A DNA stretch of 64,000 bases from Eledone cirrhosa (lineage: Eukaryota), in contig OZ024754.1 in NCBI GenBank assembly GCA_964016885.1, positions 14,012,001 to 14,076,000 on the forward strand. The letters are read 5' to 3'. The position numbers and the translations under genes are program-made. Within the stretch, counting starts at the first letter, position 1. Every line of letters starts with the position of its first letter. The notes under the pieces were generated by a model, which ran no database searches, had not been told where the DNA came from, and worked only from the letters and a program-made list of their open reading frames with translations. Positions 1-64,000 of the stretch are shown in pieces.

Positions 1-72
1 ATAATACCGTATCAAGGAAAGCAATTCATAAAAAAGCTCAGCGTTCTAAAGGTTAATATTGATTTCTGTTTA

Positions 73-136
73 ATGGCTAATGAAAACTGTTGTTGTGAAA
101 TGACAGATTTTAGGCTTGTGGTAGTTCTCATTTGTG
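73..136 (+). CDS. Candidate upstream (signal-peptide-like) exon of the SRCR gene
   Basis: ATG at 73 or 100 reads ...MTDFRLVVVLIC-G and ends at a strong phase-1 donor G|GTAAGT (137), compatible with the phase-1 acceptor at 965. No homology support. Confidence 0.3.
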
Positions 137-963
137 GTAAGTCCCATGTCATATTAATTACATTAGTATATCTGTTAATTTGCTGGCACCACTTACAGGA
201 CGTATATCCTAACAGGATATGAAGTACATATTTCCTAGGGTATCTCTTACAAAGCTGATTCATGAAAAATTCCCATAAGGATTTAAATAACATCATCAAA
301 TACAGAAGAATTATCTTATCTGTTCATGGCTATACAAAGAGTTTAGAGTAATTGTCCTGTCAGTCTTGTTTATCTTAATCCTTTGGACATGAATTTTAGT
401 CTTATCAATGTTTGACATTTTTAATAATCTAAAATTAGATACAATGAGATTATTTGGTGCTCTCAGAGTGCAACAAGTTTATTAATTTGTCTTTCCAAGA
501 TTACCATATTAAACTGGATATGGAAGTGACAAACTCTATACTCCATTCTAGATGGCATATCTCAGCTGTGCTCTGTGGACATAATGGCAAAGGCGCTACC
601 ATGGAGAACAACCAGCAACACTCACTGCATCAACCACTCCACCTCATAGGGCTATTCTCTCAGGTGGGTGCATTCCTATCAATATTGCAGAGGGAAATGG
701 CAATTTAGGGACTGAGGATACAAGAGATCTTGATGGTGACAAGCATGGACAGGAAGCAGTCAGTCAAAACCCCATATCTGGCTATCTTTCTCTCCTCTGT
801 GTTATATGTGACAGTACTGAGGTTCTTGGCCAAAATGACAAGGTTGGAGGTAGAGAACATGCTGCAACACAAAATACTGGCCCCTATTTATAAATTTCAT
901 TTTTGTAGTCATTAGAAAGAATTGTCTGCATTCTGTATTCTATGTAAATGTTGTTGTTTTTAA

Positions 964-1110
<147 letters not shown>

Positions 1111-1429
1111 TAAGACTTCAGAATTCCTTTTTTTATTATCGTGGATGGATGTGGTTATTATTCAGTGTTGCAATGTTAGTGTGATTTCTACCTAACATTC
1201 TCAGTATATCCTACATTTTATCCTTTTAGGATGTTGGCAAGTTTTCTATGGCTGGATGCCCTTCCTATTACCAACCACTTTACAGTGTGTACAGGGGCAT
1301 TTAGCATGTAGACCACCAACACTAGGGAGGTTATCATACCCTTGACACAACTGAAGAGTCCTTTCAAGCCTCTTTTGTCATGAGTGTGTATGTGTATTGA
1401 TTAAAAAGTTTCAGACTTTTCATTGGTAA

Positions 1430-1935
1430 TCAGCAGAAGGGAGGTGTTAAAGCCAATGTCGTTATCTTCAATTCAGTATTTGTGCTAACCCTTACCTATG
1501 GTCATGAGTCTTGGGTAATTACCGAAAGAATACGATCATGAATACAAGCTGCTGAAATGGGGTTCCTCTAAATGGTCTTTGAAGTAACATTACTAAATAG
1601 AGTGTGTAGCTCAGGGATCAGAGAGTCACTCCAAGTAGAACCCTTACTTCTGCGGATTGAGAGATCACAGCTCCGATATTACGGACATGTGGTTAGAATG
1701 TCTCAGGAAAGAATCACTGGACAGATTTTATGGGCAAAACCAACTGGCAGGAGACCAAGGGGTAAACCCCAAGCAAGATGGTTGGATAACATCTATGAGC
1801 TTAGCTGGTCTCGCTTGGGGATCCAGCCGAATCAATTGGAGATGGTTACTTCTGACAGGACTCACTGGAAGGAGTGTTTGAGGACTCTGCCTCCACAACC
1901 CTCCCAGAAATAAGTGGGCAAAGAAGAAGATGTCT
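1430..1935 (+). mobile_element. 5'-truncated, decayed RTE-like LINE 3' end
   Basis: LTYGHESW...QAAEM...RSQLRYYGHVVRM...GRRPRGKP, in-frame stops, (GAA)n tail. Confidence 0.8.
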
Positions 1936-2106
1936 TCTTCATGTTTCTCGGTGCGGCCTAACTTTATTTAGTTCAATGAAGACCAGACCACAAAGAAACA
2001 GATGCTGTGGCAAACAATTTGACTTAAATGAATGAATCTTTAGACTGAGTCTATAGTGATGTGAAAATATTCAAGATAAGATAAAATATGCTGTTTTATA
2101 TTTCAG

Positions 2107-2270
2107 TGACGCCATTTCTTATGGTAAAGCGAGATATGGCCCTGGAACAGGACCCATCTGGCTTGATGATGTGAAATGTTCTGGTAAAGAACATTTCATT
2201 ACAGGCTGCAAATTAAATGATTGGGGCAAAAATGATTGTACTCATGAAGAAGATGCAGGAGTTCTCTGTA
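2107..2270 (+). CDS. SRCR domain 1, second half-exon
   Basis: tttcag| DAISYGKARYGPGTGPIWLDDVKCSGKEHFITGCKLNDWGKNDCTHEEDAGVLC |gtgagt; 164 nt. Confidence 0.93.
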
Positions 2271-3304
2271 GTGAGTATCATTTCATTGTTATTGTTATTG
2301 TTATTGTTGTCCAAAAGCTTTCCACCGGTGAGGATCCTGTCATTTTTTTAGACATAGTATATCTTGGAGCACATTATGTAATGTGTCCTCTCATGTTTTT
2401 AGATGGTAGGATGGAATTTAAAGGAGATTTTACTGCTACCTCTAGCAATTGAAGTAACCATATAGAGGCTCCCTCATTAGCTTGCTGTTGATGTTATTTA
2501 TTTGTTTGGTTGTTTGTTTATGGGTGATATTTGTAAGTTCTATGAGAGGATGCTATAGCTTGCTTAAAGCATTGTGTTAAGTATAGAAAACAGAAGGCTA
2601 CAGTAATGCAAATGGGACATTAAATATCAAAAATATAATGATAACAAAGATGTTGGAATGTTACATTGGAATTGTTTAATCATCATCATCCTTTTACATC
2701 CATTGTTCCACACTTGCATGGCCTTCTCAGTACAGTATCTCTTCACTCGTGTTCCTTTGTCATCTCCTCCATGAGCTTTAACAATCTGAGATCAGCTCTC
2801 CATTCACATCCATTCAGGTCTGCTTTGGAGTTGTTTAAGAGTCCTTAATATTTTGGGATAAAACCCCTTTATCAAAAAAAAAAAGATTTGAGAAAACTAA
2901 TTTAGACTGGGATATCTTGTGGCATTTTTATATCTAAAAGTGGTGGTGGTTTTTTTTAATGTTGGTATGTACTCTAAGCTATGTTCTAATCTAAGCTATG
3001 AGTTCTTTATAAGAAAATATATTGAGTTTTGTTCTAAAACATCTTTAAGGCTGTTATTGTGTCTCTTGCTATTTCTCTTTCTCTGTAAGAAATCAGCGGT
3101 GTTTAGGGAGAGGGGGTAAAGTCTATCAAATTTAAATGCCCAAGATATGTTGTTTATCATAATGCTACCCTTATGACTCAAATAAGCATTATGGACCCCA
3201 TACATGTATGATTTCTGTCAAATATTTGTGTCAGTCATGTAACAGAATTAAGAGCTGGGTACATATAAAATGTAATTCTACTTACTCTCTTTTCTATTTT
3301 CCAG

Positions 3305-3455
3305 GAAATATATCAGTTCGACTGATGGATCAAAATAAACCTGGTGTGAATAAGGGTCGTGTTGAGGTGTTCTTCAATAATGCTTGGGGTACAATTTGTG
3401 ACAATGGATGGGATGATACTGATGCCTCAGTGGTCTGTCAGACACTTGGATTCAA
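3305..3455 (+). CDS. SRCR domain 2, first half-exon
   Basis: ccag| [49 protein letters not shown] |gtagg. Confidence 0.93.
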
Positions 3456-3527
3456 GTAGGGGAATTATTAGTTGTTCTGCCATACTATGATATTCCACTA
3501 CCCCACTATTATATGATACAGTATTGT

Positions 3528-5290
3528 TATGATATCAGACAGTATCACTATGATATCAGACTGTATCACTATGATATCAGACTGTATCACTATGATATCA
3601 GGTTGTATCACTGATATCAGACTGTATCACTATGATATCAGGCTGTATCACTATGATATCAGACTGTATCACTATGATATAAGACAGTATTACTATGATA
3701 TCAGGCTGTATCACTATGATATCAGGCTGTATCACTATGATATCAGAGTGTATCACTATGATATCAGACTGTATCACTATGATATCAGGCTGTATCACTA
3801 TGATATCAGAGTGTATCACTATGATATCAGGCTGTATCACTATGATATCAGACTGTATCACTATGATATAAGACAGTATCACTATGATATCAGGCTGTAT
3901 CACTATGATATCAGAGAGTATCACTATGATATCAAACTGTATCACTATGATATCAGACTACATCACTATGATATCAGAGTGTATCACTATGAAATCAGAC
4001 AGTATCACTATGATATCAGACAGTATCACTATGATATCAGGCTGTATCACTATGATATCAGACTGTATCACTATGATATCAAACTGTATCACTATGATAT
4101 CAGAGTGTATCACTATGATATCAAACTGTATCACTATGATATCAGACAGTATCACTATGATATCAGACTGTATCACTATGATATCAGGCTGTATCACTAT
4201 GATATCAGGCTGTATCACTATGATATCAGACTGTATCACTATGATATTAGACTGTATCACTATGATATCATAGAGTATCACTATGATATCAGACTGTATC
4301 ACTATGATATCAAACTGTATCACTATGATATCAGGCTGTATCACTATGATATCAGACTGTATCACTATGATATTAGACTGTATCACTATGATATCAGACT
4401 ACATCACTATGATATCAAACTGTATCACTATGATATCAAACTGTATCACTATGATACCAGGCTGTATCATTATGATATCAGACTATATCACTATGATATC
4501 AGAGAGTATCACTATGATATCAAACTGTATCACTATGATATCAGACTACATCACTATGATATCAGAGTGTATCACTATGATATCAGGCTGTATCACTATG
4601 ATATCAGGCTGTATCACTATGATATCAGAGAGTATCACTATGATATCAAACTGTATCACTATGATATCAGACTACATCACTATGATATCAGAGTGTATCA
4701 CTATGATATCAGACTGTATCACTATGATATCAGGCTGTATCACTATGATATCAGGCTGTATCACTATGATATCAGACTGTATCACTATGATATTAGACTG
4801 TATCACTATGATATCATAGAGTATCACTATGATATCAGACTGTATCACTATGATATCAAACTGTATCACTATGATATCAGGCTGTATCACTATGATATCA
4901 GACTGTATCACTATGATATTAGACTGTATCACTATGATATCAGACTACATCACTATGATATCAAACTGTATCACTATGATATCAAACTGTATCACTATGA
5001 TACCAGGCTGTATCATTATGATATCAGACTATATCACTATGATATCAGAGAGTATCACTATGATATCAAACTGTATCACTATGATATCAGACTACATCAC
5101 TATGATATCAAACTGTATCACTATGATATCAGACTGTATCACTATGATATCAAACTGTATCATTATGATATCAAACTGTATCACTATGATATCAGACTGT
5201 ATCACTATGATATCAGACAGTATCACTATGATATCAGACAGTATCACTATGATATTGGGCTGTATTACTATGATATCAAGCTCTATTGTT
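3528..5290. repeat. 21-bp minisatellite (TATCACTATGATATCAGACTG)n
   Basis: About 84 units; the variant pattern repeats with a 546-bp (26-unit) period. Confidence 0.97.
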
Positions 5291-5349
5291 TTGATATTGA
5301 ACAGTGTGACTATGATATTGTTTTTTTTTTACTATAATATTGGCTTGCT

Positions 5350-5960
5350 GCCCTTCCTAAAACCAACCTTTTACAGAGTGTACTGGGTGTATTTTATCAT
5401 GACACCAGCACTACCGCTTTACAGAGTGTACTGGGTGTATTTTATCCTGTCACCAGCACTAGGACTTTACAGTGTGTACTGGGTACAACTTATCATGACA
5501 CCAGCTTTACTACTTTACAGTGTGTACTGGGTGTATTTTATCATAGCACCAGCACAACCGTTTTACAGTGTGTACTGGGTGTATTTTATCATGGCACCAG
5601 CACTGCCATTTTACAGTGTGTACTTGGTATATTTTATTATGATACCAGCACTTCCATTTTACAGTGTGTACTGGGTGTATTTTATCATGACACCAGCATT
5701 ACCACTTTACAGTGTGTACTGGGTGTATTTTATCATGTCACTAGCATTACCATTTGACAGTGTGTACTTGGTGTATTTTATCATGGCACCAGCACTGCCA
5801 TTTTACAGTATGTGCTGGGTGTATTTCATCATGGCACCAGCACTACCACTTTACAGTGTGTACTGGGTATAACTTATTATGACACCACAATTACCATTCT
5901 ACAGAGTAGTCTTGGTGTATCTTATGGTACCAGCACTACTACATTAAAGTGTATACCATG
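5350..5960. repeat. 45-bp minisatellite derived from the RTE/SINE-A 3' region; related array at 12355-12780
   Basis: Unit TTTACAGTGTGTACTGGGTGTATTTTATCATGGCACCAGCACTACCAC. Confidence 0.9.
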
Positions 5961-6448
5961 TGCCATTTATTGCAGTTATAATATTATATCATATGACTAT
6001 AGTAATATGGTCCCTATAGTTATGACACTGCACCTTCTGTCTATGTTGTTAAAGTTATTGTTGATGTAACACAAAATAATTGTTTCTACTTTTGGCACAA
6101 GGCCAGCAATTATCCAAGTGTATTACTGGTACTTTATTTTATCGACCCTGTAAGGATGAAAGGCAAAGTTAACCTCGGCGGGATTTGAACTCAGATCATG
6201 CTTCAAAGCATGGCGACCGACCCTCTACCGATACTGTCAATCCACCACAAAATAATTGTTTCTACTTTAGGCACAAGGCCAGCAATTACCCAGTACATTA
6301 CTGGTACTTTATTTTATCGACCCCGTAAGGATGAAAGGCAAAGTTAACCTCGGCGAGATTTGAACTCAAATAATGTACAATAATTATAACTTATAATTCT
6401 GCAGACTGTGTTATTGTTACCTTTATTGTTTGTATGTATTTGTTGTAG

Positions 6449-6612
6449 CGGTGGTGTAGCGTACGGATCAGCTAAATTTGGAGCAGGCTCAGGTCGGATC
6501 TGGTTGTCACGTGTTGAATGTAAAGGAGATGAAAAATCTATCACTGAATGCCAGAAGAATTCCTGGGGTTTGAACCACTGCAAACATGATGAAGATGCAG
6601 CTGTAGAATGCA
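6449..6612 (+). CDS. SRCR domain 2, second half-exon
   Basis: ttgtag| GGVAYGSAKFGAGSGRIWLSRVECKGDEKSITECQKNSWGLNHCKHDEDAAVEC |gtaag; 164 nt. Confidence 0.93.
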
Positions 6613-6666
6613 GTAAGCATGTCATACTCATGCAGTATTTTCTTTACCTTTGCTAGACAATAGGAG

Positions 6667-6875
6667 ATGATGATGATGGGAGATGATGGTGATAGTGATG
6701 GTGATGGTGATGGTGGTGGTGGTGGTGATGATGATGATGGTGGTGGTGGTGGTGATGATGGTGACGATGATGGTGACGATGATGGTGACGATGATGATGG
6801 TGATGATGATGACGATGATGATGATAATGATGATGGTGTTGATGATGATGATGATGATGATGATGGTGATGATGG

Positions 6876-6906
<31 letters not shown>

Positions 6907-6980
6907 AACTGTAGTGGTGACAATGATGATGACAGTGATGATGATGATGATGACAGTGATTGTGATGATGATGATGATGT
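6667..6980. repeat. (GAT/GGT)n microsatellite; similar tracts at 20393-20520, 21798-22072, 35420-35830, 50265-50406
   Basis: Direct reading. Confidence 0.95.
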
Positions 6981-7210
6981 TATATTGAGGATGTATGGAC
7001 ACCAATTCCCTCTGATAAAAGAGATGAGAGTCATAAAGAAAGAAGTAAACTCAGAACAGCTTCAATTCTCTTCCATCCTGTCGGCTGAACCAACAAAGTA
7101 GACTCTTAAGTTTCATTTATAGTGGTTGCATATGGAGGAAACGCCTTCTCCATTCTGTCCACCGGGGCTGTGGGTGGGCCCCATCGCGTACCAATTGTTG
7201 TTGTTGGTGT

Positions 7211-7540
7211 TCATCATTTTACGTCCGCTTTTCCCTGCTTGCAAGGGTGGGACGGGAATTGATTCTGGCTTGATTTCTACAGCTGGATGCCCTTCCTAAC
7301 ACCAACCTCATTTACAGTGAGTGCTGGGTGCTTTTTTTGCCATGGCACCTCCACATCCACTTTGCAATGGAATGATAGGGAACCCAGTGCCTATCATCTC
7401 ATTTCTACAGCTGAGCAAACTGGAGCAATGTGAAATAAAGTGTCTTGCTCAAGGAAACAACACATCATCCGGTCTGAGAATTGAACTCACAACCTTTCGA
7501 TTGCAAGGCCAATGCTCTAACCATTAAGCCATGTGACTCC
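7211..7540 (-). mobile_element. SINE-A: tRNA-derived head, CORE-like middle, RTE-derived tail
   Basis: A box TGGCTTAGTGG-like, B box GAGTTCAATTC, CCTTGAGCAAGACAC; tail shared with the RTE 3'UTR. Confidence 0.88.
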
Positions 7541-7718
7541 AATACATTAGTTAAATACCATTCTTTCATCTGATATATCTCTAAATTATATTTTGTATGT
7601 AAATGGTATAACTGAAGTCATAGACTAAAATTCTATTTAGGAAACCGAATGAATCTCGGCTTCAGAGTTAAGAATAAAGTAAATAAAATACAGAGGTAAA
7701 TGAAATTAAATATACTAT

Positions 7719-8071
7719 GGAGGCACATGGCTTAGTGGTTAGAGCATTGGCCTTGCAATCGAAAGGTTAGTGAGTTCAATTCTCAGACCGGGTGATGTGT
7801 TGTTTCCTTGAGCAAGACACTTTATTTCACATTGCTCCAGTTTACTCAGCTGTAGAAATGAGATGATAGGGACTGAGGTCCTTATCATTCCACTGCAAAG
7901 TGGTCGTGGAGGTGCCATGGCAAAAAAGCACCCAGCACTCACTGTAAATGAGGTTGGTGTTAGGAAGGGCATCCAGCTGTAGAAATGAAGCCAGCATCAG
8001 TTCCCGTCCTACCCTTGCAAGCAGGGAAAAAGCGGACGTAAAATGAAATGATGATGATGATGATGATGATG
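7719..8071 (+). mobile_element. SINE-A
   Basis: Full-length copy with (TGA)n tail. Confidence 0.9.
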
Positions 8072-8613
8072 ATTAAGACTAATACAACAATTGATAAAAC
8101 AAAGTTATAAGATGCTTAGAATGTTGTGAAAAGACTAATAGACTGTATTTCAAATAATCTTGAAAATAATAAAAACAACATTTTTTTCACTTCTCTTGAA
8201 AGAGGTAAGTAACTTTGGCAAGGCAGTAACACTAACATAATTTCCTTCTCATCCATGGATCTCCTTATCTTTGTAGACATACAGCATTGCACCCATGTCT
8301 ACACCAACTAAATAAGGAAGTTCCCAGATATCATTCATTTACCAAGTAGGGTAGGGTAGGCCTTGTTAAATTGGACCAAGGGAACAATGTTTCCACTGGT
8401 CTTTCCATTGCTGATACTACCAGTCACCACTCCTGGCAGAAAGAGCAATGTGAAATAAAGTGCCTTGCTCAAGGACATAACACAATACCTGATCTGAGAA
8501 TTGAACTCGTAACCTCATGATTGTGAATCCAATTCCGTAACCACTAATCCCCATGATTTCACAAACTAAATACATGACTTATGTCTTTCTTCTTTCTCTT
8601 TGCTTCTATTAAG

Positions 8614-8752
8614 GTCGCTTGAGGTTAACCGGGGGCAAAAATGACATCAGTGGTAATGTGGAGATTGATTTCAACAACCAGTGGGGTTCAATTTGTGACA
8701 ATGGCTGGACAGACAAGGAGGCTCATGTTGTCTGTAAGATGCTGGGATATAC
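8614..8752 (+). CDS. SRCR domain 3, first half-exon
   Basis: Pyrimidine tract then taag| RLRLTGGKNDISGNVEIDFNNQWGSICDNGWTDKEAHVVCKMLGY |gtaagt. Confidence 0.92.
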
Positions 8753-9118
8753 GTAAGTATGCATATCTATCTATCATCATCATCATCATCATCATCATCG
8801 TTTAACGTCTATCTTCCACGCTTGCATGGGTTAGATGGGAATTGTCCCACTTGAGGCAAGATTGATCGGGTCACCGTGTCTCACTCATATAAGACTGTAT
8901 CTGGCAGGTTTTCTACGACTGGATGCCCTTCCTAACACCAACCACATTTACAGTGTGGACTGGGAGCCTTTTTACCGTGTCTCCTAAACGACCACTTTAC
9001 AGTGTGGACTGGGTGTTTTTTTTTTTTGTCGTGACACCTACACAACCTTTTTAGTTTGGACTGGACCTATATATTTATCTATCTATCTATCTATTTATAT
9101 ATCTATCTATCTACCTAC

Positions 9119-9209
<91 letters not shown>

Positions 9210-9213
9210 GCGT

Positions 9214-9244
<31 letters not shown>

Positions 9245-9295
9245 GGCGTAGGACAGAACAAAGGAGAGGCACAAAAACAAAGAAAAGAATCTCCA

Positions 9296-9338
9296 GTCAC
9301 TGAAGAGGTCACAGAATGTGTGACGAAAGAACTTTGAC
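9296..9338 (+). ncRNA. Type I hammerhead ribozyme motif, minimal stem III
   Basis: GUCA-CUGAAGA-G-GUCACA(gaaug)UGUGAC-GAAA-G(aa)C-UU-UGAC; one extra G before stem II; lies between (TA)n tracts. Confidence 0.6.
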
Positions 9339-9570
9339 AATATATGAACAATCGTCTGGTTGTGGAACCAACCAACCAATCGGAAATTTATAAATTCCTA
9401 AATTTATAAATTTAATTTATAATAAATTGAAGTGAAAGCAACTGGTGCGTGTGTTTCTTATTGGCAACATCACCCTCCCAAAGTATAGCAATATCGGTTT
9501 CAACACACGTTTTCAGATAAAGAATCTTGCTAAACAAATTCAGAAACGAAATATATATATATATATATAT

Positions 9571-9911
9571 GGAGGCACATGGCTTAGTGGTTAGAGCATT
9601 GGCCTTGCAATCGAAAGGTTGTGAGTTCAATTCTCAGACCGGGTGATGTGTTGTTTCCTTGAGCAAGACACTTTATTTCACATTGCTCCAGTTTACTCAG
9701 CTGTAGAAATGAGATGATAGAAACTGGGTTCTCTATCATTCCACTGCAAAGTGGTCGTGGAGGTGCCATGGCAAAAAAGCACCCAGCACTCACTGTAAAT
9801 GAAGTTGGTGTTAGGAAGGGCATCCAGCTGTAGAAATCAAGCCAGAATCAGTTCCTGTCCCACCCTTGCAAGCAGGGAAAAGCGGACGTAAAATGAAATG
9901 ATGATGATGAT
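9571..9911 (+). mobile_element. SINE-A
   Basis: Full-length copy directly after (TA)n. Confidence 0.9.
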
Positions 9912-10425
9912 GTATGATTTTTCCTTGCATTTCCTCTTTTTACATTTTTTACATTTATATATAACTGAATCTCTATAACTCGCCCCCACTCAGATATTTA
10001 TCACGGGTTTTTCCTGCATTTCCTTTCATTCATTCTCTCTATAATTCTTTTATACCCTTTTTTACCTTTATATATATGTTTTTTTTTTCCTTTATTCTCT
10101 TTATGATACCGTTTTCCCCGTTCATTGTACCTTTTCTTATATTTTTCTTTAAGTCATCCATGTATTATTTGTCTCCACCGGATTGACCGGGATACCAACT
10201 ACAGGACTGTTTAATTTTTACATTTGTTACATCAGATACTTTAAATATTGCCAGTCATTCTCGACAAGAGGCCAGTGTTTGCCAGTGGGGAGTCAGAACA
10301 AGTTAATATCTGGCTCGGAACCCAACCCTAATACCAATATACACTTTACCAGTTAGATATAATTCTTAGCATATTGACTGTTATTTAGCTTTCCAGTTTT
10401 CTAACTTTTAATTCTATCTATCTGT

Positions 10426-10782
10426 CTAAGGCGGGTAAAATTCCCGAGATCCATGGACGAGTTCTCTCCAGCGGTCTCTGTCCCTCATTATCGCTGCCAT
10501 GTCCTGTGTCTCCAACAGACCAGTGTCTGTCCTTAGGGCATCAACATACGTTAACCTTGGTCTTCCTCTTCTAGTGTGTCCATGTAGGGGCTCCCACAGG
10601 AGCACTGAGTGCAATGTCAACTCTGGATGTCGGTGAGCATGTCCAACCAACCTCAGTCTCCTCTGTGTCACTTTTGAGCTGACTTTTGGGATGCTCCCAT
10701 ACAGCTCTGAGTTTTTCATCCTCAGTGTATACTGATTAATGTTCAGAGCCATCCTCAGCATTCTCGTGTAGCACCCATCCAC
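10426..10782 (-). mobile_element. RTE-like LINE 3' fragment; related copies at about 28140-28305 (-), 33436-33625 (+), 46047-46232 (+)
   Basis: RRLRLVGHAHRH...GHTRRGRPRLTYVD...RDRWR; near-identical copies ending in a TAGA/(TAGA)n tail. Confidence 0.82.
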
Positions 10783-11654
10783 GTCTGAATTCTAGAATTT
10801 ATTCTGGGTTTGCGGGTTGTGAAACCTTTAATATTTTCTATAAGTTATATTAACCATAGCAGTACATAACTTTCTCAATTTGGGAACGATGGTCTATATA
10901 TTATCCCACCATAAACAGGTAGCAGGTACAAACGCATTACATTCTGCAGACCACCAAAGCTAGCAGTAAATCAATTTTGGCTGGTCTGAACTCCAACTGA
11001 TCATATAGAGTTTTCAGCTGAGGTGGTGGGGGTCTGGTAGATAGAGAGAATACATAAGGTGGGTGGTATTCTTGGTTGTAGTCAAGTAGTCAGCCACCCA
11101 CACCCCTGTGACTATGCAGTGCTATCAGGATATTCTGAAAATTAGAAGGGGGCGGGCACTCCAAGCAAAAACACACAATTTTTTTTTCGTCTGCTCCTTT
11201 CCACCCAAAATTACCTCGAAAATGTTATCTTTTAATTAATTTTTGATGTCTGAAGAAATCACGATATCTATCGTCATGGAAATATGTACAACGGCTCAAT
11301 TAATAAAGGACCCTAACATCTTCAATTTCGCATTTTCCTCTTTATTATTATTGATTAGTAGTATCGGTAGAGGGTCGGACACCATGCTTTGTAGCATAGA
11401 GTCTGAGTTCAAATCCCACCGAGGTTAACTTTGCCTTTCATCCTTACGGGGTCGATAAAATAAAGTACCAGTCACGCACTGGGGTCGATTCAATCAACTT
11501 TCCCCTCCGCCAAAATTGCTGGCCTTGTGCCTATATAAGAAATAATAATTATTATTATTATATATATATGTGTCTTATGGTAGCTAAGGTGTGTCCATAG
11601 TCGGTATGCCAGTTGGGCACTCTATACTCCTACGGAGCATCCGAAATCAATAGA

Positions 11655-11744
11655 CGTATCTGAGGAACTTGCGAATCCAGAGTCAGGTCGATCCACAAAC
11701 AGATCGCACCTCGAGCTGTTCGCCGTGGAAACAATTGTAATACG
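11655..11744 (+). ncRNA. Type I hammerhead ribozyme motif, long stem II
   Basis: CGUAU-CUGAGGA-...GCGAA...UUCGC...-GAAA-CAAUUG-UA-AUACG, then AATAAA and (TC)(TA)n. Confidence 0.72.
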
Positions 11745-11788
11745 CAATAAATTGAGTTCCGACGCATCACTGATTTTTCGTTTTCCAT

Positions 11789-11824
<36 letters not shown>

Positions 11825-12099
11825 ATATATCTCTTAACGATCGACTTTCGTCAAATCGGACCGAGGAAACAATGTTTCCGTTGGTCTTTCCAATTGCTAA
11901 TACTATCTATCGGTCGCAACTCCAGGTAGAAGGAGCAACGTGAAATAAAGTGTCTTGCTCAAGGACATAACGCATCGCCCGGTCCAGGAATTGAACTCAC
12001 AACCTCACGATTACATATCCAATTCTCTAACCACTCAGCCACATGCCTTCACCAAATATAATATATATAGAGAGAGATATATATGTATTCCTTTTGCAT

Positions 12100-12345
12100 T
12101 TGCCACTCTTTCACTTGCACCTCCACCAACGTCACCTATGCCCTCAAGTGTTCCTTTTGTGGGTCTATACTGGACAGACAGGCCACCGTCTAGTGGACTG
12201 ATTCACTGAACACCTTAGAGACACACAACTTGGTAAAGACATTCCTGTCGCTCGTCACTTCCGTCCCCCCAACCACTCTACTCAACATCTCACTGTCTCA
12301 GGCCATCTTTTACACCACAGATACACAGCTACTTGCATCAGTTAT
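12100..12345 (+). pseudogene. Decayed Penelope-like GIY-YIG endonuclease fragment
   Basis: HSFTCTSTNVTYALKCSFCG / frameshift / YTGQTGHRLVD*FTEHLRDTQLGKDIPVARHFRPPNHSTQHLTVSG. Confidence 0.8.
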
Positions 12346-12909
12346 AGCACTCGTATCACCACCTTAGAGGGTGGACTGGGTGCTTTTCTGTCATGTCACC
12401 TGTACAACCACCTTACAGGGTGGACTGGGTGCTTTTCTGTCATGTCACCAACACCATCACCTTACAGGGTGGACTGGGTGCTTTTTGTCATGTCACCAGT
12501 ACACCCACCTGACAGGGTAGACTGAGTGCTTTTTGTCATGTCACCAGTACCACCACCTTACAGCGTGGAGTGGGTGCTTTTTGTCATATCACCAATACCA
12601 CCACCTGACAGGGTGGAGTGGGTGCTTTTTGTCATGTCACCTGTACAACCACTTTACAGGGTGGACTGAGTGCTTTTTATCATGTCACCTGTACAACCAC
12701 CTTACATGGTGGACTGGGTGTTTTCTGTTGTGGCGCCAGTACAACCACCTTACAGGGTGGACTGGGTGCTTTTTGTCATACTTTTTCCAAATAACTCACT
12801 CTAGAGATAAGAGTTAATATTTTACACTGGTTATTCTGTTTAATTCTGTTAGTCTTTCATAAGAAAACCAAAAATATCAAAAAATGTTTCCTGTACTTGC
12901 TGTAACAAT

Positions 12910-13238
12910 GCTTTCTTTATTAACCACAAGGGTTTACACAAAGTAGACATTAAGGACAGTACAGGACAATACAGGACAGTACAAATGGGCATTTCTGCGT
13001 GTAAAACAACAAAAAAAAACAGAGGATGTAATAAAAGAACAATGAAAAATTTCCCAATAGGGGGGAGACTTCCGAGGGCCATCGTGGAGAAAGCCCATTA
13101 AAAAAAGCCACGGTGACCCTGACCACCGGGGCAATTGTCCTCTCCCAGTTTTCCACCTTCAATTTACAGGCATATACTCATAGTAGGTCCATTCACTCGG
13201 GCCATTCTTACCTCTCTCACCCATCTTTCAACAAAAAG
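12910..13238 (-). mobile_element. Tx1/L1-like LINE 3' end with 14-bp TSD
   Basis: Similar to the 3' ends at 47835 and 58335; flanked by direct repeat CTTGCTGTAACAAT (12896, 13239). Confidence 0.75.
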
Positions 13239-13799
13239 CTTGCTGTAACAATAAAAATAGATACCAGTAATTGACAACAATGTTTTTCCACCACTACATA
13301 ATTATTTCTAATTAGCGTTTTAATTCTACTTCCATTAAATATGTTAACACTAATGATTTTAATTATTCCCTTCAATCTATCTCAGGATGTAAACATTAAC
13401 CTAGTTTATGTTATTAATAATATGTTGTTCAATGTTCAATTTTATAACATCAGAAATAACTCTGATATAAAACCTGCAGCTCAGTAGTTACCGATGATGT
13501 TGATCATTTTTTTCTTTTCGGGTTATAGCTACTGTCTCTCAGAAAGTGGGATTGGCTCAGTGCACAGTCTTTCCTCACTTCAAAAAAATATCTTCACGCA
13601 CAGGCATTGCACGATAGAATTAGTTAATAATTATTAATAATGGTATATCGTGCAATGGCCATACTCGATAACGAGGGGGCAGCCATCATCATCATCATGT
13701 ATGTATGTATGTACGTGTGTATGTACGTGTGTATGTACGTGTGTGTGTATGTATGTGTGTGTGTATGTATGTATGTGTGTGCGTGTATGTATGTGTGTG

Positions 13800-14330
13800 T
13801 GTTCTTCTGGTTTTATAATTTCACAAATTTTTTTCCAATAGAGAGAGAGTCGGTTTCTAACATAGACACAAGACTCTCTTATTGGAATTTACACAACATC
13901 AATTAGGTAGATATGTATGTATGCATGCATGCATGTGTAGATATGGATGTTATTGTATGTGTGGATGTGGATGTTTTGAGTTGTATGTGTGCATGTGTAT
14001 ATGCTTTGTATCTGTACATGTGTATATGCAGTTATTAGATGTTGAATTTTTGGAATGTTTTACATATTTTCACTGTTGCATTAATGGATTGTACTTGTAA
14101 TTTCCTAACTAGTTGTGTTCTTTCTGGTTCTGTGAAGCCTAGCTACTCAAGATTTGTATTGAGGCAGTTACTAACATACCCCAGTGCCCCAATAATCACA
14201 GGCATAAATCTGAAGGTGTAATCAGGGTGGAGAATCTGCAGATTTCTCATTAGTTCTGCATAAATATTCTCTTTTTCGCTAATCTTTGATATTATATTGG
14301 CATCTGGTGGGCAGCTAGCTTCAACTACTA
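13800..14330 (-). mobile_element. R4/Dong- or NeSL-like LINE 3' fragment (restriction-like endonuclease C-terminus plus 3'UTR)
   Basis: VVEASCPPDANIISKISEKENIYAELMRNLQ...FMPVIIGALG...VKICKTFQKFNI*, fitting the D/E-x3-P...KxxKY...PxxxGALG pattern. Confidence 0.7.
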
Positions 14331-14372
14331 TGTATTTATATATTATGTATATATGTATATATGTATGTATGT

Positions 14373-14713
14373 GGAGGCACATGGCTTAGTGGTTAGAGCA
14401 TTGGCCTTGCTATCGAAAGGTTGTGAGTTCAATTCTCAGATCGGGTGATGTGTTGTTTCTTTGAGCAAGACATTTTATTTCACATTGCTCCAGTTTACTC
14501 AGCTGTAGAAATGAGATGATAGGGACCTCAGTCCCTATCATTCCACTGAAAAGTGGTCGTGGAGGTGCCACGGCAAAAAAGCACCCAGCACTCACTGTAA
14601 ATGAGGTTGGTGTTAGGAAGGGCATCCAGCTGTAGATATCAAGCCAGAATCAGTTCCCGTCCCACCCTTGCAAGTAGGGAAAAGCGGACGTAAAATGATG
14701 ATGATGATGATGA
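14373..14713 (+). mobile_element. SINE-A
   Basis: Full-length copy. Confidence 0.9.
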
Positions 14714-14732
14714 TATGTATTATGTATGTAAC

Positions 14733-15058
14733 TGTGTGTGTGTATGTATTTTCTGTGTGTGTGTGTATGTATTTTCTGTGTGTGTGTATGTATTTTCTGT
14801 GTGTGTGTATGTATTTTCTGTGTGTGTGTGTATGTATTTTCTGTGTGTGTGTATGTATTTTCTGTGTGTGTGTATGTATTTTCTGTGTGTGTGTGTATGT
14901 ATTTTCTGTGTGTGTGTATTTTCTGTGTGTGTGTGTATGTATTTTCTGTGTGTGTGTGTATGTATTTTCTGTGTGTGTATGTATTTTCTGTGTGTGTGTG
15001 TGTATTTTCTGTGTGTGTGTGTATGTATTTTCTGTGCATGTGTGTATGTATGTGTGTG
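14733..15058. repeat. (GT)n-based 22-24 bp minisatellite
   Basis: TATGTATTTTC(TG)n units. Confidence 0.95.
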
Positions 15059-15189
15059 TACCTCCTAGTACAGTCATAGGGGGACCATAGTGACATCATA
15101 TCTGCATGACATTATATGTAGTGAAGGCATGTGGCCTTAGTGGTTAAGATGTTGAACTTATAATCATAATACCATAGGTTCAATTCCAG

Positions 15190-15547
15190 GTGTCTGCGAA
15201 AGATCCTGGGGATTAAATGGAGTGACCATGTAACAAACCAGGAAGTCAGGAACCGCACCAACCAGCAGCTGGTCTCTTCTGCCATCTGCAAGCGACGCCT
15301 GGGCTGGTTTGGGCACGCTTTGAGACTTCTCCCGGAGAGACTGGCGAACCAAGTACTTAAATGGAACCCACAGGGAAGCAGACGGAGAGGGCAACCAAAA
15401 ATGAACTGGCGCCAGACAGTTGAGAGGGATCTGCGAGCGACAAACAGACAATGGCGGGACGCTGTGCAACTGGCTGCTGACCGAACGCGGTGGAACACTA
15501 TGATTGCCTCATGCGTCACAAGACGCGGGAGCTTCTGAGTCTGAGTG
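15190..15547 (+). mobile_element. RTE-like 3' fragment inserted into the head of a tRNA-derived SINE (15122-15775)
   Basis: CLRKILGIKW...RRLGWFGHALR...GSRRRGQPK; duplicated ATAGGTTCAAT on both sides. Confidence 0.8.
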
Positions 15548-16043
15548 ATAGGTTCAATCCCTGGACTGGTGTCATGTTGTTTTCTTCATCAAAACACTTT
15601 ATTTCACATAGTTCCAGTATACTCAACTGAAAGTGAATACCATCAGTAACTGGGGGTCCTGTGATGGTCTGGTATCCTGTCTTTGGGGAAGTTCTGTACT
15701 CTCAATCACTTAACTCCACGGAAACCAAGATAAGCACCAGCTTGTTGAGTCTCCAGACTTGTGACAGACATTAACTAACTTAATTGTGTGTAGGTTTTAT
15801 TGATGTGTTGAAAGGTTATGTATTTCTAAGAAAAAGAGAGGGTGAAAGGTCATGTAAATCTAAAATGTGTTGGCCTTGTGTCTAAACCAGAAACCTTGGC
15901 TGGATTTGGACTTTGAATGAATATTTTGCCTGACGTTTTAATGACTCTGCCAATATTTTGTCTGACATTTTAACAACTTTGCCAATTTACTGCCCTATCA
16001 AGAACATATTTATATTTTTTTAAATGTATTCATTCTTTGACAG

Positions 16044-16207
16044 GGATGGAGTTGCTTTCCTTGATTCCAACTTTGGTCAAATCTTCCATAAAGTATGGCT
16101 AGATAATGTGAAGTGCACTGGGCATGAATCTTCTCTAACTCAGTGCCGCAAAAGTAACTGGGGTGACGCTAACTGTTCAAGTTCCAATGCAGCAGGTGTA
16201 CAATGTG
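16044..16207 (+). CDS. SRCR domain 3, second half-exon
   Basis: tgacag| DGVAFLDSNFGQIFHKVWLDNVKCTGHESSLTQCRKSNWGDANCSSSNAAGVQC |gtaag; 164 nt. Confidence 0.92.
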
Positions 16208-16818
16208 GTAAGTATAATAAATATTAGCTCAAACATAGAAATGTCTACATAATTCTATAACGTATGAGCTGTGAAAATATTTGATTCTGTGTGGTTTAAA
16301 AGTTCACTTTATATTTTCAAAAGCCGTTTAATTCAGCTTCTTATTTAAACAATAAGATGTTGTCAGGTGTCTCTTAGTTCAATGGATTGAGTACCTAGCC
16401 ACTATCTGGTAGACATTGAGTTTGATTCTTCATAGTGGCCACTGAACAATATTTTCCTGTCTCTAGGAGTCTGTACCTGATTTTTATAAACTATTTTATA
16501 GAAACTGACTATAATTGCAGTTATCTTCTGCATCTGAGCTTCCTATATTTTCTTATAAATTTATTTCTTTGGCACTTAGTAAGTTCGAGATTTCGAGCTT
16601 CATACACAGTGATTGCTTATATAAATATATGTATACATTAGTCAGGTGTCGAATTAGCAGAGTCATTAGAACGTTCGATAGAATGCTTTATGGTATTTGT
16701 TCCAGCTCTCTGCTCTTGGAGTTCAAATCTCACCGAGGTCAACTTTGCCTTTCATCCATTCGAGGTCGATAAAAAAAAGTACCAGTCTAGTACTGGGGTC
16801 GATTTTTCCTCTATATCT

Positions 16819-17170
16819 GGAGGCACATGGCTTAGTGGTTAGAGCATTGGCCTTGCAATCGAAAGGTTGTGAGTTCAATTCTCAGACCGGGTGATGTGTT
16901 GTTTCCTTGAGCAAGACACTTTATTTCACATTGCTCCAGTTTACTCAGCTGTAGAAATGAGATGATAGGGACTGGGGTCCATATCATTCCACTGCAAAGT
17001 GGTCGTGGAGGTGCCACGGCTAAAAAAGCACCCAGTACTCACTGTAAATGAGGTTGTTGTTAGGAAGGGCATCCAGCTGTAGAAATCAAGCCAGAATCAG
17101 TTCCCGTCCCACTCTTGCAAGCAGGGAAAAGCGGACGTAAAATGATGATGATGATGATGATGATGATGAT
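16819..17170 (+). mobile_element. SINE-A nested in an older SINE (about 16645-17330)
   Basis: Full-length copy; the host repeat recurs at 22845-23075 and 56425-57050. Confidence 0.88.
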
Positions 17171-17602
17171 CTCTTTCTCATTTCCCCTCTCTCACTTTCT
17201 ATCTTTCTCTGGAAGAAATCTGCTGTACTCAGACATGGAGAGGGATGGGCTCCTCCAGGTTTTAAATGCCCAAGAAATGCTGTATATCAATACGATGCCC
17301 CTACGACTCTATCAGGAGTTACGGGACCATACATATATACATATATTGGTAATAAGTTTTGGAAAAATCACAGAGGCAGAGATGTTGATAATCAATATTT
17401 CATTTATTAATAATTCTAACACATGTTTCAATGAAGCAAAATTTTTTTGGCTGACGAAAACTGTTTAACAATTGATTATATCATACTTTGTCGGAAGATG
17501 TTGCTCCAGAAAATAATTATCATCTGTGTGGATGAGGGACAAGAAATGGGTAACATACACACTCATATACACACACACACACACACACACGCATATATAT
17601 AT

Positions 17603-17667
<65 letters not shown>

Positions 17668-17724
17668 TATGAAGCTGAATTTTTGGCTTTTGAAACGCTG
17701 AGAATATATATATATATATATAAG

Positions 17725-17768
17725 GATTAGATGATGAGTCCTTAATAGGACGAAACATTGTCGGCTAA
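17725..17768 (+). ncRNA. 5'-damaged hammerhead motif
   Basis: aUGAUGA-GUCCU(uaau)AGGAC-GAAAC(auu)GUC-GGCUAA, then AATAAA; C3 and part of stem I are lost. Confidence 0.6.
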
Positions 17769-17810
17769 TAAAAACTTTTGATGTATTAAAGGATTCTTTG
17801 TTTTACTCTC

Positions 17811-17849
<39 letters not shown>

Positions 17850-18049
17850 GTGAGGGTTTTTTTACAAAATGAAAAATAACCGAGGTGTCCTACACAAGTG
17901 AAAGTATAAAGAAAAAGAGATGAAATCGAAAATGCAACTGGAGTCTTATTTTTTTTTAAATTATATATATTTATTTGGTTCCTTTACCGGTTTCGCAGTT
18001 CTTCTGCTTTTCAAAAGGTGAGTTGAGATGGAGGGTCTGTGGCTTTTCT

Positions 18050-18093
<44 letters not shown>

Positions 18094-18335
18094 AGTATGA
18101 ATGTATACGTACATACATATATGTATACAGACGTACAGTAGCATGCACATATATATATATATATACATATATACATACATATGCATACAGGTACACATAC
18201 ATATATGCACGTATCAGTTTAGCGGCGCTTATTATAACGTCGCTTTGTTCGTTTGTAAACAAACTGAACAGCCTGAATTTATGCCATACGGTGTTAAGGC
18301 AACCACGTCACCTTTTTGTTCAACACTGACACAGG

Positions 18336-18380
18336 AACGATGTACTAGTTTCAAGCTTGTTAGCTATCATCAGCACCGTT
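18336..18380 (-). ncRNA. Type I hammerhead motif; tandem copy at 18808-18850
   Basis: Reverse complement of 19354-19398. Confidence 0.75.
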
Positions 18381-18902
18381 TACCCATCTGCCAGATAGTT
18401 GAACGTTCGAAAGTATATACTTTCCTTATGAAAATTAACGGCTGAGCAGCCTAATTTGCATATTGAGTGAGTTAAATCGGTCAGGCATACCGATAACGAT
18501 AAATTGAAACAAAATGAAAACGAAATTTCATTTCTCACTCTTAGTATGGCACTTACTTAAATGTAAGTATGAATGTATACGTACATACATATATGTATAC
18601 AGACGTACAGTAGCATGCACATATATATATATATATACATATATACATACATATGCATACAGGTACACATACATATATGCACGTATCAGTTTAGCGGTGC
18701 TTATTATAACGTCGCTTTGTTCGTTTGTAAACAAATTGAACAGCCTGAATTTATGCCATACGGTGTTAAGGCAACCACGTCACCTTTTTGTTCAACACTG
18801 ACACAGGAACGATGTACTAGTTTCAAGCTTGTTAGCTATCATCAGCACCGTAACATACACACTCATATACACACACACACACACACACACGCATATATAT
18901 AT

Positions 18903-18977
<75 letters not shown>

Positions 18978-19353
18978 TATGAAGCTGAATTTTTGGTTTT
19001 TGAAACGCTGAGAATATATATATATATATATAAGGATTAACTGATACGTGCATATATGTATGTGTACCTGTATGCATATGTATGTATATATGTATATATA
19101 TATATATATATGTGCATGCTACTGTACGTCTGTATACATATATGTATGTACGTATACATTCATACTTACATTTAAGTAAGTGCCATACTAAGAGTGAGAA
19201 ATGAAATTTCGTTTTCATTTTTATTTTCAACTTATCGTTTTCGGTATGCCTGACCGATTTAACTCACTCAATATGCAAATTAGGCTGCTCAGCCGTTAAT
19301 TTTCATAAGGAAAGTATATACTTTCGAACGTTCAACTATCTGGCAGATGGGTA

Positions 19354-19398
19354 AACGGTGCTGATGATAGCTAACAAGCTTGAAACTAGTACATCGTT
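19354..19398 (+). ncRNA. Type I hammerhead motif with palindromic stem III
   Basis: AACGGUG-CUGAUGA-uAGCU(aaca)AGCUu-GAAA-CUAG-UA-CAUCGUU; predicted cleavage after 19391. Confidence 0.78.
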
Positions 19399-22300
19399 CC
19401 TGTGTCAGTGTTGAACAAAAAGGTGACGTGGTTGCCTTAACACCGTATGGCATAAATTCAGGCTGTTGAATTTGTTTACAAACGAACAAAGCGACGTTAT
19501 AATAAGCGCCGCTAAACTGATACGTGCATATATGTATGTGTACCTGTATGCATATGTATGTATATATGTATATATATATATATATGTGCATGCTACTGTA
19601 CGTCTGTATACATATATGTATGTACGTATACATTCATACTTACATTTAAGTAAGTGCCATACTAAGAGTGAGAAATGAAATTTCGTTTTCATTTTGTTTC
19701 AATTTATATATATATATATATATGTATATATAAGTATAAGAAAGTGCTAAAGCATAGAAATGCTATAAAGATAGGAAATTGAGATTGGAAATGTAATTAG
19801 CCTAATGCAGTTGATCAATTTAGATAATTGAAAAATGATTTTTTTATTTTGAAGTCTATTTTGGGAAAGTAGTTTATGTTGTCTGATGGGGAATGTTTGA
19901 AATGATTATGTTAAATGTATTATTGAAGCATCTTAAATCCCGCCGAGGTTAACTTTGCCTTTCATCCTTACGGGGTCGATAAAATAAAGTACCAGTAATG
20001 CACTGGGATAATTGATGGCCTTGTGCCAAAAAGTAGAAACAATTATCTAAAGAATGGAAAAATATATAAATGAGCTTTTTTTTTATTGGCTTTAAGACAT
20101 TTTGGATTATATCATGGTCCACCTTGTAAAGTAGTTCACACTGTAAAGTGGTAGTCCTGGTGCCATGATAAAAGCACCCAGCCCACCTTGTCAGGTGGTT
20201 GTAGTAGTACCTTGAGGAAATGAACCTAAGAGATGCTGTGCAAGGGTGTTGGCATCAGAAACAACATCCAGCTGTAGAAACTATGTCAAAATAAAATATA
20301 CAAGCATGACATAACTGTCTGAGCTGCCTGACTAGCCTCAGAATTTGACAACCCATCTAACCTATCCTAGAATGGGAAATAGATGGAGAATGGGGGTGAT
20401 GGTGATGGTGGTGGTGGTGATGGTAGTGGAGGTGGTGGTGGTGATGGTGATGTTGATGGTGGTGGTGATAGTGATGATGATGGTGATGGTGGTGATGATG
20501 ATGGTGGTGATGATGATTATGTTAAATGTATTATAGAAGCATGTTATTTGTCTATATTAACAACTATGGTGTCATTAACTCTTTAATAACAAACTGCCTA
20601 AAACCACTTCTGGTTTTATGTCACAAAAATGTTTATTTTGAAGTGTTTATATTTATTTAAAAACCTTCCTTCAAAAAACTTATAAATAAACCTTTAAGTT
20701 ATGTTTTAAGTCCCCAGTTAAATAATTGTTTCTACTTTTGGCACAAGGCCAGCAATTCTACAGTGTATTACTGGTACTTTATTTTATCGACCCCGTAAGG
20801 ATGAAAGGCAAAGTGAACCTCAGTTAAATAATGAGAAAGTTAGTAATATTACTTGTACCTCTCTAAAGTGTGTGGCTTAGTGGTTAGAGAGTTGGATTCA
20901 CAATTGTTAGGTTGCAAGTTCAATTCTCAAATTGCGAGGGAGGGGTGTGTTATATCCTTGAGCAAGACATTTTATTTCATGTTTCTCCTTCTGTCTGGAG
21001 TTGCGACAGGTAGATCGTATCAGCAATAGACAAACCTAAGGAAACATTGTTTCCTTGGTCCAATTTGATGAGGTCCACCCCACCTGGTAAGCAAATGAGG
21101 TCTGGGATTTTGTCGATTGATCAGAGCAATCTTTCTAAATTCTTGAATATTTAAAACATTGTTTGGAAATTATAGGCATTGTCTTTCATTAGAAATATGG
21201 TAAAGAGAGGATAAATAACACAAGGTAATATATATGCTGCCACTCAATCTGCTGAAATTTTCAGCAAAGTCAAACTACTCCTTATTGGCAGTATCGGTAG
21301 AGGGTCGGACACTATGCTTTGACGCATAGAGTTACGGCCCTTGCCATTCTGAGTTCGAATCCTACCGAGGTTAACTTTGCCTTTCATCTTTACGGGGTCG
21401 ATAAAATAAAGTACCAGTAATGCACTGGGATAATTGATGGCCTTGTGCCAAAAAGTAGAAACAATTATCTAAAGAATGGAAAAATATATAAATGAGCTTT
21501 TTTTTATCGGCTTTAAGACATTTTGGATTATATCATGGTCCACCTTGTAAAGTAGTTCACACTGTAAAGTGGTAGTCCTGGTGCCATGATAAAAGCACCC
21601 AGCCCACCTTGTCAGGTGGTTGTAGTAGTACCTTGAGGAAATGAACCTAAGAGATGCTGTGCAAGGGTGTTGACATCAGAAACAACATCCAGCTGTAGAA
21701 ACTATGTCAAAATAAAATATACAAGCATGACATAACTGTCTGAGCTGCCTGACAACCCATCTAACCTATCCTAGAATGGGAAATAGATGGAAAATGGGGG
21801 TGATGGTGACGGTGGTGGTGGTGAGGATGATGGTGATGGTGATGGTAGTGGAGGTGGTGGTGGTGATGGTGGTGTTGATGGTGATGGTGATGGTGATGGT
21901 GGTGGTTGTGATAGTGACGATGATGGTGATGGTGGTGGTGAGGATGGTGGTGGTGGTGGTGATAGTGATGATGATGGTGATGATGGTGATGATGATGGTG
22001 GTGGTGGTGGTGGTGGTGATGGTGTGAGTGATGATGGTGATGGTGGTGAATGTGGTGGTGGTGATGATGATGAAGCAAGGTCTGTATTAATTTACGGTAG
22101 TGAAGGCGCGTGGCTAAGTTGTAAGAGAATTGGATTTGCAATCATGAGGGAGTGAGTTTGATTCCTGGACCAGGCGATGCATTATGTCCTTGAGCAAAAC
22201 ATCTTATTTCCCATTGCTCCTTCTATTGGAAATATTGTTTCCTTGGTCTAATTTGATGAAAGTCAATCGACTGTCGACGGTTGGTTGGAATGACATTTCA

Positions 22301-22401
22301 AGAAAATACAAACGACACAACATTCTTTGCCCTCTTTTATTTTCTTTCTCAACTAATACTGTTTGTTCATTTAATGAAATAATATTTTATTCTGTCTGAA
22401 G

Positions 22402-22546
22402 GTCAACTACAGGGTAGACTGGTTGGAGGTAAATCTCCACGTGAAGGCCGCATAGAGTTCAACTATGCTGGTATATGGGGAACAGTTTGTAATACCAATT
22501 GGGATCAATATGATGCTCACGTTGTCTGCCGAATGTTGGGATATAG
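22402..22546 (+). CDS. SRCR domain 4, first half-exon
   Basis: ctgaag| [47 protein letters not shown] |gtaagt. Confidence 0.92.
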
Positions 22547-23101
22547 GTAAGTACGACATACTTCGAACATCAGAACATAAAGAGCCATAACTAAATGTTG
22601 TGAAGTATCTTGTCCAATGTTGTAATGATACTACTAATTCACCAATATTTGATTATATCTTGTTGGTTCTGTAAGATACAAGCTCCAAACTTATTGGTTG
22701 TTTTGTGGCTATGTCTACAGACAATTTGAATTGTAAGAAATGTGCCATAAGACATCAAGTGATGAGATAGAAGTAGACAAAAAAAAGAGAAAGAAAAAGT
22801 ATAGAGAAAGGTAAAAGCTGGGAAATTTAACCCAAGGATTTAGATCAAGTCGAGATCAACTTTTCCTTTTGTCTTTTTGAAGTCAATATAAAAAAGTACC
22901 ATTGCATTTCTGGGGGACGATTCTTCCTCTATATCTCTTTCTCACTTCCTCTCTCTCCTTCTCTGGAAGAATTTGGCTGTGTTCAAATCCGGAGAGGAGA
23001 GGATGAGCTCTGGCAAGTTTAAAATGCCCAAACTATGCCACTACGGTACTCCTATGATTCAATCAGGGGTTACAGGTCAATACTTTTTTATTATATTTCA
23101 G

Positions 23102-23265
23102 CACTGGTCAAGCAATTACAGATGGACGTTTTGGTCCTGGATCTGGTTGGATCTGGTTGGAAAATATGAATTGTTCTGGAAATGAGTCATCAATAACTTT
23201 ATGCAATAAAAGCAATTGGAAATCAACAAGTTGTGACCACTCAAGAGATGCTGGGCTCAAATGTG
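23102..23265 (+). CDS. SRCR domain 4, second half-exon
   Basis: tttcag| TGQAITDGRFGPGSGWIWLENMNCSGNESSITLCNKSNWKSTSCDHSRDAGLKC |gtgagt; 164 nt. Confidence 0.92.
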
Positions 23266-24207
23266 GTGAGTTGCTGCAATTGCAAACCTTTGAGAAACTG
23301 TTGGGAAATTAGTATTTAGTTGTGGGGAACATTTCAGAAAAGAAAGAGGTAGGCTTCCACTTAATGAAGTCTATGACTTAAGTTGAGGTATGTGGTTTAT
23401 TGGTTGGAGTATTCAGCTTGAGACTGTAAGGTCCTGGGTTCAATTACCAGAGATGTGTTGAATCTTTGAGCAAGACATTTTATTTCACATTGCTTCAGTT
23501 AACAAAATTAGTTAATTGTACCTGTATTTCAAAGGGTCAGCCTTGCCAAACTGTATCATGCTGAATATCCCTGAGAACTACGTTAAGGGCATACATATCA
23601 GTGGAATGCTAGTCACTTTCACGCAGTTTCATTGGTTAAACAACTGGAGCACTGATCATCAGAACCAATAGAGGTTCAGTACATAAGTCAGTTACTTTGT
23701 TTCAATTGTTGGTTCTCAAAATTTCACTTCATTTGCCTTGCTTTCATTCTTGGAATGTTCTCATAGATACCATATTTTTATCTACCTCCAGTGTGGTAAG
23801 GTTTTTCTCATATATGCCACAATATTTCTACCTGTCACCACTATTGTAGGGGTTTTCTCATAAGTTCTTTACTATTTATACCTACTTCCACTGATGTAGA
23901 CTTAATCTGTCAATCAGATTAACATTACCTCTCGGCTCTTGGCTGCCTCAGCCAGAGTCCACTATTGTAAATATTCAGGCAAAGCCTCCCATTTAAGGAT
24001 AACATCTACCTTTCTTTCTATAAGTCTTAGGGGCCATCAACAGGCTCATGTGTGTTGCCCCTCATCGTCTGAACCAGTCATTATAAGCCTATCACCTAGG
24101 TCCTAGTCCTGGTTATATCAATTTCACTTCATTTACTTTACTATTGCTCTTGAGACATTTCTCATTCTATTTCCCTGTCTTCTGTAAATCTGAAGCCTTG
24201 TGTCTCT

Positions 24208-24715
24208 ATAAGAATTCCAGTTGAGTCAACTAGAAATATGGTGGAACCTCATTTCACTATAAGAATTCCAGTTGAGTCAACTAGAAATATGATGGAACCT
24301 CACTTCACTATAACAATTCCAGTTGAGTCAGCTAGAAATATGGTAGAACCTCAGTTCACTATAAGAATTCCACTTGAGTCAGCTATATATGGTGGAACCT
24401 CATTTCCCTATAAGAATTCCAGTTGAGTCAACTAGAAATATGATGGAACCTCACTTCACTACAAGAATTCCAGTTGAGTCAGCTAGAAATATGGTGGAAC
24501 CTCACTTCACTACAAGAATTCTAGTTGAGTCAACTAGAAATATGGTGGAACCTCGGTTCACTATAAGAATTCCAGTTGAGTCAGCTAGAAATATGGTGGA
24601 ACCTCACTTCACTATAAGAATTCCAGTAGTTGAGTCAGCTAGAAATATGGTGGAACCTCACTTCCCTATAAGAATCCCAGTTGAATCAGCTAGAAGTATG
24701 GTGAAATCTCGGTTC
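24208..24715. repeat. 54-bp minisatellite at the end of a Tigger/pogo-like MITE (to about 25035)
   Basis: Unit ATAAGAATTCCAGTTGAGTCAGCTAGAAATATGGTGGAACCTCACTTCACT; the last unit continues into CTCGGTTCACAAAC... Confidence 0.88.
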
Positions 24716-25368
24716 ACAAACACCTCTCATCGTGAACAAATTGGTTCACAAACAATTTTTCCAAACATAAAACGCCTCGGTTCACGAACAGTGTCTCGAG
24801 TAATGAACACTCAAGCCAGCAACAACAGTTGTCAACAAGCTTGGAGTATTGGCGGGAAGGTGTGACTTGCTGTGCAGTTAGTTACTATGATGATATCTAT
24901 CTGTTGTATACCCACAGTCTCTCTCTCTCTCTCTCACTGTATTTCTCTCTTAACATTTTGTACGGGAAAAATAGTTTTGGTTTATGAACATTTTGGGTGA
25001 CGAATGGCATTCAGGAACAAATTAAGTTTGTGAAACTAATTAGTAGTAGGAAAAATGGTACAACAATGACATTCAGAGCTTTTTTGTCTTTCACAAAATA
25101 ATATCCAGCAATAGTAAAGTTCCTTGACGATCTGACTGGATACCTCAGCCCCACATGACCCAATATGGCCAGAGATAGGAAGTGGTGGAGGTCAACCAGG
25201 GAGGGAGGGGTTCCTACAATAGAAGTGAGAAGGCCCTAGATTTTAGAGTAAAGTTCCTCAGACCTACACATCAACTGAAACGTTATAGATCAGTTCATGC
25301 TGTAAGACAATTACAAATTTCTTTTTTTTTAAGATTTTACTGATTTTTTTTTTAGAGGTTTTATTTTT

Positions 25369-26347
25369 TGACCCTTTAGCATTTAAACCAGCCATATCTG
25401 GCCAGAATTCTCTCACCTCTTTTTGTTCAAACTGGCCATTACTGGCCACTCATACTGATGTTAAGGTATTGTTCTCAAAATAAATAATATCAAAATTTCC
25501 TAGATTCAATATTATGAGATATTATGTGAGGTAAAGCCTTTACTGTGAAAATACAATAGTATATATATAGAGTAATGTAAATGTTATGTGAGGTATTATG
25601 TGAGGTAAAGCCTTTACTGTGAAAATACAATAGTATATATATAGAGTAATGTAAATGTTATGTGAGGTATTATGTGAGGTAAAGCCTTTACTGTGAAAAT
25701 ACAATAGTATATATATAGAGTAATGTAAATGTTATGTGAGGTATTATGTGAGGTAAAGCCTTTACTGTGAAAATACAATAATATATATATATAGAGAGTA
25801 ATGTAAATGTTATGTGAGGTATTATGTGAGGTAAAGCCTTTACTGTGAAAATACAATAGTATATATATATAGAGTAATGTAAATGTTATGTGACGTATTA
25901 TGTGAGGTAAAGCCTTTACTGTGAAAATACAATAGTATATATAGAGTAATGTAAATGCTATGTGAGGTATTATGTGAGGTAAAGCCTTTACTGTGAAAAT
26001 ACAATAGTATATATATAGAGAGAGTAATGTAAATGTTATGTGAGGTATTATGTGAGGTAAAGCCTTTACTGTGAAAATACAATAGTATATATATAGAGTA
26101 ATGTAAATGCTATGTGAGGTATTATGTGAGGTAAAGCCTTTACTGTGAAAATACAATAGTATATATATATAGAGAGTAATGTAAATGTTATGTGAGGTAT
26201 TATGTGAGGTAAAGCCTTTACTGTGAAAATACAATAGTATATATATAGAGTAATGTAAATGTTATGTGAGGTATTATGTGAGGTAAAGCCTTTACTGTGA
26301 AAATACAATAGTATATATATAGAGTAATGTAAATGCTAAAGGATTAA
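25369..26347. mobile_element. piggyBac-like MITE-1 with an internal 74-80 bp minisatellite (25520-26335)
   Basis: TIRs ACCCTTTAGCATTT / AAATGCTAAAGG; TTAA-flanked relatives at 32325-32902 and 46333-47737. Confidence 0.75.
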
Positions 26348-26811
26348 AACATATAATTTATATTCTGTTACAGAGTTCACTGGCTGAGCGACTTCTTCAC
26401 CTTTTGCTGCACTACCTGTTTGGAATTTCAGATTATCAAACAGCTTTGATGAATATTTATGAAATTTCAAATTTTAAGCTTGTAATCAGTAATAATTAAA
26501 GAAATAAAGATGCATATACAAAACAACTGAAAGTGTAATGTGTATATATATAAATATCATCATCATCATCATCATAATTGTTTTAACGTCCACTTTCCTT
26601 GCTAGCAAGGGTTGTATGTGTCTACAACATAGACCAGGTCAGTACTGTAGTGGGGCTACTGACCTCTGGATAGGCCAATATTTGAGTAAAGACTTAATTT
26701 TTAATGTGATGCAGCAAATGCAGTTTTATATGATTTGTTAATTCAAATGTTTATAGTATCTTCACTAGTTAACAGGTTGCTGTGAAAACTTGCACTATTA
26801 GAATAAACACT

Positions 26812-27286
26812 TTAACCTGTTGACTGCCATGTATATTTTACACAGCTACAGTTGCTGTGCCGTTTTTTTTTGTTTTCTTTTTGTTTTGTTTTTCAGTAAA
26901 ATAAACTATTTTTTAAAACAAACATTCATTAACAACACATATCTGAATGATTGACAAATGTCACATCAATAAACTAGTAGCCCCATCTAGCTTTGCAGTT
27001 ATGAACTGTTGGAAACAAGTTCATAACTTTGAAGTTATGAACTGTTGGAAACGAGTTCATAACTTTGAAGTTATGAACTGTTGGAAACGAGTTCATAACT
27101 TTGAAGTTATGAACTGTTGGAAACGAGTTCATAACTTTGAAGTTATGAACTGTTGGAAACGAGTTCATAAATTTGAAGTTATGAACTGTTGGAAACAAGT
27201 TCATAACTTTGAAGTTATGAACTGTTGGAAACGAGTTCATAACTTTGAAGTTATGACTGTTGGAAACAAGGCACAGAAGAGGTTAA
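26812..27286. mobile_element. TTAA-flanked MITE-2 with an internal 36-bp minisatellite
   Basis: TTAA-CCTGTTGACTGCC ... GGCACAGAAGAGG-TTAA; inverted relative at 39779-40146. Confidence 0.78.
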
Positions 27287-27520
27287 TGTTTAATGTGATG
27301 TAGTCATAGTGATGTTTTATACTTTTCAAGAACATCTTGCTAATGCAAATTCCTATCAAGTAATACCTTTATTTACTGATTGGTCAATAAAATCAAAATT
27401 AAAAGAAGTAAAACATTGGTGGATAATAAATGTTTCTTTTATTAAATTGGTTTTATGTATAAATGGGAAACTTGGTACAGTATTGAAGTGGTGAATAAAT
27501 GGAAACAATATATATATATG

Positions 27521-27623
<103 letters not shown>

Positions 27624-27753
27624 AATATTTACTCCAGAAGTCTGTCGAGTGCTCTGAATCAGTTATAAACATTTATATTTGCTGTATTTCCAACAAATTA
27701 AAAATCCCTTCTACTTATATACATACATATATATATATATATATGATGATATA

Positions 27754-28130
27754 TCATCATCATCATCATCATCATCATCATTTTACGTCCGCTTTTCCCT
27801 GCTTGCAAGGGTGAGACAGGAACTGATTCTGGCTTGATTTCTACAGCTAGATGCCCTTCCTAACACCAACCTCATTTACAGTGAGTGCTGGGTGCTTTTT
27901 TGCCGTGGCACCTCCACGACCACTTTGCAGTGGAATGATATGGACTCCAGTCCCTATCATCTCATTTCTACAGCTGAGTAAACTGGAGCAATGTGAAATA
28001 AAGTGTCTTGCTCAAGGTGATGTGTCTTGCACATCACCCGGTCTGAGAATGGAACTCACAACCTTTTGATTGCAAGGCCAATGCTCTAACCACTAAGCCA
28101 TGTGCCTCCATCACTAAGCCATGTGCCTCC
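27754..28130 (-). mobile_element. SINE-A with duplicated 5' 21 nt
   Basis: Full-length copy; CACTAAGCCATGTGCCTCCAT occurs twice. Confidence 0.88.
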
Positions 28131-29567
28131 ATATATCTATCTATCTAAGGCGGGTAAAATTCCCGAGATCCATGGACGAGTTCTCTCCAGCGGTCTCTGT
28201 CCCTCATTATCGCTGCCATATCCTGCATCTCCAACAGACCAGTGTCTGTCCTTAGGGCATCAACACATGTTAACCTTGGTCTTCCTCTTCTAGTGTGTCC
28301 ATGTATATATATATCATCATATATATATATATCATATATATATATATCATCATTTTACATCTGCTTTTCCCTGCTTGCAAGGGTGGGACGGGTCCTCTTC
28401 AGCACAGCATCTCTCCATGTGTATAAGACCATTATTGACCCAATCAATCTACTAACCCGCAGTAAACATCCTGAACCAAATGCCAACTTATATCCATGAC
28501 TCCTGCCAAACCGTACTCACCCTCCAAATCTGACAAATCAAACGCCACCCACCCATATGTAACCAGACTGCAACAGCGATGTAATGGGGGAAGACATACG
28601 CTATCTATCAAGGTGCAACTGTCATATTATGTAGTTTCTATATAATAAAGCCAAAGCTATTATCATCTGTAGCAACTACAACCCCATTATGTAATAAGCC
28701 ATGTTCCACCTCCTCCCATTGTCTCTCAACTTTAAACCCTCATACTATCCACTTAGATGACAGGATGCCATACGTTGAGAAGTCTAGTTCTTACAACACA
28801 AGATAAAACCAAAAAAATATTAATAATCATGAAAATACTGAAGCCATTAAAGAAATAAGTGAAATGAATCCAAGATAAAAAAACACAAATATGATATAAA
28901 AAATATAGCAATATATAAAATATATAACAATAGGCGATGAAAAAGGTATAAACCTCAATGTCATTATTTACATAGGGTGGTGGATTGACAATATCGGTAG
29001 AGGGTCGGACTGCATGCTTTGCAGCATAGAGTTACGGCCCTTTACGATCTGAGTTCAAATCCCACCAAGGTTAACTTTGCCTTTCATCCTTACGGGGTCG
29101 ATAAAATAAAGCACCAGTAATGCACTGGGGTAATTGCTGGCCTTGTGTGCCAAAAGTAAAAACAATTATTTAAATAGAAATTAATATAATATACAGACAT
29201 GAATCTATAACACAATCCAGATTAAATCATATATACATGAACCTACATGTACAAATAAAATCAGCCAGGTAATCAGAGATTATGAAAATTACTGACTTAC
29301 CTATTTTGACCATTGTTAAGAATGTGACCATTCTTCAAGGCCAACACAGAGAAAAGAAATGATCAGACAAAGAATCCCTAGCTTAATATGGCACTTCGGT
29401 CAAGTATCAGTCAGATCAAAAGAGAAACAAATCCCTTTAAAATTAAACCGGCCACATCAGGCCAGAATTATCTCACCTCTTTCTGTGAGTACATAGGCAA
29501 AACTCCATCCAGAATGAAGAACATCAAACTCTACTTCGGTGTTGAGTACTCATTCTCATATCTGTCA

Positions 29568-29603
<36 letters not shown>

Positions 29604-29801
29604 TAAGTAAACCACGATTCTGATGAGCCGTTGATTCTAGAATCGGGCATGCTCAATACTGATTGTACCTTGATCGGATCAATTGTGGAATGCACACTGA
29701 ACGTGAATAAACATAATGATGATATTTTGATACTTCGTTCCTTATTATTATTATATATATATATATATCATCATCATCATCATCGTTTTTACGTCTGATT
29801 G

Positions 29802-29836
<35 letters not shown>

Positions 29837-29873
29837 AGGAAGTTATAGTTCACCTGAAGCATTGTGTAATGGG

Positions 29874-30230
29874 GTATAAACGTTTGAATTTGTAAAGCCA
29901 AACAATGCAGGTATGGACATAGAATAAAAATGCAAATGCAAAAGATATTGTTGACAATTAGTCTTTTACCTTAGATTTATTTAAATGTCCTTAATTTTCG
30001 AGATAATATCTCTTCTTCGGAGGGAAGTAAAGCGGTTAAACCAGTGTTCTAAATAGCTTGGACAAGCTATTTAGAACACTGGTTTAACCCCTTTACTTCC
30101 CTCCGAAGAAGAGATATTATCTAAAAAATTAAGGACATTTAAATAAATCTAAGACAACAATATCTTTTGCATTTGCATTTTTATTCTATGTCCATACCTG
30201 CATTGTTTGGCTTTACAAATTCAAACGTTT

Positions 30231-30234
<4 letters not shown>
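29874..30234. repeat. Fold-back element, about 175-bp arms with a 2-nt loop
   Basis: Centre AAATAGCTTG-GA-CAAGCTATTT; flanked by (TA)n. Confidence 0.93.
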
Positions 30235-30288
<54 letters not shown>

Positions 30289-30909
30289 ATGTGTATGTAT
30301 ATATGTATATATATGTATATATATGTATATATATATATATATGTATATGTACATAAATGTATATATATATGTATATACATATACGTACATATATGTATGT
30401 ATATATATATATGTATATATCTATAAAAAAGAAAATTTAGCTCTACATGGCTGAATACAATAAATGTAATCTGAGTTTTTCGAATATTAATAATTGTTTC
30501 TACTTTTGGCACAAGGCCAGCAATTATCCCAGTGTTCAACTGGTACTTTATTTTATCGACCCTGTAAGGATGAAAGGCAAAGTTAACCTCGGCAGGATTT
30601 GAACGCAATCCGTAAAGGGACTTAACTGTGCTGCAAAGCATGGCGTCGGACCCTCTACCGATACTGCCAATCCACATAATAATGGCCATGTCAGTAGAAT
30701 GCCAACAATTCTGTTAGCATGCCAACACAAGAGCAAGAATGAAGTGTTCATTCTACTGACATGGCTATAAAGTTGAGGCTTGTTTGTATAATTACAAATG
30801 AATCAAATGTTATTATTAATATTCGAAAAACTCAGATTACATTTATTATATATGTATATATATATATGTATATTTATGTATATATATATTTATGTATATA
30901 TATATATAT

Positions 30910-31205
30910 GAAACACAAATTTAAATAATTTTGAAAAACATACAATGCACTAGAAAGAAAATTAAATTGCTAAGATAACAAAAGAATCTTACCTTAGCAA
31001 ATTTAATAATCCCAAATATTTTGGGGTTTAAAACCCATTATCAAGGGAGTATCCCTATGAGAGACTTAAAGGATCGATCGGACTTGTTTGGAAATTATTT
31101 GGGATTATTAAATTTGCTACAGTAAGATTTTTTTGTTATCTAAGAAATTTTAATTTTTTTTCTAGTGCATTGTATGGTTTTCAAAATTATTTAAATTTGT
31201 GTTTC
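30910..31205. repeat. Fold-back element, about 110-bp arms
   Basis: GAAACACAAATTTAAATAATTTTGAAAA... / ...TTTTCAAAATTATTTAAATTTGTGTTTC. Confidence 0.9.
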
Positions 31206-31579
31206 TTATTCAACAATGCTTCAAGCAAACTACAACACTCTGTTATATATATAGAGAGATATGTATATATCATCATCATCATCATTATCATTGTTTAACG
31301 TCTATCTTCCATGCTAGCATGGGTTTAGACGGGAATTGTCCAACTTGAGGCAAGATTGGTCGGCTCGTCTCGCTATATATATATATATATCTGTGTGTAT
31401 GTGTGTATGTGTGTGTGTGTATATATGATGCCAACAATGATGAGACTGTATCAATACCAATCTTCTCTGTTGTTATTAGTTGCTAACAGGATGGCTGAAG
31501 ATGATTAAATGTTCTTTGAAATATAACCATGAGGACAGAAGTTCTGGAGAGTTCTTTGAAAGACAGGAGAAAAACTTCT

Positions 31580-31654
31580 TCAGAGAGCTTCTGAATAATA
31601 AGATTCCTTTTCAAGGAACGTTTTTACCACATTCAAGCAGTATGTATAGGATGT
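31580..31654 (-). CDS. RPTP-like terminal coding exon
   Basis: ctctcttttcag| TSYTYCLNVVKTFLEKESYYSEAL-TGA; equivalent to the QYxFCY...YL...Y tail of RPTPs. Confidence 0.88.
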   Translation of the reverse strand, partial: TSYTYCLNVVKTFLEKESYYSEAL

Positions 31655-31735
31655 CTGAAAAGAGAGAGGCAAATATATATAGCAGATGATTGTTAGTGTA
31701 CATGAAAGCAATATTATATATATATATGTCTTGAT

Positions 31736-31779
<44 letters not shown>

Positions 31780-31843
31780 AATGAAGTAATTCCGTTGGAA
31801 AGGTCCAAGAAAAAAGACTGCTCTATGTAGGTCACAGAGCTTA

Positions 31844-32053
31844 ATAGTTATCTAATAAACAACATAAGATAATTATTTCATTTACCAGTGGTTTCTTTAA
31901 AGCAAACAAATCTGCTTTCAGTCATCAGAATTAAAAAATCCTGGTATTTAATAAAAACACCAGGATTTTTTCATTCTGATGACTGAAAGCAGATTTGTTT
32001 GCTTTCAAGAAACCACTGGTAAATGAAATAATTATCTTATGTTGTTTATTAGA

Positions 32054-32060
<7 letters not shown>
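31844..32060. repeat. Fold-back element, about 100-bp arms
   Basis: Near-perfect inverted repeat abutting (TA)n. Confidence 0.93.
31968..32028 (+). ncRNA. Type I hammerhead motif in the right arm of a fold-back element; mirror copy at about 31875-31935 (-)
   Basis: UUCAUU-CUGAUGA-cUGAAAGCAGA(uuug)UUUGCUUUCAa-GAAA-CC(acu)GG-UA-AAUGAA. Confidence 0.8.
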
Positions 32061-32102
<42 letters not shown>

Positions 32103-32324
32103 TATGTTAAGGTATCAATACATATTAAATATGTAATGATCATGTTTCTCAACAAAAAAGCTCAATGGACCTTAATTCAGAACATCAATTATACAAGTTC
32201 AAAATATATATAGAGACAAAAATGTATATATCTCTTGAGAAACATAACATTTTGTACATATATATAGAGCAAATAATATGTGGGAAAATATTCACACTTT
32301 AAGATGGCAATGATCATTGCCCCT

Positions 32325-32902
32325 TTAACTCTTTAGCATTTAAACCAGCCAAATCTGTCCAGAATTCTATCACCTCTTCCAGTTCAAACCGGCTGTAACC
32401 GGCTGTTCATAATTATGTTAAGGTATTGTTCTCAAAATAAATAATACCAAAATCTTGTAGATTTGATATTATGTGAGATAATTATGTGAAATAAAGTGTT
32501 TACCATGAAAATACAATAGTAAATATAGAGTAATCATCATCATCATCATCACCGTTTTACGTCAATGTTACCACGCTAACATGGGTTAGACAGGTTGTCC
32601 TGTTGTGGGCAATGCCAGGTCAGGCGACCATGTCTTGCTCATACAGGATTGATTTTGGCTTGGTTTCTACAGCTGGTACAGCTGGATGTCCTTCCTAACG
32701 CCAACCTCATTTACAGTGAGTGCTGGGTGTTTTTTTTACCATGGTGCCTACATGACCACTTTACAGAGTGGACTGGGTGCTTTTTGTTGTGACACCTACG
32801 TGACCACTTTACAGTGGGAGGGGCGTGGAGGGCATATTGTCTATATGCTTCAGCTTCGGCTTGTACCTGTGGGAACTCCAGGTCTTGATGCTAAAGGGTT
32901 AA
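32325..32902. mobile_element. piggyBac-like MITE-1 carrying an RTE 3'UTR-type insertion
   Basis: TTAA-CTCTTTAGCAT ... ATGCTAAAGGG-TTAA. Confidence 0.72.
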
Positions 32903-33055
32903 GGTGACAATAATTATTGCCACCTTAAAGTATGGATATTTTCCTACATATATATGTGTGCATGTGGGTGTGGACATCATTTTATCCTGACACCATCTCT
33001 ATAACAAAAGAAGTTAAATAAATAATATCAGATTTTAAAAAAAATAATCATTTAC

Positions 33056-33194
33056 CTTGTCAGGTACAATTTTCGGTTGAGATTTCTTCATTTGTCTCAA
33101 AAATCTGACGAAATTGACAGAAGATTGTTCAGCCTTTACCATACAAATTATAGAATAGAGGCCAATGAACAAACCACTTTTGGTACAACCATCT
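33056..33194 (-). CDS. RPTP-like D2 exon (signature 3' part)
   Basis: ttatag| RDGCTKSGLFIGLYSIICMVKAEQSSVNFVRFLRQMKKSQPKIVPDK |gtaaat. Confidence 0.9.
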
Positions 33195-33644
33195 CTATAA
33201 ATAGAACAATATACTGGTTGAATATTGCGTTACTGTAAGCAGTGAATATATATATATATGTGTGTATGTGTGTGCGTGTGTAGATATATATAAAATAACA
33301 AATTAAAGTTTAAGCAAAGAATCGCTGCTTTCACCCTTAACAAGATCTTCTGATAATATATATATTATCCTTATCAAGCCCTCTTCGGATTTTAGTCTTC
33401 ACATTTATTATTATTACTATATATATATATATATTGCACTCAGTGCTCCTGGGGGAGCCCCTACATGGACACACTGGAAGAGGAAGACCAAGGTTAACGT
33501 ATGTTGATGCCCTAAGGACAGACACTGGTCTGTTGGAGATGCAGGACATGGCAGCGATAATGAGGGACAGAGACCGCTGGAGAGAACTCGTCCATGTATC
33601 TCGGGAATTTTACCCGCCCTAGATATATATATTATTTATTATTG

Positions 33645-33829
33645 TGGATTGGCAGTATTGGTAGAGGGTCGGACGCCATGCTTTCCAGCATAGTTACGTC
33701 CCTTTACGATCTGAGTTCAAATCCCGCCGAGGTTGACTTTGCCTTTCATCCTTACGGGGTCGATAAAATAAAGTACCAGTAATGCACTGGGTAATTTGCT
33801 GGCCTTGTGCCTAAAGTAGAAACAATTAT

Positions 33830-33832
<3 letters not shown>
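33645..33832 (+). mobile_element. SINE-B, about 190 bp; representative of copies at about 6075, 6250, 11355, 19936, 20722, 21285, 28975, 30490, 37186, 37388, 55008, 57407
   Basis: GGCAGTATCGGTAGAG...GAGTTCAAATCC (B box)...GCCTTTCATCCTTACGGGGTCGATAAAATAAAGTACCAG...GGCCTTGTGCC..AGTAGAAAC(AAT)n. Confidence 0.85.
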
Positions 33833-33873
<41 letters not shown>

Positions 33874-33937
33874 TTATATATATATAAACAAGAAGTGTAA
33901 GTCAACAGGATAAAATTAGTTTCATTTATTCATATTC

Positions 33938-33996
33938 GCTCCTATATATATTTCAGTGATAGCCATTATTCAACAGCTATGACCTCATCAGGCAGT
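33938..33996 (-). ncRNA. Hammerhead motif with eroded stem I
   Basis: ACUGC-CUGAUGA-GGUCAUAGCUGUU(gaau)AAUGGCUAUCACU-GAAA-UAUAUAUA-GGAGC. Confidence 0.62.
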
Positions 33997-34195
33997 AAGA
34001 ACTTGACCAAAAAAAACAGGAAAACATAATGTTGTAATAGATTTTACCTTGTTAGTCCATTGATATGCTCAGATCCAGAGTATATACACACATATATACC
34101 TATGCGTATATACGTGTGCCTGTGTGCGTGTGTGTGCATGTGTGTGTGTGTATATATTCAATATAAGATGTACTAATGATGCTCAACCAACTTAC

Positions 34196-34344
34196 CTACA
34201 ATGTACAGCTATTGCCATATCTCTGCTGTTCTGTTGTGAGACTGCTTCTATAAAACAAAGCATGTCCTTGCAAGGGGGTAACTCGTGTTTGTCAGGCCAG
34301 AATGTTGCATCAAAGTGGTTCACAATGGTGTAATAACTTGACTC
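34196..34344 (-). CDS. RPTP-like D2 exon (WPD loop, VHC)
   Basis: ttgtag| ESSYYTIVNHFDATFWPDKHELPPCKDMLCFIEAVSQQNSRDMAIAVHC |gtaag. Confidence 0.92.
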
Positions 34345-34401
34345 CTACAAACAACATAGTGTATATATTATATATATCATATCACTGAAAGATATCACAC
34401 A

Positions 34402-34740
34402 TCATCATCATCATCATCATTTCATTTTACGTCCGTTTTTTTCCCTGCTTGCAAGGGTAGGACGGGAACTGCTTCTGGCTTGATATCTACAGCTGGATGC
34501 CCTTCCTAACAACAACCTCATTTACAGTGAGTGCTGGGTGCTTTTTTGCTGTGGCACCTGCACGACCACTTTGCAGTGGAATGATAGGGACCCAAGTCCC
34601 TATCATCTCATTTCTACAACTGAGTAAACTGGAGCAATGTGAAATAAAGTGTCTTGCTCAAGGAAACAACACATCACCCGGTCTGAGAATTGAACTCACA
34701 ACCTTTCGATTGCAAGGCCAATGCTCTAACCATGTGCCTC
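34402..34740 (-). mobile_element. SINE-A
   Basis: Near full-length copy. Confidence 0.88.
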
Positions 34741-34741
34741 A

Positions 34742-35418
34742 GTGATATGATATATATAATATACACAGTGTATATATTATATATATCATATCACTGAGAG
34801 ATATCACACAGTGTATATATTATATATATCATATCTCTGAGAGATATCACAGTGTATATATTATATATATCATATCACTGAGAGATTATCACACAGTGTA
34901 TATATTATATATATCATATCACTGAGAGATATCACACAGTGTATATATTATATATATCATATCACTGAGAGATATCACATAGTGTATATATTATATATAT
35001 CATATCACTGAGAGATCTCACACAGTGTATATATTATATATATCACATCACTGAGAGATAGCACACAGTGTATATATTATATATATCATATCACTGAGAG
35101 ATATCACATAGTGTATATATTATATATATCATATCACTGAGGGATTATCACACAGTGTATATATTATATATATCATATCACTGAGAGATATCAGACAGTG
35201 TATATATTATATATATTATATATATGATAGCACTGAGAGATATCACATAGTGTATATATTATATATATCATATCACTGAGAGATATCTCGGTGTATATAT
35301 TATATATATCATATCACTGAGAGATATCGCATAGTGTATATATTATATATATCATATCACTGAGAGATATCACATAGTGTATATATTATATATATCACAT
35401 CACTGAGAGATATCACAT
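34742..35418. repeat. 41-44 bp minisatellite
   Basis: CACTGAGAGATATCACACAGTGTATATATTATATATATCATAT units; one unit also at 34357-34400. Confidence 0.93.
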
Positions 35419-36041
35419 GTGCTGGTTGTGGAGGTGGTGGTGGTGGTGGTGGTGGTAATGGTGGTGGTGGTGGTGGTGGTGGTGGATGTGCTGATGGGGG
35501 AGGTGATGGTGGTGGAGGTGATGGTGGGGGAGGTGATGGTAGTGGGATGTGCTGGTGGTAGTGGTGATGGTGGTGGGGTATACTGGTGGTGGGGGTGATG
35601 GTGGTGGGGTGTACTGGTGGTGGAGGTGATGGTGGTGGGGTATTATACTGGCGGTGGATGTGATGATGGTGGGGTATTATACTGGCAGTGGATGTGATGT
35701 TGGTGGGGTGTACTGGTGGTGGAGGTGATGGTGGTGGGGTGGAGGTGCCGGCGGGGCAGGTGCTGGTGTGGGTGGTGGAGGTGCTGGTGTGGAAGGTGAG
35801 AGTAGGGGAGATGCTGGTGGTGGAGGTGCTGGCCGGGGCAGGTGCTTGCGGGGGAAGGTGATGGTGGGGGAGATGAAGAGGATGGGGACAAGGGCAAGGA
35901 AGAAAAAGAGCAGGCGAATGAGGTGGAGGAAGAAGAAGAGAATGAGGAAGGAGGAGGTGGAGGAGGAGGTGAAGGTGGAGGAACGGAGCAGAATCTACAA
36001 TTTAAAATGTGCAACAATAAAGTTGTTGTAGAAGTGCTTAC

Positions 36042-36173
36042 CTCTTTTTTAAAAGATATTCTCAAGACACTGCGTTGGAATAAATCATTCTCTATGAAAT
36101 TAATAAGCTCTAAGTTAAAGGGACCAAAATCAAGAGAACAACCAATTTTCTTTGGCAAATAACTGAGAATTTC
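36042..36173 (-). CDS. RPTP-like D2 exon
   Basis: atgcag| EILSYLPKKIGCSLDFGPFNLELINFIENDLFQRSVLRISFKKE |gtaagc. Confidence 0.88.
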
Positions 36174-36217
36174 CTGCATAGAAAAGCAAAAATATTATAA
36201 GAGTAGGGTGTTGAATT

Positions 36218-36700
36218 GATGGTCTGGGGTAACTACAGGGGTATTAAGTTGATGGACTCGGACATGATAATTACGAAAAGGGTTATAGCATATTGTATGA
36301 TAATTACGAAAAGGGTTATAGCATATTGTATGATAATTACCAAAAGGGTTATAGCATATTTTATGATAATTACCAAAAGGGTTATAGCATATTTTATGAT
36401 AATTACCAAAAGGGTTAAAAACGGGGTAATAGCATAGTTTATGATAATTACCAAAAGGGTTATAACATATTTAATTAGAGTCAGAATCAAGCTAGATGAG
36501 ATGTAATACAGCTATATGCCCTCTTCTTTGTGAGAGAACTGCAGAAGAAATACTTGGCAAAGAGTAAGCCTCTGTACCTGGCTTTTGTGGATTTAGAGAA
36601 GGCATTTGACAGTGGTCCCTGTTCTGTAATCTTGTGAGTACCAAGAGAGGTAGGCATAAATGAATGGCTTGCAAGGACCTTGCAAGCTAGGTACAGATAC
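36218..36700 (+). mobile_element. Decayed RTE reverse-transcriptase fragment containing a 36-bp tandem expansion (36263-36478)
   Basis: GNYRGIKLMD...LQKKYLAKSKPLYLAFVDLEKAFD, homologous to the ORF at 42345-44417. Confidence 0.8.
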
Positions 36701-37654
36701 AATTATATCAACAGCTGCTCATAAAATTAATGTGCAAGTGGCTGAGCATTTCATAGACATCTAGTTCTCAGGAAGATTCAGTATCACACAGAATATGACC
36801 ACAGAATACGACCCTTCGATTCATGGGTACAACTCATTTTTGGACTGGAGAAACATAGAATAAAGTGTCTTGCTCAAGGACATAATGTGCCACTTGGAAT
36901 AGAACTCATAACCTTACAATTGTAGGCTAAATGCCCTAACCACAAAGTAACATGTTTTTATCAGAGGAGAGACTGCTTAAACACATGCTTATGGCTATAG
37001 GTATTACTAATAACACTTTGTAAATGGTTAGAATTTATAAATAGAGGTTGATTATTACATTTCTTAGAGTTTGAATGAACACTTCATGTTTTACAATCAC
37101 ATTCATTTGACCCCTTATAGAATAGAAACAAAATAACAATAGATTTGAAATAGAAATAGAAGCTTCACCATAATAGTATGACTTAATAATTGTTTCTAGT
37201 TTTGGCACAAGGCCAGCAATTACTTCAGTGTATTACTGGTACTTTATTTTATCGACCCTGTAAGGATGAAAGGCAAAGATAACCGCGGTGGGATTTGAAC
37301 TCAGAATGGCAAAGGCCGTAACTCTATGCGTCAAAGCATGACATCTGACCCTCTACCGATACTGCCAATCCACCGCCTTTATCCCTTAATAATTGTTTCT
37401 ACGTTAGGCACAAGGCCAGCAATTACCCAGTGCATTACTGGTACTTTATTTTATCGACCCCGTAAGGATGAAAGGCAAAGTTAACCTTGGCAGGATTTGA
37501 ACTCAGAATGGCAAGGGCCGTAACTATATACGTCAAAGCATGGCGTCCGACCCTCTACCAATACTGCCAATATAGTCTAATAATGGGGCATATGAAACTA
37601 GGGAACAGAACGAGATGGATATCAGCACACATTTCCTTAAAGGTTTTAACTTAC

Positions 37655-37777
37655 ATTGTCTCTGTCTCTAAATGTTACTATCGTGAAACAGCTGTGTTTA
37701 TTAATAATATTCAAAAATTCTAAAAAAGAATGTTGATCTGGAGACATAGCTAAGATGAACTTGTCCTCTTCATAGCC
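37655..37777 (-). CDS. RPTP-like D2 exon
   Basis: tttcag| GYEEDKFILAMSPDQHSFLEFLNIINKHSCFTIVTFRDRDN |gtaagt. Confidence 0.88.
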
Positions 37778-37874
37778 CTGAAAATACAACAACAATTGTC
37801 TAAAATATCATGTAGTAACATAATTTTAAAAGAAAATATAACTTATTTGTCTAAAGATCACTGGCAAGTTATAG

Positions 37875-39232
37875 TAGTATATTACTAAGTTAGTATAGTT
37901 TACTAACAACAACTATATCACTGAGTTAGTATAGCTTACTAACAACAACTGTATTACTGAGTTAGTTAGTAAGCTTACTAAGAACAACTATATCACTGAG
38001 TTAGTTAGTATAGTTTACTAACAACAACTATATCACTGAGTTAGTTAGTATAGTTTACTAACAACAACTATATTACTAAGTTAGTTAGTATAGTTTACTA
38101 ACAACAACTGTATTACTGAGTTAGTTAGTATAGTTTACTAACAACAACTATATCACTGAGTTAGTTAGTATAGTTTACTAACAACAACTATATTACTAAG
38201 TTAGTTAGTATAGTTTACTAACAACAACTATATCACTGAGTTAGTATAGCTTACTAACAACAACTATATTATATTACTAAGTTAGTTAGTATAGCTTACT
38301 AACAACAACTGTATTACTGAGTTAGTTAGTATAGTTTACTAACATCAACTATATCACTGAGTTAGTATAGCTTACTAACAACAACTATATTATATTACTA
38401 AGTTAGTTAGTATAGCTTACTAACAACAACTGTATTACTGAGTTAGTTAGTATAGCTACTAACAACAACTATATTACTGAGTTAGTTAGTATAGCTACTA
38501 ACAACAACTATATTACTGAGTTAGTTAGTATAGCTACTAACAACAACTATATTACTGAGTTAGTATAGCTTACTAACAACAACTATATTACTGAGTTAAT
38601 ATAGCTACTAACAACAACTATATTACTGAGTTAGTTAGTATAGCTACAAACAACAACTATATCACTGAGTTAGTATAGCTTACTAACAACAACTATATTA
38701 CTGAGTTAGTATAACTACTAACAACAACTATATTACTAAGTTAGTATAGCTACTAACAACAACTACATTACTGAGTTAGTATAGCTACTAAAAACACCTA
38801 TATTACTGAGTTAGTTAGTATAGCTACTAACAACACCTATATTACTGAGTTAGTTAGTATAGCTACTAACAACAACTATATCACTAAGTTAGTTAATATA
38901 GCTTACTAACAACAACTATATTACTGAGTTAGTTAGTATAGCTACTAACAACAACTATATCACTGAGTTAGTTAGTATAGCTTACTAACAACATCTATAT
39001 CACTTAGTTAGTATAGCTTACTAACGACAACTATATTACTGAGTTAGTATAGCTTACTAACAACAACTATATCACTGAGTTAGTTAGTATAGCTTACTAA
39101 CAACAACTATATTACTGAGTTAGTTAGTATAGCTTACTAACAACAACTATATTACTGAGTTAGTATAGCTTACTAACAACAACTATATTACTAAGTTAGT
39201 TACTATAGCTCACTAACAACAACTATATCACA
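37875..39232. repeat. 35-40 bp minisatellite; same family at 50703-51156
   Basis: AACAACAACTATATTACTGAGTTAGTTAGTATAGCTTACT units. Confidence 0.95.
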
Positions 39233-39239
39233 TATATTA

Positions 39240-39443
39240 TATATACTCAAATATAAGCTGAGGAATGTGTGACCAAAAGATCGATGGTAGAGGGGGGTTG
39301 GTTTATATTGGGGGTCAATAATTTGATGGTTTTCACCATCAAATTCTATGTAAATAAGGTTTGGATTATTTCCCATTTCTCAGACATAAAATAGTGGGGT
39401 CAGCTTATATTTATATCAGCTTTTATTTGAGTATATACAGTAA
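39240..39443. mobile_element. Tc1/mariner-type MITE; second copy at 49703-49886
   Basis: Imperfect TIRs TATACTCAAATATAAGCTGA / TCAGCTT..TATTTGAGTATATAC. Confidence 0.65.
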
Positions 39444-39524
39444 ATATCATAAAGTGTTTTGTCTGACATTCTCATGATTCTGACAATCCACTTCTTGTTA
39501 CTTTCCTGAATGTCAGCTACTTAC

Positions 39525-39571
39525 CTCAATCAAGGAAATTTGGTAATTCTTTGTGGACAAATTGCATTTAC
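39525..39571 (-). CDS. RPTP-like D2 small exon
   Basis: acaaag| (S)KCNLSTKNYQISLIE |gtaagt; phase 1 to 0, position of DYINASxID. Confidence 0.75.
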
Positions 39572-39778
39572 CTTTGTAATATTTGAAAAAAAAAATCACC
39601 ATTAAAAACATTTAAAAATTTTTATGGAATGAACAAAGAAGATGTTGCTGATATTCTTTACATGTTTATCCTATAATTATGTGCAGGGTGGAGGAATATG
39701 GCCTAGTGGTGAGGGCGTTGGACTTATAATCATAATATCATGAGTTTAATTCTTGGACTGGGTTTTTGTGTTGTGCTC

Positions 39779-40146
39779 TTAACCTCTTCAGTGCCGTAGA
39801 CAAGATAACTCGTCCTAACATGTTTGTATTCCAGTGCCACAGACAAAATAACTCGTCCTAACATGTTTGTATTCCAGTGCCACGGACAAGATAACTCGTC
39901 CTAACATGTTTGTATTCCAGTGCCACAGATGAGATAACTCGTCCTAACATGTTTGAACTCTTTTCCAACAGTTCATAACTTCAAAGCTAGGTGGGGTTAC
40001 TAGTTTATTGATGTGACATTTCTCAATCATTCAGATATGTGTTGTTAATGAATGTTTGTTTAAAAATATAGTCATTTTACTGAAGAAAAAAAACCCGGCA
40101 CAGCGACTGTAGCTGTGTAAAATATATGTGGTAGTCAACAGGTTAA
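39779..40146. mobile_element. TTAA-flanked MITE-2 inserted into a SINE, with a 47-bp internal repeat
   Basis: Splits the SINE sequence GTGCTC-TTAA / TTAA-GCAAAACAC, showing a TTAA target duplication. Confidence 0.85.
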
Positions 40147-41059
40147 GCAAAACACTTCATTTCATGTTGCTCCAGTATACTCAGCTGAAAAAAAATGAGT
40201 ACTAGCAATAGCTGGGGATTTAGCCCTGCGATGGACTAGCATCCTGTCCAGGGGGAGTTTTGTACTCTCAATTGCTTCATGTCATGGAAACGAGGATAAA
40301 CACTGCCCTGATGAGCCTCTGGGCTTGACACAGACTTTAGATATGCGCAAGGGTAGATTTGTTCCTTGGCCATCTGTTCTGACGAGTGTTCCACTTGATA
40401 TAACCAATGAAACAGCCTGCTCATTAATTTAACGTGCTAATAGCTGGGCATTCCACAGATACGTGTACCCTCAATATTTTAGTTCTCGGGGAGATTCAGT
40501 GTGTGACTAGGCTGGCCCATTGAATTACACAGATACAACTCATGTTTTCCAGCAGAATTGACTGAAGCAATGTGAAATAAAGGGGCTTGCTCAAGGACAC
40601 AAGATGCCACTGGGAATCGAACTCATGGTCTTACAATCATGAGGCAAACCGTCTAAACATGAAGCCACATGCCTTCACAGTGCTGGATTAACCATTAAGC
40701 AACATAAACATGCTTAGGGCATCAAGGGATGAGGGACTCCCTTTTATTCAAATTAAATATATTTGTCATTTATCAAAAACAATTGTTTTAGACTTTATAC
40801 ATAGTGTGTGTATGTGTGTGTATGTGTGTGGGGGGGGGGGGGGATAACGGGGTTTTTTTGGGGGGGGCACACAGTAATGTTTTGGAGCTTGGGGCATCAA
40901 AAGGACTTGATCTGACCCTATGTGAATATGTTTGTTTATGTGTATGAGTAAGTGTGCTTGTTTGTGTGCACATGTGTGTATGTGTGTGTATGCGTGTGTG
41001 TATGTGTGTGTAAGTTGTGTATGTGTGTGTGTATGTACGCGTATGAGGTTGTTGGTGCA

Positions 41060-44000
41060 TGCATGTATGTATGTGTGTGAGTATGTTGATGTATTGGTGT
41101 GTGTGTGAATATATTAGTGCGTGTATGTGTATGAATATGCATGTGTATATGTATGAGTATGTTGGCATATTGGTGTGTGTGTGTATGAATATGCATGTGT
41201 ATATGTATGAGTATGTTGGCATATTGGTGTGTGTGTGTGTGTGTGTGTGTATGAATATGCATGTGTATATGTATCAGTAAGTTGGCATATTGGTGTGTGT
41301 GTGTGTGTGTATGAATATGCATGTGTATGTGTATGAGTATGTTGATGTATTGGTGTGTGTGTGTGTGTTTGAATATGCATGTGTATGAGTGTATGAGTAT
41401 GTTGATGTATTGGTGTGTGTGTGTGTGAATATATTAGTGCGTGTATGTGTATGAATATGCATGTGTATATGTATGAGTATGTTGGCATATTGGTGTGTGC
41501 GTGTGTGTATGAATATGCATGTGTATATGTATGAGTATGTTGGCATATTGGTGTGTGTGTGTATGAATATGCATGTGTATGTGTATGAGTATGTTGGCAT
41601 ATTGGTGTGTGTGTGTATGAATATGCATGTGTATATGTATCAGTAAGTTGGCGTATTGGTGTGTGTGTGTGTGTGTATGAATATGCATGTGTATGTGTAT
41701 GAGTATGTTGATGTATTGGTGTGTGTGTGTGTGTGTCTGTGTATGAATATGCATGTGTATGTGTATGAGTATGTTGGCATATTGGTGTGTGTGTGTATGA
41801 ATATGCATGTGTATGTGTATGAGTATGTTGATGTATTGGTGTGTGTGTGTGTGTTTGAATATGCATGTGTATGAGTGTATGAGTATGTTGATGTATTGGT
41901 GTGTGTGTGTCTGAATATATTAGTGCGTGTATGTGTATGAATATGCATGTGTATATGTATGAGTATGTTGGCATATTGGTGTGTGTGTGTATGAATATGC
42001 ATGTGTATATGTATGAGTATGTTGGCATATTGGTGTATGTGTGTCATCATCATCATCATCACCGTTTTACGTCCGTTCTTCCACGCTAGCATGGGTTAGA
42101 TGGGTTGTCCTGTTGTGGGCAGTGTCTGGTCGGCTGACCATGCCTTGCTCATACAGGAACTGATCTGGCTTGATTTCTACAGCTGGATGCCCTTCCTAAC
42201 ACCAACCTCATTTACAGTGAGTGCTGGGTGCTTTTTCGTGGCGCCTACACGTCCACTTTACAGTGTGGACTGGGTGCTTTTTTGCCGTGGCACCTCCACG
42301 GCCACCTTGCGGTGGAGGGGGGGGGGGCATATTGTTTATATGCTTCAGCATGTACCCATGGGAGGTCGGGTACCCTGTATTACTGCGTGACGCCAGAAGT
42401 CACGGTCGTGTGTCATTGACTTTGAGAGGTGTAGTTGGGTAAGGTCGGCTTTTATCACCTCATCCCAAGTCATCTTGGGTCTCCCCACTCCGCGGTTTCC
42501 ATCAACTTCTAGTGCTCTGCACCTTTTTATGCAGCTGTCATCCTTCATACGCATCACATGTCCATACCAGCGTAACCGCCTCTCCTGCACGCAGCATTTG
42601 ATTCCTCTTATGCTCAGTCTCTCTCTCAATTCCTTTATGCTTTGTCGTTCACGTATATTACTGTTACACATCCATCGGAGCATGCAGGCTTCGTTTCTCT
42701 CTAATCTACGTAAGTCTTCCACCTTCAGCGCCCAGGTCTCACTACCATGCAACATCGCTGTTCGGATACACGCATCATACAGTCTGCCTTTCATTCTGAG
42801 GGAGAAGCCTTTTGCAGCTAGCAGTGGTAGTAGTTCCCTAAACTTCTTCCATCCCGTTCTTACCCTAGTTATTGTACTTTCTGAGCACCCACTTCCGTTG
42901 CTAATTCGGTCACCTAGGTAGCAGAAGCTGTCTACTGTTTCTACAGGGCCCTCCCAGAGATTGGTGGTACTTGTTTCCTGTGGCTGTTTGCTTGCTGTTT
43001 CAGCACAGCTGCTGCATGTGAATCCTACATTCTTAATTAAGCTTCCTGAGATCCCGCTACATCTCTTGTGTACCCATTGTTTGCATTTGGGGCAGAGAAT
43101 GGAGTTTCTACCTACACCTTTCCTACATACTGAGCAAGGCCATTTCCCTGAGGGGATCTGGGTTCTGTTTTCTCGTCTACTTACAAGGACCTTAGTCTTT
43201 GTCATGTTGACTTTGAGGCCCTTTCTCTCTAGTCCCTGCTTCCAGGTTTGGAATTTATTCTCTAGTTCTACCATAGATTCAGCTATGAGTGCGAGGTCAT
43301 CAGCATACAGGAGTTCCCATGGGCATCCGGTCTTAAACTCCTCCGTTATTGCCTGCAGGACTATGATGAACAGGAGAGGGCTAAGAACAGAGCCCTGGTG
43401 GACCCCAACCTGTACGCTAAATTCCTCGCTATACTCATTGCCAATCCTAACTTTGCTGACTGCTCCCCTATACATGGCTTGTACCGCTTTCACAAGCCAT
43501 TCATCTACTCCTAGTTTTCTAAGAGCCCACCAGATTACAGCACGTGGAACTCTGTCAAAGGCTTTCTCAAGGTCGACAAATGCCAAGTAGAGTGGCTTAC
43601 TTTTAGCTAGGTACTTTTCCTGTAATTGCCTCACAAGGAAGAGGGCATCAGTGGTGCCTTTCCCTGGTACAAACCCAAATTGCATCTCGTCTATATTCAC
43701 CCGGTCCCTAATCAGCTGTGCTATAACTCTTTCTGTTACTTTCATGACCTGGTCCATCAACTTTATACCTCTATAGTTTCCTCTATCTAGTGCATCGCCT
43801 TTACCTTTGTAGCAGTTGACAATGATGCTACTGCACCAATCTTTTGGTATGGCCCCCTCTAGTATTACCTGGTTAACGATACGTGTGGTTATAGTGTGAC
43901 CTACAGACCCAGATGCCTTCAGCATCTCGGCAGCTATACCCGATGGACCGGTTGCCTTCCCTATCTTCATATCTCTGATTGCCTTACTTACTACGCTGCC

Positions 44001-45735
44001 GCTGACTTGTACTGCTGGTCCCTCTATAGGGTCTACGTGGGGTAGGGTCTCTTCTTCCCATGCATTCTCCTCATTTAGTAATCTATCATAATGACTCTTC
44101 CATGCATCTTTCTTCTCAGCACTTGTGAGGGCAAGCTCACCTTTATCATTCCGGATACACTTCTCTCCAATGACATCACAACTATCTCTGACACACTGCC
44201 TCGCAATCTTGAATACCTCCTGTTTCTGGTCCTCACGTTGTAAAACATGCTTGAATTTTCTATCCTCTGCTTCCCTCCTAGCTAAGTATACTTGTCGCCT
44301 AGCTTCCCTCTTGGTCTCTATGTAATGTACCCTGCTCCCCCCGTTCTTCCATTCTTTCCATGCCTGTCTCTTGGCCTTGACTGCTTCATCTACCTTATTG
44401 TTCCACCACCAAGTCACTCTCCTCCTGCTTGAGGTCTTACTCCAGCCACAAACCTCATCCGTCGCCTCTAGTAAGTTATTTTTTAGGAACTCCCAGTTCT
44501 CTTCTAAATGTCTCTATCTGTTCTTCTTTACTGTCGTAGGCGTTGAGTAAAATATCTTTAAATCTGTTACTGGTTGAGGGGACTTTCAGCTTCCAGATCT
44601 TTCTTCTCCAGGTTGGCCTCTGTTTCAGGGCTCGTCTAGTTCTGACCGTGAGGTCGCTGACAACTAAGCTATGTTGGGATGTACATTCCTCACTAGGGAA
44701 GGCTTTTGTGTTTACGACCGTCCATCTGTCACGTCCTCTGATGAGGATAAAATCTAACTGACTAGAGTGTATGTGTGTGTATGTGTGTGTATGAATATGC
44801 ATGTGTATGTGTATGAGTATGTTGGCATATTGGTGTATGTGTGTGTATGAATATGCATGTGTATATGTATCAGTATGTTGGCATATTGGTGTATGTGTGT
44901 ATGAATATGCATGTGTATGTGTATGAGTATGTTGATGTATTGGTGTGTGTGTGTGTGTTTGAATATGCATGTGTATGAGTGTATGAGTATGTTGATGCAT
45001 TGGTGTGTGTGAATATATTAGTGCGTGTATGTGTATGAATATGCATGTGTATATGTATGAGTATGTTGGCATATTGGTGTGTGTGTGTGTATGAATATGC
45101 ATGTGTATATGTATGAGTATGTTGGCATATTGGTGTGTGTGTGTATGAATATGCATGTGTATATGTATGAGTATGTTGGCATATTGGTGTGTGTGTGTGT
45201 GTATGAATATGCATGTGTATGTGTATCAGTAAGTTGGCATATTGGTGTGTGTGTGTGTGTATGAATATGCATGTGTATATGTATGAGTATGTTGGCATAT
45301 TGGTGTGTGTGTGTGTGTATGAATATGCATGTGTATGTGTATGAGTATGTTGATGTATTGGTGTGTGTGTGTGTGAATATATTAGTGCGTGTATGTGTAT
45401 GAATATGCATGTGTATATGTATGAGTATGTTGGCATATTGGTGTGTGTGTGTATGAATATGCATGTGTATATGTATCAGTAAATTGGCATATTGGTGTGT
45501 GTGTGTATGAATATGCATGTGTATGTGTATGAGTATGTTGATGTATTGGTGTGTGTGTGTGTGTGTCTGTGTATGAATATGCATGTATATATGTATCAGT
45601 AAGTTGGCATATTGGTGTGTGTGTGTGTGTATGAATATGCATGTGTATGTGTATGAGTATGTTGATGTATTGGTGTGTGTGTGTGTGTCTGTGTATGAAT
45701 ATGCATGTGTATATGTATCAGTAAGTTGGCATATT

Positions 45736-45830
<95 letters not shown>
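41060..45830. repeat. About 52-60 bp (GT)-rich minisatellite interrupted by the RTE LINE
   Basis: ATGAATATGCATGTGTATATGTATGAGTATGTTGGCATATTG(GT)n on both sides of 42045-44765. Confidence 0.93.
42045..44765 (-). mobile_element. 5'-truncated RTE-clade LINE inserted in a minisatellite (APE C-terminus, RT, 3'UTR, (TGA)n tail)
   Basis: 690-aa ORF 42345-44417 with NYRGIKL, DLEKAFD, GVHQGSVLSP, LLYADD and RLRWYGH; APE end (SQLDFIL...SQHSLV) upstream of a frameshift. Confidence 0.95.
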
Positions 45831-45833
<3 letters not shown>

Positions 45834-45909
45834 ACATTAGTTAAGACATATCATATATATATGTTATTCTCATTCTCCACTCCACTATATCCTATTAACT
45901 GATACTTAC

Positions 45910-45976
45910 TAGTATATAGCTCTTCAAGTAGATCACAGATGTAATTATTGTCTTGCCCAGTTTGTCCAATGATGTT
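45910..45976 (-). CDS. RPTP-like D2 N-terminal small exon
   Basis: ttgcag| NIIGQTGQDNNYICDLLEELYT |gtaagt; phase 0 to 1 bridges the neighbouring exons. Confidence 0.75.
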
Positions 45977-46231
45977 CTGCAAACAACAAAATTACATGTA
46001 AGATTATTGATACGATAATGGTTCATTTTGAAACTTGCATTCATCCTTTGGGAGCCCCTACATGGACACACTAGAAGAGGAAGACCAAGGTTAACATATG
46101 TTGATGCCCTAAGGACAGACACTGGTCTGTTGGAGATGCAGGATATGGCAGCGATAATGAGGGACAGAGACCGCTGGAGAGAACTCGTCCATGGATCTCG
46201 GGAATTTTACCCGCCTTAGATAGATAGATAG

Positions 46232-47105
46232 ATTCATACGAAAATAGGCAATCATTCTGATGTAAGAGATGAGAGGATCAAGACATCTGTTTTATTGTCC
46301 AAGACTATGGATATATGTAGAGATGAAAGACTTAACCTTTTAGCATTTAAACCGGCCATATCTAGCCATATCTAGCCAGAATTCTCTCATCTCTTTCTCT
46401 TCAAACCAGCTATAAATATATATAAACATCATGGAGACACATGGCTTAGTGGTTAGAGCATTGGCCTTGCAATTGAAAGGTTTGAGTTCAATTCTCAGAC
46501 CGGGTGATGTGTTGTTTCCTTGCATTCACACGAAAATAGGCAATCATTCTGATGTAAGAGATGAGAGGATCAAGACATCTGTTTTATTGTCCAAGACTAT
46601 GGATATATGTAGAGATGAAAGACTTAACCTTTTAGCATTTAAACCGGCCATATCTAGCCATATCTAGCCAGAATTCTCTCATCTCTTTCTCTTCAAACCA
46701 GCTATAAATATATATAAACATCATGGAGACACATGGCTTAGTGGTTAGAGCATTGGCCTTGCAATTGAAAGGTTTGAGTTCAATTCTCAGACCGGGTGAT
46801 GTGTTGTTTCCTTGCATTCACACGAAAATAGGCAATCATTCTGATGTAAGAGATGAGAGGATCAAGACATCTGTTTTATTGTCCAAGACTATGGATATAT
46901 GTAGAGATGAAAGACTTAACCTTTTAGCATTTAAACCGGCCATATCTAGCCATATCTAGCCAGAATTCTCTCATCTCTTTCTCTTCAAACCAGCTATAAA
47001 TATATATAAACATCATGGAGGCACATGGCTTAGTGGTTAGAGCATTGGCCTTGCAATCGAAAGGTTGTGAGTTCAATTCTCAGACCAGGTGATGTGTTGT
47101 TTCCT
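46232..47105. repeat. 292-bp tandem triplication
   Basis: Units start at 46232, 46524 and 46816; each contains a MITE-1 left end and a SINE-A head. Confidence 0.93.
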
Positions 47106-47361
47106 TGAGCAAGACACTTTATTTCACATTGCTCCAGTTTACTCAGCTGTAGAAATGAGATGATAGGGACTGGGGTCCATATCATTCCACTGTAAAGTGG
47201 TTGTGGAGGTGCCACGGCAAAAAAGCACCCAGCACTCACTGTAAATGAGGTTGGTGTTAGGAAGGGCATCCAGCTGTAGAAATTGAGCCAGAATCAGTTC
47301 CCGTCCCACCCTTGCAAGCAGGGAAAAGCGGACGTAAAATGATGATGATGATGATGATGAT
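47017..47361 (+). mobile_element. SINE-A
   Basis: Full-length copy; head fragments repeated at 46433 and 46725. Confidence 0.88.
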
Positions 47362-47822
47362 CTATAATATATATAAACATCCTTTAAAACCCTCATGCTT
47401 CCCGAAATATGCCAAAACTACACCTGATGTACCCCTTCCATACACATGCACACGTGTATATCATGACTCATGCACTGTTCATTTTCCTGACGTTTGTACA
47501 TTACCCTATGTACTATACATACACTTTTTGAGGAGTTGTAGTGCACCTGAGCACTGTACCCAATATTTCATTATTATTATAACTGGCTGCTCATACTGAT
47601 GTTAAGGTATTGTTGTCAAAATAAATAATATCAAAATTTTATAGATTCGATATTATTTCAAATAATCATGTGAAATAAAGTGTTTTCCATGAAAATATAA
47701 AAGTATATATAAAGTAATGTAAATGCTAAAGGGTTAAAGATGAAAGACCTACAGATGATTGAAGAATATATCAAATAGATGGATGGACAGATGGAGGTGG
47801 AGGTAGGTAGGTAGGTAGATAG

Positions 47823-47834
<12 letters not shown>

Positions 47835-47853
<19 letters not shown>

Positions 47854-48785
47854 ATCTTTCTTTATTAGCCACAGGGGCGTACAAAAATGGGACATTACAA
47901 GACATAAAAATCATATAACTTTAACAATAATAAATAACAATAAACTATATATAATGAAATAACAATTGAAATCCCCAATAGGGGGAACGTTACTGCAGGG
48001 TTGTTTTACACCCCGTGGATAGAACAACCCTCAACACCAGGAACACGTTTTGTAGGTGTTTCTGTCTTCCCTCTGTTTATCTTCCTCAAGCTACAGGTTT
48101 ATATACAGAGAAATCCCATTCACTCGGGCCATTTTCGCCACATTCACCCACCTTTCAGCGATTTTACTGGGGTGTAGCACCTCTCTCTCCACTCTCGCCT
48201 TCCTTCTGAAGTGTTACTTAAAGAAGGGGATAAGTTGTTGTCCGGAGAGAAAGGTGTTTGCTCTCAGTCCTTTTAACCTCGTCCACCATATTACCTCTTT
48301 CACCATAGCCACCAGACAGAGGAAAGCCGACTCTCCTTCATTCTTAAATGAAGGTGGCGGGGTGATCCTCATTATGGACTCAGCTGACAACTGGATACGT
48401 CCCGCACATGACAGCAGCTGTTTGACATAATTCCACAGGTCGGTCACCCCTGGGCACTGAACAATTGCGTGCAGAACGGTTTTGATGTCCTGCTCGCATC
48501 TTGGAGACAAACTTTTGGCAGGATCCCTTTTGTCTCAAACTGATAGAGCTCCTCGGTAGCACTACCAGGCCGGAGATCTCTGGAAGTTATCCATAGGCCC
48601 TGGGCGGAAAGTCCTCCCCAACAGACTGGCCAGTTCGTCCTCTTCGATGCCTAGAGTTTCTCCGAGAATGTCATCGCACTTATCCTCCACTAATCTCCTA
48701 TAGAATGTTGGCATGGAATCTCTGCTGATTGCTGTTTCCACTTGGTAAAGGGCTGTGAGCGCCTGAAGGCACTCAAGGTACCAGA
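47835..48785 (-). mobile_element. Tx1/L1-like LINE 3' fragment flanked by (GATA)/(GGTA) repeats
   Basis: Homologous to the 58608-59420 ORF (MDNFQRS...AKEVIWWTRLKGLR). Confidence 0.85.
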
Positions 48786-48865
48786 TAGTAGATAGATAGA
48801 TAGATATGACAACATGATATACAGAGCTAGAGAAAGAGAGAGTATAGTGAGGGAGAATTGCTTAC

Positions 48866-49015
48866 CATGAACTGATTGTCTGCAATTGACAGTTCAGTTG
48901 TTCTGTCCTTTACAGAAATTCTGTCAATTTCTTCTTTCAAATGATGCATTTTAATGTCACAACCAGCAGTTAGCATACTCTCAGTTAAGACATCATAAAC
49001 AAATTCAAGCTGTAC
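48866..49015 (-). CDS. RPTP-like D1 C-terminal helix and D1-D2 linker exon
   Basis: cactag| VQLEFVYDVLTESMLTAGCDIKMHHLKEEIDRISVKDRTTELSIADNQFM |gtaag; matches the QYxFxxDALxE..G.T.I linker pattern. Confidence 0.9.
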
Positions 49016-50291
49016 CTAGTGACAGGAAAAATTACATTTTCAATAAAATAGTTAAGCTTAAACCAAAGAGAAATCTAATTTTATTTTCTGTTTTAGATAT
49101 AATATTAATTTTTAGTAGAAGCTAACAGGGTTAACAAATTTGGGGACGGACAAAGTTGATTACATCAACCCCAGTACTTGACTGGTACTTTATATTATTG
49201 ACCCTGGAAAGATGAAAGGCAAAGTTGACCTCAGTGGGATTTGAACTCAGAACGTAAAAAGCCAAAACAAATTCTGCAATGGCATTTTATCCATTGCTGT
49301 ACCAATTCTGCCATGCCACCACCCCTTCACTCTGCTAATTCTTCCAATCCACTACCCCTTCTACAGCTTGATACCCTTCCTAATGCCAACCACATTACAA
49401 TGTGGACTGGCTGCTTTTTGTTGTGTCACCAAGATGACTAACTGGCTGCTATTGGTGTTGTTACACCATATCAGCATACAAGGTGGATTTCTTCATATTT
49501 ATATTAAAAGTTTCCATCATTATTTTTTAAATAAATTTTTTGTGAAATGATGTTTCAAATAGCAGCTTATTAATTTAAATGTTAGTTATTTTATTAAACT
49601 CCTCCCAATTCTTTTTATTATTTTCAAATTTTTTTTAAACATATAGGCAAAGTACTTAATTAGAAATCAATAACAAAATGGTTAAACGAGGGAAGGATTA
49701 ATTACTGTATACTCAAATATTAGCTGAGGAATATGTGACAAAAAAATAGATCGAGGTCAATATTTTGACAATTTTCACCAACTTTAAATTCTATGTAAAT
49801 AAGGTTTCGATTTTTGCCCATTTCTCAAACATAGATTAGTGAGGTTGGCTTGTATTTGTATTGGCTTATATTTGAGTATATACCGTCTAAACCCATGTTA
49901 GCGTGGAAGATAGACGTTAAACGATGATGATGGTGATGATGATGATGGTGGTGGTGGTGGTATATGGATCTAGGTAGTTAACTGCTTTTATTTTATTGAT
50001 TCTAGAAAAATTAAAATCAAAGTCTTGAACTTAGATCTGCTATTTGAAATAGTAATTTCAGTAATTTGCACTCATAAACAACTATTTATATCATTTTACT
50101 TCTCATTTGGTGGTTAATGTTAAGGAGGGAAGCCAGCTGTAAAGATCCATCCAAAATATAGTTCCATTTGAGCAAGGTACGATGTGGCCAGCTGGCCAGT
50201 CTTGTTTCATAATGTGGAAAACCTGTCTAATCCTTGCAAACATGGAAAAATACTCGTTCAATAGTGATGATGATGATGATGATGATCATGG

Positions 50292-50360
<69 letters not shown>

Positions 50361-50455
50361 CGATGATGGTGACGATGGTGATGAAGATGATGATGATGAT
50401 GATGATATTAAAACTGAATATCTACAGAGAATATAATATAGAATCTCATACAAAC

Positions 50456-50591
50456 CCTCTGAGTGAATATCAAACTTCTTTCATTATACAGTTGTCTAAT
50501 GCTGTACGATGCATTAAGAGGTATATTTTGCTCAAACTTCTTCAGAAGAATATCAAGGCAGATATACGTTCCTGTAGACCCTGCACCAGCT
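50456..50591 (-). CDS. RPTP-like D1 exon (signature 3' part, Q-loop)
   Basis: tttcag| KAGAGSTGTYICLDILLKKFEQNIPLNASYSIRQLYNERSLIFTQR |gtttgt; weak donor, but phase fits the next exon. Confidence 0.88.
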
Positions 50592-51480
50592 CTGAAATGT
50601 AAGGGTTTTTAATTTAGACACAAAGCCAGAAATTTGCGTGGAAGGGAAAGTCAATTGATTCAACCCCAGTACTTGACTGCTATTTCATTTTATCAATTTC
50701 AAGCTGAGCTAGTTAGTATAGCTTACTAACAACAACTATATTACTAAGTTAGTTAGTATAGCTTACTAACAACAACTATATTACTGAGCTAGTTAGTATA
50801 GCTTACTAACAACAACTATATTACTGAGTTAGTTAATATAGCTTACTAACAACAACTATATTATATTACTAAGTTAGTTAGTATAGCTTACTAACAACAA
50901 CTATATTACTGAGCTAGTTAGTATAGCTTACTAACAACAACTATATTGCTGAGTTAATTAGTATAGCTTACTAACAACAACTATATTACTGAGTTAGTAT
51001 AGCTTACTAACAACAACTATATCACTGAGTTAGTTAGTATAGCTTACTAACAACAACTATATTACTGAGTTAGTATAGCTTACTAACAACAACTATATCA
51101 CTGAGTTAGTTAGTATAGCTTACTAACAACAACTATATTACTGAGTTAGTATAGCTAGTTCTATTTCAATTCTAAACTCACTACATTCCAAATATACTTC
51201 CTATATTATCTCTTTTCAATCAACAACTCTGTAACCTCCAATATCTGTCTACATTTATATTTAGTGGTTGAGTCCTTGTTAAAAAGCCATGAAACCAACT
51301 GTCACTTAATAATAAGAAAAATAAATACATACTCATAGAGAGATTACTTACATCTGATGTTTGGGATATAACCTATTTTTCACTATCGATAATTTCACAT
51401 CGTAATAAATTCAAGAAAAGTCAGTTTTTTAATTAAGAAATAAAAACAAACCAACAAAGGCATGATGCTGAATCACTTAC

Positions 51481-51638
51481 TTGCTTTGAACAACAATTGG
51501 GTATTTCAAATCACTGCAAGAGTTGACTTTTTGTCGAAAGTTTATAATACATTCTGGGTTTGATGGAATCATACCTTCAGGCCAACTGGTAAAGTTGAAG
51601 TGAGTTACTGAGCGCATGACAAATGGCTTAGAATCAGG
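51481..51638 (-). CDS. RPTP-like D1 exon (WPD-loop region and start of signature)
   Basis: ttgtag| PDSKPFVMRSVTHFNFTSWPEGMIPSNPECIINFRQKVNSCSDLKYPIVVQS |gtaagt. Confidence 0.92.
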
Positions 51639-51832
51639 CTACAATAATATATATAAATATAACTTACACTATATAGTATAAAGTATAATAGCTTGTAAGT
51701 AGTTATATATATATATATATATATATAAGTAGTTATATATATATATATATATATAATAAAGGAAATGTGGTAAGGAACCAGATGGACCATAATGCACCAA
51801 AGTACTCAATACTTAGGGTAGTAGAGTAGGTA

Positions 51833-52042
51833 ATAGGAATGAGTAGGACCCCGACGGCTGAGCTCAAGCCGTTTTGACGGCTAATTCTGGACTAAAATTA
51901 CTGAGTTAGTATAGCTAGTTCTATTTCAATTAGTATAGCTAGTTCTATTTCACTTCTAAACTCACTACATTCGAGATATACTTTTTAGTCCAGAATTAGC
52001 CGTCGAAACGGCTTGAGCTCAGCCGTCGGGGTCCTACTCGTT

Positions 52043-52047
<5 letters not shown>
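51833..52047. repeat. Fold-back element, 64-bp arms
   Basis: ATAGGAATGAGTAGGACCCCGACGG... / ...CCGTCGGGGTCCTACTCGTTCCTAT then (TA)n. Confidence 0.92.
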
Positions 52048-52091
<44 letters not shown>

Positions 52092-52163
52092 TGAAGTTTC
52101 CGTTGAAAATTGAAAAAGTCATAGGAGTGAAGAGTGCTCTATGTAAGTACCAGAGCTAAATTT

Positions 52164-52340
52164 AATGTATAATAAACAATACAATATAATTACCTCATTA
52201 CCAGAGGTTTCCCGAATAAGACGAATACGAAAAACGCCCTCATTCGTTCATCGGACAAGGCAATTGCCTTGTCCGATGAACGAATGAGGACGTTTTTCGT
52301 ATTCAATGAGGTAATTATATTGTATTGTTTATTATACATT
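52164..52340. repeat. Fold-back element with a perfect palindromic centre
   Basis: Centre GGACAAGGCAATTGCCTTGTCC; the right arm has an internal deletion. Confidence 0.92.
52193..52260 (-). ncRNA. Hammerhead-like motif with variant core CCGAUGA
   Basis: CCUUGU-CCGAUGA-aCGAAUGAGGGCG...CGUCUUAUUCGg-GAAA-CC(ucu)GG-UA-AUGAGG. Confidence 0.6.
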
Positions 52341-52869
52341 CTATATATATAAATATATATATATAAGTAGTTATATATATATATATATGTAGTTATATAT
52401 ATATATATGGTGCCACGGCAAAAAAGCACCCAGCACTCACTATAAATGAGGTTGGTGTTAGGAAGGGCATCCAGCTGTAGAAATCAAGCCAGAATCAGTT
52501 CCCGTCCCACCCTTGCAAGCAGGGAAAAAGCGGACGTAAAATGAAATGATGATATATATAAGTAGTTATATACATATATATTGTCCCACCCTTGCAAGCA
52601 AGGAAAAGCGGATGTAAAATGATGATGATGATTGTATAATGAAAGACATTTGATATTCACTAAGAGGGTTTGTATGAGATTCTACATTATATTCTCTGTA
52701 GATATTCAGTTTTAATATCATCATCATATATATATATGTAAGTAGTTATATATATATATATATATATATATAGATTTTGAGTTTATGTTGGTTGTATACC
52801 AACACCTCAGTATGCAGGCTGGAGCACTCGACGAAGTGCGCAGGTTGGTTTGGTTACTCCGGAGTAGTG

Positions 52870-53643
52870 TAAAATAAAGTTAAATAAAAGTCAAATGATT
52901 AAAATTTAGCTTCGTTTATTACTGCTATATATATTTCAGTGACAGCCATCTTTGGCTGTGACCTCTTCAGGCAGTTTGAATTAGTATGGTATAGACAAGT
53001 ACATATGTTGTTTAGGTGTATGATATTGTCAATACTCTGATATGCCCAGTTCCTTGTTGGGTTGTTAATTCACTGGGGAACTGGAGTCATACTTCTAAAT
53101 TGTTAGCAGCAGCAAGATATAAGCTGACCACTACAACAACAACAGTACCAAAATAATGGTGGAGGTCAAATGTACTGAACAATAGCAGGCATAAACACTA
53201 CAGGGAGCCTCACCCCAGAAAGAATTCTATAGACTTCTGACTGAGGAATGCTCTCAGAACTGAACAATGGGAAATTTGACACATTTTTTGATATTTTGTT
53301 CCTTCAACACCTTGTCCCTTCTACCATTTTATCAATTTTTAAGCTAACTCCAACAATGACAACACTAATAACTGACCAATGAGAGGAGAAGGAGACCTGT
53401 GACACTAAAATTCGTTTGTTTGAATTCATATGACTCCAGTTCCCCAGTGAATTAACAACCCAACAAGGAACTGGGCATATCAGAGTATTGACAATATCAT
53501 ACACCTAAACAACATATGTACTTGTCTATACCATACTAATTCAAACTGCCTGAAGAGGTCACAGCCAAAGATGGCTGTCACTGAAATATATATAGCAGTA
53601 ATAAACGAAGCTAAATTTTAATCATTTGACTTTTATTTAACTT

Positions 53644-53650
<7 letters not shown>
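52870..53650. mobile_element. Fold-back Penelope-like remnant: 222-bp inverted arms, about 340-bp spacer
   Basis: 52870-53091 is the reverse complement of 53429-53650; each arm holds a hammerhead; (TA)n at the right end. Confidence 0.85.
53545..53599 (+). ncRNA. Type I hammerhead motif; exact mirror copy at 52921-52975 (-)
   Basis: ACUGC-CUGAAGA-GGUCACAGCCA(aaga)UGGCUGUCACU-GAAA-UAUAUA-UA-GCAGU, then AATAAA. Confidence 0.8.
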
Positions 53651-53686
<36 letters not shown>

Positions 53687-53739
53687 GAAATGACAGGAGG
53701 TCAAATATGTTTAATTTCCTTAATTTTTTATTTCTGTAA

Positions 53740-53797
53740 ACACAATGCACATTTCAGTGACCAGGTTGCATAAGAACCCGGTGACCTCATCAGGTGT
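53740..53797 (-). ncRNA. Type I hammerhead motif
   Basis: ACAC-CUGAUGA-GGUCACCGGGUU(cuuaugc)AACCUGGUCACU-GAAA-UG(ug)CA-UU-GUGU, then AATAAA. Confidence 0.78.
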
Positions 53798-53935
53798 AAA
53801 TTGCGTAATAGATGTATACCAACAGAATGATGGTAAACTTTAAGGAAACAAGCAAAGAAAAACAAAGAGGAAAAAATGTGCTATGCTTTTGACTCAGGGA
53901 CGGACGTAGTAGCATGCTGCTACATTGCTCGCCTG

Positions 53936-54017
<82 letters not shown>

Positions 54018-54221
54018 CATATATTCATATATTCCTTATGGTCATGAATCTTGCTGATTCTCAGCCAATGTGGTCAGCATGCAAGAGTTTTAGTGAGAAA
54101 AAACAATTGAAGCTAATAACAAATGTTTTGATAATCCAATACAGAGAAAGCAGGCTTTGCTAAACATCAATTTTTTAACATCAATTTTTGTACATGTTAT
54201 AAAGATCATTTATATATATAA

Positions 54222-54562
54222 CATGGCTTAGTGGTTAGAGCATTGGCCTTGCAATCGAAAGGTTATGAGTTCAATTCTCAGACCAAGTGATGTGTTGTTT
54301 CCTTGAGCAAGACACTTTATTTCACATTGCTCCAGTTTACTCAGCTGTAGAAATGAGATAATAGGGACTGGGGTCCCTATCATTCCACTGCAAAGTGGTC
54401 GTGTAGGCGCCACGGCAAAAAAGCACCCAGCACTCACTGTAAAAGAGGTTGGTGTTAGGAAGGGCATCCAGCTGTAGAAATCAAGCCAGAATCAGTTCCC
54501 GTCCCACCCTTGCAAGCAGGGAAAAAGTGGCCGTAAAATGAAATGATGAAATGATGATGAAT
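54222..54562 (+). mobile_element. SINE-A (5'-truncated copy also at 52409-52550)
   Basis: Near full-length copy. Confidence 0.88.
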
Positions 54563-54825
54563 GATACCAGGTGTGCTGTATAAACCTTTTTAAAAAATGA
54601 TTTTCTCTCTATATATATATCATCATCATCATCATCATCATTTTACATCTGCTTTTCCCTGCTTACAAAGGTGGGACAGGAACTGATTATATATATATAT
54701 ATGGAGAGGAAGATGAGTATGAGAATGTGATGGTAAGTTTATGTGATTATGTGTGAGAGAGGGGCAAAAGAGAGGGTGAGGAGGAATTGGTTGGGGGAAT
54801 GTAGAAGAAGAAAGTGAAGTTTTAC

Positions 54826-54948
54826 CTGACATAATGCATATTTTGAGACTGTGTAGTTCTTATGGACGTTGTAGAGGACTCCTTGCACACGGATCGATCC
54901 AAAATTTACAGAACTATTTACTTGAGGTAAATGTTGCACATAACCAGG
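54826..54948 (-). CDS. RPTP-like D1 exon
   Basis: cttcag| PGYVQHLPQVNSSVNFGSIRVQGVLYNVHKNYTVSKYALCQ |gtaaaa; phase 0-0, degenerate KCxxYWP region. Confidence 0.88.
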
Positions 54949-55737
54949 CTGAAGAAATTACAAATAATATTGGATCAGTGCTGGACTTACCTATAAGCTA
55001 AATATATAATGGTTTCTAGTATAGGCACAAGGCCAGCAATTTTGGGGGAGGGGAGAGTCGATTAAATCGACACCAGTATGTTACCGGTACTTCATTTTAT
55101 TGACCCCGTAAGGATGAAAGGCAAAGTCAACCTCGGCGGGATTTGAACTCAGATCGTAAAGGGACGTAACTATGCTGGAAAGCATGGCATCCGACCCTCT
55201 ACCGATACTGCCAAAATAATATTGGATCAGTGCTGGACTTACCTATAAGCTAAGTTATAGCTTAGGGCTATACACCTTCAGGGGCCTCATTTAAAAAAAT
55301 ATATTTTTATTTTTCTATCGACCCTGGAAGGATGAAAGACAAAGTTGACATCAGCGGGATTTAAACTTAGAATATAAAATGGCAGTACAATGGCATTTTA
55401 TCTGATACTTGACCAATTCTGCCAATCCAGCACCCTCAAATATTAATTTTTAATTTAGACACCAGGCCAGCAAATTCAGTGAAGGGCAAAGTTGATTAAA
55501 TCAACTCCAATACATAACTGGTACTTTATTTTATCAACCTCAGAAAGCTGAAAGGCAATGTTGACCTCAATGGGATTTGAACTCAGAACATAAGGAGTCA
55601 TAAGAAATGCTCTAGCTGTGGTGCCAACCAAACCCCTACTCTGCACACCCCTCCACATGGGATTAATAATCTCTAATTTAGGCAAAAGGCCTTCAAATTT
55701 GAGGAGAGGGGAAACATTTATTTTATTTTATTTACCC

Positions 55738-55809
55738 ACAACGACAACAACAACGACAACAACAACAACAACAACAACAACCACAACAACAACAACAACA
55801 ACAACAACA

Positions 55810-55840
<31 letters not shown>

Positions 55841-56238
55841 CAACAACAACAACAGCAACAACAACAACAAAAAAAAACAACCATAACAACCACAACAACC
55901 ACAACAACCACAACCACCACAACAACAACAACCACAACAACAACAACAACAACAACAACAGCAGAAACAACAACAACAACAACAACAGCAACAACAACAA
56001 AAAACAACAACCACAACCACCACAACAACATCATCAACAACAACAACAACTACAACAACCACCACAACAACATCATCAACAACAACAACAACAACAACAA
56101 CCACAACCACCACAACAACATCATCAACAACAACAGTAACAACTACAACCACAACATCAACAACAACAACAACAACAACCACAACAACAACAACCACCAC
56201 AACAACAGCAACCACAACAACCACAACATCAACAACAT
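55738..56238. repeat. (CAA)n/(CAG)n microsatellite
   Basis: Direct reading. Confidence 0.95.
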
Positions 56239-56281
56239 TTTTAACAACAGTTCACAGATAAAAGTTCCAATATATTTTTAC

Positions 56282-56370
56282 CTGCTTATCATTGGTGAGT
56301 AAAACGATTATGGAACAATTTTGTTGCCATATCATCCTCCAGAAATCAGTCATTGTTTTGGTCATTGGCA
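56282..56370 (-). CDS. Receptor-type PTP-like gene, D1 exon (first in window)
   Basis: ttttag| PMTKTMTDFWRMIWQQNCSIIVLLTNDKQ |gtaaaa; PTP motifs DFWxMxW and IVMLT. Confidence 0.92.
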
Positions 56371-56664
56371 CTAAAAGATTCCATAATAAATATTACAGAT
56401 TATACATCCTTATACCCATATATAGGCATTGAATTGGCAGAGTCATTAGAATGTAATGCTTTGCAGTGTTTCCTCTGGCTCTTTGTTCTATAAGTTCAAA
56501 TTCCACCAAGGCCATCTTTGTCTTTCATTGATTCAAGGTAAAAAAAAAAAAAGTACCAGTCTACTACTGGGGTCGATTCTTCCTCTATATCTCTTTCTCA
56601 CTTCCATTCTCTCATTTTCTATATCCTTCTCTGGAAGAAATCTGCTGTACTCAGGCCAGGAGAA

Positions 56665-56671
<7 letters not shown>

Positions 56672-56698
<27 letters not shown>

Positions 56699-56950
56699 TT
56701 TACGTCCATTTTTCTCTGCTTGCAAGGGTAGGACGGGTCTTATTCAACACAGCATCTCTCCATTCGTCATGGTCCTTTGTCATCTCCTCCGTGAGCTTCA
56801 GCAATCTGAGGTCAGCTCTCACCACCTCCGCCCATGATTTTCGTGGTCTACCTCTACTGCGTCTTCCTTCTGCTGGGATTTCTTGGCACTTCTTTACCCA
56901 TCGGTCATCCTCCATGCACATCACATGTCCATACCATCGCAGTCTTCTCT
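56672..56950 (-). mobile_element. RTE 3' fragment with (TGA)n tail
   Basis: RRLRWYGHVMCMEDDRWVKKC...GRPRKSW...; last 40 nt match the SINE-A tail. Confidence 0.82.
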
Positions 56951-57746
56951 CCCGCGGCCTGGAGAGAGATGGCCTGACAGATGTAAAAATGCCCTAGAAA
57001 TGCTGTATATCATTACAATGCCTCTATGACTCCCTCACGATTTACAGGATCACACATACACTCATATATCCATCTGTTGATCCATTCATAAACATGTAAC
57101 TCCTGCTGGAGTCTTAGAGCATACCATTTCGAAATACAGAGTACCTGAGACATTTTAAACCTGGCAGAGTCCATCCCTTCTCCAGGTCTGAACCCAGTAG
57201 ATTTCTTCCAGAGAAGGGGAAAATGAAGAAAAGAAAGTAAGAAAGAGATAGAGGAAGAACCAACCTCAGTACCTTTTTCTTATTGACCTCAGACCTCAAA
57301 AGGATAAAAGGGAAAGTGGACCTCGGTGGAATTTGAATTCAGAGCACAGAGAGCTAAAATGAACACTGGGAAGTATTCTACCTGATCTTCTTATGACACT
57401 GCCAATTTAATTGTTTCTACTTTTGGCACAAGGCCAGCAATTACCCAGTGCATTACTGGTACTTTATTTTATCGACCCCTTAAGGATGAAAGGCAAATTT
57501 AACCTCGGTGGGATTTGAACTCAGAATGGCAAGGGCCATAACTCTATGAGTTCAAATCTCGCCGAGGACACTGCCAATTTAATGCCAGCAGCACATCATC
57601 ATTGTTTAGCGTCCATTTTCCATGCTAACACATACATCCATGCATATAAATACAGAGTTTAGGGATTGTAACATCAAGTTATTGTAGTTTAACCAAAGTA
57701 AGCAGTCAATGTGTAGACTCCAGTATGTACTTGGGGTTGTACTAAA

Positions 57747-58032
57747 TCTAAAGTCTGTCTTAAGCCGGCTCATTTGGCTGGTGCTTATCCTGGTTTCATG
57801 ATGTGAAGCGACTGAGAGTACAAGACTTCCCCCCTGGAGAGGCTGCCAGTCCATTGCAGGGTTAAACCCCCACCTATTGCTGGTACTCATTTTCAGCTGA
57901 GTATACTGGAGCAACGTGAAATGAAGTGTTTTGCTCAAGAACACAACATAACAACCCAACCCAGCAATCAAACCCACAACAATATCATTGGAAGTCCAGC
58001 ACCCTTACCACTAGGCCATGTGCTTCCACTTA
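57747..58032 (-). mobile_element. SINE-C (tRNA head, CORE-like middle, different tail) with 12-bp TSD; relatives at 15122 and 39690
   Basis: TGGCCTAGTGG A box; GGTTGTACTAAA duplicated on both flanks. Confidence 0.8.
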
Positions 58033-58213
58033 AGGTTGTACTAAACAGAGTGTAATAATAATAACAATAATAATAAGAAGTCTGATGAGCTTTTGATTCC
58101 AATCGATTGGCTTAATTGAAACAGATCAAACCTTGAGCTGATCAATCGTGAAACGAACATCACACCTCAATAAATGTAATGAAAATTTAACACCTCATCC
58201 ATATTATTATTAT

Positions 58214-58248
<35 letters not shown>

Positions 58249-58257
58249 ATGTGTGTG

Positions 58258-58290
<33 letters not shown>

Positions 58291-58334
58291 TTGTGTGTGT
58301 ATGTGTGCGTGTGTATGTGTGTGTGTGTATTGAT

Positions 58335-60770
58335 TGATAGATATGTTTCTTTTATTTGCCACTAGGGCATCAAAAGTGGGACAAGTACAAAGGGGGGAGT
58401 TTACACAAAAAGGCGTCCTCAATAAGGAGGAGGCAATAACAAAATATAAAAATAAAATAAGATATAACAAAAAATAAAATTTTTAACAAAATCCTCAATA
58501 GAGAGGAGGCGCCTTGGGGGGTCGCACACACCCCCGAAAAAAGTGTGCAACCCTTCTCCTCAGGAGCACAGAGAAGGGGTGCTCCCTTGGTCTTTCATCT
58601 TCCTCACCTATAGTCTGATGTAGAGTGAAGGCCCATTCACACGGGCCATTCTCGCCACTTTCACCCATCTTTCATAGAAACGGCTGGGGTGCAGCACCTC
58701 TCTCTCCATCCTGATCCTTCTTCCGAAATGATATCGGAAGAAACGGACCAGTTGTTGGCCAGAGAGAAAGGTGCCTGACCTCAGTCCTTTCAGACGCGTC
58801 CACCATACAACCTCTTTCGCCATGGCCATTACGCACAGAAACACCGCCTCTGCTTCATCTTTGAAGGGGGGAGGCGGCTTGATCATTACAATAGACTCGG
58901 TGGTCAACCGGATCGGTCCCACTCTTGACAGCAGTTGTTCGACATAGCCCCACAGATCGGCTACGCCCGAGCAGTGTACCAATGCGTGTGCAACGGTTTC
59001 CTCGTCGCACACGCATCTGGGACAGATCTTTTTGGCGGGGTCCCTACCCGGGCGCCCGTGTCTGTAGAGCCTTTCTCGAACGGGTAAAGCCCCTCGGTAG
59101 CACTGCCAGGCCAGGGACTTCTGGAAGTTGTCCATAGGTCCCGGGCTGAATGTCCTACCGAAAAGGCTGGCCAGTTCGTCCTCCTCCATGTCTAGGGCTT
59201 CTCCGAGGGCGTCGTCGCACCTGCTGCGTACCAGCCCTCTATAGAATGTTGCGGTGGAGTCTCCACTGATAACCGGATCCGCCTGCCAGAGGGCGGTGAG
59301 CGCCTGGGCACACTCAGTGTGCCAGGAGCCCAGTTTTCTCGGTCTTTGCTTGACCCAGGATTGCAGCTCGGTGAGTGAGACGAGTCTGGGAAAGGTTCGT
59401 CTCACAAACGAGGCCCACACCGGTTGTCCGGTGAGGAATACGTAGAGGTGCGTAGCCTTAATGCGTGTTTACGCATCATTAGCCACGGCATCCCCAGCCC
59501 TCCTTTCGAAGGGTGTTGACAGCAGATGGATCTCCTCACCATAGGAGCCCGCCTCTTCCAAAGGAATTGGAAGAGCGCGCCTCCATCTTGGCGAGGGTTT
59601 CCCTTGGGCAGGGCACTACGGTCAGGCGGTAGTAGATGACGGACGCTATATAGGTGTTCGCCACCTCCGCCCGACCTTTCAGGGATAGTTTGCAACTGGC
59701 CCACTTCTGGGTCAGTGCAAACACCCTGTTCGTAACCTCCGCCCAGTTTTTCTCCACCTGGAGGTCCGGTCCGAACCAGACCCCGAGCAACTTCACCGGG
59801 CCCTCCGTCCAGCGTCCGACGACGCCATCGGAGGGCATCGGTCTGCCCCTCCACGTGCCGAGTTGCAAACCGATCGACTTGTCCCGGTTCAGCTTAGCCC
59901 CTGTGAACTTTTCGTACTCCTCCAGTAAGGTGCCGACCGCCTCGATTTCGGAGGCCGTCGACACCATTACTGTCACGTCATCGGCGTAGGCCGACACCGC
60001 TTTCCGCAATCCCGGTTCCAAAGGGATGCCCTGCAACAACTCCAACTTCCGCAGTAGTGGCTCGAGAGTCAACACATACAGAAGGGAGGAGAGAGGGCAC
60101 CCTTGTCGGATGGACCGCGCGATTTTGAACGGCTCCGAGAGATAGCCGTTCACCTTGACCCTAGAGCAGATGCGGCTGCTGTGCATAGCAGTGATCCAGC
60201 CCCTGAAAACGGGTCCGAAGCTTGCCGCCGCTAGCACCGCATCCAGGTAACCATGGTCGACCCTATCGAACGCCCTAGATTGATCCAAGTTGATCAGAGC
60301 CCCACCAAAGCCGGGTTCGTTCCCAACCCTCTCTATGATGTATCGCATGAGGTGGAGGTTGTCATGGATGGACCTGGACGGGATAGCGCATGTCTGCGCA
60401 TCTCCCACCAGGTTGCCCACGACAAGCGCCAACCTCTTTGCTAGCACCTTGGCCAAAATCTGTAACTCTGTATTTAGCAGTGTTATGGGCCTGAAGTTAC
60501 TTATTTCGTCCCCCTTGTTCTCGTCCTTCCTCACTAGCGTGACTACGCCCTTGGTCACAGTACAGGGAATTCTCCCGTTCTGTTGCCAGTTGCAGTAGAC
60601 CGCCTCGAGGAGATCGGGGAACAAGTCCGGCATAGCTAGATATAATTCGTAAGGAAGACCATCGAGACCCGGGGATTTGCGTTTGCCGCATTGGCTCAGC
60701 ACGTCCTCTATCTCAGCGGCCGAAATCGGCTCCTCGCAGGACTTCGCCTCCCTGTCCGAGAGGCGCGGCG
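58335..60770 (-). mobile_element. 5'-truncated Tx1/L1-clade LINE (RT, CCHC knuckle, 3'UTR) with frameshifts
   Basis: KSPGLDG, NFRPITLLN, DQSRAFDRV, QGCPLS, AYADD, CPRC-x7-H-x4-C; ORF split into three frames. Confidence 0.93.
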
Positions 60771-62834
60771 GTGGGTAGGTAGGTAGGTAGGTAGGTAGGT
60801 AGGTAGGTAGGTAGGTGGGTAGGTAGGTAGGTAGGTTTGTAGGTAGGTAGGTAGGTAAGTAGGTAGGTAGGTGGGTAGGTAGGTAGGTAGGTAGGTAGGT
60901 AGGTAGGTAGGGAGGGAGGTAGGTAGGTAAGTAGGTAGGTAGGTGGGTAGGTAGGTAGATAGGTAGGGAGGTAGGTAGGTAGGGAGGGAGGTAGGTAGGT
61001 AAGTAGGTAGGTAGGTGGTAGGTAAGTAGGTAGGTAGGTGGGTAGGTAGGTAGGTAGGTAGGTAGGTAGCAGGGTAGGTAGGTAGGTAGGTAGGTAGGTA
61101 GGGAGGTAGGTAGGTAGGTAGGTAGGGAGGTAGGTAGGTAAGTAGGTAGGTAGGTGGGTAGGTAGGTAGGTAGGTAGGTAGGGAGGGAGGTAGGTAGGTA
61201 AGTAGGTAGGTAGGTGGGTAGGTAGGTAGATAGGTAGGGAGGTAGGTAGGTAGGTAGGTAGGGAGGGAGGTAGGTAGGTAAGTAGGTAGGTAGATGGTAG
61301 GTAAGTAGGTAGGTAGGTGGGTAGGTAGGTAGGTAGGTAGGTAGGTAGCAGGGTAGGTAGGTAGGTAGGTAGGTAGGGAGGTAGGTAGGTAGGTAGGTAG
61401 GTAAGTAGGTAGGTAGGTGGGTAGGTAGGTAGGTAGGTAGGGAGGTAGGTAGGTAGGTGGGTAGGTAGGTAGGGAGATAGGTAGGTAGGTGGGTAGGTAG
61501 GGAGGTAGGTAGGTAGGTAGGTAGGTAGGTAGGTAAGTAGGTAGGTAGGTGGTAGGTAGGGAGGTAGGTAGGTGGGTAGGTAGGGAGGTAGGTAGGTAGG
61601 TAGGTAGGTATGTAGGTAGGTAGGTAGGTAGCTAGGTAGGTAGGTAGGTAGGTAGATAGGTAGGTGGGTAGGTAGGTAGGTAGGTAGGTAGGTAGGTAGG
61701 TAGGTAGGTGGGTAGGTAGGTAGGTAGGTAGGTAGGTAGGTGGGTAGGTAGGTAGGTAGGTAGGTAGGTAGGTAGGTAGGTGGTAGGTAAGTAGGTAGGT
61801 AGGTGGGTAGGTAGGTAGGTAGGTAGGGAGGTAGGTAGGTAGGTGGGTAGGTAGGTAGGGAGATAGGTAGGTAGGTGGGTAGGTAGGGAGGTAGGTAGGT
61901 AGGTAGGTAGGTAGGTAGGTAGGTAGGTAAGTAGGTAGGTAGGTGGTAGGTAGGGAGGTAGGTAGGTGGGTAGGTAGGGAGGTAGGTAGGTAGGTAGGTA
62001 GGTAGGTAGGTATGTAGGTAGGTAGGTAGGTAGCTAGGTAGGTAGGTAGGTAGGTAGATAGGTAGGTGGGTAGGTAGGTAGGTAGGTAGGTAGGTAGGTA
62101 GGTGGGTAGGTAGGTAGGTAGGTAGGTAGGTAGGTAGGTGGGTAGGTAGGTAGGTAGGTAGGTAGGTAGGTAGGTAGGTAGGTAGGTGGGTAGGTAGGTA
62201 GGTAGGTAGGTAGGTAGGTAGGTAGGTAGGTGGTAGGTAAGTAGGTAGGTAGGTGGGTAGGTAGGTAGGTAAGTAGATAGGTAATTGGGTAGGTAGGTAG
62301 GTAGGTAGGTAGGTAGGTGGGTAGGTAGGTAGCTAGGGAGGTAGGGAGGTAGGTAGGTAAGTAGATAGGTAGGTGGGTAGGTAGGTAGGTAGGGAGGTAA
62401 ATAGGTAGGTAGGTAGGTAGGTAAGTAGGTAGGTACGTGGGTAGGTAGGTAGGTAGGTAGGTAGGTTGGTAGGTAGGTAAGTAGATAGGTAGGTGGGTAG
62501 GTAGGTAGGTAGGTAGGTAGGTAGGTAGGTAGGTAGGTAGGTAGGTAGGTAGGTAAGTAGATAGGTAGGTGGGTAGGTAGGGAGGTAGGGAGGTAGGTAG
62601 GTAGGTAGGTAGGTAAGTAGATAGGTAGGTGGGTAGGTAGGTAGGTAGGTAGGTTGGTAGGTAGGTAAGTAGATAGGTAGGTGGGTAGGTAGGTGGGTAG
62701 GTAGTTAGGTAGGTAGGTAGGTAGGTAGGTAAGTAGGTAGGTAGGTGGGTAGGTAGGTAGGGAGGTAGGTAGGTAGGTAAGTAGATAGGTAAGTAGGTAG
62801 GTAGGTTTGTAGGTAGGTAGGTAGGTAAGTAGAT
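60771..62834. repeat. 2-kb (GGTA)n satellite between two Tx1-like copies
   Basis: Direct reading; variant blocks recur at roughly 390-400 bp spacing. Confidence 0.96.
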
Positions 62835-64000
62835 ATATTTCTTTTATTTGCCACTAGGGCATCAAAAGTGGGACAAGTACAAAGGGGGGAGTTTACACAA
62901 AAAGGCGTCCTCAATAAGGAGGAGGCAATAACAAAATATAAAAATAAAATAAGATATAACAAAAAATAACATTTTTAACAAAATCCTCAATAGAGAGGAG
63001 GCGCCTTGGGGGGTCGCACACACCCCCGAAAAAAGTGTGCAACCCTTCTCCTCAGGAGCACAGAGAAGGGGTGCTCCCTTGGTCTTTCATCTTCCTCACC
63101 TATAGTCTGATGTAGAGTGAAGGCCCATTCACACGGGCCATTCTCGCCACTTTCACCCATCTTTCATAGAAACGGCTGGGGTGCAGCACCTCTCTCTCCA
63201 TCCTGATCCTTCTTCCGAAATGATATCGGAAGAAACGGACCAGTTGTTGGCCAGAGAGAAAGGTGCCCGACCTCAGTCCTTTCAGACGCGTCCACCATAC
63301 AACCTCTTTCGCCATGGCTATTACGCACAGAAACACCGCCTCTGCTTCATCTTTGAAGGGGGGAGGCGGCTTGATCATTACAATAGACTCGGTGGTCAAC
63401 CGGATCGGTCCCACCCTTGACAGCAGTTGTTCGACATAGCCCCACAGATCGGCTACGCCCGAGCAGTGTACTAATGCGTGTGCAACGGTTTCCTCGTCGC
63501 ACACGCATCTGGGACAGATCTTTTTGGCGGGGTCCCTACCCGGGCGCCCGTGTCTGTAGAGCCTTTCTCGAACGGGTAAAGCCCCTCGGTAGCACTGCCA
63601 GGCCAGGGACTTCTGGAAGTTGTCCATAGGTCCCGGGCTGAATGTCCTACCGAAAAGGCTGGCCAGTTCGTCCTCCTCCATGTCTAGGGCTTCTCCGAGG
63701 GCGTCGTCGCACCTGCTGCGTACCAGCCCTCTATAGAATGTTGCGGTGGAGTCTCCACTGATAACCGGATCCGCCTGCCAGAGGGCGGTGAGCGCCTGGG
63801 CACACTCAGTGTGCCAGGCGCCCAGTTTTCTCGGTCTTTGCTTGACCCAGGATTGCAGCTCGGTGAGTGAGACGAGTCTGGGAAAGGTTCGTCTCACAAA
63901 CGAGGCCCACACCGGTTGTCCGGTGAGGAATACGTAGAGGTGCCGTAGCCTTAATGCGTGTTTACGCATCATTAGCCACGGCATCCCCAGCCCTCCTTTC
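62835..64000 (-). mobile_element. Second near-identical Tx1/L1-clade copy, running off the window end
   Basis: Almost identical to 58345-59505; lacks the 1-nt deletion seen near 59450. Confidence 0.93.

What the first reader, a model, noticed from the sequence alone, without database searches (positions are those of the whole stretch)
31580..56370. Intact RPTP gene whose membrane-proximal D1 domain lacks the catalytic cysteine, with a degenerate D2 as well
Seen: 12 phase-consistent GT-AG exons with no stops. The D1 signature reads PIVVQSKAGAGSTG against canonical VHCSAGxGRTG (His>Gln, Cys>Ser, Arg>Ser), with WPE for WPD and no intact Q-loop. D2 keeps WPD and VHC but has C-x5-K (HCRDGCTKSG) and lacks KNRY, DYINA and the Q-loop Gln. 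Established: in tandem-domain RPTPs D1 is normally the active domain and D2 the degenerate one; Cys>Ser abolishes catalysis, and the signature Arg binds phosphate. Inference: a double pseudophosphatase acting as a scaffold, decoy or dominant-negative receptor, or one where any residual activity has moved to D2.
Basis: partly seen in the sequence, partly recalled or inferred. Interest (0 to 1): 0.75.

Follow-up and report, generated by a model that had tools for sequence, protein, structure and literature searches.

The report
Octopus receptor with two dead phosphatases
An intact octopus-type cell-surface receptor gene, also kept in three Octopus species, has lost key catalytic residues in both of its phosphatase domains, yet its first, normally active pocket has stayed as unchanged as that of a sister gene with an intact active site, so it likely works as a binding scaffold rather than as an enzyme.

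Summary
The 12 exons are the 3' half of a 27-exon, 1030-aa open frame: signal peptide, EGF-like and F-type-lectin-like ectodomain, one membrane helix, D1, D2. It belongs to the molluscan MEGF/galactose-binding-domain receptor phosphatases. D1 has lost His, Cys, Arg, the WPD Asp, the pTyr-loop Tyr and the first Q-loop Gln, and the orthologues of O. sinensis, O. vulgaris and O. bimaculoides carry the same replacements, so the loss is old and not an assembly error. The former active-site loops are 42 of 47 identical to O. sinensis, against 41 of 47 for an intact paralogue pair and 20 of 34 for D2. Activity has not moved to D2: its Cx5K is shared with intact paralogues and its Cys is Asn in two species. 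Cys>Ser arose twice in the family. Best reading: a maintained double pseudophosphatase whose D1 pocket was reused for binding. Human PTPRU is the precedent but keeps its cysteine. Activity, expression and partners are untested; no RNA run was listed. Earlier scan notes cover other family members, none this dead D1.

The parts
56282..56370 (-). Exon 16 of 27 (aa 569-598), D1: ..VPMTKTMTDFWRMIW..; Gly of TQGP is Val
54826..54948 (-). Exon 17 (aa 599-639), D1: VQHLP in place of CxQYWP
51481..51638 (-). Exon 18 (aa 640-692), D1: WPE (Glu660, 51578-51576), Gln690 (51488-51486), Ser691 for the catalytic Cys (AGC, 51485-51483), start of Lys692
50456..50591 (-). Exon 19 (aa 692-737), D1: AGAGSTG with Ser697 for the P-loop Arg (50578-50576); Thr735 for the first Q-loop Gln
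48866..49015 (-). Exon 20 (aa 738-787): end of D1 (second Q-loop Gln739 kept) and D1-D2 linker
45910..45976 (-). Exon 21 (aa 788-810): shortened start of D2, no KNRY loop
   Evidence: weak match alone
39525..39571 (-). Exon 22 (aa 810-825): KNYQISLIE in place of DYINASFID
   Evidence: weak match alone
37655..37777 (-). Exon 23 (aa 826-866), D2
36042..36173 (-). Exon 24 (aa 867-910), D2
34196..34344 (-). Exon 25 (aa 911-960), D2: WPD (Asp928) and VHC (Cys959, 34200-34198)
33056..33194 (-). Exon 26 (aa 960-1006), D2: Lys965 at the Arg position (AAA, 33181-33179); no Q-loop Gln
31580..31654 (-). Exon 27 (aa 1007-1030, TGA): last helix of D2 and tail with conserved Tyr1026
56371..64000 (-). Part of the 15.7-kb intron 15, filled with LINE fragments; the 15 upstream exons (signal peptide, ectodomain, membrane helix, start of D1 with KNRF and DYINAS) lie 8-45 kb beyond the window's right end, in loci L011-L015

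Best explanation
This is an intact, single-pass lectin/EGF receptor phosphatase gene whose two phosphatase domains both lack catalytic residues, and it likely signals as a scaffold, with the dead D1 pocket reused as a binding site. Shown: the open 27-exon frame and domain order; the loss of Cys, Arg, Asp, His, Tyr and Gln in D1; the same replacements in three Octopus species; conservation of the former active-site loops at the level of an intact paralogue pair; two cytoplasmic tyrosines (474, 1026) kept in all orthologues. Inferred: after a gene duplication in octopods, D1 lost catalysis during a phase of fast change (stem branch 0.86-1.0 changes per site), then took on a binding role and was held fixed. 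Ligand binding outside would cluster the receptor, kinases would phosphorylate the kept tyrosines (no longer removed by the receptor itself), and D1 and the tail would recruit partners different from those of the active paralogues, whose tyrosines sit in YxN while these sit in YxQ and YxE. The partner is unknown.
For: Frame intact over 27 exons, 26 of 26 introns GT-AG. 617 of 1028 residues identical to O. sinensis; D1 202 of 280, D2 129 of 205, ectodomain 205 of 358. Neutral decay to that divergence left 0 of 2000 simulated frames without a stop. D1 identity 71% against 74% for the intact paralogue pair over the matching span. Of 46 D1 columns at least 90% conserved in 32 relatives, 15 are replaced here and 14 of the 15 carry the same new residue in O. 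sinensis (p 0.0025 against variable columns, 0.05 against the D1 mean). Former active-site loops 42 of 47 against 134 of 194 for the rest of D1 (Fisher p 0.005) and 20 of 34 for the same loops of D2 (p 0.003); intact pair 41 of 47. AlphaFold2 model of the O. sinensis orthologue keeps both PTP folds (10-residue blocks of D1 mostly pLDDT 89-98; TM-score 0.82 to tandem PTP sigma, 0.90 to PTPRT D1). A-to-I editing cannot restore any D1 residue. Precedent: PTPRU has two pseudophosphatase domains and binds partners (PMC7320164); PTPRA's tail Tyr789 recruits BCAR3, p130Cas, Grb2 and Src (PMC7959691).
Against: No expression data for this species and no activity or binding data. Constraint rests on one deep species split (this genome against three closely related Octopus species) and on protein identity, not dN/dS. 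The loop windows were chosen by me after seeing the alignment, and these loops are also structurally central, so part of their conservation may be for folding (the D2 contrast only partly answers this). The p value for frozen replacements is only 0.05 against the D1 mean, and a few of the 15 columns near a three-residue deletion depend on the alignment. The family as a whole erodes easily (three of the four paralogues read in this genome have damaged motifs), so loss of catalysis alone is not special here. The ectodomain lacks the fucose-binding His/Arg/Arg triad, so the ligand step is unspecified.
Confidence: 0.58

Rival explanations
1. PTPRU-like decoy or dominant negative: the dead receptor competes with catalytically intact paralogues for the same substrates or ligands, or pairs with them and damps them.
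For: Intact paralogues exist in this genome (C2:257.5 Mb, WPD and VHCSAGVGRTG) and in O. vulgaris and cuttlefish. PTPRU acts this way (PMC7320164 Discussion). The wedge region before D1 is well conserved.
Against: D1 is far from the intact paralogue (26 of 47 in the loops, 72 of 194 elsewhere), whereas PTPRU D1 is 69% identical to its active relatives. The docking tyrosines and the lectin site have diverged from those of the paralogues. It is single copy on another chromosome.
Confidence: 0.22
2. Phosphate reader: D1 still binds a phosphorylated ligand (pTyr peptide or a phosphoinositide head group) and shields or senses it, using the new P-loop Lys692 in place of the lost Arg.
For: Cys>Ser is the classical trapping change (recalled). 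Lys692 is fixed in all four species; a Lys at this place is a feature of PTEN-type lipid phosphatases (recalled). WPE sets phosphoinositide preference in PTPRQ (PMC7320164 Introduction). The pocket loops are highly conserved.
Against: The Arg that cradles phosphate, the Glu that positions it (role recalled) and the pTyr-loop Tyr are all replaced. WPE also occurs in inactive PTPRU, whose pocket excludes pTyr.
Confidence: 0.12
3. Activity has moved to D2, perhaps switched on by A-to-I editing of Lys965 (AAA) to Arg (AGA), which would give Cx5R beside an intact WPD.
For: D2 keeps Asp928 and Cys959 here, and a single A>G change gives Arg at 965. O. bimaculoides also has Cys and Lys.
Against: Cys is Asn and Lys is Glu in O. 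sinensis and O. vulgaris, WPD is WKD in all three Octopus species; Cx5K is also found in D2 of intact paralogues; D2 loops 20 of 34, below the rest of D2 at 107 of 165; no pTyr loop, no Q-loop Gln.
Confidence: 0.04
4. A decaying or purely structural relic: the gene is a young pseudogene, or only the ectodomain matters and the intracellular part drifts.
For: Overall identity to Octopus is only 60%; paralogues in the family show scattered damage; one EGF-like unit is degenerate here.
Against: 0 of 2000 neutral simulations stay stop-free, 5 of 2000 when only this lineage's share of change is simulated; D1 is the best conserved part; conservation follows family-conserved columns (81 of 92 against 59 of 104); RefSeq lists two isoforms in O. 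sinensis.
Confidence: 0.04

Closest known systems
Molluscan MEGF/galactose-binding-domain receptor-like PTPs (Biomphalaria sudanica SudRes1 cluster, PMC12297450)
   Same: EGF-like repeats, a galactose-binding/F-type-lectin-like domain, one membrane helix, tandem PTP domains; lineage-specific duplication.
   Different: The passages seen treat those receptors as enzymes with an active proximal domain; here D1 is dead, the gene is single copy, has few EGF units and lacks the fucose triad. The octopod and cuttlefish members form their own clade (100/100); Biomphalaria proteins were not in the tree.
Human PTPRU (R2B), double pseudophosphatase (PMC7320164)
   Same: Tandem D1-D2 receptor with both domains predicted or shown inactive, WPE in D1, altered pTyr loop, active paralogues.
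   Different: PTPRU keeps Cys and Arg and is redox sensitive; this D1 has lost both. Ectodomain unrelated (MAM/Ig/FN3, recalled). Independent origin.
PTPRA/PTPRE (R4) tandem domains
   Same: Best sequence match among solved structures (6uzt, E 6e-70); a tail tyrosine at the place of the PTPRE YANF motif; database name 'alpha-like'.
   Different: Active D1, short glycosylated ectodomain (recalled); not an orthologue: salmon PTPRE falls outside the cephalopod clade.
Automatic annotations XP_029642125, XP_036362485 (O. sinensis), CAI9728057 (O. vulgaris), XP_014768573.2 (O. bimaculoides)
   Same: Orthologues, about 60% identical, same D1 motif.
   Different: They are named as protein-tyrosine-phosphatases with no note of inactivity in the names seen.

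Membership tests
Tandem-domain receptor PTP (architecture) | Signal peptide, ectodomain, one membrane helix, D1 then D2 | tested here: met
   27-exon model with hydrophobic peaks at aa 2-21 and 417-435; two PF00102 stretches in the orthologue; fold match to PTP sigma D1-D2
Active classical PTP (D1) | C-x5-R P-loop | tested here: not met
   Ser691, Ser697; same in three Octopus species
Active classical PTP (D1) | WPD general acid | tested here: not met
   Glu660
Active classical PTP (D1) | KNRY pTyr loop and Q-loop Gln | tested here: not met
   KNRF; Thr735 for the first Gln, Gln739 kept
Active classical PTP (D2) | C-x5-R, pTyr loop, Q-loop | tested here: not met
   Cys959-x5-Lys965; no KNRY; no Gln
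Double pseudophosphatase RPTP (PTPRU type) | No measurable activity of either domain | not testable with these tools
   Predicted from motifs only
Double pseudophosphatase RPTP (PTPRU type) | Retained redox-sensitive D1 cysteine | tested here: not met
   Cys replaced by Ser
Double pseudophosphatase RPTP (PTPRU type) | Binds substrates of active paralogues | not testable with these tools
   Needs pull-downs
Molluscan MEGF/GBD-RPTP | EGF-like repeats plus galactose-binding domain outside, tandem PTP inside | tested here: met
   EGF-like exons; PF22633 at E 1.7e-4, below its cut-off, in the orthologue and above it in paralogues; fold match to F-type lectin 3cqo, E 8.6e-10
Molluscan MEGF/GBD-RPTP | Common descent with the Biomphalaria SudRes1 genes | not tested
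   No Biomphalaria sequence in the trees
F-type lectin domain | Cation motif h2DGx | tested here: met
   VVDGI here, VVDGN in Octopus (motif from PMC5712786); the last residue departs here
F-type lectin domain | Fucose triad HX24RXDX4(R/K) | tested here: not met
   His replaced (Leu here, Ser in Octopus), loop with the last Arg deleted; the O. vulgaris intact paralogue keeps His and both Arg
Pseudogene | Stops, frameshifts, broken splice sites, neutral divergence | tested here: not met

The most novel reading that the evidence does not exclude
Octopods have turned a lectin/EGF recognition-receptor phosphatase family into a set of paired active and dead receptors, killing D1 several times independently, and in this oldest dead member the cysteine-free, arginine-free D1 pocket has become a new ligand-binding site (fixed Lys in the P-loop, WPE), a kind of reader domain not described for receptor PTPs.
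Probability: 0.25. Interest if true: 0.72.

Novelty: new variant of a known kind. Interest (0 to 1): 0.5.

Why it matters
In tandem receptor phosphatases D1 is the working domain; the one human exception, PTPRU, keeps its cysteine, so its non-catalytic role is mixed with redox chemistry. Here nature has removed the nucleophile, the phosphate-binding Arg and the acid together and still keeps the pocket fixed, which gives a clean test of what a D1 does without catalysis. The gene sits in a mollusc receptor family linked to parasite resistance in snails, and the family holds intact, partly eroded and fully dead members side by side, a ready series for studying how pseudoenzymes arise. Public annotations call the orthologues phosphatases.

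Tried and rejected
RNA evidence: no RNA holder listed; the three runs laid behave as DNA contigs of one sample and showed no splice joints, so they say nothing on expression. A search for short or partial orthologues found none at E 1e-10 among 2651 candidates. No squid or cuttlefish orthologue with a dead D1 appeared in the word-based or the HMMER search; few cephalopod proteomes are held, so this is not absence. dN/dS could not be computed: no orthologous coding DNA was on hand. Complex prediction of the dead D1-D2 with an intact paralogue D1 was not available, so pairing is untested. My first join of the 12 exons had three boundaries off by one, corrected. The WPD column of the motif survey picked the wrong column and was ignored; only its P-loop count is used (246 of 255 first domains keep Cys and Arg; the 9 others are this gene and three orthologue records, the O. 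bimaculoides paralogue, one crinoid protein with Arg>Ser, and three records where a D2 was picked), and that set is biased to high-scoring canonical proteins. The first tree was a quick search only; one search failed on a script error. Whether this gene is sister to the eroding C2 clade (shared His>Gln) is open: AU p 0.09, and p 0.18 for grouping with the intact clade. Rejected: assembly error, rescue by RNA editing of D1, hidden canonical exon, extra PTP domain upstream. Literature: ten full-text searches listed no paper on this gene or on inactive cephalopod RPTPs; subscription journals are largely missing from that library and no supplements were read.
Full report
Setting. The window lies on contig C14 of a 3.0-Gb genome. 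Its closest proteins come from Octopus species at about 60% identity, so I take it to be an octopod outside those species; I did not try to name it.

Observation. All 12 exons were recovered on the minus strand between 56370 and 31580. Using the O. sinensis orthologue XP_029642125, found with the D1 exon as query, I located 15 more exons in the 200 kb upstream. The 27 exons span 77.3 kb, all 26 introns are GT-AG, and the frame gives 1030 residues and one terminal stop. Order: signal peptide, cysteine-rich/EGF-like units, a beta-sandwich, an EGF-like unit, an F-type-lectin-like domain, a degenerate EGF-like unit, one membrane helix (about 417-435), D1, D2. There is no third PTP domain and no canonical P-loop exon in the 264 kb read.

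D1. Against the four motifs named in PMC7320164: KNRY is KNRF, WPD is WPE, VHCSAGxGR is VQSKAGAGS, and the first Q-loop Gln is Thr while the second is kept. Of 46 D1 columns at least 90% conserved among 32 relatives, 15 are replaced. O. sinensis, O. vulgaris and O. bimaculoides carry the same residues at the catalytic places. No A>G edit can restore any of them. By established PTP chemistry the domain cannot form the phospho-cysteine intermediate; this was not measured.

D2. It keeps Asp928 and Cys959 but has Lys at the Arg position and no pTyr or Q-loop. Cx5K is also seen in D2 of paralogues with intact D1, the Cys is Asn in two Octopus species and WPD is WKD in three. D2 is therefore an ordinary degenerate D2 of this family. 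One A>G edit would turn Lys965 into Arg; there are no RNA reads to test it and the site is not conserved.

Constraint. Identity to O. sinensis: D1 202 of 280, D2 129 of 205, ectodomain 205 of 358. Random mutation of the coding sequence to that divergence left 0 of 2000 frames free of stops (mean 23.8 stops for the whole gene, 10.3 for the intracellular part; 5 of 2000 when only this lineage's share was simulated; no indels modelled). An intact paralogue pair across the same species split is 74% identical in D1 against 71% here. The four former active-site loops are 42 of 47 identical, the rest of D1 134 of 194 (p 0.005); the intact pair gives 41 of 47 and 131 of 186; the matching D2 loops give 20 of 34 (p 0.003 against D1 loops). 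The eroding paralogues give 18 of 31 to 30 of 46 against their O. bimaculoides relative. Of the 15 replaced columns 14 hold the same new residue in O. sinensis (p 0.0025 or 0.05, by background). Caveats: one deep split only, loop windows chosen by me, paralogue models pieced from tblastn hits with a slight bias to the query at exon overlaps.

Fold. AlphaFold2 on the O. sinensis orthologue (70-row alignment) gives mean pLDDT 76.3 with both PTP domains confident; Foldseek matches tandem PTP sigma (TM 0.82) and PTPRT D1 (TM 0.90, rmsd 2.4). A weaker model of the O. bimaculoides ectodomain (pLDDT 58.4) matches the tandem F-type lectin 3cqo best, over 370 columns, which hints that the first beta-sandwich is a second, degenerate lectin-type domain. 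The fucose triad defined in PMC5712786 is absent here and in Octopus but largely kept in the intact O. vulgaris paralogue; other paralogues also lack the His.

Family. The architecture is that of the MEGF/galactose-binding-domain receptor phosphatases described in Biomphalaria (PMC12297450). In trees of the intracellular part, cuttlefish and octopod members form one clade (100/100); the octopod part (93/89) holds three lineages: this gene with its orthologues (stem 1.0, tips 0.22 and 0.25-0.29), an intact lineage, and an eroding lineage. In this genome the eroding lineage has three copies on C2: LPE with VQCSVGVGES, WPD with VQCSVGAGRS, WPG with VHCSVGAGRS; a fourth gene read at C2:257.5 Mb is intact. 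The O. bimaculoides member of the eroding lineage has its own Cys>Ser. A single origin of Cys>Ser is rejected (AU p 0.0002, LG+G4; two changes). The dead gene appears single copy (a search with a stricter first look).

Mechanism. A fold kept only for stability would not be expected to hold its emptied pocket as tightly as an intact enzyme while the same loops of D2 drift, so I infer a binding role for the D1 pocket. Tyr474 and Tyr1026 are kept in all full-length orthologues; most intact relatives have YxN at one or both places, as PTPRE does at its tail, while this lineage has YxQ and YxE. PTPRA's tail tyrosine recruits adaptors (PMC7959691); that YxN selects Grb2 is recalled. The simplest model is a receptor that is clustered by an unknown ligand and recruits its own partners through D1 and phosphorylated tyrosines. 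A PTPRU-type decoy remains possible, but D1 has moved much further from its active paralogues than PTPRU has. Every step after 'dead and conserved' is inference.

Novelty. Double pseudophosphatase receptors are known from PTPRU. What differs is the outright loss of Cys and Arg in D1, its fixation across octopods, and repeated loss in a recognition-receptor family. Ten searches listed no paper on it. Papers seen: PMC7320164 abstract, Introduction and Discussion; PMC12297450, PMC5712786 and PMC7959691 as passages; all others as listings only. Earlier scan notes: none by sequence or by words; notes on other family members in this genome (8 of 17 shown).

Verdict. Real, well supported as a conserved double pseudophosphatase, a new variant of a known kind; mechanism inferred; interest 0.5.

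Noticed in passing
window 964-23309, + strand: A multi-exon gene with at least four SRCR domains, each split over two exons, converging on the phosphatase gene (seven exon pieces match PF00530).
   Followed up: partly
window 52633-52727, + strand: A 95-bp inverted copy (4 mismatches) of the end of exon 19 with its donor and following intron (50490-50396), lying in intron 17; it could pair with the original in the pre-mRNA.
   Followed up: partly
window 33179-33181: D2 Lys965 codon AAA is one A-to-I edit from Arg, which would complete Cx5R in D2.
   Followed up: partly
window 42348-44513 and 58400-64000, - strand: LINE-type retrotransposon frames in introns (RVT_1 with PHD; zf-RVT); the 3' part of one element occurs twice about 4.5 kb apart.
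   Followed up: partly
G000:C2:231.7-233.1 Mb (L031-L050, L059-L061): Three tandem paralogues with different damage to D1 motifs (LPE and Arg>Glu; His>Gln only; WPG), a series of erosion in progress.
   Followed up: yes
G000:C14:9.149-9.165 Mb (L002-L004): Three tandem intronless copies of a PTP gene like the C22 locus L001 (PTPN14/21-like, name recalled), with WSKD for WPD, LCHNGVGR for HCSAGVGR and long internal repeats.
   Followed up: no
G000:C10:12.086-12.089 Mb (L005, L006): A nearly intronless receptor-type PTP gene with VHCGTGINRCG in D1.
   Followed up: no
G000:C2:257.5 Mb and 261.7 Mb: Two very similar copies of the intact paralogue about 4 Mb apart; only the first was read.
   Followed up: partly
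G000:C17:40.22-40.24 Mb (L062-L070); C20:3.5-5.3 Mb: A gene with the same ectodomain and no PTP exon in the 75 kb read downstream; and many similar EGF-like exon hits clustered on C20, C16 and C22.
   Followed up: partly
L017-L019 (about 68-80 kb beyond the window's right end): Long intronless open frames of 273 aa (+, BTB-like) and 786 aa (-, CPSF2-like); names recalled from motifs, not tested.
   Followed up: no
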